In this document: in pieces, positions 1-64,000 of the stretch
How positions within the stretch are numbered: position 1 is the stretch's first letter
How the letters are laid out: the number at the start of each line of letters is the position of its first letter
Assembly (NCBI GenBank): GCA_950097015.1
Contig: CATNEN010000001.1
Span: 12,772,001 to 12,836,000 of the forward strand
DNA from: Macrostomum hystrix
Lineage: Eukaryota; Animalia; Platyhelminthes
DNA length: 64,000 nucleotides
Direction of reading: 5' to 3'
Translations under genes and position numbers: made by a program
Notes under the pieces: model-generated
Seen by the model: the letters and a program-made list of their open reading frames with translations, nothing else
Database searches by the model: none
What the model was told of the DNA's origin: nothing

Positions 1-367
1 TTATGTTTGATTTTAAGAAATTATAATTATTTCGCTCATGATATATTATAGCTCAAAACTATTATTTAGCTGACAGTTCAACTTTGAAATCGACAGCGAC
101 ATTCGAAAAGTCAAAAATAAATTATAAATACGGAAGTATTTATTGCTTAACGAAGCAGCATGTTCTGGATGTGATCATTCGATTCCCAAGTTAAGGCATC
201 CCATCGCTCAAACTGTACATCATAAGGTAGTGGAAAAAAATTGCACTGAAATGTGAACCAGCGGGAAATAATTATAAAAATGAAAAATTTAACAACGAAA
301 TCCTAATTCACGCTCGTTAAACGGTGATAAAAATTATTACAAAAAAAGAATATCATGTGTGACTCAC

Positions 368-723
368 CCGACCCCACTCGAACCTGAGCGTGACCCTCTA
401 TGACCCGCAGCTTCTTCTTTCCATGGCGAAAATAGCAACCGAACTCCAGATGCAGCAGTTGCCCTTGAACCAGCACAGTCCAGTCAATGTCTGAGTCAGC
501 CGCTGTCCTGCCGTTCACTTGCACCAGACTGTTGGCCCAGCCCTCTGCGTAGCTGCCTGTCATCCGCATCTGCGAGTTCTGAGTAAGGACTCGAGCGACT
601 TCTTGCAGCCAGTCAGCCATTCTCTGCTGACACATTGCTCTCTCCTGAGTGAATCCCGCATCGCTGAGCAGTCGGTGCAGTTCCTCACTGAGCTGCCTGT
701 CCCGCTGTGAGTCGTCTCTGAGC
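368..723 (-). CDS. Gene A coding exon 2: N-terminal half of the Mab-21/cGAS-like nucleotidyltransferase (exon 3 lies beyond the left edge)
   Basis: Acceptor ttccag (AG at 725-724) and donor GTGAGT (367-362). The 356 nt are in frame with exon 1 (..SK|LRDDSQRDRQLSEELHRLL..). Motif TGSYAEG...SDIDW is present. Confidence 0.88.
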
Positions 724-991
724 CTGGAATGATGGGGAATTCAGTCAGCTGATGGTTTGTACAGACTGCACAGACTGGCGTATCAAGCTGATCAGCTGAG
801 GGGAGTTTCCAATCAGAATCAGAAACTCACTCAGCGAGAGCCGAGTCGGTGCGGAGTCCAGCTGCCTTTTTCTTTTTTCTGCTGCTGGAAAAGGGCGCAG
901 GTTTAGATTAGTTTTACCCGAAACGGTCTGCACGAGTACAGCAAGGGCAAAAAGCGGCTTAAAATATTTTAGAATATAAAAACGGACTTAC

Positions 992-2442
992 TTCGAAGTT
1001 CTGTTCTCCAGCAGCCGCAGCACCTGCTGATGTCCCATCTGCTCCGCCACCTGCGCGCACGTCTGGCCCCGACTGTCCCGATGACTCGCATCCGCTCCTC
1101 TGTCCATCAGACTCTTGGCTGCTCGCACGTGACCAGCCTCACAAGCTCGCGACAGAGCTGTCCGACCCTGACTGTCTTCAGCTCGCACTGACGCATCGAG
1201 ACACACCAGCCTCTCAATGAGCTCGTGATGACCTGCATCAGCTGCCAGCATGAGAGCAGTGGCTCCTGAGCTGTCGGGCACATCGACATGTTTTCTGCTG
1301 AATCGCTTGTCACGGAGGAGTGTGAGAGCCAGTGCGACATGGCCATGGGAGATGGAGACACAGAGCAGCTGTGTGATCTGAGCTGGCTGCATTCGAGACA
1401 GAGTCCGGCTGAGAACAGAGTTCCTGCCCTCAATGGCCATCGAGGCGGTGAAGCTGAGGACTTGGATGGACTGGAAGAGCCACTCGGGCTGAAGACCAAG
1501 TTCCTTGACGACATTTTCACGCAGATGAGAGCAAGCCGCGACTGCACAGACATAACGAAAATCTTGGTCAGCATCTGTCCCCAAGAAAAATTTGACCACT
1601 TCCAACTGACCATTAATTGCAGCAGGTTTCGCAGCCTCCTTGCAGCACTGATCTCTCAGTGTTTGGTCAGCAATTGTCGGCACCAAAAATTTGACCACTT
1701 CCCACTGACCATTGCTTACAGCAGATTCCGCAGCCTCCTTGCAGCACTGATCTCTCAGTGTTTGGTCAGCAATTGTCGGCACCAAAAATTTGACCACTTC
1801 CAACTGACCATTGTATGCAGCAGATTCCGCAGCCTCCTTGCAGCACTGATCTCTCAGTGGTTGGTCAGCAATTGTCAGCACCAAAAATTTGACCACTTCC
1901 CACTGACCATTGATTGCAGCAGGTCTCGCAGCTTCCTTGCAGCACTGATCTCTCAGTGTTTGGTCAGCAATTGTCGGCACCAAAAATTTGACCACTTCCC
2001 ACTGACCATTGCTTGCAGCAGGTCTCGCAGCCTCCTTGCAGCACTGATCTCTCAGTGTTTGGTCAGCAATTGTCGGCACCAAAAATTTGACCACTTCCAA
2101 CTGACGCTCACTAGCAGCAGATTTCGCAGCCTCCTTGCAGCACTGATCTCTCAGTGTTTGGTCAGCAATTGTCGCCACCAAAAATTTGACCACTTCCCAC
2201 TGACCTAATCTTGCAGCGGATTCCACAGCCTCCTTGCAGCACTGATCTCTCAGTGGTTGGTCAGCAACTGTCTGCACCAGAAGCTTCACAATTTCCCAGT
2301 GACGGTGATTCGCAGCAAGACGCCAATGCACTTCACACAGTCCATCTCTTCTGGAGCTGGATTTGATTGACTTCAGGTGATTTCGAACTTCGGTTTCCAG
2401 CCCCTGTGCTACAGCTCGCTCAAAGCTGATTTTCTGTCCCAT
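992..2442 (-). CDS. Gene A coding exon 1: MGQKIS start, 7 variable 33-aa ankyrin-like repeats and canonical ankyrin repeats of an ANK-Mab21/cGLR fusion
   Basis: ORF 988..2442 has AAxxGQxEVVKFLV repeats and canonical ANK motifs (GATALMLAADAGH, GRTALSRACEAGH). The ORF 'stop' lies inside a GTAAGT donor (991-986), phase 2. Confidence 0.9.
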
Positions 2443-2756
2443 TTGTATGTTGCTTGGAGTTTTTGGAAACCTTCTTGACTTTCTTGATCTCTGAAAGTTT
2501 GATAAAAAAAACTAATTAAAAAGGTCATAAAAATTATCATGTCTTCGCATGCCCTAAAGCGCATAAATTTTGTCTTTCTAAGAGTTTCAATTGGTTGGGG
2601 CTGGGAATTACATAACAAATTTTTTATTTACCTCGAGAAAAACTAAACACAACCATTAATTTCTTTTGTGGCGCACTTTCCCGCCGTGAATATATGGCAA
2701 ATGAGAAGTGCAGTACGAATATTCTGCCCACATGTACTTAAATTCTGGGAATTTCT

Positions 2757-3743
2757 AGCTGTGGATGGGATCAGCTGTGGATGGGATCAGCTGTGGATGG
2801 GATCAGCTGTGGATAGGATCATCTGTGGATGGTATCAGCTGTGGATTGGATCAGCCGTGGATGGGATCAGCTGTGGATGGGATCAGCTGTGGATAGGATC
2901 AGCCGTGGATGGTATCAGCTGTGGATGGGATCAGCTGTGGATGGGATCAGCTGTGGATAGGATCAGCCGTGGATGGTATCAGCTGTGGATGGGATCAGCT
3001 GTGGATAGGATCATCTGTGGATGGGATCAGCCGTGGATGGGATCAGCTGTGGATGGGATCAGCTGTGGATGGGATCAGCTGTGGATGGGATCAGCTGTGG
3101 ATAGGATCAGCCGTGGATGGTATCAGCTGTGGATGGGATCAGCTGTGGATAGGATCAGCTGTGGATGGGATCAGCTGTGGATGGGATCAGCTGTGGATGG
3201 GATCAGCTGTGGATAGGATCATCTGTGGATGGGATCAGCCGTGGATGGGATCAGCTGTGGATGGGATCAGCTGTGGATGGGATCAGCTGTGGATGGGATC
3301 AGCTGTGGATAGGATCAGCCGTGGATGGTATCAGCTGTGGATGGGATCAGCTGTGGATAGGATCAGCTGTGGATGGGATCAGCTGTGGATGGGATCAGCT
3401 GTGGATGGGATCAGCTGTGGATGGGATCAGCTGTGGATGGGATCAGCTGTGGATGGGAATAGCTGTGGATAGGATCAGCCGTGGATGGTATCAGCTGTGG
3501 ATGGGATCAGCTGTGGATAGGATCAGCTGTGGATGGGATCAGCTGTGGATGGGATCAGCTGTGGATGGGATCAGCTGTGGATGGGATCAGCTGTGGATGG
3601 TATCAGCTGTGGATGGGATCATCTGTGGATGGGATCAGCTGTGGATGGGATCAGCTGTGGATGGGATCAGCTGTGGATGGGATCAGCTGTGGATGGGATC
3701 AGCCGTGGATGGTATCAGCTGTGGATGGGATCATCTGTGGATG
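2757..3743. repeat. 16-bp minisatellite (GCTGTGGATGGGATCA)n upstream of gene A
   Basis: Direct reading of the sequence. Confidence 0.95.
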
Positions 3744-5630
3744 ATTAAATGCCCGTAGTGGGACTTTAATCCATCAGAATTGACTCCTGAATGGGCTGTT
3801 TAAAAAACGGATAGAAGATTAGCTTAAGATAGGATTTTTTCTATAGATGTGGGATCAGTCGGATCAGTCTTTTTAGCTTGGTCAGTCGGAGGGCGGACAG
3901 TCGGATGGCAGGTTGTTGTCTTGCAGACGATGAAAATCAAGCTTTGTTCTGCGGAGGCGAAAGTAGAAAGCTGTAAAAGTGCAAAGCCCATCAGGCCAGA
4001 GCTACTCACCCGCAGCTGGAATTGAGCTCAGTGGCGGCAGTTCTCAGCCTTCGTGAAACTCGGCAGCAGGTCGGCCCGCAGGAAATGTCTTCAGTTGAAG
4101 GCTCTGTTGAGTTTTCAGCTGCATTCATAGCCTGTGCCTGCCAAGCGGGTTTGGTGTGGCAGTCAGGTCGCATCTCATCTATGCTGCTAAATTGCTAAAT
4201 TTGCTGGCCCACAGTTGACCGGAAGCCAGCAGTGCCAGGTGAGAGAGAGATGGCAGACTGGGCGACTGGCAGACCAAAGCATGTGCAAAGCAGACCACTG
4301 CACATCTGCTTACTGGATATGCAGCAGCTATTCTGAACAACAAGCAGGTGAAACATCTGATAAGCCACTTGGCTGTGTGTTGCTGACTGCGTGCAGCTTC
4401 AATCAGCGACCAGAATCAGCACTGACTGAACAGGGTCGCTGAGCATCCATGGATTCTGATTACGAACATTTGTCTATCTTCCAGCGATGCTTGAATCAAA
4501 GCGAAAATTAACAGCGAACTTGTGCTAAACTGCAGTGGCTTTTGTCACGCAGAAGCAATTAGATCGCTCAGAAAGAAAGCTCAGAGAATGCTCGAGCAAG
4601 CTGAGTCACTTCTACTGTTTATTTAAACAAAAATATTCTGCCGAAAAATATGTACAAGAAATCTGCAACCCTGAGTTGAGACGTACTCAAAATCCTGTCA
4701 TTGCGTACTTTAGTCTGGGAAACTAGGCAATTCATATCTCAAATGTGTCACATCTCACAGCTCACATGCCTCGCATCTCACGTCTCACCTGTTTCACATT
4801 TCACATTTCTCATGGCACGCATTCTCTCAGACAACTCAAGCAATTCTACTCGGCCGGGTGGTTCCGGAAATCGATTCCCACTGTGGCGGGCGACAGTTCG
4901 TGGCTCTGTCACCGCGGGCCAATCGAATGCGCCGCGGTTCGCTGCAGGCCGGAGGTCGAGGCCGCTGCAAACCGACCCGAAGCTCCGGCCGTGTCGGCTA
5001 GCGAGCAGCTGCAGCTGCTGGCGTCGACGGAGGCGGCTCTCCGCGACTGGCAGGCGGAGCTGGAGACGCTGCGGCTTCGAGCGGCTCAAGGAGGCGCTGA
5101 CTGCGAGGGCTGTGGGTCTGGCCCTGCTCGGCAACTGTACGGCCTCGCTGAGGGACACGTGGGGGAGGGGCGAGGGTGAGAGGACTGGCAAGAGGGTGGG
5201 ACGTCAGGGAAGACGGTTAGATAACGGATGATGGCAGAGCTGAATCGCAGCAGGTCTGTGGGCTCTGGCTCACAATTATGTGGCAATAGACACGCAGACT
5301 CCTGCACACTCGCTCTCAGATACCGATTGCAGTAACTCACCTTAAACAGCGATGTACATCTGCACTGACCTACTCATTATAAGGCAGTGTACACACTTAC
5401 TGTGCCTTGAGGTTTGGTTCTCAAGAACGCGAATTGCACGACAAGCCTTTAATCCTTCTCTCGGTTACTGTACCCTAAAAATGGGTCAGTGGATTCGAGC
5501 TCATGACCTCGGTGTGAGAGTCGGGGGTGTTGTCCGCTCTGTCACTCACGCTCCAGGAAGGGAAAAAAGGGCAAAATTACTAGTGAGAAAAAGGAAATCA
5601 CGATTAAGCAGCCTATAGGCAAGCTGATGT

Positions 5631-6162
5631 GCTGATTGGTCAGAGTGGATGCTGATTGGTCAGAGTGGATGCAGATTGGTCAGAGTGGATGCTGATTGTT
5701 CAGAGTGGATGCTGATTGGTCAGAGTGGATGCTGATTGGTCAGAGTGGATGCTGATTGGTCAGAGTGGATGCTGATTGTTCAGAGTGGATGCTGATTGGT
5801 CAGAGTGGATGCTGATTGGTCAGAGTGGATGCTGATTGGTCAGAGTGGATGCTGATTGTTCAGAGTGGATGCTGATTGGTCAGAGTGGATGCTGATTGGT
5901 CAGAGTGGATGCTGATTGGTCAGAGTGGATGCTGATTGGTCAGAGTGGATGCTGATTGTTCAGAGTGGATGCTGATTGGTCAGAGTGGATGCTGATTGGT
6001 CAGAGTGGATGCCGATTGGTCAGAGTGGATGCCGATTGGTCAGAGTGGATGCCGATTGGTCAGAGTGGTTGCTGATTGGTCAGAGTGGATGCCGATTGGT
6101 CAGAGTGGATGCCGATTGGTCAGAGTGGTTGCTGATTGGTCAGAGTGGATGCCGATTGGTCA
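5631..6162. repeat. 20-bp minisatellite (GCTGATTGGTCAGAGTGGAT)n
   Basis: Direct reading of the sequence. Confidence 0.95.
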
Positions 6163-6602
6163 AGGCACATTTCTACAGAGATTCAATGAAGATTTTTTAG
6201 ACTTTAGAAGGAAACTGAGTAGAGCATCGCTCTGATTGAATTTCAGTGCAAATTTATTTGTTATTGCTTAACGTTTGGATGAGAGGCAGTTTCTTGCAAA
6301 CAAATTGCAGCAAAAAATGACGTGTTAAAAGATCAAACTGCAGCAAATGCACAAGCAAAGTAGATTCTCTAAGCACTTGAAATAATAACAAAATTTCATA
6401 ACAGCATGTCATGAAAGTGAGTGAAATTTGACATCAAAGATCAGTTCTGACAGAGACTGAGAATAGTATAGTAAATAAGAGTTAATTATTTCCTACACTC
6501 TCTGGGTGGAGATTATCATGCTCAATATTATGTGGCATGGTCGATTAACGTCATCTATGGTGAAGGATATGGGGAAAAAACAGAGAAGAGATCAACTCCC
6601 TT

Positions 6603-6719
6603 CTGCACTGACCCACACTGCACTGACCCACACTGCACTGACCCACACTGCACTGACCCACACTGCACTGACCCACACTGCACTGACCCACACTGCACTG
6701 ACTCACACTGCACTGACCC
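6603..6719. repeat. 15-bp minisatellite (CTGCACTGACCCACA)n
   Basis: Direct reading of the sequence. Confidence 0.95.
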
Positions 6720-7817
6720 CTGTAGGTGATGTGTGACCAGTGTTTATTGGTCGCATATAGTCATCATGATCAGTATTTTTCGCTCAAAACCAAACAACAC
6801 AGCAGATTCAAATATTGAACAAGATAAAATATTTAATTATTTACAGGTGAGGAACTCCTAACAGAAGAAATCAGCCAATTACAATGCTGCAATCGTCAAT
6901 GACGGACACAAAAAGAACTCAGAGAGCAGAGCTGATGTTCTCACAGTTTCAGAGCATTCGTCAAGCTTATCGTCAAGTTTTTAGCCAAGCCAGTGCTCAG
7001 ATTGGCATTTACATAAGACAGCATGCGAAATGACTCTGCAACGACTGGGCAGAGCTCGACTTTGAACGAAAATCAAAACAAATCGAGTCACTGACGCTGC
7101 AGTTGTTGATAGTTTAATGAGCCTTTGACCGAGAGGGGCATACTTCCCTTTCTCACCAACTTCAGCCGACTTCCGTTGACTTTACGAAACCTTCTGTTAA
7201 ATTCGCTAGCTTCCGTTAACTTTATATAACTCCGTTAACTTTCGCTATCTCCGTAGCTTCATCAAACTTCCGTTAACTCCAGCTTACTTTCGTCTACTTC
7301 CGCTAAATTTCTTCAAATTCCCTCAGCTTTCTAGCCTTGCAGCAGCTGTTTTTGCTAAGGTTGCTGTTCCCTCAGCTTTCTAGCCTTGCAGCAGCTGTTT
7401 TTGCTAAGGTTGCTGTTCCCTCAGCTGGAAAACAGCGAAAACTGATTCTCTAAAATGAGAAACTTGCTTCTAAAAGCTTTGTCAAGATATCATACGCTCG
7501 TAAAATTAAAAAAGCTGGGATGAAAAGCAGAAAAATCTTACTTTAAATTTACGAAATTAAAAGTCGGTCGAATCAAAGTCCACCAACGTCAGACACCACA
7601 ACCTGCTGCATTTCACACTGCACCTCACACCACAACCATTATCCAGCGATGAGCTGAAAGAAACGCCCTGCCACCTTCAGCTTCATGACAGGCGGTGACT
7701 TCGGCAGCTGTCTTCACTAGCTGTCATGCGGCTTCCTGCCTGTGTGCTCGACCTGCAGTCGGACAGGACAGTCTCACTCTCTGTTTCCAAAGAAACAGAA
7801 TGTGATTGATTTGATTT

Positions 7818-9223
7818 TCATAGTCGCTCCAGCTTGTCCCTGACCCAGCGGATCTTCTCCTCATCCTGCGTCTCCATGGCGACGCGTCTCTCGTCCCTGA
7901 CGGTCTCCATCTGTCGCAGGCTGAACTCCACGTGCTCAACTTGGTCGCTGTAGTGAGCCAGAGTGAGCAGCTCCTCCAAGTCCGGGTCCTCTTGCAGCTC
8001 TGAGCGCCACGCATCGAAGTCGATTGCTGTGCGATTGCGGAGCAGCTCAGCTTGGAGACTCCAGCTCAGGCAGCGGAAGTTCACGTACAGGTGCTCAGAG
8101 CGAGGCTGTGACAGTCTGGCTGTGAGCAGAGTCTGCGTGAACTCGGGAAGGAATGTGAATCGAGGCGGAGTGTCTGCGGGGAGGCAGAACCTCCACGCCC
8201 AGTCTGAGTCTGATGGCAAAGTGATGTCTAAAGGTATGAGCCGATAATCTCCGATATCGTCAGGCCTCATTCCATTCCGAACTCTGTGACTCTGGAGCTC
8301 CATCGCGAGTCTCTTAGCCTCCTCGGAGTCTCCGAACTTCAAATGCGCCATGGCGGTCATGCACAGGGCGGCGCACTTGCACCACCGCAGCTGATGCAGG
8401 AGACTGAGCTGCCTCATCAGGGTTTCTCTGTCTGCAGACTGTGACTGCAGCTGAAGAACACAATGGTGCACCACACTGTACACGTCTGCTGGCATCTCAT
8501 AAAAAGCGCCAATTCCTACCCTAATCTGAGTGACAGCAGGCGGCGCTGTCAGTGGCAGCAGAGTGAATGGGTGAAAGTAGAAGTTCTCTGACTGCAGTGG
8601 TCTCAAAAGTCTCCTCATCTGCTCAACCACTCCGCCGATGTCGCTTCTCAGCTCTCTCAGTCGGTCTCGAACTCTCGCCTTCGTGTTGTCGAAGTCGCCG
8701 CCGATTCCAGCATTTTTGAAGTAGAGCGGAGCGTCGGGCATGAAGAAGTGCGGCATGCACTCATCGGGTGAGCTGCTTGAGTCGATGAACCTCAGCATCA
8801 TGTCGAGAGACTCCTTCAGCAGTGAGATCAGATTCTGAGGCTGCCAAGCTTCAGCATTTGGGTCTGTGCCATGCTTCTCCAGCATGAAGAAGAGCAGAGT
8901 CTTTGCATGGTAGGTCTTGAGTCCATGAGTGTCCAGAGTGAGTGGCAAATGTCTCTTGAAGATGAACTTGATGATTGAGAACAGCTGTCCCTGGACTGTG
9001 CTCAGCCGTCTCATGGCGTGTTTCTCTTGGAAGCTGAAGCTCACTCTGAGCTCATTGGTCTCATTAGGTCTGGTCGCCCTCACGAGGTGAACAGAAGTGT
9101 AGCTGTGTCCAATCAGCTGTTTGACTCTGTCCTCACAGAAGCCACTGCAGCACTGGATCGCATGGCACGTGTCCTGAGCAGGCCGCACACCACATGCCTT
9201 GGCTGAGACGGCAGGTTGGCTGC
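7818..9223 (-). CDS. Gene B coding exon 3: Mab-21 C-terminal lobe and helical/TPR-like tail (spliced product 1549 aa, or 1503 aa from MGQK)
   Basis: Acceptor ctgcag (AG at 9225-9224), phase 1. Mab-21 motifs QDTCHAI, LRVSFSFQEK, LKTYHAKTLLFF and MPHFFMP. Confidence 0.9.
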
Positions 9224-9653
9224 CTGCAGTGGGTGTTGACCAGTAGAGCAGATTTTTCGAAAATGTATCGATAAGAAATTGGCAGTTATGTTTGATATCA
9301 AGAAATTATAATTATTTCGCTCATGATATATTATAGCTCAAAACTATTATTTAGCTGACAGTTCAACTTTGAAATCGACAGCGACATTCGAAAAGTCAGA
9401 AAGAAATCCTAAATACTAAAGTATTTATTGCTTAACGAAGCAGCATGTTCTGGATGTGATCATTCGATTCCCAAGTTAAGGCATCCCATCGCTCAAACTG
9501 TACATCATAAGGTAGTGGAAAAAAATTGCACTGAAATGTGAACCAGCGGGAAATAATTATAAAAATGATAAATTTAACAACGAAATCCTAATTCACGCTC
9601 GTTAAACGGTGATAAAAATTATTACAAAAAAAAGAATACCAGGTGTGACTCAC

Positions 9654-10021
9654 CCGACCCCACTGGAACCTGAGCTTGACCCTCCATGACCCTCAGCTTC
9701 GTGGTACCTTCGCAGTTTCGGTTTCTCACGTCGCAGCCGCCCTCCAGATGCAACTCTTGCCCTTGAACCAGCACAGTCCAGTCAATGTCTGAGTCAGCCG
9801 CTGTCCTGCCGTTCACTTGCACCAGACTGTTGGCCCAGCCCTCTGCGTAGCTGCCTGTCATCCGCATCTTCCGGTTCTGAGTGAGGACTCGAGCGACTCC
9901 TTGCGGCCAGTAAGCCATTCTCTGCTGACACTCCGCTCTCTCCCGAGTGAATCCCGCCTTGCTGAGCAGTCGGTGCAGTTCCATACTGAGCTGCCTGTCC
10001 CGCTGTGAGTAGTCTCTGAGC
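9654..10021 (-). CDS. Gene B coding exon 2: cGLR NTase GS...DxD exon
   Basis: Acceptor cattccag (AG at 10023-10022) and donor GTGAGT (9653-9648). 368 nt, in frame. TGSYAEG...SDIDW present. Confidence 0.85.
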
Positions 10022-10663
10022 CTGGAATGACGGGTGTAATAAAGTCAGCGTGGCTTGCAGAGAGAGAAGTTTTTCAGAGCAGGCCAAGCCTAGCTCTCTA
10101 AATAAATATAAGTTTATTTCTCAGCCTGACCAGGCTGACCAATCAGCCGCTACCTCTGGGCGTGCACGCGCTCCAGAGTACGCACATGCGCGAGTACATT
10201 GCGAGAGAGAGAGAGAAAAATAACACCCTCAATCCCCTACTCTGCACTGATAGCGAAACGCAGTCACCACAACTCCTCACCACCACAACTCCAAACTCCA
10301 CAGTTCCTCACTGAGCTGCCTGTCCCGCTGTGAGTCGTCTCTGAGCCTGGAATGATGGGGAATTTAGTCAGCTGATGGGTTGTACACCTGCACAGACTGG
10401 CATCTCAAGCTGATCAGCTGAGAGTCCAGCTGCTGCTGCATTTAGACTGGCATCTCAAGCTGATCTGTTGAGGGGAATTTCCAATCAGAATCAGAAACTC
10501 ACTCAGCGAGACCCGAGTCGGTGCGGAGTCCAGCTGCCTTTTTCTTTTTTCTGCTGCTGGAAAAGGGCGCAGGTTTAGATTAGTTTTACCCGAAACGGTC
10601 TGCACGAGTACAGCAAGGGCAAAAAGCGGGTTAAAATATTTTAGAATATAAAAACGGACTTAC

Positions 10664-13539
10664 TTCGAAGTTCTGTTCTCCAGCAGCCGCAGCACCTGCT
10701 GATGTCCCAGCTGCTCCGCCACCTGCGCGCACGTCTGGCCCCGACTGTCCCGATGACTCGCATCCGCTCCTCTGTCCATCAGAGTCTTGGCTGCTCGCGC
10801 GTGACCCGCCTCACAAGCTCGCGACAGAGCTGTCCGACCCTGACTGTCTTCAGCTCGCACTGACGCACCGAGATCCACCAGCCTCTCGATGAGCTCGTGA
10901 TGACCTGCATCAGCTGCCAGCATGAGAGCAGTGGCTCCTGTGCTGTCGGGCACATCGACATGTTCTCTGCTGAAACGCTTGTCATGGAGGAGTGTGAGAG
11001 CCAGTGCGACATGGCCATGGGAGATGGAGACACCGAGCAGCTGTGTGATCTGAGCTGGCTGCATTCGAGACAGAGTCTGGCTGAGAACATCGTTCCTGCC
11101 CTCAATGGCCATCGAGGCGGTAAAGCTGAGGACTTGGATGGACTGGAAGAGCCACTCGGGCTGAAGTCCAAGTTCCTTGACGACATTTTCACGGAGATAA
11201 GAGCAAGCCACGACTGCACAGACATAACGAAAATCTTGGTCAGCATCTGTCGCCAACAAAAATTTGACCACTTCCAACTGACCATATCTTGCAGCAGATT
11301 CCGCAGCCTCCTTGCAGCACTGATCTCTCAGTGTTTGGTCAGCAATTGTCGGCACCAAAAATTTCACCACTTCCAACTGACCTCTGCTTAAAGCTGATTC
11401 CGCAGCCTCCTTGCAGCACTGATCTCTCAGTGTTTGGTCAGCAATTGTCGGCACCAAAAATTTGACCACTTCCCACTGGCCATTGATTGCAGCAGATTCC
11501 GCAGCCTCCTTGCAGAACTGATCTCTCAGTGTTTGGTCAGCAATTGTCGGCACCAAAAATTTGACCACTTCCAACTGACCATTTCTTGCAGCAGGTCTCG
11601 CAGCCTCCTTGCAGCACTGATCTTTCAGTGTTTGGTCAGCAATTGTCGGCACCAAAAATTTGACCACTTCCCACTGGCCATTGATTGCAGCAGATTCCGC
11701 AGCCTCCTTGCAGCACTTATCTCTCAGTGTTTGGTCAGCAATTGTCGGCACCAAAAATTTGACCACTTCCCACTGGCCATTGATTGCAGCAGGTCTCGCA
11801 GCCTCCTTGCAGCACTGATCTCTCAGTGTTTGGTCAGCAATTGTCGGCACCAAAAATTTCACCACTTCCAACTGACCATTGTATGCAGCAGATTCCGCAG
11901 CCTCCTTGCAGCACTGATCTTTCAGTGTTTGGTCAGCAATTGTCGGCACCAAAAATTTGACCACTTCCAACTGACCATTTCTTGCAGCAGGTCTCGCAGC
12001 CTCCTTGCAGCACTGATCTTTCAGTGTTTGGTCAGCAATTGTCGGCACCAAAAATTTGACCACTTCCAACTGACGCTCACTAGCAGCAGATTTCGCAGCC
12101 TCCTTGCAGCACTGATCTTTCAGTGTTTGGTCAGCAATTGTCGGCACCAAAAATTTGACCACTTCCCACTGACCATTTCTTGCAGCAGGTCTCGCAGCCT
12201 CCTTGCAGCACTGATCTTTCAGTGTTTGGTCAGCAATTGTCGGCACCAAAAATTTGACCACTTCCAACTGACCATTTCTTGCAGCAGGTCTTGCAGCCTC
12301 CTTGCAGCACTGATCTTTCAGTGTTTGGTCAGCAATTGTCGGCACCAACAATTCGACCACTCCCCACTGATGATTGATTGCAGCATATTCCGCAGCCTCC
12401 TTGCAGCACTTATCTCTCAGTGTTTGGTCAGCAATTGTCGGCACCAAAAATTTGACCACTTCAAACTGACCATATCTTGCAGCAGGTCTCGCAGCCTCCT
12501 TGCAGAACTGATCTTTCAGTGTTTGGTCGGCAATTGTCGGCACCAAAAATTTGACCACTTCTAACTGACCCTTCCTTGCAGCAGATTCCGCAGCCTCCTT
12601 GCAGCACTTATCTCTCAGTGTTTGGTCAGCAATTGTCGGCACCAAAAATTTGACCACTTCCCACTGGCCATTGATTGCAGCAGATTTCGCAACCTCCTTG
12701 CAGCACTGATCTCTCAGTGTTTGATCAGCAATTGTCGGCACCAAAAATTTGACCACTTCCCACTGATGATTGATTGCAGCATATTTCACAGCCTCCTTGC
12801 AGCACTGATCTTTCAGTGTTTGGTCAGCAATTGTCGGCACCAAAAATTTGACCACTTCCAACTGACCATTGATTGCAGCATATTTCACAGCCTCCTTGCA
12901 GCACTGATCTTTCAGTGTTTGGTCAGCAATTGTCGGCACCAAAAATTTGACCACTTCCCACTGGCCATTGATTGCAGCAGATTTCGCAACCTCCTTGCAG
13001 CACTGATCTCTCAGTGTTTGATCAGCAATTGTCGGCACCAAAAATTTGACCACTTCCCACTGACCTAATCTTGCAGCAGATTCCGCAGCCTCCTTGCAGC
13101 ACTGACCTCTCAGTGTTTGGTCAGCAATTGTCGGCACCAAAAATTTGACCACTTCCCACTGACCATTGATTGCAGCGGATTCCACAGCCTCCTTGCAGCA
13201 CTGATCTCTCAGTGTTTGGTCCGCAACTGTCTGCACCAGAAGTTTCACAATTTCCCAGTGACGGTGATTCGCAGCAAGACGCCAATGCACTTCACACAGT
13301 CCATCTCTTCTGGAGCTGCTTTTGATTGATCTTAAGTGATTTCGAACTTCGGTTTTCAGCCCCTCTGCTACAGCTCGCTCAAAGCTGATTTTCTGTCCCA
13401 TCTGTCTATTCCTCCATCTGTCGATCCATCCATCTGTCAATGCATTTATCCAATCAAGGATTATCCGGAAATGGTATCTAGTAAGGATGGATTCAAGGAT
13501 AAATTTAAGCAACAAAACAAAAAATCCTGTCAGTTCCAT
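10664..13539 (-). CDS. Gene B coding exon 1: optional 46-aa hydrophobic leader, MGQKIS at 13401, 20 variable ankyrin-like repeats and canonical ANK
   Basis: ORF 10660..13539, with 20 CCKE/FCKE units counted. GTAAGT donor at 10663-10658, phase 2. Confidence 0.88.
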
Positions 13540-13945
13540 TTGTATGATGCCTTTTAGGAAATTTAAGTGATTTAAGTGAAGTTCGGTTTCCTGCTGGTGC
13601 TGCCCCTGTGCTACAGCTCGCTGATTTTCTGACCCATTTGTATGTTGCTTGGAGTTTTTAGAAACCTTCTTGACTTTCTTGATCTCTGAAAGTTTGATAA
13701 AAAACTAATTGAAAAGGTCATAAAAATTATCATGCTTTTGCCTCACATGAAGCGTATAAACTGTTCTTATAGTGGGAAATGGTTGGGGCTGGGAATTACA
13801 TATTGAATTTTTTTACCTCGAAAAAAAACTAAAGATAACCATTAATTTCTTTTGTGGCGCACTTTCAAGCCGTGAATTTATGGCAAATGAGAAGTGCAGT
13901 AGGAATATTCTGCCCACATGAACTCAAATTCTGGGGATTTCTAGG

Positions 13946-14031
13946 TGTGGATGGGATCAGCTGTGGATGGGATCAGCTGTGGATGGGATCAGCTGTGGAT
14001 GGGATCTGCTGTGGATGGGATCCGCTGTGGA
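13946..14031. repeat. Short copy of the 16-bp minisatellite upstream of gene B
   Basis: About 5 units. Confidence 0.9.
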
Positions 14032-14830
14032 CCCCTGAGGGAGCTTGGCAACCAAATTAACACTGAGGCTGCATGCATGAGACCAGAGACGAAAACAGGC
14101 ATGGAAATTTACTCAATTAGAAGGACATGCCGATCCACATAAATTCCACCAATATGCGAGTATTAATTGACCCTCCCCCAGTTAGAGCTTGTCTTGCATG
14201 GCAACCAATTCAACTGACACTGATTCGTGTGCACCTAGCGGGGCTGCAATCCCTGAATTCCATTGTCAAAAACTATCAGAAATACTCGAGTTACAGACGA
14301 ACTCCCCGCCTGGAGAGGGTGGGAAGTCACCAATATTATCAGAGCTTGTGAGTCGCAGTCACTCACGGCTCCCCAGCAGCTCACGGGCAGCGGCACGAAG
14401 CTCGCAGTCGCCTCACGGTTAATGGAAGAAGCAGGTGATGGGCTGAAAATGATGTTGAAAACAGGGAATGGAATTTGAAGGGGATAAGTTGTGCAGTGGA
14501 TCAAAAGGATATTTGATCAACACAACATGGATTTAATGGATTATAAAACGACAATAAAGTACTTTTATTCATAATTGGCTCAACTGATTGAAATAAAAAT
14601 ATCGAAGATTCGCTGGAGGTGGGATCAATACAGAGCCCCATCCTATGCCTATTCCAGCTAGCCCACAATTTATCGATTCCGTCGCTGGAGTTGTTGATGT
14701 GAGAGGAGGGCACGGGGCAAGACAAAGCTGGGATAAAATCTGAGCAAAGTGACTCACTGCTCACCAGCAGCTCACGGGGCGCGGCACTGAGTTTGTAATC
14801 GTCTAGCAGATGCTCGGAGAAGCTTTCAGA

Positions 14831-14927
14831 AGTGCTCAAGCTGTCAGGAGTGCTCAAGCTGTCAGGAGTGCTCAAGCTGTCAGGAGTGCTCAAGCTGTCA
14901 GGAATGCTCAAGCTGTCAGTGCTCAAA
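14831..14927. repeat. 18-bp repeat (GTGCTCAAGCTGTCAGGA)n
   Basis: Direct reading. The paralogous longer copy is at 52823-53041. Confidence 0.9.
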
Positions 14928-15817
14928 GAAGTTACGTTTGGCTTTTCTAAGAATTTGCAGCTCAGCCATGAGTTTTTAGAGCCAGTTGTGGGTGGGGCAT
15001 TTTGAAGCCTTGGTCCTGCTGAGTACAGGGGCCCGAAGCAACCAGACAACAACTCAAACTCAGATATGCACTCTCTAACAGAGTACTCGAGAAGAGCTCA
15101 GCAGAGAAGATGCATCTGTACTCAGAGATGAAGCAGCCCCCCTTCCTCCGGTTGGGTGATCTGAGAATGAGCATAAGAATGAGCACACCGCCTCCCGCAC
15201 TTCAACCTCAGGTGAAAATTTCTCCGGTGAAAATAAGCAGAATTGAAGAAGTTGGAAATGCGGACAGCATAGCAACTCATAGCTTGAGCTGATTGTGCCA
15301 AGGTGGGCAGAGGTTGAGCGCCTTTGCTTGCGTCTCCGTCTCCCTCTGTCTCTCAGCAACAACAATGTACACTGTCAAGATGGAAAGATCGATGCAAGGA
15401 ATACACCGACTGCGCAGCATTGTCGATGGAAAGAATTAGGCCTGGCCCTGTCTCCTCATATATTATAGCAGCTAGCAGACCTTCTTACAGGTGTTATCTA
15501 AGCAAGAACATGACCAGCTGTATGGAACAAAGCAACAGCTTTATGGTCCTGTTAATCTTCTCATCAAACTGTCTAAGTTAAGAAATGTTAATTTAATAAA
15601 TAGCTCGTAAGTTAAGCTATGTGAGAGTAACTCCAGCAAATCTTATTCCTAGCTGACGTTTCAGATGTACTATTTCACTATTTCACTATATATTATAAAG
15701 CTGATATGAGACCTTCAACACAGCAAATGCAGTAACGAATGGCCTCGCCCATCGGACATTATGCACATCTGCTGTACTTCAATCTGTTTGAAATCAATTC
15801 AAATCAAATATAAATTT

Positions 15818-15930
15818 GCTGACCCACACTGCACTGACCCACACTGCACTGACCCACACTGCACTGACCCACACTGCACTGACCCACACTGCACTGACCC
15901 ACACTGCAATGACCCACACTGCACTGACCC
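15818..15930. repeat. 15-bp minisatellite (CTGCACTGACCCACA)n
   Basis: Direct reading of the sequence. Confidence 0.95.
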
Positions 15931-16732
15931 CTGTAGGTGATGTGTGACCAGTGTTTATTGTTAGCCAATAGTAATCATGATCAGAATTTTTCGCTCAACA
16001 CAGAAACAGCATATTTAAATATTGAACAAGATAAAATATTTAATGATTTACAAGTGAGGAGCTCCTAAAAGAAGAAATCAGCTATTTACAATGCTGCAAT
16101 CGTCAATGACGGACACAAAAAAGAACTCAGAGAGCAGAGCTGATGTTCTCACAGTTTCAGAGCATTCGTCAAGTTTATCGTCAAGTTTTTAGCCAAGCCA
16201 GTGCTCAGATTGGCATTTACATAAGACAGCATGCGAAATGACTCTGCAACGACTGGGGAGAACTCCACTTTGAAGCGAAACTCAGAGCAAATCAAGGCAC
16301 TCAGGCTGCAGTTGCTGATAGTTAATTGAGCCTTTGACCGAGAGGGCATACCTCACTTTCTTACCAACTTCAGCTGCCTTCCGTTAACTTATCCAATTCC
16401 GTTAACTCTAGCTCAACTTTCGTCTACTTCCGCTAAATCTCTAAAAATTCCCTCAGCTTTCAAGCCCTGCAGCCGCTGCTTTTGCCATCAGCTGTTACCT
16501 CTGCTGAAAACAGCAAGAACTGATTCTCTAATTAACAGCAAATCTGCTTCAGTGAAAGTATTTTTAAACTATGAAAACAGAAAAAGCAAACATGAAAAGC
16601 AGATATATGAGAAGCAGTTATATACTACATTACATGTTATGTAATTTAATAACATTGTGACATGCCCATAAACCCAATCTTAAGCATCGCACTGTTGCGA
16701 AGATCTGCGATGTAGGGGAAGATTGTGGAGAT

Positions 16733-17544
16733 TGGGATCACAGAATAAACAGAATGGGATCACAGAATAAACAGAATGGGATCACAGGATAAACAGAATG
16801 GGATCACAGGATAAACAGAATGGGATCACAGAATAAACAGAATGGGATCACAGGATAAACAGAATGGGATCACAGAATAAACAGAATGGGATCACAGGAT
16901 AAACAGAATGGGATCACAGAATAAACAGAATGGGATCACAGGATAAACAGAATGGGATCACAGGATAAACAGAATGGGATCACAGGATAAACAGAATGGG
17001 ATCACAGGATAAACAGAATGGGATCACAGGATAAACAGAATGGGATCACAGAATAAACAGAATGGGATCACAGGATAAAAAGAATGGGATCACAGGATAA
17101 ACAGCATAGAGTAGTGGATAAACAGCATAGAACAGTGGATAAACAGCATAGAACAGTGGATAAACAGCATAGAACAGTGGATAAACAGCATAGAACAGTG
17201 GATAAACAGCATAGCACAGTGGATAAACAGCATAGAACAGTGGATAAACAGCATAGAACAGTGGATAAACAGCATAGAACAGTGGATAAACAGCATAGAA
17301 CAGTGGATAAACAGCATAGAACAGTGGATAAACAGCATAGCACAGTGGATAAACAGCATAGAACAGTGGATAAACAGCATAGAACAGTGGATAAACAGCA
17401 TAGAACAGTGGATAAACAGCATAGAACAGTGGATAAACAGCATAGAACAGTGGATAAACAGCATAGAACAGTGGATAAACAGCATAGAACAGTGGATAAA
17501 CAGCATAGAACAGTGGATAAACAGCATAGAACAGTGGATAAACA
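16733..17544. repeat. Compound minisatellite: 22-bp (ACAGAATGGGATCACAGGATAA)n then 21-bp (ACAGCATAGAACAGTGGATAA)n
   Basis: Direct reading. The unit switches near 17100. Confidence 0.95.
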
Positions 17545-17574
17545 GTCAAACTAAACAATCACTGCAGAACCAAC

Positions 17575-17924
17575 CTGAGCATAGGCCGTCTGAACAGCAT
17601 CCAAGGATATTCCTGTCGCAGTCTCGGCAGCAGATAGTGCAGACAGAGTCCAATAGCCAGCTCCACTAGAAGCAGTAGCGGATGCAGAGCAGGCTGCAGT
17701 GCTTTAAACAGAGTACTCACGTGAGCAGCAAATGCTAGAATAGCAATGAGTGCACACACTATAGCATTATTGGCTAGCCTATCCTGCATCGAGGTGGTCA
17801 TCTCTCGACGCAAAGGATCAGTTGAATCGTCCAACTGCTTGACGGCGACATTGTCGGCGGAGGTCAGCGGCTCGTCGGCTACTCGATCGCCGGCCGAATC
17901 CAAGTGACCACATTTAGGTCCCAA
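17575..17924 (-). pseudogene. pcx: Isolated pecanex-like exon fragment (multi-pass membrane region)
   Basis: DPL..RLANNAIVCALIAILAFAAHVSTLFKALQPAL..HYLLPRLRQEYPWMLFRRPML matches, from memory, the pecanex/PCNX segment (..FAIHVSTVF..LQPAL..HYVLPQVRKQLPW..HPLL). GT donor at 17574. In-frame TAA at 17925-17927. Confidence 0.7.
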
Positions 17925-18109
17925 TTAGTGTGTACTGCGGCGACCTAGTTGAGAATAACGACTACCTTCTATTCCAACCTGCTAGCTTCGATTCTAGCAT
18001 GCTTTAGCTCATATTTTCGGAAAACTGTTAGATAATGGAGTAACAAAATATTAAGATTAATTTGCATTCATCTTCTAAAACTGGGTTCGCGTTTGAACAC
18101 ATCAAATGG

Positions 18110-19560
18110 TCACTCATTATTCTGTCGCCTAATATCAATTTGATGCCAAAATCGGATTTGCTGCTGCAGCTTCTCCATCACCCAGTGGATCTTCGCCTCA
18201 TCCTGCGTCTCCATGGCGACGCGTCTCTCGTCCCTGACGGTCTCCATCTGTCGCAGGATGAAGTTCACGTGCTCAACTTGGTCGCTGTAGTAAGCCAGAT
18301 TGAGCAGCTCCTCCAAGTCCGGGTCCTCTTGCAGCTCTGAGAGCCACGCATTGAAGTCGATTGCTGTGCGATTGCGGAGCAGCTCAGCTTGGAGACTCCA
18401 GCTCAGGCAGCGGAAGTTCACGTACAGGTGCTCGGAGCGAGGCTGTGACAGTCTGGCTGTGAGCAGAGTCTGTGTGAACCCGGGAAGGAATGGAAATCGA
18501 GGCGGAGTGTCTGCGGGGAGGCAGAACCTCCACGCCCAGTCCGAGTCTGATGGCAAAGTGCTGTCTGAAGGTATGAGCCGATAATCTCCGATATCACCAG
18601 GCCTCATTCCACTCTGAACTCTGTGACTCTGGAGCTCCATCGCGAGTCTCTTAGCCTCCTCGGAGTCTCCGAACTTCAAATGCGCCATGGCGGTCATGCA
18701 CAGGGCGGCGCACTTGCACCACCGCAGCTGATGCAGGAGACTGAGCTGCCTCATCAGGGTGTCTCTGTCTGCAGACTCTGACTGCAGCTCGCGAACACAA
18801 TGGTGCACCACACTGTACACGTCTGCTGACATCTCATAACTATCACCAAATCCTTCCCTTATCTGAGTGACAGCAGGCGGCGCTGTCAGTGGCAGCAGAG
18901 TGAACAGGTGAAAGTAGAAATTCTCTGACTGCAGAGGTCTCACGAGACTCCTCATCTGCTCAACCACTCCGCCGATGTCGCTTCTCAGCTCTCTCAGTCG
19001 GTCTCGAACCATCGCCTTCGTGTTGTCGAAGTCGCCGCCGATTCCAGCGTTCTTGAAGTAGAGCGGAGCGTCGGGCATGAAGAAGTGCGGCATGCACTCA
19101 TCGGGTGAGCTGCTTGAGTCGATGAAGCTCAGCATCATGTCGAGAGACTCCTTGAGCAGTGAGATCAGATTCTGAGGCTGCCAAGCTTCAGCATTCGGGT
19201 CTGTGCCATGCTTCTCCAGCATGAAGAAGAGCAGAGTCTTTGCATGGTAGGTCTTGAGTCCAGGAGTGTCCAGAGTGAGTGGCAAATGTCGCTTAAAGAT
19301 GAACTTGATGATTGAGAACAGTTGTCCCTGGACTGTGCTCAGCCGTCTCATGGCCTTTTTCTCTTGGAAGCTGAAGCTCACTCTAAGCTCATTGGTCTCA
19401 TTCGGTCTGGTCGCCCTCACGAGGTGAACAGAAGTGTAGCTGTGTCCAATCAGCTTCTCGACTCTGTCCTCACAGAAGCCACTGCAGCACTGGATCGCAT
19501 GGCACGTGTCCTGAGCAGGCCGCACACCGCATGCCTTGGCTGAGACGGCAGGTTGGCTGC
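18110..19560 (-). CDS. Gene C coding exon 3: Mab-21 C-lobe and tail (spliced product 1026 aa)
   Basis: Acceptor AG at 19562-19561. Same Mab-21 motifs. Exon sum 3081 nt = 1027 codons. Confidence 0.9.
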
Positions 19561-19975
19561 CTGCAGTGAGTGGTGACCAGTGGAGCAGATTTTTGCGAAA
19601 CTTTATCGATAAGAAATTGGCAGTTATGTTTAATATCAAGAAATTGTAATTATTTCGCTCATGATATATTATAGCTCAAAACTATTATTTAGCTGACAGT
19701 TCAACTTTGAAATCGACAGCGACATTCGAAAAGTCAAAACGACATCCTAAATACTATAGTATTTATTGCTTAACGAAGCAGCATGTTCTCGATGTGATCA
19801 TTCGATTCCCAAGCTAAGGCATCCCATCGCTCAAACTGTACGTCACAAGGTAGTAGAAAAATGTGAACCAGAGGGAAATAATTATAAAAATGATAAATTT
19901 AACAATGAAATATTAATACACGCTCGTAAAAAGATGATAAAAATACTAAAAAAAAGAATATCAGGTGTGACTCAC

Positions 19976-20352
19976 CCGACCCCACTGCCACCTGAGCGTG
20001 ACCCTCCATGACAAGCAGCTTCGTGGCAGCTCTACAGTCTTTCCAAGGCTTCTTCGTTCCATCACAGCCGCGCTCCAGATGCAGCAGTTGGCCTTGAACC
20101 AGCACAGTCCAGTCAATGTCTGAGTCAGCCGCTGTCCTGCCGTTCACTTGCACCAGACTGTTGGCCCAGCCCTCTGCGTAGCTGCCTGTCATCTGCATCT
20201 GCGAGTTCTGAGTGAGGACTCGAGCGACTCTTTCCAGCCAGTCAGCCATTCTCTTCTGACACTTTGCTCTCTCCCGAGTGAATCCCGCCTCGCTGAGCAG
20301 TCGGCGCAGTTCCTCACTGAGCTGCCTGTCCCGCTGTGAGTCGTCACTGAGC
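19976..20352 (-). CDS. Gene C coding exon 2: cGLR NTase GS...DxD exon
   Basis: Acceptor AG at 20354-20353 and donor GTGAGT at 19975-19970. 377 nt, in frame. Confidence 0.88.
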
Positions 20353-23127
20353 CTGGAATGATGGGGAATTCAGTCAGCTGATTGACTGTGCACCTGCACA
20401 GACTGGCGTATCAAGCTCGATCATCAGCTGAAGCGCAGAGCAGAATCGCTAAAAGAATCAGCAACTTACGCAACCAAGCGGGTTAAGCGTCCGGCCGCCT
20501 CTTTAGCCCTCGATTCCCTGAAAATTTCAGAAACAGAGGCAAAAAATTCCCAACCGTGACCAGAATTAAAGCAATGACCCGAAAATGGAGGAAAACGTAA
20601 ATGAAAGAACTTAGTTAGAATTCTCACTTAGAATTCTTTCGTTGTCATTTTCAACTCAAAAAATAATGTATAACGCTGTGTAACGCTGTAAGGAATAAAG
20701 TACTCATACTCGTATTAGTTAAAGTGAAATGGTTGGGAGTTTTTGAAACCAGTGACCTGCCCTCATGAAGGATGGGAGTGTGGGAACGGGCGATAGAGTC
20801 GATGGTCTATTCGCCTAGCTGCTCGCGAGATGTCGCTGAGAGAAGGGGGAGGATGAGGAGGTTCAAAGGCCGCAAAGAGCGGTCCTATCGGCCTCAGGCT
20901 GGCCAGTCCCACTCGTCCCATAGGCCACAGGCATGACTGCCGTGCCTACCCCAAGCAATGCTCGAATCCGGCAAAAGGTCTAAGGGGGCTTCGGATTGTC
21001 CGGAATCGGACAAGACAGGGCTCAGCAGCCTACTGTCGTCAGTAGTGCGATACGCAGCTGACTCCTAGCTTCGGTAGCGGTGGTCGAATCGGCCTAGGCT
21101 CTTGTCACAGAACTGCGGAAAGGCTATCGGCAAAGCAGAAAGATGATCTAGGGTAGCGCAACCACCCAATGCGCCTACGTTGCCACCGCAGGCATTTGGG
21201 AACTTGGGTCCCCGGAGTACACAGCTCCTAGTTTATCACGCAGATCTAGACAAGCCGAAAAATGAGCAAACTGCAACTTCCGTTTTAGACTGGGGTGAGA
21301 GCCCCAGAATGGATCGAGACACGCCTCAAAAGGGGATTCCTGAATTCGCGCTACAGGGGTCTAGAAAGGTGGTACTAAGAACTTGAATGAGAATCCGTAG
21401 CCAGAATCCTACTCATAGCACATCAGACACATTTTATACATTAGACTGTAGCCTACGCATTCAGTAACTAACAAATCTGAATCCGTGTGAGTTGAGGAGA
21501 TCAGAGGCTGGAGAGATTATGCAGAACAACTGGCTGAATGATTACGCAAGCAGAGAGTAAGTTGATCACCCCTCTCGCTCGCCGCAGTTGCGAGAGGAGG
21601 GGAAAAGAAGGGGAATTCCATTGACAGGGGAGGTTGACACGCACATTTGAGTCTGCCAGAGAGTAAGGAAAACCGGCCAAGGAATCCCGCACCCTTAGAG
21701 GAAATGTACACGCTATACTCCGCATTTTACTCGCAAATCCCTAGCTCCTTGTTTCTCTCATGCGCGCTTACAGTTGCCTTCCTGCCGCAGCCTTCTAGCT
21801 CGGCCTCGCCAGAGCCCACCCCCTAATAAATTAGCCACTCATGTCTGAGGGCTGCCGAAGAGAGAAAATAATTAGGAAAACGACAAAGGAGAGATTTAAA
21901 TTGTACTAAAATAATAGGCCCAATAAATTAGTAAAGGCTGTAATTTCACGTTTATTAGGCTGATCAATCCCTAGGCCCGTGCCCGTTATTCCGCCGCCTA
22001 GCTGAAAGAATGTCCCTTAGGAATAACAATTAAAAGCCGCTGCGCGGGGTACTTTTCAGAAATGCCGGTCGCGCTGCTGCAGGCCGTCGTTCTCGCGGGA
22101 GGGATTCGGGCAAAAAATGAGGAGAGGAGATGGGAGTTTAGCTGCAACTTGGCAAAGGGGCCAAGACGCGGTGTGAGCGCGAAGCTCAATTTAGAGGCTC
22201 ACCTAAAGAGGTGGCTTGCACCCTTGAGGCAATGTACAATTACGGAGGCAATCTACTAAGCAGGCAATGGGCCTGCGACTGCTGGTTTGAGCTTAAAGCT
22301 CGAGGGTCGGAGCCCTAAGCTAGAGGAAATTGACTCCGGATGAGCGCGGGCTCAGCTTCGGGTGTCCGAAGGCTGCCCGCAGACTCAGAGTAGGAGCGGG
22401 GTCGCTCGCGGAGGTTCCGGGAGGAGAGTAGCTTCCAAAAGGGGAGAGATTGTGGAGCTTCTAAAGTGGGGGCAGCGCATTATTCCTTAAATAGGCGCCG
22501 CCAACCTCACATTCATCAAAATAACCCACATTCTCGCCGGCCTGTCAACGAGGAATCGAGTCGGCATTACGCCACCCCGATTTCCCACTGAACCGGCGGC
22601 GAGAAACGCCAGATGCCCCACTAGGAGCTTCTGCCGACAGTCTGCCAAATGATTGCGATTCCGCCAGGACAATGGGAAGCGCAGGCGCCGACCTGCCTAC
22701 GGTGACATTACATGTATGTAAAGGGGGAAAGGTCATATAATTGAGCTCGGCTCGGATTACAATAAAGAAGTGAGGACATGAAGAATTATTGCTCACTCGT
22801 GACGCATGAGTGATTCCCAATATCTGATCGCGGTTTGGTGGGGAATTATGACCTAAAATAGTTCATACAGTAAGCTATGGGCCGCGATCAGTCATTCCTA
22901 CAGCAGGGGACAAGACAGATCCAGGGAGAGGGGATCGATGGCTACTTAATTCACCACCGCCCCAGGCCCGGCCCTAAGATTAATGATCTTGTTTTGTGGC
23001 CAGCTGCTGGTTGGGTCGCGATTATTGATTGTCTAAAATTTCGAAAAAATTGGCTAGCTCACACCCACCACTCGATTCTCGAAGTACACTCCACCTCAAA
23101 AATACTATTACTGTATAAAGGACCCAC
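20353..23127 (-). other. Long-type intron 1 of gene C (2775 bp), with an unclassified GC-richer insert shared with D (35115-37889) and partly E (47118-48819)
   Basis: Near-identical between C and D. The equivalent intron in A is 268 bp (724-991). Confidence 0.8.
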
Positions 23128-24380
23128 CTCTTTGTCTGGTTCTCCAGCAGCCGCAGCACCTGCTGATGTCCCAGCTGCTCCGCCACCTGCGCGCACGTCT
23201 GGCCCCGACTGTCCCGATGACTCGCATCCGCTCCTCTGTCCATCAGAGTCTTGGCTGCTCGCACGTGACCCGCCTCACAAGCTCGCGACAGAGCTGTCCG
23301 ACCCTGACTGTCTTCAGCTCGCACTGACGCACCGAGATCCACCAGCCTCTCAATGAGCTCGTGATGACCTACATCAGCTGCCAGCATGAGAGCAGTGGCT
23401 CCTGTGCTGTCGGGCACATCGACATATTCTCTGCTGAATCGCTCGTCACGGAGGAGTGTGACAGCCAGTGCGACATGGCCATGGGAGATGGAGACACAGA
23501 GCAGCTGTGTGATCTGAGCTGGCTGCATTCGAGACAGAGTCTGGCTGAGAACATCGTTCCTGCCCTCAATGGCCATCGAGGCGGTGAAGCTGAGGACTTG
23601 GATGGACTGGAAGAGCCACTCGGGCTGAAGTCCAAGCTCCTTGACGACATTTTCACGGAGATAAGAGCAAGCCGCGACTGCACAGACATAACGAAAATCT
23701 TGGTCAGCATCTGTCCCCAAGAAAAATTTGACCACTTTCAACTGACCACATCTTGCAGCCCATTCGGCAGCCTCCTTGCAGCACTGATCTCTCAGTGTTT
23801 GGTCAGCAATTTTCGGCACCAAAAATTTGACCACTTCCAACTGACCCTTACTTGCCGCAGATTTCGCAGCCTCCTTGCAGCACTGATCTCTCAGTGTTTG
23901 GTCAGCAATTGTCGGCACCAAAAATTTGACCACTTCCCACTGACCATTGATTGCAGCAGATGCCGCAGCCTCCTTGCAGTACCCATCTCTCAGAGTTTGG
24001 TCAGCAATTGTCGGCACCAAAAATTTGACCACTTCCAACTGACCACTTCTTGCAGCAGGTCTCGCAGCATCCTTGCAGCACTGATCTCTCAGAGTTTGGT
24101 CAGCAATTGCCGGCACCAAAAATTTGACCACTTCCAACTGACCATTGATTGCAGCAGATTCCGCAGCCTCCTTGCAGCACTGATCTCTCAGTGTTTGGTC
24201 CGCAACTGTCTGCACCAGAAGTTTCACAATTTCCCAGTGACGGTGATTCGCAGCAAGACGCCAATGCACATTACACAGTCCATCTCTTCTGGAGCTGCTT
24301 TTGATTGATTTTAAGTGATTTCGAACTTCGGTTTCCAGCCCCTCTGCTACAGCTCGCTCAAAGCTGATTTTCTGTCCCAT
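23128..24380 (-). CDS. Gene C coding exon 1: 5 variable ankyrin-like repeats and canonical ANK
   Basis: ORF 23022..24380. Donor GTGGGT at 23127-23122, phase 2. The ORF tail after ..QTKR is intron read-through. Confidence 0.88.
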
Positions 24381-24477
24381 TTGTATGTTGCTTGGAGTTT
24401 TTAGAAACCTTCTTGACTTTCTTGATCTCTGAAAGTTTGATAAAAAAACTAATTAAAAAGGTCATAAAAATTATCAT

Positions 24478-24852
24478 GTGGATGGGATCAGCTGTGGATG
24501 GGATCAGCTGTGGATGGGATCAGCTGTGGATGGGATCAGCTGTGGATGGGATCAGCTGTGGATGGGATCAGCTGTGGATAGGATCAGCCGTGGATGGTAT
24601 CAGCTGTGGATGGGATCAGCTGTGGATAGGATCAGCTGTGGATGGGATCAGCTGTGGATGGGATCAGCTGTGGATAGGATCAGCTGTGGATGGGATCAGC
24701 TGTGGATGGGATCAGCTGTGGATGGGATCAGCTGTGGATGGGATCAGCTGTGGATGGGATCAGCTGTGGATGGGATCAGCATTGGATGGGATCAGCTGTG
24801 GATGGGATCAGCCGTGGATGGTATCAGCTGTGGATGGGATCAGCTGTGGATG
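24478..24852. repeat. 16-bp minisatellite upstream of gene C
   Basis: Direct reading of the sequence. Confidence 0.95.
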
Positions 24853-26333
24853 ATTAAATGCCCGTAGTGGGACTTTAATCCATCAGAATTTACTCCTGAA
24901 TGGGCTGTTTAAAAAACGGATAGAAGATTAGCTTAAGATAGGATTTTTTGTATACATGTGGGATCAGTCGGATCAGTCTTTTCAGCTTGGTCAGTCGGAG
25001 GGCGGACAGTCGGAGGGCGGGTTGTTGTCTTGCAGACGATGAAAATCAAGCTTTGTTCTGCGGAGGCGAAAGTACAAAGCTGTAAAAGTGCAAAGCCCAT
25101 CAGGCCAGAGCTACTCACCCGCAGCTGGAATTGAGCTCAGTGGCAGGCAGTTCTCAGCCTTCGTGAAACTCGGCAGCAGGTCGGCCCGCAGGAAATGTCT
25201 TCAGTTGAAGGCTCTGTTGAGTTTTCAGCTGCATTCATAGCCTGTGCCTGCCAAGCGGGTTTGGTGTGGCGGTCAGGCGGCATCTCATCTATGCTGCTAA
25301 ATATTTGCTGGCCCACAGTTGACCGGAAGCCAGCAGTGCCAGGTGAATCTGAGAGATGGCAGACTGGCCGACTGGCAGACCAAAGCATGCATTGCACATC
25401 TGCTTACTGGATATGCAGCAGCTATTCTGAACAACAAGCAGGTGTAACATCTGATAAGCCACTAGGCTGTGTGTTGCTGACTGCGTGCAGCTTCAATCAG
25501 CGACCAGAATCAGCACTGACTGAACAGGGTCGCTGAGCATCCATGGATTCTGATTACGAACATTTGTCTATCTTCCAGCGATGCTTGAATCAGAGCGAAA
25601 ATTAACAGCGAAGTTGTGCTAAACTGCAGTGGCATTTGTCACGCAGAAGCAATTAGATCGCTCAGAAAGAAAGCTCAGAGAATGCTCGAGCAATCTGAGT
25701 CACTTCTACTGTTTATTTAAACAAAAATACTCAGCCGAAAAATATGTACAAGATATCTGCAACCCTGAGTTGAGACGTACTCAAAATCCTGTCATTGCGT
25801 ACTTTAGTCTGGGAAACTAGGCAATTCATATCTCAAATGTGTCACATCTCACAGCTCACATGCCTCACATCTCACGTCTCACCTGTTTCACATTTCACAT
25901 TTCTCATGGCACTCATTCTCTCAGACAACTCAAGCAATTCTACTCGGCCGGGTGGTTCCTGTGGGCTCTGGCACACAATTATGTGGCAATAGACACGCAG
26001 ACTCCTGCACACTCGCTCTCAGATACCGATTGCAGTAACTCACCTTAAACAGCGATGTACATCTGCACTGACCTACTCATTATAAGGCAGTGTAAACACT
26101 GACTGTGCCTTGAGGTTTGGTTCTCAAGAACGCGAATTGCACGACAAGCCTTTAATCCTTCTCTCGGTTACTGTACCCCAAAAATGGGTCAGTGGATTCG
26201 AGCTCATGACCTCGGTGTGAGAGACGGGGGTGTTGTCCGCTCTGTCACTCACGTTACAGGAAGGGAAAAAAGGGCAAAATTACTAGTGAGAAAAAGGAAA
26301 TCACGATTAGGCAGCCTATAGGCAAGCTGATGT

Positions 26334-27785
26334 GCTGATTTGTCAGAGTGGATGCTGATTGGTCAGAGTGGATGCTGATTGGTCAGAGTGGATGCTGATT
26401 GGTCAGAGACGATGCTGATTGGTCAGAGAGGATGCTGATTGGTCAGAGTGGATGCTGATTGGTCAGAGAGGATGCTGATTGGTCAGAGAGGATGCTGATT
26501 GGTCAGAGTGGATGCTGATTGGTCAGAGAGGATGCTGATTGGTCAGAGAGGATGCTGATTGGTCAGAGTGGATGCTGATTGGTCAGAGTGGATGCTGATT
26601 GGTCAGAGAGGATGCTGATTGGTCAGAGTGGATGCTGATTGGTCAGAGAGGATGCTGATTGGTCAGAGTGGATGCTGATTGGTCAGAGTGGATGCTGATT
26701 GGTCAGAGTGGATGCTGATTGGTCAGAGTGGATGCTGATTGGTCAGAGTGGATGCTGATTGGTCAGAGTGGATGCTGATTGGTCAGAGTGGATGCTGATT
26801 GGTCAGAGTGGATGCTGATTGGTCAGAGAGGAAGCTGATTGGTCAGAGTGGATGCTGATTGGTCAGAGTGGATGCTGATTGGTCAGAGAGGATGCTGATT
26901 GGTCAGAGTGGATGCTGATTGGTCAGAGTGGATGCTGATTGGTCAGAGTGGATGCTGATTGGTCAGAGTGGATGCTGATTGGTCAGAGAGGATGCTGATT
27001 GGTCAGAGTGGATGCTGATTGGTCAGAGAGGATGCTGATTGGTCAGAGTGGATGCTGATTGGTCAGAGAGGATGCTGATTGGTCAGAGTGGATGCTGATT
27101 GGTCAGAGTGGATGCTGATTGGTCAGAGTGGATGCTGATTGGTCAGAGTGGATGCTGATTGGTCAGAGTGGATGCTGATTGGTCAGAGTGGATGCTGATT
27201 GGTCAGAGTGGATGCTGATTGGTCAGAGTGGATGCTGATTGGTCAGAGAGGAAGCTGATTGGTCAGAGTGGATGCTGATTGGTCAGAGTGGATGCTGATT
27301 GGTCAGAGAGGATGCTGATTGGTCAGAGTGGATGCTGATTGGTCAGAGTGGATGCTGATTGGTCAGAGTGGATGCTGATTGGTCAGAGTGGATGCTGATT
27401 GGTCAGAGAGGATGCTGATTGGTCAGAGTGGATGCTGATTGGTCAGAGTGGATGCTGATTGGTCAGAGTGGATGCTGATTGGTCAGAGAGGATGCTGATT
27501 GGTCAGAGTGGATGCTGATTGGTCAGAGTGGATGCTGATTGGTCAGAGTGGATGCTGATTGGTCAGAGTGGATGCTGATTGGTCAGAGTGGATGCCGATT
27601 GGTCAGAGTGGATGCCAATTGTTCAGAGTGGATGCTGATTGGTCAGAGTGGATGCTGATTGGTCAGAGTGGATGCTGATTGGTCAGAGTGGATGCTGATT
27701 GGTCAGAGTGGATGCTGATTGGTCAGAGTGGATGCCGATTGGTCAGAGTGGATGCCGATTGGTCAGAGTGGATGCCGATTGGTCA
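26334..27785. repeat. 20-bp minisatellite (GCTGATTGGTCAGAGTGGAT)n, longest copy
   Basis: Direct reading of the sequence. Confidence 0.95.
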
Positions 27786-28204
27786 AGGCACATTTCTACA
27801 GAGATTCAATGAAGATTTTTTAGACTTTAGAAGGACTTTAAAGTCTTTTAGACTTTTTAAACTGAGTAGAGCATCGCTCTGATTGAATTTCAGTGCAAAT
27901 TTATTTGTTATTGCTTAATTTTTAGACAATTTTTTTTGCTGCACCCGAACGGAACAATGCAAGCATTCAAAACTCAAGACCACGGGCCAACTTTTTGTTG
28001 CGCATCTTCTGAAACAAGAAACAAGTCGCCAGCTCTTCAGACCGTCGAGATATTCAATGTTTCTGGCCGAAGGTCCGATTTTTCCCATAAGAGCTAGTGT
28101 ATTTCATACACCCCTATACACGAATTTGCACTGCGCCTCAGTGCGGCCTTGCCAGGCCTTCAAACTTTATCAGCATGTTACCCGAATGTGCTTGCATCAT
28201 CGCC

Positions 28205-28532
28205 GGTCACCGAACTTTATCTAGACGGAGCTGCTGGACCTTCAACAAGTGGAACCAGCCGACTATGGAGTCCCTAAAGCGAATTTCTCTACTTTCGCTG
28301 ATCAAGCCTCGACATTGGGCGACACTCAACTACTCTACATGCTCCTCTAGTCCGTCAACCAATCAGTCACCACCACGACGACGTCAGCACCGTCAGCAGG
28401 GTGCCTCCAGCTGGCAATGGAGACCCTAAAGCGAATTTTTCTACTTTCTCTAATAAAGCCTCGATATTGGCCTAAACTCAACTATTACTTGTTTAAGGTC
28501 CAGCTGCTCCGTCTAGATAAAGGTAGGTGACC
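28205..28532. mobile_element. MITE-like element with 46-bp terminal inverted repeats and an internal ~69-bp direct repeat
   Basis: 28205-28250 is the reverse complement of 28487-28532 (4 mismatches). 28266-28334 is similar to 28417-28486. Confidence 0.5.
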
Positions 28533-28910
28533 ACTGAAGACGGAGATGGTCAAAGTTAAGTTTCTACTGTTAACTTTATATAATTCCGTTAAGTCTAGCT
28601 CAACTTTCGTCTACTTCCGCTAAATCTCTAAAAATTCCCTCAGCTTTCAAGCCCTGCAGCCGCTGCTTTTGCCATCAGCTGTTACCTCTGCTGAAAACAG
28701 CAAGAACTGATTCTCTAATGAACAGCAAATCTGCTCCAAAGAAAGTATGTTTAAACTGTGAAAACAGAAAAAGCAGATATATGAAATGCAGATATATACG
28801 ACATTAAATGTTAGAAATTATAAAGCGGTCCGATCAAAGTTACACCAACGTCAGACACCACAGCATGCTGCATTGTCCAGCGATGAACTGAAAGAAACGT
28901 ACCGCCACCT

Positions 28911-29204
28911 TCAGCTTGATGACAGGCGAGGACCTCGGCAGCTGTCTTCACTAGCTGTCATGCGGCTTCGGACGGTCTCAGTCTCCGTTTCCATAGAAAC
29001 TGCATGCGATCGATTTGATTTCCTTAGTCGCTCCAGCTTCTCCCTGACACAGCGGATCTTCTCCTCATCCAGCGTCTCCATGGCGACGCGTCTCTCGTCC
29101 CTGACGGTCTCCATCTGTCGCAGGTTGATCTCCGCGTGCTCAACTTAGTCGCTGTATTGAGCCAGAGTGAGCAGCTCCTCCAAGTCCGGGTCCTCTTGCA
29201 GCTC
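28911..29204 (-). pseudogene. 3' remnant of a sixth cGLR paralogue (end of exon 3)
   Basis: ELQEDPDLEELLTLAQYSD*VEHAEINLRQMETVRDERRVAMET.. with in-frame TAA at 29145-29147. Homology ends abruptly at 29204. Confidence 0.85.
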
Positions 29205-29489
29205 CTGTCTCTGAGCTGGGACACCTGTCTATGAGCTGGGACACCTGTCTATGAGCTGGGACACCTGTCTATGAGCTAGGACACCTGTCTATGAGCTGGG
29301 ACACCTGTCTATGAGCTGGGACACCTGTCTATGAGCTGGGACGCCTGTCTATGAGCTGGGACACCTGTCTATGAGCTGGGACACCTGTCTATGAGCAGGG
29401 ACACCTGTCTATCAGCTGGGACACCTGTCTATGAGCTGGGACACCTGTCTATGAGCTGGGAAACCTGTCTATGAGCTGGGACACCTGTC
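29205..29489. repeat. 20-bp minisatellite (CTGTCTATGAGCTGGGACAC)n
   Basis: Direct reading of the sequence. Confidence 0.95.
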
Positions 29490-29671
29490 TGCCTGCCGTC
29501 CGCCAGCCGCAGGTAGGTATCGAACAGTTGCACCATCATCTTCGCGGCAGCCTGGGCTTCAGTGGGCGTCGAACTGGGGAGCCGGAGTTACCAGGCTGGT
29601 CGGGTCAACCCGAGATTCGCCGGTCTGGCCATCTCCAGCGTGAGGCCGGCTTCTGCCGCACAGTGGGGGTT

Positions 29672-29900
29672 TCAGCAGGGCGATTCCGCTACTGGGCATC
29701 GCAACGCACTGACGGCCGCAAACGTCAGCTGCCTATCGACAGATACTCCGAGGTACTTGTCCTGGTCCTCGACCCTGAGCTCTTGGCCCGCAATAGCCAC
29801 CCAGACATTGTCTTTCCGGTCGAGACGGAAGACGCATTTCCTCTTGTTGAGGCTGAGCAGCCATTCCTCACTCCACCTGGCTAGCACGTCAGCTGCCTTC
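29672..29900 (-). mobile_element. Degenerate non-LTR retrotransposon (LINE) reverse-transcriptase C-terminal fragment
   Basis: LARWSEEWLLSLNKRKC...QELRVEDQDKYLGVSVDRQLTF fits the W..W.l.lN..K...KYLGV.lD..L.f motif at the end of LINE RT domains. Stops follow. Confidence 0.75.
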
Positions 29901-30047
29901 AGGACTTCACTGCTAGCTTTATTGAGTCTTCGCCGCTCACCAGACCGCCAGAACTTCCGAATCTTTGTCGGTCTTTGTGTGGTCTTCGTGCAAGAAGTCG
30001 TTACTGTAATTTGGAATAGAAGGGGTTACAGGATCGTGACTGGTTGG

Positions 30048-30308
30048 CTCTGTCTAACAGGTGACAGTCTCTGTCTAATAGGTGACAGTCTCTGTCTATC
30101 AGGTGACAGTCTCTGTCTAACAGGTGACAGTCTCTGTCTAACAGGTGACAGTCTCTGTCTAACAGGTGACAGTCTCTGTCTAACAGGTGACAGTCTCTGT
30201 CTATCTGTCTATCAGGTGACAGTCTCTGTCTAACAGGTGACAGTCTCTGTCTAACAGGTTCAGTCTCTGTCTTGCAGGTGACAGTCTCTGTCTTACAGGT
30301 GACAGTCT
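30048..30308. repeat. 21-bp minisatellite (TCTCTGTCTAACAGGTGACAG)n
   Basis: Direct reading of the sequence. Confidence 0.92.
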
Positions 30309-30410
30309 GAGGATCCGAGGACGGCTCCTCAATGAGAACTGCTCAGACTGAGGGTCTGGCCCTGCTCGGCAACTGGGCGGCCTCGCGAAAGGGACAGGTG
30401 GCAGAGGGGC

Positions 30411-31319
30411 GAGGGTGAGAGGACGGGGAAGAGGGTGAGAGGACGGGGTAGAGGGTGAGAGGACGGGGAAGAGGGTGAGAGGACGGGGAAGACGGTGAGA
30501 GGACAAGGAAGAGGGTCAGAGGACAGGGAAGAGGGTGAGAGGACGGGGAAGAGGGTCAGAGGACAGGGAAGAGGGTGAGAGGACGGGGAAGAGGGTGAGA
30601 GGACAGGGAAGAGGGTGAGAGAACGGGGAAGAGTGTGAGAGAACGGGGAAGAGGGTGAGAGGATGGGGAAGAGTGTGAGAGGACAAGGAAGAGGGTGAGA
30701 GAACAAGGAAGAGGGTCAGAGGACAGGGAAGAGGGTGAGAGGACGGGGAAGAGGGTCAGAGGACAGGGAAGAGGGTGAGAGGACGGGGAAGAGGGTGAGA
30801 GGACAGGGAAGAGGGTGAGAGAACGGGGAAGAGTGTGAGAGGACAAGGAAGAGTGTGAGAGAACGGGGAAGAGGGTGAGAAGATGGGGAAGAGTGTGAGA
30901 GGACAAGGAAGAGGGTGAGAGAACGGGGAAGAGGGTGAGAAGATGGGGAAGAGTGTGAGAGGACAAGGAAGAGGGTGAGAGAACGGGGAACAGAGTGAGA
31001 GAACGGGGAAGAGGGTGAGAGGACGGGGAACAGAGTGAGAGGACGGGGAACAGAGTGAGAGGACGGGGAAGAGGGTGAGAGGACGGGGAACAGAGTGAGA
31101 GGACGGGAAAGAGGGTGAGAGAATGGGGAAGAGGGTGAGAGGACGGGGAAGAGGGTGAGAGGACGGGGAAGAGGGTGAGAGGACGGGGAAGAGGGTGAGA
31201 GGACGGAGTAGAGGGTGAGAGGACAGGGAAGAGGGTGAGAGGACGGGGAAGAGCGTGAGAGGACAGGGAAGAAGGTGAGAGGAAGGGTAAGAGGGTGAGA
31301 GGACGGGGAAGAGGGTTAG
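30411..31319. repeat. 20-bp purine-rich minisatellite (GAGGGTGAGAGGACGGGGAA)n
   Basis: Direct reading of the sequence. Confidence 0.95.
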
Positions 31320-32747
31320 ACTCGTGAGGGTTAGATTGCACCTATTTAGCTGACTCCTGAGCACTCGCAGTCAGTTACCGTTTGCAGTAAGACACCTAAA
31401 ACATGTGTGTACATCTGCACTGGCTTATTCACTGTCAGGCAGTGTACACTCTCACTGTGCCTTGGCTTTTTGGAACGCGAGTTGCACGACAAGCCCTTAA
31501 TACTTCTCTCCGTGACTGCAGGCAGAATCAAGTTTGCCGCGGATTCGAGCTCAATACCACGGTGCGAGAGTCGGGATGTTGTCAGAGGCTGATCAGCACA
31601 CAGATTCCATGTAGATGGCATGAACTTTAGAAGGAAACTCAGGTGCCAAGCGCTTTGATTGGCTGGCAGTGCAGTGTATTTGATATCGATTTAAATTCGG
31701 GTGAATGGCAGTTTCTAATACGCACATTTCAGAGACAAGGTCGAATTAGAAGATCGAACGACAGCAAAAGTGCAGGTAGAATTGATTTACTTATTGGCTT
31801 AACTAAGAAAAGCAGCAAACAGAATGACTTCTGAATGATTGACAGTTGACATCATCAATTAACTTCAGGTAGAGATTGAGAATTCAGCATTTTTAGCCAG
31901 AGAAAAAATAGTCCTACGAAGTACTTCGGTGCCAGGTGCAACCAACATGAAAATTGACTTGCTTGAGTTACTACTGGAATATTTGAGTAGGACTTTATGT
32001 AAAATGGAAATACAAATGTTATATTTGGTTACCGTATGCATATCATATAGTCAAGGCTGTTTTCACATGAGCAATCAAAATCACAGATAATTGATTTTCA
32101 GATATAGAGCGAAATATCTGAATAAAATTTCTGACTTTATTTCTAAAATTCGCTTCAGAAATAAAGTCATGCAGCACAGCAACAACTCTCAGCAACCGGC
32201 CAGCATGCACTCTGAAGCTTAACTGCAAAACAAAGGGAGATCAGCAGTAGGAATACATCGATACATATGCAGTGATAAATTGACTGTTTACTTATTCAGT
32301 CAACTAAACTCAATAAACTCAACAGTCAGCATATGAAATGAGGACTGCACTGACTCACAATGTCCTGTATTATTGGCAGCGTTCGGAACCTTCATTAACG
32401 TTTGCTAACTTCCGTTAATAATTTTAGCGTCTTTCCAATATCTTCCGATAAATGAAAAAACTTCCGTTAAATTTTGTTGGCCTAGTCTTGCTGCTGCTGC
32501 TCGTGCGAGGGGCTGTAACCTCCGTTACCTCATTCAAATGGAAAAACTGACTAACGGTAAAAGTGCAGAACGACATTAATTCTGCTTCGATTGAGTGTTA
32601 TGAGGCACAGATTTACAGAAGTTTCAGTTTTAAGGGGATTCAACAAGAAAAAACGAACAGCTCTGAATGCTCAGATATTCTGCTTCACACAAAGCGAAAA
32701 CTTCCGCAGCTACTTTCTGTCTCCATGGCAACGCGTTAATGTTTATT

Positions 32748-34324
32748 TCAAGGCTCCGGCAGCGACTTCGCAAACCGCTGCAGCTTTGATTGGACCCAGC
32801 CGTCTCTCTGCAGCGCCACCGTTTCCATGGCAACAAGTCGACCGAAGTCAGCTCTGACTGGATGCAGCCGCGCTCTCACCCACAGCATCCGCTCCTCATC
32901 CTCCGAGCTCGAGTGACCGACGCTGCAGCTGCGAGTGGAAATTCGCCACCGCTTCTCCCTGACCCAGCGGATCTTCTCCTCATCCAGCGTCTCCATGGCG
33001 ACGCGTCTCTCGTCACTGACGGTCTTCATCTGTCGCAGGCTGAACTCCACGTGCTCAACTTGGTCGCTGTAGTGAGCCAGAGTGAGCAGCTCCTCCAAGT
33101 CCGGGTCCTCTTGCAGCTCTGAGCGCCACGCATCGAAGTCGATTGCTGTGCGATTGCGGAGCAGCTCAGCTTGGAGACTCCAGCTCAGGCAGCGGAAGTT
33201 CACGTACAGGTGCTCGGAGCGAGGCTGTGACAGTCTGGCTGTGAGCAGAGTCTGCGTGAACTCGGGAAGGAATGTGAATCGAGGCGGAGTGTCTGCTGGG
33301 AGGCAGAACCTCCACGCCCAGTCCGAGTCTGATGGCAGCCGATATTTTCCGATACCACCAGGCCTCATTTCACTCTGAACTCTGTGACTCTGGAGCTCCA
33401 TCGCGAGTCTCTCAGCCTCCTTGGTATCCCCGAATCTTAAATGCGCCATGGCGGTCATGCACAGGGCGGCGCACTTGCACCACCGCAGCTGATGCAGGAA
33501 ACTGAGCTGCCTCATCAGGGTGTCTCTGTCTGCAGACTTTGACTGCAGCTGAAGAACACAATGGTGCACCACACTGTACACGTCTGCCGACATCTTATCA
33601 CCACTATATCGGGGTTCATTCCTAATCTGAGTGACAGCAGGCGGCGCTGTCAGTGGCAGCAGAGTGAACGGGTGAAAGTAGAAGTTCTCTGACTGCAGAG
33701 GTCTCACGAGTCTCCTCATCTGCTCAACCACTCCGCCAATGTCGCTTCTCAGCTCTCTCAGTCGGTCTCGTACCCTCGCCTTCGTGTTGTCAAAGTCGCC
33801 GCCGATTCCAGCGTTCTTGAAGTAGAGCGGAGCGTCGGACATGAAGAAGTGCGGCATGCACTCATCGGGTGAGCTGCTTGAGTCGATGAAGCTCAGCATC
33901 ATGTCGAGAGACTCCTTGAGCAGTGAGATCAGATTCTGAGGCTGCCAAGCTTCAGCATTCGGGTCTGTGCCATGCTTCTCCAGCATGAAGAAGAGCAGAG
34001 TCTTTGCATGGTAGGTCTTGAGTCCAGGTGTGTCCAGAGTGAGTGGCAAGTGTCTCTTGAAGATGAACTTGATGATTGAGAACAGCTGTCCCTGGACTGT
34101 GCTCAGCTGTCTCATGGCCTCTTTCTCTTGGAAGCTGAAGCTCACTCTGAGCTCATTGGTCTCATTCGGTCTGGTCGCCCTCACGAGGTGAACAGAAGTG
34201 TTGCTGTATCGAATCAGCTTTCTGATTCTGTCCTCACAGAAGCCACTGCAGCACTGGATCGCATGGCACGTGTCCTGAGCAGGCCTCACACCACATGCCT
34301 TGGCTGAGACGGCAGGTTGGCTGC
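32748..34324 (-). CDS. Gene D coding exon 3: Mab-21 C-lobe and extended tail (spliced product 1200 aa)
   Basis: Acceptor AG at 34326-34325. Mab-21 motifs present. Exon sum 3603 nt = 1201 codons. Confidence 0.9.
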
Positions 34325-34737
34325 CTGCAGAGTGGTGACCAGTAGAGCAGATTTTTGCGAAAATATATCGATAAGAAATTGGTTGTTATGTTTGATATCA
34401 AGAAATTATAATTATTTCGCTCATGATATATTATAGCTCAAAACTATTATTTAGCTGACAGTTCAACTTTGAAATCGACAGCGACATTCGAAAAGTCAAA
34501 AATAAATCCTAAATACTAAAGTATTCATTGCTTAACGAAGCAGCATGTTCTGGATGTGATCATTCAATTCCCAAGTTAAGGCATCCCATCGTTCAAACTG
34601 TACGTCACGAGGTAGTAGAAAAATGTGAACCTGAGGGAAATAATAAAAAAAATGATAAATTTAACAATGAAATATTAATACACGCTAGTAAAAAGATGAT
34701 AAAAATACTAAAAAAAAGAATATCAGGTGTGACTCAC

Positions 34738-35114
34738 CCGACCCCACTGCCACCTGAGCGTGACCCTCCATGACCCGCAGCTTCGTGGCAGCTTCACAGT
34801 CTTTCCAAGGCTTCTTCGTTCCATCGCAACCGCCCTCCAGATGCAGCAGTTGGCCTTGAACCAGCACAGTCCAGTCAATGTCTGAGTCAGCCGCTGTCCT
34901 GCCGTTCACTTGCACCAGACTGTTGGCCCAGCCCTCTGCGTAGCTGCCTGTCATCTGCATCTGCGAGTTCTGAGTGATGATTCGAGCGACTCCTTCCAGC
35001 CAGTCAGCCATTCTCTGCTGACACTCCGCTCTCTCCCGAGTGAATCCCGCCTCGCTGAGCAGTCGGTGCAGTTCCTCACTGAGCTGCCTGTCCCGCTGTG
35101 AGTCGTATCTGAGC
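34738..35114 (-). CDS. Gene D coding exon 2: cGLR NTase GS...DxD exon
   Basis: Acceptor AG at 35116-35115 and donor GTGAGT at 34737-34732. 377 nt, in frame. Confidence 0.88.
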
Positions 35115-37889
35115 CTGGAATGATGGGGAATTCAGTCAGCTGATTGACTGTGCACCTGCACAGACTGGCGTATCAAGCTCGATCATCAGCTGAAGCGCAG
35201 AGCAGAATCGCTAAAAGAATCAGCAACTTACGCAACCAAGCGGGTTAAGCGTCCGGCCGCCTCCTTAGCCCTCAATTCCCTGAAAATTTCAGAAACAGAG
35301 GCAAAAAATTCTCAACCGCGACCAGAATTAAAGCAATGACCCGAAAATGGAGGAAAACGTAAATGAAAGAACTTAGTTAGAATTCTCACTTAGAATTCTT
35401 TTGTTGTCATTTTCAACTCAAAAAATAATGTATAACGCTGTGTAACGCTGTAAGGAATAAAGTACTCATACTCGTATTAGTTAAAGTGAAATGGTTGGGA
35501 GTTTTTGAAACCAGTGACCTGCCCTCATGAAGGATGGGAGTGTGGGAACGGGCGATAGAGTCGATGGTCTATTCGCCTAGCTGCTCGCGAGATGTCGCTG
35601 AGAGAAGGGGGAGGATGAGGAGGTTCAAAGGCCGCAAAGAGTGGTCCTATCGGCCTCAGGCTGGACAGTCCCACTCGTCCCATAGGCCACAGGCATGACT
35701 GCCGTGCCTACCCCAAGCAATGCTCGAATCCGGCAAAAGGTCTAAGGGGGCTTCGGATTGTCCGGAATCGGACAAGACAGGGCTCAGCAGCCTACTGTCG
35801 TCAGTAGTGCGATACGCAGCTGACTCCTAGCTTCGGTAGCGGTGGTCGAATCGGCCTAGGCTCTTGTCACAGAACTGCGGAAAGGCTATCGGCAAAGCAG
35901 AAAGATGATCTAGGGTAGCGCAACCACCCAATGCGCCTACGTTGCCACCGCAGGCATTTGGGAACTTGGGTCCCCGGAGTACACAGCTCCTAGTTTATCA
36001 CGCAGATCTAGACAAGCCGAAAAATGAGCAAACTGCAACTTCCGTTTTAGACTGGGGTGAGAGCCCCAGAATGGATCGAGACACGCCTCAAAAGGGGATT
36101 CCTGAATTCGCGCTACAGGGGTCTAGAAAGGTGGTACTAAGAACTTGAATGAGAATCCGTAGCCAGAATCCTACTCATAGCACATCAGACACATTTTATA
36201 CATTAGACTGTAGCCTACGCATTCAGTAACTAACAAATCTGAATCCGTGTGAGTTGAGGAGATCAGAGGCTGGAGAGATTATGCAGAACAACTGGCTGAA
36301 TGATTACGCAAGCAGAGAGTAAGTTGATCACCCCTCTCGCTCGCCGCAGTTGCGAGAGGAGGGGAAAAGAAGGGGAATTCCATTGACAGGGGAGGTTGAC
36401 ACGCACATTTGAGTCTGCCAGAGAGTAAGGAAAACCGGCGAAGGAATCCCGCACCCTTGGAGGAAATGTACACGCTACACTCCGCATTTTACTCGCAAAT
36501 CCCTAGCTCCTTGTTTCTCTCATGCGCGCTTACAGTTGCCTTCCTGCCGCAGCCTTCTAGCTCGGCCTCGCCAGAGCCCACCCCCTAATAAATTAGCCAC
36601 TCATGTCTGAGGGCTGCCGAAGAGAGAAAATAATTAGGAAAACGACAAAGGAGAGATTTAAATTGTACTAAAATAATAGGCCCAATAAATTAGTAAAGGC
36701 TGTAATTTAACGTTTATTAGGCTGATCAATCCCTAGGCCCGTGCCCGTTATTCCGCCGCCTAGCTGAAAGAATGTCCCTTAGGAATAACAATTAAAAGCC
36801 GCTGCGCGGGGTACTTATCAGAAATGCCGGTCGCGCTGCTGCAGGCCGTCGTTCTCGCGACAGGGATTCGGGCAAAAAATGAGGAGAGGAGATGGGAGTT
36901 TAGCTGCAACTTGGCAAAGGGGCCAAGACGCGGTGTGAGCGCGAAGCTCAATTTAGAGGCTCACCTAAAGAGGTGGCTTGCACCCTTGAGGCAATGTACA
37001 ATTACGGAGGCAATCTACTAAGCAGGCAATGGGCCTGCGACTGCTGGTTTGAGCTTAAAGCTCGAGGGTCGGAGCCCTAAGCTAGAGGGAATGGACTCCG
37101 GATGAGCGCGGGCTCAGCTTCGGGTGTCCGAAGGCTGCCCGCAGACTCAGAGTAGGAGCGGGGTCGCTCGCGGAGGTTCCGGGAGGAGAGTAGCTTCCAA
37201 AAGGGGAGAGATTGTGGAGCTTCTAAAGTGGGGGCAGCGCATTATTCCTTAAATAGGCGCCGCCAACCTCACATTCATCAAAATAACCCACATTCTCGCC
37301 GGCCTGTCAACGAGGAATCGAGTCGGCATTACGCCACCCCGATTTCCCACTGAACCGGCGGCGAGAAACGCCAGATGCCCCACTAGGAGCTTCTGCCGAC
37401 AGTCTGCCAAAGGATTGCGATTCCGCCAGGACAATGGGAAGCGCAGGCGCCGACCTGCCTACGGTGACATTACATGTATCTAAAGGGGGAAAGGTCATAT
37501 AATTGAGCTCGGCTCGGATTACAATAAAGAAGTGAGGACATGAAGAATTATTGCTCACTCGTGACGCCTGAGTGATTCCCAATATCTGATCGCGGTTTGG
37601 AGGGGAATTATGACCTAAACTAGTTCATACAGTAAGCTATGGGCCGCGATCAGTCATTCCTACAGCAGGGGACAAGACAGATCCAGGGAGAGGGGATCGA
37701 TGGCTACTTAATTCACCACCGCCCCAGGCCCGGCACTAAGATTAATGATCTTGTTTCGTGGCCAGCTGCTGGTTGGGTCGCGATTATTGATTGCCTAAAA
37801 TTTCGAAAAAATTGGCTGGCTCACACCCACCACTCGATTCTCGAAGTACACTCCACATCAAAAGTACTATTACTGTATAAAGGACTCAC

Positions 37890-39538
37890 CTCTTTGTCTG
37901 GTTCTCCAGCAGCCGCAGCACCTGCTGATGTCCCAGCTGCTCCGCCACCTGCGCGCACGTCTGGCCCCGACTGTCCCGATGACTCGCATCCGCTCCTCTG
38001 TCCATCAGAGTCTTGGCTGCTCGCACGTGACCCGCCTCACAAGCTCGCGACAGAGCTGTCCGACCCTGACTGTCTTCAGCTCGCACTGACGCACCGAGAT
38101 CCACCAGCCTCTCAATGAGCTCGTGATGACCTACATCAGCTGCCAGCATGAGAGCAGTGGCTCCTGAGCTGTCGGGCACATCGACATGTTCTCTGCTGAA
38201 TCGCTCGTCATGGAGGAGTGTGAGAGCCAGTGCGACATGGCCATGGGAGATGGAGACACAGAGCAGCTGTGTGATCTGAGCTGGCTGCATTCGAGACAGA
38301 GTCTGGGCGAGAACAGAGTTCCCGCCCTCAATGGACATCGAGTCGGTGAAGCTGAGGACTTGGATGGACTGGAAGAGCCACTCGGGCTGAAGTCCAAGGA
38401 AGGCGACGACATTTTCACGGAGATAAGAGCAAGCCGCGACTGCACAGACATAACGAAAATCTTGGTCAGCATCTGTCCCCAAGAAAAATTTGACCACTTC
38501 CAACTGACCACTTCTTGCAGCCCATTCGGCAGCCTCCTTGCAGCACTGATCTCTCAGTGTTTGGTCAGCAATTTTCGGCACCAAAAATTTGACCACTTCC
38601 AACTGACCCTCACTTGCAGCAGATTTCGCAGCCTCCTTGCAGCACTGATCTCTCAGAGTTTGGTCAGCAATTGTCGGCACCAAAAATTTGACCACTTTCA
38701 ACTGACCATCAAATGCAGCAGATTCCGCAGCCTCCTTGCAGCACTGATCTCTCAGTTTTTCATCAGCAATTGTCGGCACCAAAAATTTGACCACATCTAA
38801 CTGACCCTTCCTTGCAGCCCATTCCGCAGCCTCCTTGCAGCACTGATCTCTCAGTTTTTCATCAGCAATTGTCAGCACCAAAAATCTGACCACTTCCAAC
38901 TGACCACTTCTTGCAGCAGGTCTCGCAGCATCCTTGCAGCACTGATCTCTCAGAGTTTGGTCAGCGATTGTCGGCACCAAAAATTTGACCACTTCCAACT
39001 GACCTAATCTTGCAGCAGATTCCGCAGCCTCCTTGCAGCACTGACCTCTCAGTGTTTGGTCAGCAATTGCCGGCACCAAAAATTTGACCACTTCCAACTG
39101 ACCTAATCTTGCAGCAGATTCCGCAGCCTCCTTGCAGCACTGACCTCTCAGTGTTTGGTCAGCAATTGCCGGCACCAAAAATTTGACCACTTCTAACTGA
39201 ACTAATCTTGCAGCAGATGCCGCAGCCTCCTTGCAGCACTGATCTCTCAGTGGTTGGTGAGCAATTGTCGGCACCAAACATTTGACCACTTCCAACTGAC
39301 CTAATCTTGCAGCGGATTCCACAGCCTCCTTGCAGCACTGATCTCTCAGTGTTTGGTCCGCAACTGTCTGCACCAGAAGTTTCACAATTTCCCAGTGACG
39401 GTGATTCGCAGCAAGACGCCAATGCACTTCACACAGTCCATCTCTTCTGGAGCTGCTTTTGATTGATTTTAAGTGATTTCGAACTGTGGTTTCCAGCCCC
39501 TCTGCTACAGCTCGCTCAAAGCTAGTTTTCTGACCCAT
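37890..39538 (-). CDS. Gene D coding exon 1: 9 variable ankyrin-like repeats and canonical ANK
   Basis: ORF 37886..39538. The stop lies inside a GTGAGT donor (37889-37884), phase 2. Confidence 0.9.
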
Positions 39539-39851
39539 TTGAATGTTGCTTGGAGTTTTTAGAAACCTTCTTGACTTTCTTGATCTCTGAAAGTTTGATA
39601 AAAAAACTAATTAAAAAGGTCATAAAAATTATCATGTCTTCGCATGCCCTAAAGCGCATAAATTTTGTCTTTCTAAGAGTTTCAATTGGTTGGGGCTGGG
39701 AATTACATAACAAATTTTTTATTTACCTCGAGAAAAACTAAACACAACCATTAAGTTCTTTTGTGGCGCACTTTCCCGCCGTGAATATATGGCAAATGAG
39801 AAGTGCAGTACGAATATTCTGCCCACATGTACTTAAATTCTGGGAATTTCT

Positions 39852-40598
39852 AGCTGTGGATGGGATCAGGTGTGGATGGGATCAGCTGTGGATAGGATCA
39901 TCTGTGGATGGGATCAGCCGTGGATGGGATCAGCTGTGGATGGGATCAGCTGTGGATGGGATCAGCTGTGGATGGGATCAGCTGTGGATAGGATCAGCCG
40001 TGGATGGTATCAGCTGTGGATGGGATCAGCTGTGGATAGGATCAGCTGTGGATGGGATCAGCTGTGGATGGGATCAGATGTGGATGGGATCAGCTGTGGA
40101 TGGGATCAGCTGTGGATGGGATCAGCTGTGGATGGGATCAGCTGTGGATGGGATCAGCTGTGGATAGGATCAGCCGTGGATGGTATCAGCTGTGGATGGG
40201 ATCAGCTGTGGATAGGATCAGCTGTGGATGGGATCAGCTGTGGATGGGATCAGCTGTGGATGGGATCAGCTGTGGATGGGATCAGCTGTGGATGGGATCA
40301 GCTGTGGATGGGATCAGCTGTGGATGGGATCAGCTGTGGATGGGATCAGCTGTGGATGGGATCAGCTGTGGATGGGATCAGCTGTGGATGGGATCAGCTG
40401 TGGATGGGATCAGCTGTGGATGGGATCAGCTGTGGATGGGATCAGCTGTGGATGGGATCAGCTGTGGATGGGATCAGCTGTGGATGGTATCAGCTGTGGA
40501 TGGGATCAGCTGAGGATGGGATCAGCCGTGGATGGTATCAGCTGTGGATGGGATCAGCCGTGGATGGTATCAGCTGTGGATGGGATCAGCTGTGGATG
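39852..40598. repeat. 16-bp minisatellite upstream of gene D
   Basis: Direct reading of the sequence. Confidence 0.95.
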
Positions 40599-42459
40599 AT
40601 TAAATGCCCGTAGTGGGACTTTAATCCATCAGAATTTACTCCTGAATGGGCTGTTTAAAAAACGGATAGAAGATTAGCTTAAGATAAGATTTTTTGTATA
40701 CATGTGGGATCAGTCGGATCAGTCTTTTTAGCTTGGTCAGTCGGAGGGCGGACAGTCGGATGGCGGGTTGTTGTCTTGCAGACGATGAAAATCAAGCTTT
40801 GTTCTGCGGAGGCGAAAGTACAAAGCTGTAAAAGTGCAAAGCCCATCAGGCCAGAGCTACTCACCCGCAGCTGGAATTGAGCTCAGTGGCGGCAGTTCTC
40901 AGCCTTCGTGAAACTCGGCAGCAGGTCGGCCCGCAGGAAATGTCTTCAGTTGAAGGCTCTGTTGAGTTTTCAGCTGCATTCATAGCCTGTGCCTGCCAAG
41001 CGGGTTTGGTGTGGCGGTCAGGCGGCATCTCATCTATGCTGCTAAATATTTGCTGGCCCACAGTTGACCGGAAGCCAGCAGTGCCAGGTGAATCTGAGAG
41101 ATGGCAGACTGGCCGACTGGCAGACCAAAGCATGCATTGCACATCTGCTTACTGGATATGCAGCAGCTATTCTGAACAACAAGCAGGTGTAACATCTGAT
41201 AAGCCACTAGGCTGTGTGTTGCTGACTGCGTGCAGCTTCAATCAGCGACCAGAATCAGCACTGACTGAACAGGGGCGCTGAGCATCCATGGATTCTGATT
41301 ACGAACATTTGTCTATCTTCCAGCGATGCTTGAATCAAAGCGAAAATTAACAGCGAACTTGTGCTAAACTGCAGTGGCTTTTGTCACGCAGAAGCAATTA
41401 GAATGCTCAGAAAGAAAGCTCAGAGAATGCTCGAGCAAGCTGAGTCACTTCTACTGTTTATTTAAACAAAAATATTCTGCCGAAAAATATGTACAAGAAA
41501 TCTGCAACCCTGAGTTGAGACGTACTCAAATACTGTCATTGCCTAGACTGGGAAACTAGGCAATTCATATCTCAAATGTGTCACATCTCACAGCTCACAT
41601 GCCTCACATCTCACGTCTCACCTGTTTCACATTTCACATTTCTCATGGCACTCATTCTCTCAGACAACTCAAGCAATTCTACTCGGCCGGGTGGTTCCTG
41701 TGGGCTCTGGCACACAATTCTGGCACACTCTGGCACGCGGTTCGCTGCAGGCCGGAGGTCGAGGCCGCCGCAGACCGACCCGAAGCTCCGGCCGTGTCGG
41801 CTAGCGAGCAGCTGCGGCTGCTGGCGTCGACGGAGGCGGCTCTCCGCGACTGGCAGGCGGAGCTGGAGACGCTGCGGCTTCGAGCGGCTCAAGGAGGCGC
41901 TGACTGCGAGGGCGGCGCCGCCCTGAGAACTGCTCAGACTGAGGGTCTGGCCCTGCTCGGCAACTGGACGGCCTCGCTAAGGGACACGTGGGGGAGGGGC
42001 GAGGGTGAGAGGACTGGCAAGAGGGTGGGAGGTCAGGGAAGATGGTTAGATAACGGATGATAGCAGAGCTGAATCGCAGCAGGTCTGTGGGCTCTGGCTC
42101 ACAATTATGTGGCAATAGACACGCAGACTCCCGCACACTCGCTCTCAGATACCGATTGCAGTAACTCACCTTAAACAGCGATGTACATCTGCACTGACTT
42201 ACTCATTATAAGGCAGTGTACACACTTACTGTGCCTTGAGGTTTGGTTCTCAAGAACGCGAATTGCACGACAAGCCTTTAATCCTTCTCTCGGTTACTGT
42301 ACCCTAAAAATGGGTCAGTGGATTCGAGCTCATGACCTCGGTGTGAGAGACGGGGGTGTTGTCCGCTCTGTCACTCACGTTACAGGAAGGGAAAAAAGGG
42401 CAAAATTACTAGTGAGAAAAAGGAAATCACGATTAGGCAGCCTATAGGCAAGCTGATGT

Positions 42460-42771
42460 GCTGATTGGTCAGAGTGGATGCTGATTGGTCAGAGTGGATG
42501 CTGATTGGTCAGAGTGGATGCTGATTGGTCAGAGTGGATGCTGATTGGTCAGAGTGGATGCTGATTGGTCAGAGTGGATGCTGATTGGTCAGAGCGGATG
42601 CTGATTGGTCAGAGTGGATGCAGATTGGTCAGAGTGGATGCTGATTGGTCAGAGTGGATGCTGATTGGTCAGAGTGGATGCCGATTGGTCAGAGAGGATG
42701 CCGATTGGTCAGAGTGGATGCAGATTGGTCAGAGGGGATGCTGATTGGTCAGAGTGGATGCCGATTGGTCA
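42460..42771. repeat. 20-bp minisatellite (GCTGATTGGTCAGAGTGGAT)n
   Basis: Direct reading of the sequence. Confidence 0.95.
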
Positions 42772-43205
42772 AGGCTCATTTTTACAGAGATTAAAGAATA
42801 TTTTTTAGACTTTATAAAGTAATTGAGTAGCGCATCGCCCTGATTGAATTTCAGTGCAAGTGTATTTGATATTGATTAACGTTTGGATGAGAGGCAGTTC
42901 CCTGTACACAAATTACAAAAAATGACGTGTTAAAAGATCAAACTGCAGTAAAAGCACAAGAAAAGTAGATTCTCTAAGCACTTGAAAAATAACAAAATTT
43001 CAAATCAGCATGTCATGAAAGTTAGTGAAATTTGACATCAAAGATAAGTTCTGACAGAGACTGAGAATAGTATAGTAAATTAGAGTTAATTATTTCCTAT
43101 ACTCACTGAGTAGAGATTAGCGTGCTCAATATAATGATAAACTGGATAAACGTCATCTATGGTGAAGGATATGGGGAATAAAACAGAGAAGAGATCAACT
43201 CCCTT

Positions 43206-43832
43206 CTGCACTGACCCACACTGCACTGACCCACACTGCACTGACCCACACTGCACTGACCCACACTGCACTGACCCACACTGCACTAACCCACACTGCA
43301 CTGACCCACACTGCACTGACCCACACTGCACTGACCCACACTGCACTGACCCACACTGCACTGACCCACACTGCACTGACCCACACTGCACTGACCCACA
43401 CTGTACTGACCCACACTGCACTGACCCACACTGCACTGACCCACACTGCACTGACCCACACTGCACTGACCCACACTGCACTGACCCACACTGCACTGAC
43501 CCACACTGCACTGACCCACACTGCACTGACCCACACTGCACTGACCCACACTGCACTGACCCACACTGCACTGACCCACACTGCACTGACCCACACTGCA
43601 CTGACCCACACTGCACTAACCCACACTGCACTGACCCACACTGCACTGACCCACACTGCACTGACCCACACTGCACTGACCCACACTGCACTGACCCACA
43701 CTGTACTGACCCACACTGCACTGACCCACACTGCACTGACCCACACTGCACTGACCCACACTGCACTGACCCACACTGCACTGACCCACACTGCACTGAC
43801 CCACACTGTACTGACCCACACTGCACTGACCC
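43206..43832. repeat. 15-bp minisatellite (CTGCACTGACCCACA)n, expanded copy
   Basis: Direct reading of the sequence. Confidence 0.95.
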
Positions 43833-45051
43833 CTGTAGGTGATGTATGACCAGTGTTTATTGGTCGCATATAGTTATCATGATCAGGATTTTTCGCTCAA
43901 AACCAAACAACACAGCAGATTCAAATATTGAACAAGATAAAATATTTAATGATTTACAAGTGAGGAGCTCGTAACAGAAGAAATCAGCCATTTACAATGC
44001 TGCAATCGTCAATGACGGACACAAAAAGAACTCAGAGAGCAGAGCTGATGTCCTCACAGTTTCAGAGCATCAGCCAACTTTATCGTCAAGTTTTTAGCCA
44101 AGCCAGTGCTCAGATTGGCATTTACATAAGACAGCATGCGAAATGACTCTGCAACGACTGGGGAGAGCTCGACTTTGAAGCGAAACTCATAGCAAATCGA
44201 GTCAAGGGCGCCGCAGTTGCTGATAGTTTAATTAGCCTTTGACCGAGAGGGCATACCTCACTTTCTTACCAACTTCAGCCGACGTCCGTTAGCTTTATAT
44301 AATTCAGTTAACTTTCACTAGCTTCTTCCGTTAACTTTACGAAACCTTCTGTTAAATTCGCTAACTTAACCGTTAAATTCCGTTAACTTTCGCTAGCTTC
44401 CGTTAACTTTATTTAATTCCGTTAACTTTCGCTATCTTCGTAGCTTCATCAAACTTCTGTTAACTCCAGCTTACTTTCGTATGCTTCCGCTAAATTTCTT
44501 CAAATTCCCTCAGCTTTCTAGCCTTGCAGCAGCTGTTTTGGCTATGGTTGCTGTTCCCTCAGCTGGAAAACAGCGAAAACTGAGGAAATTGCTTCTAAAA
44601 GCTTTCTCAAGATATCATACGCTCGTAAAAGTAAAAAAGCAGGGATGAAAAGCAGAAAAATCTTACTTTAAATTTACGAAATTAAAAGTCGGTCGAATCA
44701 AAGTCCACCAACGTCAGACACCACAACCTGCTGCATTTCACACTGCACCTCACACCACAACCATTATCCAGCGATGAGCTGAAAGAAACGCCCTGCTACC
44801 TTCAGCTTCATGACAGGCGGTGACTTCGGCAGCTGTCTTCACTAGCTGTCATGCGGCTTCCTGCCCTTGTGCTCGACCTGCAGTCGGACAGGACAGTCTC
44901 AATCTCCGTTTCCATAGAAACTGCATGTGATTGATTCGATTTTCTTAGTCGCTCCAGCTTCTCCCTGACCCAGCGGATCTTCTCCTCATCCTGCGTCTCC
45001 ATGGCGACGCGTCTCTCGTCACTGACGGTCTCCATCTGTCGCAGGCTGAAC

Positions 45052-46325
45052 TCAACGTGCTCTTTGGTCGCTGTAGTGAGCCAGAGTGAGCAGCTCCTCC
45101 AAGTCCGGGTCCTCTTGCAGCTCTGAGAGCCACGCATCGAAGTCGATTGCTGTGCGATTGCGGAGCAGCTCAGCTTGGAGACTCCAGCTCAGGCAGCGGA
45201 AGTTCACGTACAGGTGCGAGGAGCGAGGCTGTGACAGTCTGGCTGTGAGCAGAGTCTGCGTGAACTCGGGAAGGAATGGGAATCGAGGCGGAGTGTCTGC
45301 GGGGAGGCAGAACCTCCACGCCCAGTCTGAGACTGACGGCAGCCGATATTGTCCGATATCACCAGGCATCATTCCACTCTGAACTCTGTGACTCTGGAAC
45401 TCCATCGCGAGTCTCTCAGCCTCCTCGGAGTCTCCGAACTTCAAATGCGCCATGGCGGTCATACACAGGGCGGCGCACTTGCACCACCGCAGCTGATGCA
45501 GGAGACTGAGCTGCCTCATCAGGGTGTCTCTGTCTGCAGACTCTGACTGCAGCTCGCGAACACAATGGTGCACCACACTGTACACGTCTGCTGACATCTC
45601 ATAACTATCACCAAATCCTTCCCTTTTCTGAGTGACAGCAGGCGGCGCTATCAGTGGCAGCAGAGTGAACGGGTGAAAGTAGAAATTCTCTGACTGCAGA
45701 GGTCTCACGAGTCTCCTCATCTGCTCAGCCACTCCGCCGATGTCGCTTCTCAGCTCTCTCAGTCGGTCTCGAACCCTCGCCTTCGTGTTGGCAAAGTCGC
45801 CGCCGATTCCAGCGTTCTTGAAGTAGAGCGGAGCGTCGGGCATGAAGAAGTGCGGCATGCACTCATCGGGTGAGCTGCTTGAGTCGATGAAGCTCAGCAT
45901 CATGTCGAGAGACTCCTTCAGCAGTGAGATCAGATTCTGAGGCTGCCAAGCTTCAGCATTTGGGTGTGTGCCATGCTTCTCCAGCATGAAGAAGAGCAGA
46001 GTCTTTGCATGGTAGGTCTTGAGTCCAGGAGTGTCCAGAGTGAGTGGCAAATGTTTCTTGAAGATGAACTTGATGATTGAGAACAGCTGTCCCTGGACTG
46101 TGCTCAGCTGTCTCATGGCCTCTTTCTCTTGGAAGCTGAAGCTCACTCTGAGCTCATTGGTCTCATTCGGTCTGGTCGCCCTCACGAGGTGAACAGAAGT
46201 GTTGCTGTATCGAATCAGCTTTCTGATTCTGTCCTCACAGAAGCCACTGCAGCACTGGATCGCATGGCACGTGTCCTGAGCAGGCCTCACACCACATGCC
46301 TTGGCTGAGACGGCAGGTTGGCTGC
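45052..46325 (-). pseudogene. Gene E exon 3: Mab-21 C-lobe with a late frameshift
   Basis: Net 2-nt loss near 45063 (GAC CAA AGA GCA CGT TGA versus GAC CAA GTT GAG CAC in paralogues). The original frame continues in ORF 44808..45137. Confidence 0.75.
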
Positions 46326-46740
46326 CTGCAGTGAGTGGTGACCAGTAGAGCAGATTTTTGCGAAAATATATCGATAAGAAATTGGCAGTTATGTTTGATA
46401 TCAAGAAATGATAATTATTTCGCTCATGATATATTATAGCTCAAAACTATTATTTAGCTGACAGTTCAACTTTGAAATCGACAGCGACATTCGAAAAGTC
46501 AAAAATAAATACTAAATACTAAAGTGTTTATTGCTTAACGAAGCAGCATGTTCTGGATGTGATCATTCAATTTCCAAGTTAAGGCATCCCATCGCTCAAA
46601 CTGTACGTCACAAGGTAGTAGAAAAATGTGAACCTGAGGGAAATAATTATAAAAATGATAAATTTAACAATGAAATATTAATACACGCTCGTAAAAAGAT
46701 GATAAAAATACTAAAAAAAAGAATATCAGGTGGGACTCAC

Positions 46741-47117
46741 CCGACCCCACTGCCACCTGAGCGTGACCCTCCATGACCCGCAGCTTCGTGGCAGCTCTAC
46801 AGTCTTTCCAAAGCTTCTTCGTTCCATCGCAACCGCCCTCCAGATGCAGCAGTTGGCCTTGAACCAGCACAGTCCAGTCAATGTCCGAGTCAGCCGCTGT
46901 CCTGCCGTTCACTTGCACCAGACTGTTGGCCCAGCCCTCTGCGTAGCTGCCTGTCATCTGCATCTGCGAGTTCTGAGTGAGGACTCGAGCGACTCCTTGC
47001 AGCCAGTCAGCCATTCTCTGCTGACACTTCGCTCTCTCCTGAGTGAATCCCGCCTTGTTGAGCAGTCGGTGCAGTTCCTCACTGAGCTGCCTGTCCCGCT
47101 GTGAGTCGTCACTGAGC
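46741..47117 (-). pseudogene. Gene E exon 2: cGLR NTase exon, intact but orphaned from exon 1
   Basis: 377 nt with intact splice sites (AG at 47119-47118, GT at 46740-46739) and intact TGSYAEG...SDIDW. The upstream donor is lost. Confidence 0.7.
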
Positions 47118-48821
47118 CTGGAATGATAGGGAATTCAGTGAGCTGATCGATTGTACACCTGCACAGACTGGCGTATCAAGCTCGATCATCAGCTGAAGCG
47201 CAAAGCAGAATCGCTAAAAGAATCAGCAACTTACGCAACCAAGCGGGTTAAGCGTCCGGCCGCCTCCTTAGCCCTCGATTCCCTGAAAATTTCAGAAACA
47301 CAGGCAAAAAATTCTCAACCGTGACCAGAATTAAAGCAATGACCCGAAAATGGAGGAAAACGTAAATGAAAGAACTTAGTTAGAATTCTCACTTAGAATT
47401 CTTTTGTTGTCATTTTCAACTCGAAAATAATGTATAACGCTGTGTAACGCTGTAAGGAATAAAGTACTCATACTCGTATTAGTTAAAGTGAAATGGTTGG
47501 GAGTTTTTGAAACCAGTGACCTGCCCTCATGAAGGATGGGAGTGTGGGAACGGGCGATAGAGTCGATGGTCTATTCGCCTAGCTGCTCGCGAGATGTCGC
47601 TGAGAGAAGGGGGAGGATGAGGAGGTTCAAAGGCCGCAAAGAGTGGTCCTATCGGCCTCAGGCTGGCCAGTCCCACTCGTCCCATAGGCCACAGGCATGA
47701 CTGCCGTGCCTACCCCAAGCAATGCTCGAATCCGGCAAAAGGTCTAAGGGGGCTTCGGATTGTCCGGAATCGGACAAGACAGGGCTCAGCAGCCTACTGT
47801 CGTCAGTAGTGCGATACGCAACTGACTCCTAGCTTCGGTAGCGGTGGTCGAATCGGCTTAGGCTCTTGTCACAGAACTGCGGAAAGGCTATCGGCAAAGC
47901 AGAAAGATGATCTAGGGTAGCGCAACCACCCAATGCGCCTACGTTGCCACCGCAGGCATTTGGGAACTTGGGTCCCCGGAGTACACAGCTCCTAGTTTAT
48001 CACGCAGATAAAGACAAGCCGAAAAATGAGCAAACTGCAACTTCCGTTTTAGACTGGGGTGAGAGCCCCAGAATGGATCGAGACACGCCTCAAAAGGGGA
48101 TTCCTGAATTCGCGCTACAGGGGTCTAGAAAGGTGGTACTAAGAACTTGAATGAGAATCCGTAGCCAGAATCCTACTCATAGCACATCAGACACATTTTA
48201 TACATTAGACTGTAGCCTACGCATTCAGTAACTAACAAATCTGAATCCGTGTGAGTTGAGGAGATCAGAGGCTGGAGAGATTATGCAGAACAACTGGCTG
48301 AATGATTACGCAAGCAGAGAGTAAGTTGATCACCCCTCTCGCTCGCCGCAGTTGCGAGAGGAGGGGAAAAGAAGGGGAATTCCATTGACAGGGGAGGTTG
48401 ACACGCACATTTGAGTCTGCCAGAGAGTAAGGAAAACCGGCCAAGGAATCCCGCACCCTTAGAGGAAATGTACACGCTACACTCCGCATTTTACTCGCAA
48501 ATCCCTAGCTCCTTGTTTCTCTCATGCGCGCTTACAGTTGCCTTCCTGCCGCAGCCTTCTAGCTCGGCCTCGCCAGAGCCCACCCCCTAATAAATTAGCC
48601 ACTCATGTCTGAGGGCTGCCGAAGAGAGAAAATAATTAGGAAAACGACAAAGGAGAGATTTAAATTGTACTAAAATAATAGGCCCAATAAATTAGTAAAG
48701 GCTGTAATTTCACGTTTATTAGGCTGATCAATCCCTAGGCCCGTGCCCGTTATTCCGCCGCCTAGCTGAAAGAATGTCCCTTAGGAATAACAATTAAAAG
48801 CCGCTGCGCGGGGTACTTTGA

Positions 48822-51470
48822 CTACTCAGCATCTGTCCCCAAGAAAAATTTGACCACTTCCAACTGACCACTTCTTGCAGCCTCCTTGCAGCACTGATCT
48901 CTCAGTATTTTGTCAGCAATCGTCGGCACCAAAAATTTGACCACTTCTAACTGACCCTTCCGTGCAGCAGATTCCACAGCCTCCTTGCAGCACTGATCTC
49001 TCAGTGTTTGTTCAGCAATTGTCGGCACCAAAAATTTGACCACTTCCCACTGACCTAATCTTGCAGCAGATTCCGCAGCCTCCTTGCAGCACTGATCTCT
49101 CAGTGGTTGGTCAGCAATTGTCGGCACCAAAAATTTGACCACTTCTAACTGACCCTCACTTGCAGCAGATTCCGCAGCCTTCTTGCAGCACTGATCTCTC
49201 AGTATTTTGTCAGCAATCGTCGGCACCAAAAATTTGACCACTTCCAAATGACCCTTTCTTGCAGCGGATTCCGCAGCCTTCTTGCAGCACTGATCTCTCA
49301 GTATTTTGTCAGCAATTGTCGGCACCAAAAATTTGACCACTTCCCACTGACCTAATCTTGCAGCAGATTCCGCAGCCTCCTTGCAGCACTGATCTCTCAG
49401 TGGTTGGTCAGCAATTGTCGGCACCAAAAATTTGACCACTTCTAACTGACCCTCACTTGCAGCAGATTCCGCAGCCTTCTTGCAGCACTGATCTCTCAGT
49501 ATTTTGTCAGCAATCGTCGGCACCAAAAATTTGACCACTTCCAAATGACCCTCGATTGCAGCAGATTTCACAGCCTCCTTGCAGCACTGATCTCTCAGTG
49601 TTTGTTCAGCAATTGTCGGCACCAAAAATTTGACCACTTCCCACTGACCTAATCTTGCAGCAGATTCCGCAGCCTCCTTGCAGCACTGATCTCTCAGTGG
49701 TTGGTCAGCAATTGTCGGCACCAAAAATTTGACCACTTCTAACTGACCCTCACTTGCAGCAGATTCCGCAGCCTTCTTGCAGCACTGATCTCTCAGTATT
49801 TTGTCAGCAATCGTCGGCACCAAAAATTTGACCACTTCCAAATGACCCTCGATTGCAGCAGATTTCACAGCCTCCTTGCAGCACTGATCTCTCAGTGTTT
49901 GTTCAGCAATTGTCGGCACCAAAAATTTGACCACTTCCCACTGACCTAATCTTGCAGCAGATTCCGCAGCCTCCTTGCAGCACTGATCTCTCAGTATTTT
50001 GTCAGCAATTGTCGGCACCAAAAATTTGACCACTTCTAACTGACCCTTCCTTGCAGCAGATTCCGCAGCCTCCTTGCAGCACTGATCTCTCAGTATTTTG
50101 TCAGCAATTGTCGGCACCAAAAATTTGACCACTTCCCACTGACCATTGATTGCAGCAGATGCCGCAGCCTCCTTGCAGCACTGATCTCTCAGTATTTTGT
50201 CAGCAATTGTCGGCACCAAAAATTTGACCACTTCTAACTGACCCTTCCTTGCAGCAGATTCCGCAGCCTCCTTGCAGCACTGATCTCTCAGTGTTTGGTC
50301 AGCAATTGTCGGCACCAAAAATTTGACCACTTCCCACTGACCATTGATTGCAGCAGATGCCGCAGCCTTCTTGCAGCACTGATCTCTCAGTTTTTCATCA
50401 GCAATTGTCGGCACCAAAAATTTGACCACTTCTAACTGACCCTTCCATGCAGCAGATGCCGCAGCCTTCTTGCAGCACTGATCTCTCAGTTTTTCATCAG
50501 CAATTGTCGGCACCAAAAATTTGACCACTTCTAACTGACCCTTCCTTGCAGCAGATTCCGCAGCCTCCTTGCAGCACTGATCTCTCAGTGTTTGGTCAGC
50601 AATAGTCGGCACCAAAAATTTGACCACTTCCCACTGACCATTGATTGCAGCAGATGCCGCAGCCTTCTTGCAGCACTGATCTCTCAGTTTTTCATCAGCA
50701 ATTGTCGGCACCAAAAATTTGACCACTTCTAACTGACCCTTCCTTGCAGCAGATTCCGCAGCCTCCTTGCAGCACTGATCTCTCAGTGTTTGGTCAGCAA
50801 TTGTCGGCACCAAAAATTTGACCACTTCCCACTGACCATTGATTGCAGCAGATGCCGCAGCCTCCTTGCAGCACTGATCTCTCAGTTTTTCATCAGCAAT
50901 TGTCGGCACCAAAAATTTGTCCACTTCCCACTGACTATTCCATGCAGCATATTCCGCAGCCTTCTCGCAGCACTGATCTCTCAGTGTTTGGTCAGCAATT
51001 GTCGGCACCAAAAATTTGACCACTTCCCACTGACTATTCCATGCAGCAGATTCCGCAGCCTTCTTGCAGCACTGATCTCTCAGTTTTTCATCAGCAATTG
51101 TCGGCACCAAAAATTTGACCACTTCTAACTGACCCTTCCTTGCAGCAGATTCCGCAGCCTTCTTGCAGCACTGATCTCTCAGTATTTTGTCAGCAATTGT
51201 CGGCACCAAAAATTTGACCACTTCTAACTGACCCTTCCTTGCAGCAGATTCCGCAGCCTCCTTGCAGCACTGATCTCTCAGTGTTTGGTCCGCAACTGTC
51301 TGCACCAGAAGTTTCACAATTTCCCAGTGACGGTGATTCGCAGCAAGACGCCAATGCACTTCACACAGTCCATCTCTTCTGGAGCTGCTTTTGATTGATT
51401 TTAAGTGATTTCGAACTTCGGTTTCCAGCCCCTCTACTACAGCTCGCTCAAAGCTAATTTTCTGACCCAT
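48822..51470 (-). CDS. Gene E exon 1, truncated: stand-alone 882-aa ORF of 25 variable ankyrin-like repeats (canonical ANK part and splice donor deleted)
   Basis: Uninterrupted ORF ending ..FFLGTDAE* at a deletion junction (~48820-48825) that joins directly to intron-1 sequence. Confidence 0.8.
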   Translation of the reverse strand: MGQKISFERAVVEGLETEVRNHLKSIKSSSRRDGLCEVHWRLAANHRHWEIVKLLVQTVADQTLRDQCCKEAAESAARKGQLEVVKFLVPTIADKILRDQCCKKAAESAARKGQLEVVKFLVPTIADEKLRDQCCKKAAESAAWNSQWEVVKFLVPTIADQTLRDQCCEKAAEYAAWNSQWEVDKFLVPTIADEKLRDQCCKEAAASAAINGQWEVVKFLVPTIADQTLRDQCCKEAAESAARKGQLEVVKFLVPTIADEKLRDQCCKKAAASAAINGQWEVVKFLVPTIADQTLRDQCCKEAAESAARKGQLEVVKFLVPTIADEKLRDQCCKKAAASAAWKGQLEVVKFLVPTIADEKLRDQCCKKAAASAAINGQWEVVKFLVPTIADQTLRDQCCKEAAESAARKGQLEVVKFLVPTIADKILRDQCCKEAAASAAINGQWEVVKFLVPTIADKILRDQCCKEAAESAARKGQLEVVKFLVPTIADKILRDQCCKEAAESAARLGQWEVVKFLVPTIAEQTLRDQCCKEAVKSAAIEGHLEVVKFLVPTIADKILRDQCCKKAAESAASEGQLEVVKFLVPTIADQPLRDQCCKEAAESAARLGQWEVVKFLVPTIAEQTLRDQCCKEAVKSAAIEGHLEVVKFLVPTIADKILRDQCCKKAAESAASEGQLEVVKFLVPTIADQPLRDQCCKEAAESAARLGQWEVVKFLVPTIADKILRDQCCKKAAESAARKGHLEVVKFLVPTIADKILRDQCCKKAAESAASEGQLEVVKFLVPTIADQPLRDQCCKEAAESAARLGQWEVVKFLVPTIAEQTLRDQCCKEAVESAARKGQLEVVKFLVPTIADKILRDQCCKEAARSGQLEVVKFFLGTDAE

Positions 51471-51785
51471 TTGTATGTTGCTTGGAGTTTTTGGAAACCT
51501 TCTTGACTTTCTTGATCTCTGAAAGTTTGATAAAAAAAACTAATTAAAAAGGTCATAAAAATTATCATGTCTTCGCATGCCCTAAAGCGCATAAATTTTG
51601 TCTTTCTAAGAGTTTCAATTGGTTGGGGCTGGGAATTACATAACAAATTTTTTCTTTACCTCGAGAAAAACTAAACACAACCATTAAGTTCTTTTGTGGC
51701 GCACTTTCCCGCCGTGAATATATGGCAAATGAGAAGTGCAGTACGAATATTCTGCCCACATGTACTTAAATTCTGGGAATTTCTA

Positions 51786-52159
51786 GCTGTGGATGGGATC
51801 AGCTGTGGATGGGATCAGCTGTTGATGGGATCAGCTGTGGATGGGATCAGCTGTGGATGGGATCAGCTGAGGATGGGATCAGCTGTGGATGGGATCAGCT
51901 TTTGATGGGATCAGCTGTGGATGGGATCAGCTGTGGATGGGATCAGCTGAGGATGGGATCAGCTGTGGATGGGATCAGCTGTTGATGGGATCAGCTGTGG
52001 ATGGGATCAGCTGTGGATGGGATCAGCTGAGGATGGGATCAGCTGTGGATGGGATCAGCTTTTGATGGGATCAGCTGTGGATGGGATCAGCTGTGGATGG
52101 GATCAGCTGTGGATGGGATCAGCTGAGGATGGGATCAGCTGTGGATGGGATCAGCTGTG
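51786..52159. repeat. 16-bp minisatellite upstream of gene E
   Basis: Direct reading of the sequence. Confidence 0.95.
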
Positions 52160-52822
52160 ACCCCCCTCCCGAGTTAGAGCTTGTCTTGCATGGGAGCCAA
52201 TTCAACTAGCGCTGATTCGTGTACACCTAGCGGGCTGCAACCCCTAAACCCCATTGTCAGAAACGATCAGAAATACTCGAGTTACTGACAAGTTCCCCTT
52301 CTGAAGAGGGTTGGAAATCACCAACATTATCAGAGCTTGTAATTCGCAGTGACTCACGGCTCCCAAGCAGCTCACGGCAGCGGTACGAAGCTCGCTGTCG
52401 CCTCACGGTTGATGGAAGAAGCTGGTGATGGGATTGGCTGAAAATGATGTTGAAAACAGGGAATGAAATTTTAAGAGAATAGGTTGTGCAGTGGAGATGA
52501 AGTGGAATATTGGAGTGAAACAGTTTAGGGACAATGTAATGACAATAATGACCTTAATTTATTAAAATTTACTCAGCTGATTGAAAAAAATATATAGAAG
52601 ATATGCAGGAGATGAGATCTGTCATAGGTGGGGTTGAATAGACATCGGATCACTATAAAATCCCATCCTATACCTATTCCAGTGAATTCATAGCTTGTTT
52701 ATTTCGTGGCTAGAGTTGTTGGCGTGAGATACGATACGTATGAGACACGATTTAGCAAGGATAAAATATGAACAAAGTGACTCGCTGCTCACCTAGCAGC
52801 TCACGGCCAGCGGCAGAGTTCG

Positions 52823-53041
52823 TCAGGAGTGCTCAAGCTGTCAGGAGTGCTCAAGCTGTCAGGAGTGCTCAAGCTGTCAGGTGTGCTCAAGCTGTCAGGA
52901 GTGCTCAAGCTGTCAGGAGTGCTCAAGCTGTCAGGAGTGCTCAAGCTGTCAGGAGTGCTCAAGCTGTCAGGAGTGCTCAAGCTGTCATGAGTGCTCAAGC
53001 TGTCAGGAGTGCTCAAGCTGTCAGGATTGCTCAAGCTGTCA
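52823..53041. repeat. 18-bp repeat (GTGCTCAAGCTGTCAGGA)n
   Basis: Direct reading of the sequence. Confidence 0.9.
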
Positions 53042-53439
53042 ATTTCCGCAAGCCTCAAGCAAAGATTCAAAGAAAGCTCTGGTGTGATTTTACGATTTAG
53101 TTGTTTATGTTATTTATGTGTTTATGTGCTCGCTCGGCCTTAGCAACCAGACCACTCAAACTCAGATATGAGTACTCAGATATATCTCTGCACTGAAGGT
53201 GAGATGGACAGAGAAGAGGCTATTGTGCTCAGAGATGCTGCAGCCCCCTTCCTCCGGCGGTGTGAGCTGAGCGCACTGCTCCAGACTGTCATGGGTTGAG
53301 CTGAGTCAGGTATGGAGAGAGAGGGACAGCACTCACACAATGGCCGAGAGAAAATTGAGCACATTTTGAGCATACCCCCTGCGGCCATGGAGATGGACTA
53401 AGCAACGCGTAGTAAATAATTTATAGTTAGATGGTTCGA

Positions 53440-54070
53440 GGGGCGGTTGGAGGGCGGACAGGGGCGGAAAGTAGGAGGGGCGGATAGTAGGAGGGCGGAG
53501 AGTATGAGGGGCTGATAGTAGGAGGGGCGGATAGTAGGAGGGGCGGATAGTTGGAGGGGCGGATAGTTGGAGGGGCGGATAGTAGGAGTGGCGGATAGTA
53601 GGAGGGGCGGATAGTTGGAGGGGCGGATAGTAGGAGTGGCGGATAGTAGGAGGGGCGGATAGTTGGAGGGGCGGATAGTTGGAGGGGCGGATAGTAGGAG
53701 GGGCGGGTAGTTGGAGGGGCGGATAGTTGGAGGGGCGGATAGTAGGAGTGGCGGATAGTAGGAGGGGCGGATAGTAGGAGGGGCGGATAGTAGGAGTGGC
53801 GGATAGTAGGAGGGGCGGATAGTAGGAGGGGCGGATAGTAGGAGTGGCGGATAGTAGGAGGGGCGGATAGTAGGAGTGGCGGATAGTAGGAGGGGCGGAT
53901 AGTTGGAGGGGCGGATAGTTGGAGGGGCGGATAGTAGGAGGGGCGGATAGTAGGAGGAGTGGATAGTTGGAGGAGTGGATAGTAGGAGGGGCGGATAGTA
54001 GGAGGGGCGGATAGTAGGAGGAGCGGATAGTTGGAGGGGCGGATAGTAGGAGGGGCGGATAGTAGGACGG
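53440..54070. repeat. 16-bp G-rich minisatellite (GGAGGGGCGGATAGTA)n
   Basis: Direct reading of the sequence. Confidence 0.93.
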
Positions 54071-54659
54071 GCTTTTGGAGTGGCGGACATGGGCGGAGGC
54101 CAAAAAGAAGCAATAAATATTAAGAAAGTATATTACAAACAACAGAGGTGCCCATCCACATTGATAATAAAGCAGCTGCAGTTGACGCCCTTGAGGGCCA
54201 ACCTCCAAGGCACAGTGAGAGTGTACACTGCCTGACGATCAGAAAGACAGAGAAGATGTACACTTGGGTGCTCAGAATTCGGAATGGGTCCTCGCTGGCT
54301 GCTTATCTACAATCTGTGTCCTGGCATGAGCAGGTCTCAAAACTTCTAACTTTAATACCACTCCCATTATATTTATACGAAAAATTTCCCTGCCTCTACC
54401 TCTCCAGGTGGTCCCTTCTTGGAAAGTCTCCCTGAAAACTCCAGGTCTGTCTCTCTGTCTCTTCGTCTCTCTCTCACTTCCTCACTCGCCCCTCTCCCTC
54501 TAAATCTCACTTAAAAAAATTATTCCAGTTTTCTCCAGACTCTTTTGCGCTAGACTCAATCCTCTACTCACAGTAGACTCACAAGCAATTGTGAGTAGAG
54601 TGCACTCTAGTGGGAGAGAACGACTCAAAATTCATTTGCGCCAGACTTCTGATTGTGTG

Positions 54660-55190
54660 AAATCCCAGCCTGTCAAATTGGGGATCACACAGAATCCCAG
54701 CCTGTCAAATTGGGGATCACACAGAATCTCAGCCTGTCAAATTGGGGATCACACAGAATCTCAGCCTGTCAAATTGGGGATCACACAGAATCTCAGCCTG
54801 TCAAATTGGGGATCACACAGAATCTCAGCCTGTCAAATTGGGGATCACACAGAATCCCAGCCTGTCAATTTAGGGATAAATACAGAATCTCATCCTGTCA
54901 ATTTAGGGATAAATACAGAATCTCATCCTGTCAATTTAGGGATAAATACAGAATCTCATCCTGTCAATTTAGGGATAAATACAGAATCTCATCCTGTCAA
55001 TATAGGGATAAATACAGAATCTCATCCTGTCAATTTAGGGATAAATACAGGATCTTATCCTGTCAATTTAGGGATAAATACAGAATCTCATCCTGTCAAT
55101 TTAGGGATAAATACTGAATCTCATCCTGTCAATTTAGGGATAAATACAGAATCTTATCTAGTCAATTTAGGGATAAATACAGAATCTCAC
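54660..55190. repeat. Compound minisatellite: 32-bp unit changing to a related 33-bp unit
   Basis: CAGCCTGTCAAATTGGGGATCACACAGAATCT, then CATCCTGTCAATTTAGGGATAAATACAGAATCT. Confidence 0.92.
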
Positions 55191-55841
55191 CCGTTTTTGT
55201 GTCAGCAGTTCTATTAGGCACGCATAGAAAGGCATAACTCAGTGTCGCATGCTTGGCTATTGTCGCATGCAGTGGCAAAGAGCGTCATCAGTTGATGAAT
55301 AATGGATGAAGGAGAAGCCGATGTGACAGAAAATGCACTTGAATGCGGATGCCTATCTCAATTGAGAAAGCATCTATTGATGACAATGGCTTATTTTGGT
55401 AAAAACAAATTTTACATTTGCTAAGGATGCAGCCATGGTTCTGCTGCAATTCTTAGACTGTTGTCAGAAAAGTTACGAAAACTGTCCATCACTGGCAGAC
55501 AGTGCACACCACTTCCATCTGAACACACCAGCTGTTCCTTAAACAGATGCTTTTGTCGGATTAACTTCTCAAGCTCTGCATTCTGATTTTGTTATTGATT
55601 CTGCCTTACAAATGAAAATATTTGCTCTGTTTTGTTATCCTCTTCATCTGTGGAATTCAAATTGCCCGATTCATCATTCCAGCCTGTCGTTTCTAAGTTT
55701 AACTGCTTTCAGCAGGCAAATTGTTGCGGGAATTTTAACTTTGTGAGAATTTGGGAGAGAAAATGAAAAGGCTTCAGAAAGCCTTCGGGATTTTGAAGAC
55801 AAAGTGTGGGGATTTTATTTTAATTTATCAGTATTATAAGC

Positions 55842-58258
55842 TATCTACTCTCTCTTCCTCCCTCGCTCGACCCTCTCTCTCCGCCCTCCTTCCACCCTCT
55901 CTCTACCCTCCTTCCAACCTCTCTCCATCCTCCTTCCACCCTCTCTCCACCCTCCTTCCACCCTCTCTCTACTCTCTCTCTACCCTCTTTCTACCTTCTC
56001 TCTACCCTCTCTCTACCCTCTGTCTACCCTCTCTACTCTCTTTCTACCTTCTCTCTACCCTCTCTCCACCCTCTCTCCACCCTCTCTCCACCCTCTCTCC
56101 ACCTTCTCTCTACCATCTCTCTACCCTCTTTCTACCCTCTCTTTACCCTCTCTCCTACCTCTCTCTACCCTCTGTCTACCCTCTCTCCACCCTCTCTCTA
56201 CCTTCTCTCCACCCTCTCTCTACCCTCTCTCCACCCTCTCTCCACTCCCTCTCCACCCTCTCTCCACCCTCTCTCTACCCTCTCTCTACCCTCTGTCTAC
56301 CATCTCTCCACCCTCTCTCTACCTTCTCTCCACCCTCTCTCTACCCTCTGTCTACCTTCTCTCCACCCTCTCTCTACCCTCTGTCTACCCTCCGTCAACC
56401 ATCTCTCCACCCTCTCTCTACCTTCTCCACCCTCTCTCTACCCTTTCTCCTCCCTCTCTCTACCTTCTCCACCCTCTCTCTACCCTCTCTCCACCCTCTC
56501 TCCACCTTCTCTCCACCTTCTCTCCACCCTCTCTCTACCCTCTCTCCACCCTCTCTCCACCTTCTCTCCACCTTCTCTCCACCCTCTCTCTACCCTCTCT
56601 CCACCCTCTCTCCACCTTCTCTCCACCTTCTCTCCACCCTCTCTCTACCCTCTCTCCACCCTCTCTCCACCTTCTCTCCACCTTCTCTCCACCCTCTCTC
56701 TACCCTCTGTCTACCCTCTCTCCACCCTCTATCTACCTTCTCTCCACCCTCTCTCTACCCTCTCTCCACCCTCTCTCCACTCCCTCTCCACCCTCTCTCT
56801 ACCCTCTCTCCACCCTCTCTCCACTCCCTCTCCACCCTCTCTCCACCCTCTCTCTACCCTCTCTCTACCCTCTGTCTACCATCTCTCCACCCTCTCTCTA
56901 CCTTCTCTCCACCCTCTCTCTACCCTCTGTCTACCCTCTCTACTCTCTTTCTACCTTCTCTCTACCCTCTCTCCACCCTCTCTCCACCCTCTCTCCACCC
57001 TCTCTCCACCTTCTCTCTACCATCTCTCTACCCTCTTTCTACCCTCTCTTTACCCTCTCTCCTACCTCTCTCTACCCTCTGTCTACCCTCTCTCCACCCT
57101 CTCTCTACCTTCTCTCCACCCTCTCTCTACCCTCTCTCCACCCTCTCTCCACTCCCTCTCCACCCTCTCTCCACCCTCTCTCTACCCTCTCTCTACCCTC
57201 TGTCTACCATCTCTCCACCCTCTCTCTACCTTCTCTCCACCCTCTCTCTACCCTCTGTCTACCTTCTCTCCACCCTCTCTCTACCCTCTGTCTACCCTCC
57301 GTCAACCATCTCTCCACCCTCTCTCTACCTTCTCCACCCTCTCTCTACCCTTTCTCCACCCTCTCTCTACCTTCTCCACCCTCTCTCTACCCTCTCTCCA
57401 CCCTCTCTCCACCTTCTCTCCACCTTCTCTCCACCCTCTCTCTACCCTCTCTCCACCCTCTCTCCACCTTCTCTCCACCTTCTCTCCACCCTCTCTCTAC
57501 CCTCTCTCCACCCTCTCTCCACCTTCTCTCCACCTTCTCTCCACCCTCTCTCTACCCTCTCTCCACCCTCTCTCCACCTTCTCTCCACCTTCTCTCCACC
57601 CTCTCTCTACCCTCTGTCTACCCTCTCTCCACCCTCTATCTACCTTCTCTCCACCCTCTCTCTACCCTCTCTCCACCCTCTCTCCACTCCCTCTCCACCC
57701 TCTCTCTACCCTCTCTCCACCCTCTCTCCACTCCCTCTCCACCCTCTCTCCACCCTCTCTCTACCCTCTCTCTACCCTCTGTCTACCATCTCTCCACCCT
57801 CTCTCTACCTTCTCTCCACCCTCTCTCTACCCTCTGTCTACCCTCTCTACACCCTCTCTCCACCCTCTGTCTACCCTCTCTCTACCTTCTGTCTACCTTC
57901 TCTCCACCCTCTCTCTACCCTCTGTCTACCCTCTCTCAACCATCTCTCCACCCTCTCTCTACCTTCTCCACCCTCTCTCTACCTTCTCCACCCTCTCTCT
58001 ACCCTCTCTCCACCCTCTCTCTACCTTCTCCACCCTCTCTCTACCCTCTCTCCACCCTCTCTCCACCTTCTCTCCACCTTCTCTCCACCCTCTCTCTACC
58101 CTCTCTCCACCCTCTCTCTACCTTCTCCACCCTCTCTCTACCCTCTCTCCACCCTCTCTCCACCTTCTCTCCACCTTCTCCACCCTCTCTCTACCCTCTC
58201 TCCACCCTCTCTCTACCTTCTCTCCACTCTCTCTTCACCCTCTTTCTACCCTCGCTCC
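55842..58258. repeat. ~2.4-kb pyrimidine-rich degenerate repeat (about 11-bp CTCTCTC[C/T]ACC unit)
   Basis: Direct reading of the sequence. Confidence 0.93.
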
Positions 58259-58710
58259 TATCACGAAAGTCTATCACGTTTGATTTCAACAAAATGCTAA
58301 AGTGTAAAACCTTGAAGACAAGACATGAAAAAACACTCACTTATTCTGATTAGCCCGTAAAAACTGCAAAGTCTTGCTGATTGGACGCACGTCTGTATGT
58401 ACTTTTATCTAGTTGAAAAGATTCCTACAGATGCCAGATCCCTTCAGCAAGCTGGCATTTTATAGACTAGAGCTGTTTTGTTTAAACAAACTGGAATCGT
58501 TACATTTAGTTCCTTGGTAAATTAATTTGTCTTTGTTAAAGTAGATCATTCTGCAAAACTGCTCACCTAAATATTGCCCGGAGAACTGCTAACAGACCAG
58601 GTAATCAGTATTACACAATTTTCTAGTAACTTTACCTTTCAACAAAAGTTTATATTAGAAAATCAAAATCAAAAGCTGTATGACCCAAAAAGCCAATATG
58701 ACGAACGATT

Positions 58711-59926
58711 TGTATGACCTAACAATATGTATGACATACCAATATGTATGACATACCAATATGTATGACCTACCAATCTGTATGACCTACCAATCTGTAT
58801 GACCTACCAATATGTATGACCTACCAATCTGTATGACCTACCAATATGTATGACCTACCAATCTGTATGACCCACCAATCTGTATAACTAACAATCTGCA
58901 TGACCTACCAATCTGTATGACCTACCAATCTGTATGACCTACCAATATGTATGACCTACCAATCTGTATGACCTACCAATCTGTATGACCCAACAATCTG
59001 TATGACCCAACAATCTGTATGACCTACCAATCTGTATGACCCAACAATCTGTATGACCCAACAATCTGTATGACCCAACGAAGTGTATGACGCAACAATC
59101 TGTATGACCCAACAATCTGTATGACCTACCAATCTGTATGACCTACCAATCTGTATGACCTACCAATCTGTATGACCCAGCAATCTGTATGACCCAACAA
59201 TATGTATGACCTACCAATCTGTATGACCTACCAATCTGTATGACCTACCAATCTGTATGACCTACCAATCTGTATGACCTACCAATATGTATGACCTACC
59301 AATCTGTATGACCTACCAATCTGTATGACCCAACAATCTGTATGACCTACCAATCTGTATAACCTACCAATATGTATGACCTACCAATCTGTATGACCTA
59401 CCAATCTGTATGACCTACCAATCTGTATGACCTACCAATATGTATGACCTACCAATCTGTATGACCTACCAATCTGTATGACCCAACAATCTGTATGACC
59501 TACCAATCTGTATGACCTACCAATATGTATGACCTACCAATCTGTATGACCTACCAATCTGTATGACCCAACAATCTGTATGACCCAACAATCTGTATGA
59601 CCTACCAATCTGTATGACCCAACAATATGTATGACCTACCAATCTGTATGACCCAGCAATCTGTATGACCCAGCAATCTGTATGACCTACCAATCTGTAT
59701 GACCTACCAATCTGTATGACCTACCAATATGTATGACCTACCAATCTGTATGACCCAACAATCTGTATGACCCAACGATGTGTATGACCCAACAATCTGT
59801 ATGACCCAACGAAGTGTATGACCCAACAATCTGTATGAGGCAACAATCTGTATGACCCAACAATCTGTATGACCTACCAATCTGTATGACCCAACAATCT
59901 GTATGACCCAACGATGTGTATGACCT
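58711..59926. repeat. 17-bp minisatellite (ACCAATCTGTATGACCT)n
   Basis: Direct reading of the sequence. Confidence 0.95.
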
Positions 59927-60325
59927 AATTTATTATTTAAAAATAATTTTACGAAAATAATATTTTGCAAAGACTTGTAAGAAACAGCATGATAAAAAAT
60001 AGGAAAACATTTCGCATAGCAATACTCAGCAATACATGGATGAGTACTTGCTCGCATTAACAGCAGCCCTGACACAGTCTCACAGTTACTCACAACCACT
60101 CTTGTCTCTATCCCGCATCATGAATTTTCGCTGACTGCTTCCGAATCACTGCAGCGACAAGCCTGATTGAATGAAGCCATGGAGATGAGACTGTCGAATT
60201 CTCAAACCCTACTCAGTCTGTGGATAAGCTACTCCAGTGACTTCCCAATCACCTTCTTATTTCATTCCCATCGGCTTTATTATAGAGTATGCGATACTCA
60301 TCATAAATATAATAACCATAAAAAG

Positions 60326-61240
60326 TTCATTCATTCATTCAGTCATTCATTCATTCATTCATTCATTCATTCATTCATTCATTCATTTAGTCATTCATTC
60401 ATTCATTCATTCATTCATTCATTTAGTCATTCATTCATTCATTCATTCATTCAGTCATTCATTCATTCATTCATTCAGTCATTCATTCATTCATTCATTC
60501 ATTCAGTCATTCATTCATTAATTCATTCGTTCATTCATTCATTCATTCATTCATTCATTCATTCAGTCATTCATTCATTCATTCATTCATTCATTTATTC
60601 ATTCATTCATTCATTCATTCAGTCATTCATTCATTCAGTCATTCATTCATTCATTCATTCATTCATTCATTCATTCATTCATTCAGTCATTCATTCATTC
60701 AGTCATTCATTCATTCATTCATTCATTAATTCATTCATTCATTCATTCAGTCATTCATTCATTCATTCATTCATTCATTCATTCATTCATTCATTCATTC
60801 ATTCATTCAGTCATTCATTCATTCATTCATTCAGTCATTCAGTCATTCACTCATTCAGTCACTCATTCATTTACTCATTAATTCACTCATTCATTCACTC
60901 ATTCACTTATTAATTCAGTCATCCATTCATTCAGTCAGTCAGTCATTCGCTCATTCACTCATTTATTCATTCATTCATTCATTCATTCATTCAGTCATTC
61001 ATTCATTCAGTCATCCATTAATTCAGTCATCCATTAATTCAGTCATCCATTAATTCAGTCATCCATTAATTCAGTCATCCATTAATTCAGTCATGCATTA
61101 ATTCCGTCACTTATTAATTCAGTCATCCATTAATTCAGTCACTTATTAATTCAGTCATCCATTAATTCAGTCATCCATTAATTCAGTCACTTATTAATTC
61201 AGTCATCCATTAATTCAGTCAGTCACTCATTCATTCGTTC
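60326..61240. repeat. (TCAT)n microsatellite grading into 16-bp (ATTAATTCAGTCATCC)n
   Basis: Direct reading of the sequence. Confidence 0.95.
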
Positions 61241-61577
61241 AAATATTTACATACGGTAGCAGAAAATATGTTTCTTTTAAAAGGTTTTGCAATTTCCAGT
61301 CTTCAACTTGAAAGACTTTTTTGTAGCTTTTCCAAGAAATACAAAGCTTAGTTAATCTAGTGAAAATTGCGCAAGCCTAATGTGATACTCTAATTAGTGC
61401 CAGTAACCACTTAAAAGGCTTCCTTTCACTTTAAATCGTTTCAATGTGCTACAGTTTTTCAGCTGTTGGGGAACAGCTTTTCGTGACACAATTTGCTTTT
61501 CCCAGTTAGTCTACTTATATCACTATATCCATTTCCATATATCTACCTGCTTATCTATCTACTTATCTTCCCACTTG

Positions 61578-62517
61578 TCTATCTACAAATCTATCCACAA
61601 ATCTATCTACAAATCTATCTACAAATCTATCCACAAATCTATCTACAAATCTATCCACAAATCTATCTACAAATGTATCTACAAATCTATCCACAAATCT
61701 ATCCACAAATCTATCCACAAATCTATCAACAAATCTATCCACAAATCTATCAACAAATCTATCTACAAATCTATCCACAAATCTATCCACAAATCTATCC
61801 ACAAATCCATCAACAAATCTATCTACAAATCTATCCACAAATCTATCTACAAATGTATCTACAAATCTATCTACAAATCTATCTACAAATGTATCTACAA
61901 ATTTATCCACAAATCTATCCACAAATCTCTCCACAGATCTATCCACAAATCTATCTACAAATCTATTTACAAATCTATCTACAAATCTATCCACAAATCT
62001 ATCTACAAATCTATCCACAAATCTATCTACAAATCTATCTACAAATCTATCTACAAATCTATCCACAAATCTATCTACAAATCTATCCACAAATCTATCC
62101 ACAAATCTATCTACAAATATATCTACAAATCTATCTACAAATCTATCTACAAATCTATCCACAAATCTATCTACAAATCTATCTACAAATCTATCAACAA
62201 ATCTATCCACAAATCTATCAACAAATCTATCTACAAATCTATCCACAAATCTATCCACAAATCTATCTACAAATCTATCCACAAATCTATCCACAAATCT
62301 ATCTACAAATCTATCCACAAATCTATCTACAAATCTATCCACAAATCTATCTACAAATCTATCCACAAATCTATCCACAAATCTATCCACAAATCTATCC
62401 ACAAATCTATCCACAAATCTATCCACAAATCCATCAACAAATCTATCTACAAATCTATCCACAAATCTAACTACAAATCTATCCCCAAATCTATCTACAA
62501 ATCTATCCACAAATCTA
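61578..62517. repeat. 12-bp minisatellite (ACAAATCTATC[C/T])n
   Basis: Direct reading of the sequence. Confidence 0.95.
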
Positions 62518-63130
62518 TAGATAGATAGATAGACAGATCTGTGGACCAATACAGCCCACATTTGTCATGGCCACTTTCCGCTAAAATTTGGCGCAGAAAA
62601 CACAGAAACAGGAATGCATCAAGCAGGAGTTAAAAGGTCGCGCGAGAAAAAAATTCCCACGCCGGAGGTAACAAACAGCGTTGGGGGGGGCAAGGCCTCC
62701 AAAAACCTTTCTTTAAAGCCGAACCGAAAAATCCAGTCCGAGTTTTGTCTGACACAGGATTTACCGATCCGTTCAGCCAATCAGCTGACAGTAGGCCGTC
62801 TAGCAGAAGGATTTTTATACTGATCCTCTTTCCCCCCAATTTTCCCAGTGTACTTTCAAATCCGCGCCGTTTCGTCTTCCTCGGAAAACATTCCAGTCGT
62901 TAAACTAGGCTCCCGTATTGCCCGCTCAGGGCCATTTGCCCCGAATTCCGAATACCAGCAAACGCTTTCACTGCCCTCCCTTTCGGCAACAGTCGGACAG
63001 TCAAAGCCTGTGTGGGCGGGTTTGACTGGAATTGTAAAAAATACCGTTTCCAGGAAACAGAAGCAGAGGGACTGACCGGCCAGCGTTAGAAGCTTTCTCG
63101 GCGTCTGTTCCCGCATTTTAAAAGGTGCAA

Positions 63131-63297
63131 ATGGCCACAGAAAGAGGAGACTGCGAGAGAGACAGGACAGCAGCAACATTCAGTATCTCTCCGAAGGGCC
63201 TGGAACAGAAACAGCAGCAGCAGCAACAAGAAACATCAGCACATTCAACAGCCTCTGCATCGAAGGCATTGCAGACTGAAGATTTCTCAATTGAAAG
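63131..63297 (+). CDS. Possible first coding exon of an unrelated neighbouring gene (MATERGDCERDRT...KQQQQQQET...FSIE)
   Basis: ATG in caaATGG context just after an acceptor-like ttttaaaag. The frame is open, has a poly-Q stretch and ends at AAG|GTGAGA. No recognisable domain. Confidence 0.35.
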
Positions 63298-63480
63298 GTG
63301 AGAACAATCAGCATTGTTCTAAGGAATAATTTTAATCTAATTTCATCATCTCAGATCTTATCAGGCATTCCTTCTCGAGCTAATGACCTTATAATAAGCC
63401 TAAACCGATTGGCTCAAAAAGCATTACTGAACTTATCTTACATTTATTTTCTGACCATCCCAAAATATTAATGGGTTAAA

Positions 63481-64000
63481 TCTGAATGACCCTTCACTCA
63501 ATCTGAATGACTCTTCACTCAAACTGAATGACCCTTCACTCAATCTGAATGACCCTTCACTCAATCTGAATGACCCTTCACTCAATCTGAATGACCCTTC
63601 ACTCAATCTGAATGACCCTTCAGTCAATCTGAATGACCCTTCACTCAATCTGAATGACTCTTCACTCAACCTGAATGACCCTTCACTCAACCTGAATGAC
63701 CCTTCACTCAACCTGAATGACCCTTCACTCAACCTGAATGACTCTTCACTCAATCATCTGAATGACTCTTCACTCACTCTGAATGACCCTTCACTCAATC
63801 TGAATGACCCTTCACTCAATCTGAATGACCCTTCACTCAATCTGAATGACCCATCACTCAATCTGAATGACCCTTCACTCAATCTGAATGACTCTTCACT
63901 CAACCTGAATGACCCTTCACTCAACCTGAATGACCCTTCACTCAATCTGAATGACCCTTCACCCAATCTGAATGACCCTTCACTCAATCTGAATGACCCT
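63481..64000. repeat. 21-bp minisatellite (TCTGAATGACCCTTCACTCAA)n, running off the window
   Basis: Direct reading of the sequence. Confidence 0.95.

Follow-up and report, generated by a model that had tools for sequence, protein, structure and literature searches.

The window, a stretch of 64 kb of Macrostomum DNA, contains five minus-strand units in which a large ankyrin-repeat (ANK) exon is followed by exons for a cGAS-like (Mab-21) nucleotidyltransferase (NTase), and the best overall explanation, given a probability of about 0.55, is that a presumed hypervariable ANK sensor is wired to an NTase of the cGLR family in a tandem array. The array runs on past the window start and comprises eight three-exon genes over 107 kb of the contig (C1:12716738-12823470). 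The unit plan consists of the large ANK exon with a phase-2 GT donor, a cattccag acceptor opening an exon with the GS...DID motif, and a phase-1 intron leading to a last exon that extends from QDTCHAI into Mab-21_C. Exon 1 codes for an MGQKIS start, the 33-aa repeats, and a conserved 214-aa module of canonical ANK repeats, and exons 2 and 3 for the NTase together with a tail of about 270 aa specific to the family. Genes C and D are intact, as is gene A, whose last exon lies outside the window, while B shows a duplicated acceptor and E is broken; the tandem array postulated in the initial annotation is real and all five of its units are present, but only four of them look functional. Over the whole array, seven of the eight copies are stop-free, although dS amounts to 0.05-0.13. 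The array is part of a family of at least 90 loci in this Macrostomum-type genome: a family count, proposed along with that annotation, covered 88 exon-3 paralogues, 65 of which are preceded on the same strand by an ANK C-terminal module, typically about 1.1 kb away. Among the closer paralogues (down to about 40% identity), this applies to 52 of 57. Chance is excluded as an explanation because the 99-nt arrays recognized by TRF (5.3-24.6 copies, 86-91% matches) occur together with a three-part layout recurring genome-wide. The array has grown and changed via segmental duplication and unequal crossing-over of the 99-nt units. The duplicated unit also includes a 16-nt minisatellite (AGCTGTGGATGGGATC), which TRF places at 2757-3743 (strand not given), some 300 nt ahead of the start codon, and which recurs at 24477-24852, 39852-40598, and 51785-52159.

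A view on the repeat stacks shows 5 to 25 copies of the 99-nt (33-aa) unit per gene, the 76 repeat units representing 63 distinct sequences. Seven of the 33 positions (9, 10, 13, 14, 17, 30, and 31) show entropies of 1.0-2.2 bits, compared with at most 0.86 bits at the remaining 26, and about 70% of the pairwise replacement differences are located in these seven codons. The resulting seven-residue signatures occur in 45 distinct versions, 7 of which are common to more than one gene. As judged from a structural model of the M. lignano family member P0011 (pLDDT 89.6), the variable positions would fall on the long inner helix or where it begins, the mapping being based on secondary structure and DARPin/ANK numbering rather than on coordinates. 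The ANK arrays differ in their number of repeats and at a few positions of surface type, in a manner resembling the repeats of fungal NLRs, which are highly conserved internally; this parallel, already drawn in the initial annotation, holds up, as the same inner-helix and finger regions are hypervariable in the fungal proteins (Dyrka et al., 2014; PMC4986451). The claim of hypervariable repeats stands with respect to copy number and the seven positions, but diversifying selection is not demonstrated, with a pN/pS of 1.19 at the variable codons and pS raised there as well.

This modest ratio would also suit a rather unlikely, though the most serious, alternative, namely that the genes are true fusions in which the ANK stack has no ligand specificity and serves for scaffolding, localisation, or autoinhibition, its variation in copy number and sequence arising neutrally as near-identical 99-nt units cross over unequally. 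The dN/dS values, about 1 for exon 2 and about 0.9 for the ANK C-terminal module (compared with about 0.5 for exon 3), point in the same direction and fit relaxed constraint in young duplicates as well. There are also signs of very recent mechanical duplication, E being organized in 3-unit higher-order blocks and the repeat arrays of A and Z1 being identical, and the full-length model of P0011, with a pTM of 0.85, hints that ANK and NTase parts are fixed relative to each other. However, the variation is concentrated, since 26 of the 33 positions hardly vary, synonymous sites included (pS 0.05), whereas positions 13 and 14 each hold 7-8 chemically diverse residues at balanced frequencies, and neutral drift would not be expected to pick just those sites of the inner helix and finger at which the ANK repeats of fungal NLRs are hypervariable.

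The previous assignment of the enzyme part to the Mab-21/cGAS family is supported by the Mab-21_C model, the fold, and the active site, but not by the Mab-21 NTase model PF03281, which has no match in exon 2 or in P0011. Exon 3 of gene B matches Pfam PF20266 (E 1.9e-7, 31.6 bits with a cut-off of 24.1) and retrieves 150 representative clusters at E<=1e-3, including bona fide Mab-21 plus Mab-21_C proteins. The model of another family member, P0147 (pLDDT 90.9), aligns with cGAS at Z 19.2 (rmsd 3.3 A over 255 residues), with Cv-cGLR1 at Z 18.9, and with MB21D2 at Z 17.9, and its best 50 Foldseek matches are all cGAS or cGLR. The residues G400, S401, D422, D424, and D483 (P0011 numbering) are conserved in 62-69 of 70 aligned sequences. 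Based on these models and alignments, a cGLR-family fold with intact catalytic signature is supported, and the enzyme part is predicted to be an NTase. It appears improbable that the domain is instead a non-enzymatic signalling or adaptor module, as proposed for MAB21L1 or shrimp Mab21, operating with neither a second messenger nor a STING step. Such a role would agree with the lack of reported activity for cloned M. lignano relatives: five M. lignano cGLRs were cloned, including two close relatives minus their ANK part, and none is among the active enzymes named in the main text (Li et al., 2023; PMC9980059). Yet these constructs had no ANK part, and the ligands used in the screen were nucleic acids. 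In some M. lignano gene models, the same module is joined to a protein kinase or caspase domain, which suggests proximity signalling, and a 2026 paper (PMC12928593) reports an activation of IKK-epsilon by Mab21 proteins that is independent of nucleic-acid sensing. Against a non-enzymatic role, the GS, DxD, and third Asp signature is complete in every array copy, and a 35-residue catalytic stretch (MTGSYAEGWANSLVQVNGRTAADSDIDWTVLVQGQ) is invariant in all 7 distinct copies amid flanks with dN/dS of about 1, a pattern which is hard to explain without catalysis or nucleotide binding.

If the array indeed encodes sensors wired to an NTase, the repeat stack would serve as a ligand-binding solenoid with a specificity set by the seven variable positions in the inner helix and finger region. 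A ligand, probably a protein or another non-nucleic-acid molecule, may then free or assemble the NTase domain, which would produce a nucleotide second messenger to be read by very diverged STING-domain proteins of the same genome. A search of the genome for STING gave a weak match of 25.6 bits, under the cut-off of 27, with E 0.045 against the STING chains of the PDB. The conserved Gly2/Ser6 start of the predicted proteins suggests N-myristoylation and membrane tethering. The diversifying-sensor-like variation of the repeats hints that the ligands of these orphan immune enzymes may not be nucleic acids.

The notion that the ANK ORFs are first exons of ANK plus cGAS-like (Mab-21) genes, rather than genes of their own, was part of the initial annotation and is supported by the logic of the splice sites together with the annotation of a congener. 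The phase-2 junctions proposed there can be read directly in A-D (slashes mark exon borders): exon 1 ends with tcgaa/gtaagt in A and B, aagag/gtgggt in C, and aagag/gtgagt in D, and the exon 2 acceptor is cattccag/g in A-E. Exon 2 (356 nt in A, 368 nt in B, and 377 nt in C, D, and E) always ends with tcgg/gtgagt in phase 1, and the acceptor of exon 3 is ctgcag/gc, with the first exon base at 9223 in B, 19560 in C, 34324 in D, and 46325 in E, in accordance with the phase-1 intron previously assumed in B-E. Donors, acceptors, and phases are kept across A-D, and all differences in exon-2 length and repeat number are in frame. The exon sums, calculated arithmetically without building the joined sequences, yield whole codons for B (4650 nt, 1549 aa), C (3081 nt, 1026 aa), and D (3603 nt, 1200 aa), as well as for A if exon 3 just outside the window is counted (3390 nt, 1129 aa). 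The lengths given earlier for B, C, and D are arithmetically right, but the conserved start of B at 13401, instead of 13539, shortens its product to 1503 aa. In M. lignano, the proteins P0003, P0004, P0005, and P0011 contain the unbroken succession ANK-linker-GSYAEG-SDIDW-VGAG/SQPAV-QDTCHAI, spanning both junctions. It is very unlikely that the in-frame junctions go unused, with the ANK ORFs and NTase exons belonging to different genes or the array consisting of pseudogenes in decay, because the facts that would fit this (the broken unit E, the disrupted start of exon 2 in B, and dN/dS close to 1 in two of three parts) are opposed by exon 2 starting in phase 2 without a start codon at the acceptor, by junction phases agreeing in every copy with indels always in frame, by the upstream ANK modules at 65 of the 88 loci, deep paralogues included, and by the contiguous M. 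lignano proteins.

All features of the individual genes are on the minus strand. Exon 1 of gene A (992-2442; Pfam Ank_2 E 6e-52, TRF 7.2 copies) is an ORF with an MGQKIS start, an N-cap, 7 units of 33 aa, and a 214-aa C-terminal module with canonical ANK repeats. Exon 2 (368-723) codes for the spine-helix region, GSYAEG, and SDIDW, and exon 3 is located beyond the window (C1:12770355-12771937). Gene B contains 20 units plus the C-terminal ANK module in exon 1 (10664-13401; Ank_2 E 1.3e-119, TRF 20.5 copies), with the ORF open upstream to 13539 and the conserved MGQK ATG at 13401. Its exon 2 (9654-10021) was delimited from sequence, ORF fragments, and junctions; a 57-nt duplication and an insert of about 270 nt have created two candidate acceptors, 10345 and 10022, as the acceptor and 22 initial codons are present a second time, more proximally, at 10277-10345, followed by the insert. 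Exon 3 of B (7818-9223) contributes the third catalytic Asp (QDTCHAI) and the Mab-21_C core, with about 270 aa of tail peculiar to the family. In gene C, exon 1 (23128-24380; TRF 5.3 copies) comprises 5 units plus the C-terminal ANK module and an open frame continuing beyond the donor, exon 2 (19976-20352) lies behind a 2.77-kb intron 1, and exon 3 covers 18110-19560. Gene D has 9 units plus the C-terminal ANK module in exon 1 (37890-39538; TRF 9.3 copies), exon 2 at 34738-35114 with its junctions read, and an exon 3 (32748-34324) of the long-tail form with 524 codons past the junction. The ANK ORF of unit E (48822-51470; TRF 24.6 copies) consists of 24-25 units and ends with FFLGTDAE and a stop codon; the unit is regarded as broken because a deletion, corresponding to 36817-38465 of D, has removed the 214-aa ANK module at the C-terminal end along with the donor and the first part of the intron. 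Its exon-2-like (46741-47117) and exon-3-like (to 46325) parts within 44943-47117 retain intact catalytic motifs, but exon 3 is truncated by a frameshift, the frame breaking near 45052.

The initial annotation supposed that ANK plus Mab-21 architectures might exist in automated annotations, which has to be extended: Li et al. (2023; Cell; preprint PMC9980059) describe ANK-cGLR architectures in Fig 1C and Table S2, and their Tables S2 and S3 list the M. lignano proteins PAA68676.1 (BOX15_Mlig016402g1, identical to P0011; with Ank_2 hits) and PAA93208.1. Macrostomum is absent from the main text of the preprint, which hence discusses neither tandem arrays, repeat-number variation, nor hypervariable positions. 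No description of the repeat hypervariability or the tandem-array organisation was found in the literature, and the hypervariable repeat sensor appears to be undescribed, although the architecture and close M. lignano kin are already catalogued. The M. lignano ANK-cGLRs share the order of MGQ start, 33-aa repeats, 214-aa ANK module, GSYAEG, SDIDW, VGxG/SQPA, QDTCHAI, Mab-21_C, and tail, with identities of 64-72% in the ANK C-terminal module and 78-83% in exon 3, but come from another species and have an ANK-NTase linker about 25 aa longer. The ANK- and death-domain-fused cGLRs of Stylophora pistillata likewise combine a cGLR core with ankyrin repeats, which were proposed to be modules for interaction with proteins or ligands (Li et al., 2023). 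Extra domains occur in only 3 of 42 coral cGLRs, in contrast to most of the at least 88 loci of the flatworm genome, and the flatworm repeats are near-identical and variable in number. The family has the bilobal NTase fold (Z 17.9-19.2 for the P0147 model) and the GS/DxD/D signature in common with cGAS, Cv-cGLR1 (8gjw), and MB21D2 (7lt1), but shows about 15-22% identity to them and a near-neutral rather than strongly basic core, and it adds about 270 aa as a further domain at the C-terminus and an ANK solenoid at the N-terminus. The best sequence and fold matches of the ANK part are DARPins, which share the 33-aa ANK-type unit with a fixed framework, and the two most variable positions, 13 and 14, presumably correspond to sites that DARPin libraries randomise. 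DARPins also have positions 2, 3, and 5 of the turn randomised, but these are conserved in the flatworm repeats, and in the P0011 model the beta-hairpin part of the canonical repeat gives way to an N-terminal extension of helix A (an 18-residue helix). In fungal NLRs, whose highly internally conserved repeats are of the ANK, WD40, or TPR type, the hypervariable regions of the ANK repeats are the inner helix and hairpin/loop positions (Dyrka et al., 2014). The likeness extends to near-identical repeats, variation in their number, which in the flatworm array is seen between paralogues, an effector wired to a repeat sensor, and modular domains, while the flatworm genes differ in belonging to an animal, in having no NOD/STAND ATPase, and in using a cGLR NTase, placed C-terminal to the repeats, as the effector.

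Macrostomum hystrix has a genome of 220 Mb and of the Macrostomum type, and the window lies at G000:C1:12772001-12836000 on one of its contigs (C1). Five units, A to E, are found on its minus strand, every one beginning with a large open reading frame with the start MGQK(I/T)SFERAV, which occupies in translation positions 988-2442 in A, 10660-13539 in B (conserved start at the MGQK ATG at 13401), 23022-24380 in C, 37886-39538 in D and 48822-51470 in E. Two shorter coding blocks lie 3' of every such frame, the first containing TGSYAEGWANSL followed by SDIDW and the second containing QDTCHAI, LRVSFSFQEK, TYHAKTLLFF and MPHFFMP. Mapping the parts of gene B onto 136 kb of the contig reveals eight units in C1:12716738-12823470 (E, D, C, B, A, Z1, Z2 and Z3, the last three located before the window), which gives an array span of 107 kb. 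The array stops at a satellite region past unit E, and positions 51500-64000 consist almost entirely of short-period satellites (11-33 nt) with extreme GC skew, such as CTCTCTCCACC repeated 220 times at 55850-58258. A 16-nt minisatellite, AGCTGTGGATGGGATC, is present in 23-62 copies about 300 nt 5' of the start codon in units A, C, D and E (2757-3743, 24477-24852, 39852-40598 and 51785-52159); it belongs to the duplicated unit and varies in copy number among units. An acceptor-like tttcag about 50 nt before the ATG could represent a trans-splice site. The spacers also contain remnants of exon 3, namely a 180-nt piece of its 3' end of about 95% identity, found at 29025-29204 and between other units, which records the way in which the duplication unit arose. 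None of the intergenic ORFs of the window matches a Pfam family.

The open frame with the ankyrin (ANK) repeats and a 214-aa C-terminal ANK module (exon 1) and the two blocks with the nucleotidyltransferase (NTase) motifs (exons 2 and 3) are very probably parts of one fused gene, as indicated by the exon phases, the conservation of the frames, the genomic linkage of the ANK part and the existence of contiguous proteins in M. lignano. The donor of exon 1 reads tcgaa/gtaagt in A and B, aagag/gtgggt in C and aagag/gtgagt in D, its position and phase 2 being constant in A-D with variable last codons. Exon 2 has no start codon and begins in phase 2 behind the acceptor cattccag/g, which is found in all five window units. 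Its length is 356, 368 or 377 nt and its end is tcgg/gtgagt in phase 1 throughout, and exon 3 begins with GC after ctgcag, completing a Gly codon. All differences in exon length are multiples of three, and open frames of 1000-1500 codons are kept in seven of the eight copies, which differ by dS values of 0.05-0.13. The exons were searched separately, with phases and exon sums checked by arithmetic, and the ANK-Mab-21 layout proposed in the initial annotation is borne out by the frames, motifs and conserved donor and acceptor phases read directly in the window; the spliced lengths of 1549, 1026 and 1200 aa given there are reproduced as well, the exon sums being exact codon multiples. For gene A, the exon 3 of which lies just beyond the window, the sum corresponds to 1129 aa.

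The same arrangement recurs throughout the genome, which contains at least 94 matches to exon 3 and about 50 close matches to the 214-aa ANK module. Of the 88 listed exon 3 matches, 65 are preceded on their strand by an ANK match no more than 8 kb away, typically at a distance of about 1.1 kb. This applies to 52 of the 57 closer paralogues, with identities down to about 40%; Z2 and the broken unit E are among the five exceptions. In M. lignano, the annotated proteins P0003, P0004, P0005, P0011 and others contain ANK repeats, GSYAEG, SDIDW, VGAG/SQPAV and QDTCHAI in unbroken order, and precomputed Pfam assignments record Ank together with Mab-21_C in many relatives from this species. A candidate intronless fused copy at C2:3319480 on another contig, with an open frame of 1192 aa, was discarded, as its exon 3 runs into a C-terminal low-complexity repeat instead. 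In this diverged paralogue (G000:C2:3317333-3320878, minus strand), the exon 3 frame stays open through some 650 aa made up of a 12-aa repeat resembling ASSVNHPSKLR.

Gene B contains a 57-nt duplication of the intron 1 acceptor and the opening 22 codons of exon 2, which flanks an insert of about 270 nt (10023-10345) and thereby provides two candidate acceptors, at 10345 and 10022. Use of the proximal one would lead to a stop after 22 codons, and additional use of an internal gtgagg donor (at about 10278) would preserve the frame. Unit E is broken, since it lacks a 1.65-kb stretch present in D at 36817-38465, which comprises the donor and the whole 214-aa ANK module, and its exon 3 frame breaks near 45052. 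In Z2, about 19 kb separate the ANK exon from exon 2 (G000:C1:12731345-12750758).

The affiliation of the enzyme part with the cGAS-like receptors (cGLR) was approached by profile and fold comparisons. Exon 3 of gene B matches Pfam Mab-21_C (PF20266) with 31.6 bits (E 1.9e-7, cut-off 24.1). The Mab-21 NTase family PF03281 gave no match at E<=0.001 to either exon 2 alone or full-length P0011, the ANK-cGLR PAA68676.1 of M. lignano. PF03281 is present in remote relatives of exon 3, and the fold match described below spans the N-lobe; the missing match looks like a limit of sensitivity and not like absence of the domain. A search of 1.8 billion representative proteins with exon 3 yielded 150 clusters at E<=1e-3, of which the close ones looked up by name were all from M. 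lignano and the distant ones canonical Mab-21 plus Mab-21_C proteins. The AlphaFold model of full-length P0011 is of high confidence (pLDDT 89.6, pTM 0.85), and ANK chains fill both its whole-model fold searches and its sequence search against the PDB, so a clean fold test was taken from P0147, a family member without the ANK part that matches the window exon 3 with E 4.9e-34. For the model of P0147 (pLDDT 90.9), the top 50 Foldseek hits are all cGAS or cGLR, and VIA-align returns mouse cGAS (4k98_A) with Z 19.2 (rmsd 3.3 A over 255 residues), oyster Cv-cGLR1 with Z 18.9 and MB21D2 with Z 17.9, the alignments covering model residues 1-323. The proposed cGLR-type fold is therefore recovered as the bilobal cGAS/Mab-21 fold in a natural relative of the joined window proteins.

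GSYAEG, SDIDW and QDTCHAI are present in every window copy, and 62-69 of 70 aligned sequences, canonical Mab-21 proteins included, retain the GS motif, the two Asp of DxD and the QDT Asp. A catalytic stretch of 35 residues is invariant across seven copies, with a dN/dS of about 1 in the remainder of exon 2. These residues suggest that the enzymes of the array are catalytically competent. The NTase core has a near-neutral net charge, which is uninformative on nucleic-acid binding. The cGAS fold is followed by a tail of about 270 aa (residues ~195-456 of the exon 3 at 7818-9188) which is family-specific and conserved across the family. It contains the strongly conserved motifs FYFHPF, DWAWRFC and YVNF, matches no Pfam family and produced just sub-threshold leads (0.84) to mollusc Mab-21_C proteins in the ESM Atlas.

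The ANK parts consist of 99-nt arrays, for which TRF gives 7.2 (A), 20.5 (B), 5.3 (C), 9.3 (D) and 24.6 (E) copies with 86-91% matches, the variation in copy number from 5.3 to 24.6 being one among paralogues. They match Ank_2 with E 1.3e-119 (B) and 6e-52 (A), and the ANK part of the P0011 model superimposes on the Notch ANK domain and on DARPins with Z of about 20. The 76 repeat units represent 63 distinct protein sequences, in which the entropy amounts to 1.0-2.2 bits at unit positions 9, 10, 13, 14, 17, 30 and 31, and to at most 0.86 bits at the other 26 of the 33 positions; these seven codons hold about 70% of the pairwise replacement differences, and 7-8 chemically diverse residues occur at each of positions 13 and 14, which are DARPin library positions as well. 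Each repeat unit of the P0011 model consists of an 18-residue helix A and a 9-residue helix B, and helix A carries variable positions in its C-terminal half (i, i+1, i+4, i+5) and at its start, the site of the finger loop in a canonical ANK repeat; a further one is the first residue of helix B. Among pooled M. lignano repeats, position 13 is again the most variable one, but noise in the entropy prevents confirmation of the whole set of seven. Out of 45 seven-residue signatures, seven are common to more than one gene, unit E shows higher-order blocks of three units, and A and Z1 constitute a near-identical 11-kb duplicate, which together indicates that unequal crossing-over and segmental duplication are ongoing.

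These features may be read as those of germline-diversified receptors, in which a restricted set of 33-aa cassettes shuffled by unequal crossing-over would present some seven variable surface positions and thus many specificities, and in which the attached cGLR enzymes would signal via cyclic nucleotides to a diverged STING. We regard this reading as tentative and assign it a probability of roughly 0.3. The pN/pS ratio is 1.19 at the seven variable codons, where pS is raised too, and 0.75 in the rest of the repeat, both being pairwise-type figures, and the values of pN/pS or dN/dS are about 0.9 for the ANK C-terminal module, 1.0 for exon 2 and 0.5 for exon 3. Diversifying selection is not demonstrated by these repeat and exon substitution ratios, which fit rapid evolution under mixed selection and equally well a relaxed constraint in young duplicates.

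As to the signalling assumed for germline-diversified receptors, a genome search with the STING family PF15009 yielded a single match at C2:9104529-9104996, which scores 25.6 bits against a cut-off of 27; almost all of the top PDB matches to this stretch are STING chains, at weak values (E 0.045 or worse). The start MGQKIS, with Gly2 and Ser6, is found in all eight copies and corresponds to MGQNQS or MGQNLS in M. lignano, which suggests that the proteins may be N-myristoylated. Some gene models of M. lignano attach further domains to the ANK plus Mab-21-like module, a protein kinase at the C-terminus in P0017 and a caspase domain in P0123, P0125 and P0266; such models may reflect genuine fusions or the merging of adjacent genes, and kinase- and death-signalling genes adjoin the family in either case.

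To our knowledge, most animal cGLRs are orphans without a known activating ligand, and the known ones sense nucleic acids. If the reading as diversified receptors is true, the array genes would encode the first cGLRs sensing proteins or other non-nucleic-acid ligands via an appended variable domain and would give the repeat system of fungal NLRs a counterpart in an animal. A lineage with a DARPin-like stack, variable at surface positions, on most of its approximately 90 cGLR-like genes is a natural test case for triggering by protein or other ligands, and since Macrostomum is tractable in the laboratory, where RNAi and transgenesis are available, the idea of an appended sensor is testable there. 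cGLR-STING signalling has been reported as largely lost from the flatworm phylum, to which the array adds a flatworm case.

The locus consists of further members of a catalogued family, as ANK-cGLR appears as a minor architecture in Fig 1C of Li et al. 2023 (preprint PMC9980059), and M. lignano PAA68676.1 is listed in the tables of this study with Ank_2 matches. The constructs of PAA68676.1 and PAA93208.1 used there begin at the equivalent of exon 2, without the ANK part, and Macrostomum is absent from the main text, so no Macrostomum protein is among its named active enzymes. Neither Macrostomum cGLRs nor cGLR-linked hypervariable ANK arrays were the subject of any paper returned by full-text literature searches. 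What is new here is descriptive, namely a 107-kb tandem array the members of which differ mainly in repeat number and in a seven-position code, with intact catalytic sites. The ANK repeats of fungal NLRs are hypervariable in the same regions as the variable positions of the array (Dyrka et al. 2014, PMC4986451), and the array repeats resemble this type also in being near-identical, tandemly arranged and variable in copy number. Unlike fungal NLRs, the array genes possess no NOD/STAND NTPase between effector and repeats, and neither NACHT nor NB-ARC was matched in any exon or in P0011. The likeness to fungal NLRs is an analogy of design and not a matter of membership.

What the first reader, a model, noticed from the sequence alone, without database searches (positions are those of the whole stretch)
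11260..13260. 'Natural DARPin' code: 99-bp repeats with a near-invariant frame and two hypervariable residue clusters
Seen: the consensus is Q[LW]EVVKFLVPTIADQTLRDQCCKEAA-xx-AA-xx-G. The framework is almost identical even at the DNA level. The first pair takes ES/RP/KS/KY/EY/EW/AS/KP and the second takes IN/RL/RK/RY/RN/SE/YN/SN/WN/WK/FD/IE/RS/RC/SK across genes, with a lesser variable site at QT/QP/EK/KI. Established: the AAxxG positions at the end of ankyrin helix 1 line the concave binding face and are among those randomised in DARPins. Inference: concerted evolution of the scaffold plus diversifying selection on contact residues gives a modular recognition code, conceptually like TALE RVDs or lamprey VLR modules. 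A one-repeat-one-unit polymer ligand such as nucleic acid cannot be excluded. The usual DxxGxTPLH hairpin is replaced by DQTLRDQCCKE, so this is an atypical ankyrin subtype.
Basis: partly seen in the sequence, partly recalled or inferred. Interest (0 to 1): 0.9.

Follow-up and report, generated by a model that had tools for sequence, protein, structure and literature searches.

The report
Hypervariable ankyrin arrays on cGAS-like genes
Five neighbouring flatworm genes begin with 5 to 25 nearly identical 33-residue ankyrin-type repeats that differ mainly at a few residues of one helix and are spliced to a cGAS-like enzyme domain; this matches the pattern of fungal immune receptors, but what the repeats bind is unknown.

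Summary
The window holds 65 regular 99-bp units, plus one irregular unit, in five minus-strand genes. Framework DNA identity is 95.6%; identity at the four most variable codons is 61.6%.

The repeats are ankyrin homologues that align without gaps to DARPins. AlphaFold predicts that the usual beta-hairpin is replaced by a 17-residue helix. The second variable pair matches DARPin positions 13/14. The first pair matches positions 9/10, and the DARPin hairpin positions 2, 3 and 5 are invariant here.

Each array is the first exon of an ankyrin–Mab-21 (cGAS-like) fusion gene. This rests on a consensus splice donor, GT..AG joints in exon-restricted (RNA-like) contigs, and Macrostomum lignano gene models.

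Tests that do not depend on recombination show excess diversity at unit codons 32, 31 and 27. Codons 28, 16, 2 and 15 are only suggestive. My M2a likelihood test gave LRT 50.7, but a recombining null simulation also reached 54, so it is not decisive.

The closest known analogue is the highly conserved ankyrin, TPR and WD repeats of fungal NLRs. I found no support for a TALE-like code.

The scan had already found this family on other DNA of the same genome (s1-085017, s1-258406, s1-392119, s1-085026) and read it the same way.

The parts
11281..13260 (-). Gene 2 array: 20 in-frame 99-bp (33-aa) ankyrin-type units. This is the finding itself.
   Evidence: Pfam Ank_2 E 1.3e-119
13261..13401 (-). 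N-terminal 47 residues starting MGQKIS, which fits the Gly2/Ser6 N-myristoylation motif. The same start occurs in all five genes and as MGQxxS in M. lignano relatives. The ORF upstream to 13539 is probably not translated.
   Evidence: Myristoylation is inferred from the motif only.
10663..11280 (-). Rest of the first exon: one degenerate unit (QLEVVKFLLATDADQDF...), a helical linker and canonical TPLH-type ankyrin repeats. It ends ...LLENRTS with the donor AA|gtaagt at 10664/10663.
   Evidence: (best Ank stretches at 839-931)
10557..10663 (-). Intron 1 (107 nt, GT..AG).
   Evidence: Joint 10556/10664 in runs X2, X4 and X5 but not in the DNA-like run X1.
10503..10556 (-). 54-nt microexon encoding a basic linker (NSRKKKKAAGLRTDSGLA), read in the phase left by exon 1.
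   Evidence: Joints; sequence; same linker pattern in the M. lignano consensus.
9655..10030 (-). Exon with the putative nucleotidyltransferase core (…MTGSYAEGW…DSDIDWTV…). The acceptor ttccag|G is in frame with the microexon.
   Evidence: joint 9653/9222 in X4. No Pfam or PDB sequence hit on its own. The G-S and D-x-D motifs were read by eye.
7821..9221 (-). Exon with the Mab-21 C-terminal (HhH/H2TH-like) domain and a long C-terminal tail.
   Evidence: Pfam PF20266 at 31.6 bits, cut-off 24.1; weak PDB hit to cGAS-like receptor 1, 8gjy, E 0.0024.
1609..2301 (-). Gene 1 array, 7 units (ORF 988-2442).
23745..24239 (-). Gene 3 array, 5 units (ORF 23022-24380). This ankyrin part was modelled.
38507..39397 (-). 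Gene 4 array, 9 units (ORF 37886-39538).
48855..51329 (-). Gene 5 array, 24 regular units plus 1 irregular unit. It contains a 3-unit higher-order repeat. The exon is cut off near 48828 and lacks the C-terminal ankyrin cap.

Best explanation
The 99-bp units encode an atypical, hairpin-less ankyrin-type solenoid. Each unit is a 10-residue helix, a short turn and a 17-residue helix.

The solenoid is the N-terminal domain of proteins that start with an N-myristoylation-type motif. Through a 54-nt microexon it is spliced to a Mab-21/cGAS-like nucleotidyltransferase domain.

The genes sit in a young tandem cluster and belong to a family of at least about 45 genes in this Macrostomum-like flatworm genome. 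Unequal crossing-over and gene conversion, within and between paralogues, keep the framework nearly identical and change the unit number (5 to 25 in this window, up to about 47 elsewhere).

A few residues stay far more diverse than neutral drift allows. They lie at the C-terminal end of the long helix, at canonical ankyrin positions 9, 10, 13 and 14. Positions 17 and 30/31 also vary.

Most likely this patch is a germline-encoded, rapidly reshuffled ligand-binding surface, more probably for protein or peptide than for nucleic acid. It would act as the sensor or regulatory domain of the attached enzyme, as the highly conserved ANK/TPR/WD repeats do in fungal NLRs.

Shown here: the repeat anatomy, ankyrin homology, the predicted helix extension, the fusion by splicing, family size, homogenisation, and excess diversity at codons 32, 31 and 27. 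Inferred: ligand binding, the nature of the ligand, myristoylation, enzyme activity and any immune role.
For: Anatomy and variability.

Ankyrin homology: Pfam, gapless DARPin alignment, Foldseek matches to DARPins and ankyrin-B/R at probability 1.0.

Hairpin replaced by a long helix: AlphaFold on gene 3 (array pLDDT 90-96) and on M. lignano P0003.

Fusion to the Mab-21 domain:
- Consensus donor and in-frame acceptors.
- GT..AG joints 10664>10556, 10502>10345 and 9653>9222 in exon-restricted contigs.
- M. lignano gene models with Ank plus PF20266, and the same linker.
- M. lignano Mab-21 homologues were included in the published cGLR screen (PMC9980059 supplement).

Family size.

Homogenisation:
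- Framework pS is 0.054 within genes and 0.056 between genes, similar to paralogue pS of 0.04-0.075.
- The same four-residue cassettes recur in different genes, and gene 5 has a 3-unit higher-order repeat.
- M. lignano arrays have a species-specific framework.

Excess diversity:
- pN at codons 27/28/31/32 is 0.29-0.52, against framework pS of 0.055.
- Ewens allele-number test: codon 32 P 9e-8, codon 31 P 2e-4.
- Single-codon neutral coalescent simulations: codon 32 P<2.5e-4, codon 31 P 8e-4, codon 27 P 1e-3.
- Positions 31/32 are the two most variable positions in three (L003, L004, L006) of five other paralogous arrays; position 32 also ranks first in L002.

Precedent for this design in immune receptors: PMC4986451.
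Against: - No ligand, expression response, enzyme activity or between-individual polymorphism was tested.
- Solvent exposure could not be measured because the tools give no model coordinates. A helical-moment test over the whole long helix was not significant (p 0.32).
- L/W at unit position 2 covaries with residues 31-32 (MI 0.73 bits, p<0.0005). Part of the variation may therefore be compensatory packing rather than ligand contact.
- The M2a test is unreliable here. One of four recombining null simulations gave LRT 54.
- The within-codon syn/nonsyn binomial test was not significant.
- Codons 28, 16, 2 and 15 are not individually significant.
- pN/pS is about 1 or more in the non-repeat part too, so constraint is generally weak.
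- The nucleotidyltransferase core has no significant sequence match, and its AlphaFold model has low confidence.
- No clear STING ligand-binding domain was found in the genome.
Confidence: 0.55

Rival explanations
1. No selection for diversity. The arrays are very young products of unit amplification. The variable positions are simply unconstrained surface residues, or old variants that escaped homogenisation by chance.
For: Paralogues and units are only about 4-7% diverged at synonymous sites, and pN/pS is about 1 in the non-repeat region. The within-codon binomial test is not significant. The M2a LRT can be reproduced by recombination alone. Codons 28, 16, 2 and 15 are not individually significant.
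Against: Neutral sites should show pN close to pS, about 0.055. Codons 31, 32 and 27 show 0.37-0.52. Codon 32 has 9 amino-acid alleles where 1.6 are expected, and codon 31 has 6 after the irregular unit is dropped. Both exceed neutral coalescent simulations. The same positions lead in other arrays of this genome and vary in M. lignano.
Confidence: 0.15
2. The array is a regulatory or scaffolding domain of the enzyme, for example autoinhibition, oligomerisation or membrane tethering, and is not a variable recognition surface. The variable residues would tune packing or self-interaction.
For: Position 2 (canonical Leu17, a core position) covaries with residues 31-32. The start fits a myristoylation motif and the linker is basic, which suggests membrane tethering. 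The same genome also carries homogenised ankyrin arrays on TRP channels, according to earlier scan notes (not tested here).
Against: Packing residues are normally conserved. Here the small-residue face (L17, C21, C22, A25, A26, A29, A30) is invariant and the opposite face varies. Unit number ranges from 5 to 25 between near-identical paralogues, which is hard to reconcile with a fixed intramolecular partner.
Confidence: 0.2
3. A modular one-repeat-one-unit code for a polymer such as nucleic acid, working as TALE RVDs do.
For: The periodic variable dipeptides in an otherwise identical repeat look superficially like RVDs.
Against: There are 29 four-residue combinations, from 8 first pairs and 16 second pairs, in 65 units, not a small alphabet. 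The arrays are acidic to neutral, with pI 5.1-7.5 and net charge of -0.7 to +0.1 per unit. The fold is ankyrin-like. From general knowledge, such repeats stack about 10 Å apart and typically bind proteins or peptides.
Confidence: 0.03
4. An assembly artefact: collapsed or chimeric tandem repeats create apparent variation.
For: Long near-identical arrays are hard to assemble. Array reads were not inspected, because read laying turns long repeats away and I laid only the flanks.
Against: All five arrays stay in frame over up to 2.5 kb. Variation is codon-specific, not random. The same architecture occurs in dozens of loci and in independently assembled and annotated M. lignano proteins.
Confidence: 0.02

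Closest known systems
High-internal-conservation (HIC) ANK/TPR/WD repeats of fungal NOD-like receptors (Podospora HET-E/D/R, Pa_3_8560; Dyrka et al. 2014, PMC4986451)
   Same: Repeat units are nearly identical at the DNA level and repeat number is variable. Units are shuffled within and between paralogues. A few hypervariable positions lie on the inner helix or concave side. The repeat domain is attached to an immune-type signalling domain, in a large lineage-specific family.
   Different: The host is an animal (flatworm). The attached module is a Mab-21/cGAS-like nucleotidyltransferase, not a NACHT or NB-ARC NTPase, and the repeats are N-terminal rather than C-terminal. The ankyrin unit lacks the beta-hairpin. 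Protein identity between units (76-83%) is slightly under that paper's 85% criterion. Allelic polymorphism was not tested.
DARPins and other designed ankyrin libraries (e.g. 6mol, 2qyj NI3C; ANK-N5C 4qfv/4o60, PMC4308713)
   Same: 33-residue period and gapless alignment. A near-consensus framework with diversity at helix-1 positions 13/14.
   Different: DARPin positions 2, 3, 5 and 33 (the beta-turn) are Q, C, K and R/K here and almost invariant. Variation also occurs at canonical positions 9/10 (His-Leu of TPLHL), 17 and 30/31. G4 and the TPLH motif are replaced by C-KEAA, and the hairpin is predicted to be helical.
cGAS-like receptors fused to ankyrin repeats (Li et al. 2023, PMC9980059: ANK-cGLR and TPR-cGLR architectures, e.g. 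in Stylophora pistillata)
   Same: Ankyrin repeats joined to a Mab-21-type nucleotidyltransferase. M. lignano homologues of the Mab-21 part are on that paper's screening list.
   Different: As far as I could read, that work does not describe homogenised arrays or hypervariable positions. [quoted passage not shown] Activity of the flatworm proteins is not reported in the text I could search.
Lamprey variable lymphocyte receptors (VLR)
   Same: A solenoid repeat receptor whose diversity lies in cassette-like modules on the concave face.
   Different: VLRs have an LRR fold and are assembled somatically from flanking cassettes. Here the fold is ankyrin-like, the diversity is germline, and somatic rearrangement is neither seen nor tested.
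TALE repeats (RVD code)
   Same: Near-identical tandem repeats of about 33-34 residues with a hypervariable dipeptide.
   Different: TALEs use a small RVD alphabet with a one-repeat-one-base DNA reading, and have a different fold. Here there are 29 combinations, the arrays are acidic to neutral, and the fold is ankyrin-like.

Membership tests
Ankyrin repeat superfamily | 33-residue repeat matching the ankyrin profiles above curated cut-offs | tested here: met
   Ank_2 at 391.5 bits (cut-off 27.3) with 17 stretches; Ank, Ank_3, Ank_4 and Ank_5 also above cut-off. Gapless alignment to DARPins, E 2e-29.
Ankyrin repeat superfamily | Stacked helix-turn-helix solenoid fold | tested here: met
   AlphaFold array pLDDT 90-96 with alternating 10- and 17-residue helices. 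Foldseek top hits are DARPins, ankyrin-B/R and NOMPC at probability 1.0, TM 0.45-0.49.
Ankyrin repeat superfamily | TPLH motif and beta-hairpin/finger loop between repeats | tested here: not met
   G-x-TPLH is replaced by C-K-EAA-x. The region is predicted as one continuous helix over unit positions 15-31. This makes it an atypical subtype. The C-terminal repeats of the same protein are canonical.
High-internal-conservation repeat receptors (fungal NLR type) | Units at least 85% identical over at least 100 residues (Dyrka 2014 criterion) | tested here: inconclusive
   DNA identity between units is 89-93% and framework amino-acid identity 91.5%. Whole-unit amino-acid identity is 76-83%, just under the criterion.
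High-internal-conservation repeat receptors (fungal NLR type) | A few hypervariable sites under diversifying selection on the binding face | tested here: inconclusive
   Excess diversity is robust at codons 32, 31 and 27 and suggestive at 28, 16 and 2. The M2a LRT of 50.7 is not robust to recombination. Exposure is inferred only from the DARPin register and helical geometry.
High-internal-conservation repeat receptors (fungal NLR type) | Repeat-number variation and unit exchange between family members | tested here: met
   5, 7, 9, 20 and 24-25 units in paralogues that are about 4% diverged at synonymous sites. Cassettes are shared between genes, and 25 of 66 units have their nearest DNA neighbour in another gene. 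Variation between individuals was not tested.
High-internal-conservation repeat receptors (fungal NLR type) | NACHT/NB-ARC NOD module | tested here: not met
   No NOD domain is present. The partner is Mab-21_C with a putative NTase core. It therefore works like a HIC receptor but is not an NLR.
cGAS-like receptors (Mab-21 / cGLR) | Mab-21 C-terminal domain | tested here: met
   PF20266 at 31.6 and 30.9 bits, cut-off 24.1. Weak match to cGLR1 8gjy (E 0.0024) and MAB21L1 5eog.
cGAS-like receptors (Mab-21 / cGLR) | NTase core with G-S and [DE]-h-[DE] catalytic motifs and a third acidic residue | tested here: inconclusive
   GSYAEGW and DSDID were seen by eye in the exon at 9655-10030 and are invariant in M. 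lignano relatives. There was no significant profile or PDB hit for that exon. The AlphaFold model of this part has pLDDT 30-45. The third acidic residue was not located.
cGAS-like receptors (Mab-21 / cGLR) | Ligand-activated synthesis of a nucleotide second messenger, with a STING-type receptor downstream | not testable with these tools
   Only a sub-threshold STING_LBD hit (25.6 bits, cut-off 27) was found, and its ORF has no Pfam match.
TALE-like modular code | A small alphabet of variable dipeptides, each reading one unit of a polymer | tested here: not met
   8 x 16 pairs give 29 combinations in 65 units. The arrays are not basic. The ligand register is untestable here.

The most novel reading that the evidence does not exclude
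Macrostomid flatworms have evolved a germline-encoded, combinatorially diversified receptor family. In it, hairpin-less ankyrin solenoids of 5 to about 50 shuffled units act as specificity domains of membrane-tethered cGAS-like nucleotidyltransferases (and, in M. lignano, of kinases). This would be an animal counterpart of fungal HIC-NLRs and a new way of coupling variable-repeat recognition to nucleotide second-messenger signalling.
Probability: 0.35. Interest if true: 0.85.

Novelty: new variant of a known kind. Interest (0 to 1): 0.62.

Why it matters
cGAS-like receptors are a major animal sensor family, but the ligands of most of them are unknown, and flatworms were thought largely to lack them.

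This is a large, fast-turnover family whose sensor domain looks like a natural binder library. It has a fixed scaffold, shuffled units and a few diversified helix residues. If it really is a sensor, repeat-based generation of recognition diversity, known from fungal NLRs, would extend to animal nucleotide-signalling receptors.

It would also offer a tractable test system. Variable residues or units could be swapped while reading out enzyme activity, and M. lignano allows RNAi and transgenesis.

The hairpin-less, Cys-Cys/Ala-Ala-packed ankyrin unit may interest repeat-protein engineers as well.

Tried and rejected
1. I wrote my own PAML-like M1a/M2a fit on a fixed FastTree topology. It gave LRT 50.7 for the window units and 16-22 for three other arrays. 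Null simulations with three independently coalescing segments gave LRTs of 5.4, 1.4, one numerical failure and 54. I therefore do not use this LRT as evidence.
2. A tree-based SLAC-like count gave rates at codons 31/32/27 of 2.6-4 times the synonymous baseline, but the within-codon binomial test was not significant.
3. A helical 'variability moment' over the whole 18-residue stretch was not significant (p 0.32). Only the C-terminal half (24, 27, 28, 31, 32 against 25, 26, 29, 30) shows a clean two-face pattern. Positions 15/16 form a second cluster at the other end of the helix.
4. I folded M. lignano P0003 to test the cGAS fold. The ankyrin part was good, but the Mab-21 part had pLDDT 30-45, so I made no fold search on it.
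5. The STING search gave only a sub-threshold hit.
6. The ESM Atlas look-up returned only generic ankyrin clusters.
7. The NTase exon alone gave nothing in Pfam or PDB.
Exons were searched separately by reference, so no search or fold of the joined window protein was made.
9. The acceptor motif is duplicated (about 10346 and about 10030). The short contigs therefore cannot show which copy the microexon joins. Only the 10030 copy keeps the frame open.
Full report
**What is there**

Tandem Repeats Finder reports a 99-bp array at 11236-13262 (20.5 copies, 90% matches). Four sister arrays lie at 1564-2279, 23700-24287, 38462-39382 and 48877-51314. Each lies in a long minus-strand ORF.

Translated in register, the five ORFs hold 7, 20, 5, 9 and 25 units of 33 residues. 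The last unit of gene 5 is irregular, leaving 65 regular ones. The consensus is Q[LW]EVVKFLVPTIADQTLRDQCCKEAAxxAAxxG.

Per-codon entropy is as follows:

| Unit position | Entropy (bits) |
|---|---|
| 32 | 2.40 |
| 31 | 1.90 |
| 27 | 1.66 |
| 16 | 1.42 |
| 28 | 1.22 |
| 2 | 1.10 |
| 15 | 1.01 |
| all others | at most 0.81 |

The third site takes QT/KI/EK/QP. Framework nucleotide identity between units is 95.6%, against 61.6% at the four hypervariable codons.

**What kind of repeat**

Pfam scores the protein as ankyrin (Ank_2 at 391.5 bits). A seven-unit stretch aligns without gaps to DARPins (6mol_A, E 2e-29). That alignment fixes the register:

| Unit position | Canonical ankyrin/DARPin position |
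|---|---|
| D19 | D1 |
| C21, C22 | 3, 4 (C22 replaces Gly4) |
| KEAA (23-26) | x-T-P-L (5-8) |
| 27/28 | 9/10 (His-Leu of TPLHL) |
| 31/32 | 13/14 |
| 2 | Leu17 |
| 15/16 | 30/31 |

The first pair does not. The DARPin-randomised hairpin positions 2, 3 and 5 are the invariant Q, C and K here.

I modelled the gene 3 ankyrin part with AlphaFold (417 aa, mean pLDDT 83, array 90-96). Each unit is predicted as a 10-residue helix (unit positions 2-11), a three-residue turn and a 17-residue helix (unit positions 15-31). The canonical beta-hairpin is thus replaced by an N-terminal extension of helix 1. The M. lignano relative P0003 gives the same pattern. Foldseek still places the model among DARPins, ankyrin-B/R and NOMPC (probability 1.0, TM 0.45-0.49).

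On the long helix, L17, C21, C22, A25, A26, A29 and A30 form an invariant small-residue face. Positions 24, 27, 28, 31 and 32 lie within a 140° arc on the other side. Positions 15/16 form a separate cluster at the N-terminal end of the helix. I could not compute solvent exposure because the tools return no coordinates. The 'one surface stripe' is therefore plausible but not shown.

**Context: the arrays are first exons of ankyrin–cGAS-like fusion genes**

The ankyrin ORF of gene 2 ends ...ACT TCG AA|gtaagt, a consensus donor. Downstream on the same strand lie two more exons in every repeat of the cluster:
- One exon encodes ...GSYAEGW...DSDID..., the putative nucleotidyltransferase core.
- The other carries a Mab-21 C-terminal domain (PF20266, 31.6 bits against a cut-off of 24.1).

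I laid Logan contigs of four runs on 7700-10800. Run X1 covers exons and introns alike. Runs X2, X4 and X5 cover essentially only the predicted exons, so they look RNA-derived. They carry minus-strand GT..AG joints 10664>10556 and 10502>10345, and X4 carries 9653>9222.

The first joint uses exactly the predicted donor. It defines a 54-nt microexon that encodes a basic linker. The acceptor motif is duplicated at about 10346 and about 10030, and only the 10030 copy keeps the frame open into the NTase exon. Short contigs cannot decide between the two copies.

Independent support comes from Macrostomum lignano. The closest database proteins (60-72% identical in the non-repeat part) are annotated models carrying Ank plus Mab-21_C. 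Some carry a protein kinase as well, and their consensus contains the same linker. M. lignano homologues of the Mab-21 part are on the screening list of the cGLR survey by Li et al. (PMC9980059 supplement). That paper also notes that ANK-cGLR fusions exist.

Exons were searched separately.

The genome (220 Mb, 42 contigs) holds at least about 45 loci with the family's C-terminal ankyrin cap, in ORFs of up to 1,810 residues.

**Concerted evolution**

The four complete paralogues differ by pS 0.005-0.049 in the non-repeat C-terminal region. The N-terminal 47 codons have mean pS 0.075. Framework pS between units is 0.054 within genes and 0.056 between genes.

All units therefore coalesce about as recently as the genes do, and a unit is no closer to units of its own gene than to units of other genes. 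For 25 of 66 units the nearest DNA neighbour lies in another gene. The same four-residue cassettes (ES.RL, KS.SE, RP.RS, AS.IN and others) recur in different genes. Gene 5 has a three-unit higher-order repeat with identical copies.

M. lignano arrays share the CC/AAxxAAxxG design but have their own framework residues. That is the signature of homogenisation within each lineage.

**Is diversity at the variable sites more than neutral?**

Pairwise, framework pS is 0.055 and framework pN is 0.041. pN at codons 27, 28, 31 and 32 is 0.37, 0.29, 0.46 and 0.52.

My own M1a/M2a fit gave LRT 50.7 (omega2 4.6; NEB above 0.95 at codons 2, 27, 28, 31 and 32). Three other arrays in the genome gave LRTs of 16-22. 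I then ran null simulations without positive selection, using three independently coalescing segments. They gave LRTs of 5.4, 1.4, one numerical failure and 54. In this setting the LRT proves nothing.

I therefore used single-codon tests that recombination cannot distort, taking theta from framework pS.

| Codon | Amino-acid alleles (Ewens test) | Ewens P | Heterozygosity simulation P |
|---|---|---|---|
| 32 | 9 (1.6 expected) | 9e-8 | <2.5e-4 |
| 31 | 6 | 2e-4 | 8e-4 |
| 27 | 4 | not significant after Bonferroni | 1e-3 |
| 16 | 4 | not significant after Bonferroni | 0.013 |
| 2 | 3 | not significant after Bonferroni | 0.025 |
| 28 | 4 | not significant after Bonferroni | 0.065 |
| 15 | 3 | not significant after Bonferroni | 0.10 |

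The heterozygosity results come from neutral coalescent simulations.

Positions 31/32 are also the two most variable in three of five other arrays I extracted, and position 32 ranks first in a fourth (L002). Excess diversity is thus solid at 32, 31 and 27 and suggestive elsewhere.

Synonymous diversity is also raised at codons 31 and 2. That fits old, maintained variant classes, but it does not exclude local mutation-rate effects.

**Code or binder library?**

There are 29 four-residue combinations in 65 units. The two pairs are statistically associated (MI 1.14 bits) but far from fixed.

L/W at position 2 tracks residues 31-32: IN is followed by W and RK/SE by L (MI 0.73, p<0.0005). Position 2 is a core position in canonical ankyrins, so part of the variation may be compensatory packing.

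The arrays are acidic to neutral (pI 5.1-7.5), unlike nucleic-acid-reading solenoids. Nothing supports a one-repeat-one-unit code.

The close analogue is the fungal NLR repeats with high internal conservation. There, ANK, TPR and WD units are homogenised, vary in number, and carry a few positively selected sites on the concave side (PMC4986451). My literature searches found no description of this design in an animal or on a cGLR.

**Verdict**

The array is best read as the diversified, probably ligand-binding, N-terminal domain of a lineage-specific ankyrin–cGAS-like receptor family.

It works like a fungal HIC-NLR repeat domain but is not an NLR. It is an ankyrin homologue but an atypical, hairpin-less one. 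Ligand, enzyme activity, myristoylation and immune role are all inferred.

Earlier follow-ups in this scan reached the same reading for other members of the family elsewhere in this genome. That is agreement, not independent evidence.

Noticed in passing
window 48780-48960: Gene 5's ankyrin exon breaks off after ...ACAGATGCTGA near 48828, where gene 2 continues CCAAGATTTTCG. Unrelated sequence follows, and the 246-residue C-terminal cap is absent from the window, although the NTase (47125-46742) and Mab-21_C (46290-45064) exons are present. The last unit (48855-48953) also has an internal deletion. The gene is probably rearranged or disrupted, yet 24 regular units remain open.
   Followed up: partly
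window 10300-10350 and 9990-10035: The acceptor and first ~36 nt of the NTase exon (ttccag|GCTCAGAGAC.ACTCACAGCGGGACAGGCAGCTCAGT) occur twice, about 315 bp apart. The upstream copy runs into a stop. RNA-like contigs were placed on the upstream copy, but they are too short to tell the two apart.
   Followed up: partly
window 10663-11400, 991-1728, 23127-23864, 37889-38626: The non-repeat C-terminal ankyrin region also evolves fast between paralogues, with pN/pS of about 1 or more. The extreme case is gene 3 against gene 4: pS 0.005, pN 0.038.
   Followed up: partly
P0017, P0025, P0027, P0040 (M. lignano): Relatives with the same ankyrin cap are fused to a protein kinase domain. P0017 has Ank, Mab-21_C and Pkinase together. 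The effector end of the family therefore appears modular.
   Followed up: no
window 2757-3743, 13946-14031, 24477-24852, 39852-40598, 51785-52159 (and 5630-6162, 26333-27785, 42459-42771): Each duplication unit carries the same minisatellites. A 16-mer array (AGCTGTGGATGGGATC) lies just upstream of every ankyrin gene, and 20-mer and 15-mer arrays lie between genes, with very different copy numbers per unit.
   Followed up: no
window 29025-29216: An isolated 64-residue fragment of the Mab-21_C exon tail (84% identical), with no ankyrin or NTase exon beside it. It looks like a gene relic.
   Followed up: no
L010 (G000:C2:9103029-9106496): This is the only STING ligand-binding-domain candidate in the genome, and it is sub-threshold (25.6 bits, cut-off 27). 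Its 307-aa ORF has no Pfam match. A downstream receptor for any cyclic nucleotide is therefore not evident.
   Followed up: partly
window unit positions 21-22 in every unit: A Cys-Cys pair is invariant in almost every unit and conserved in M. lignano. On the predicted long helix it lies on the small-residue packing face, which gives a ladder of paired cysteines along the solenoid. Whether it binds metal, is acylated or is purely structural is unknown.
   Followed up: no
window 55850-58258: A 2.4-kb (CTCTCTCCACC)n microsatellite with extreme strand skew (GC skew -0.97), followed by several other kilobase-scale short-period arrays up to the window end.
   Followed up: no
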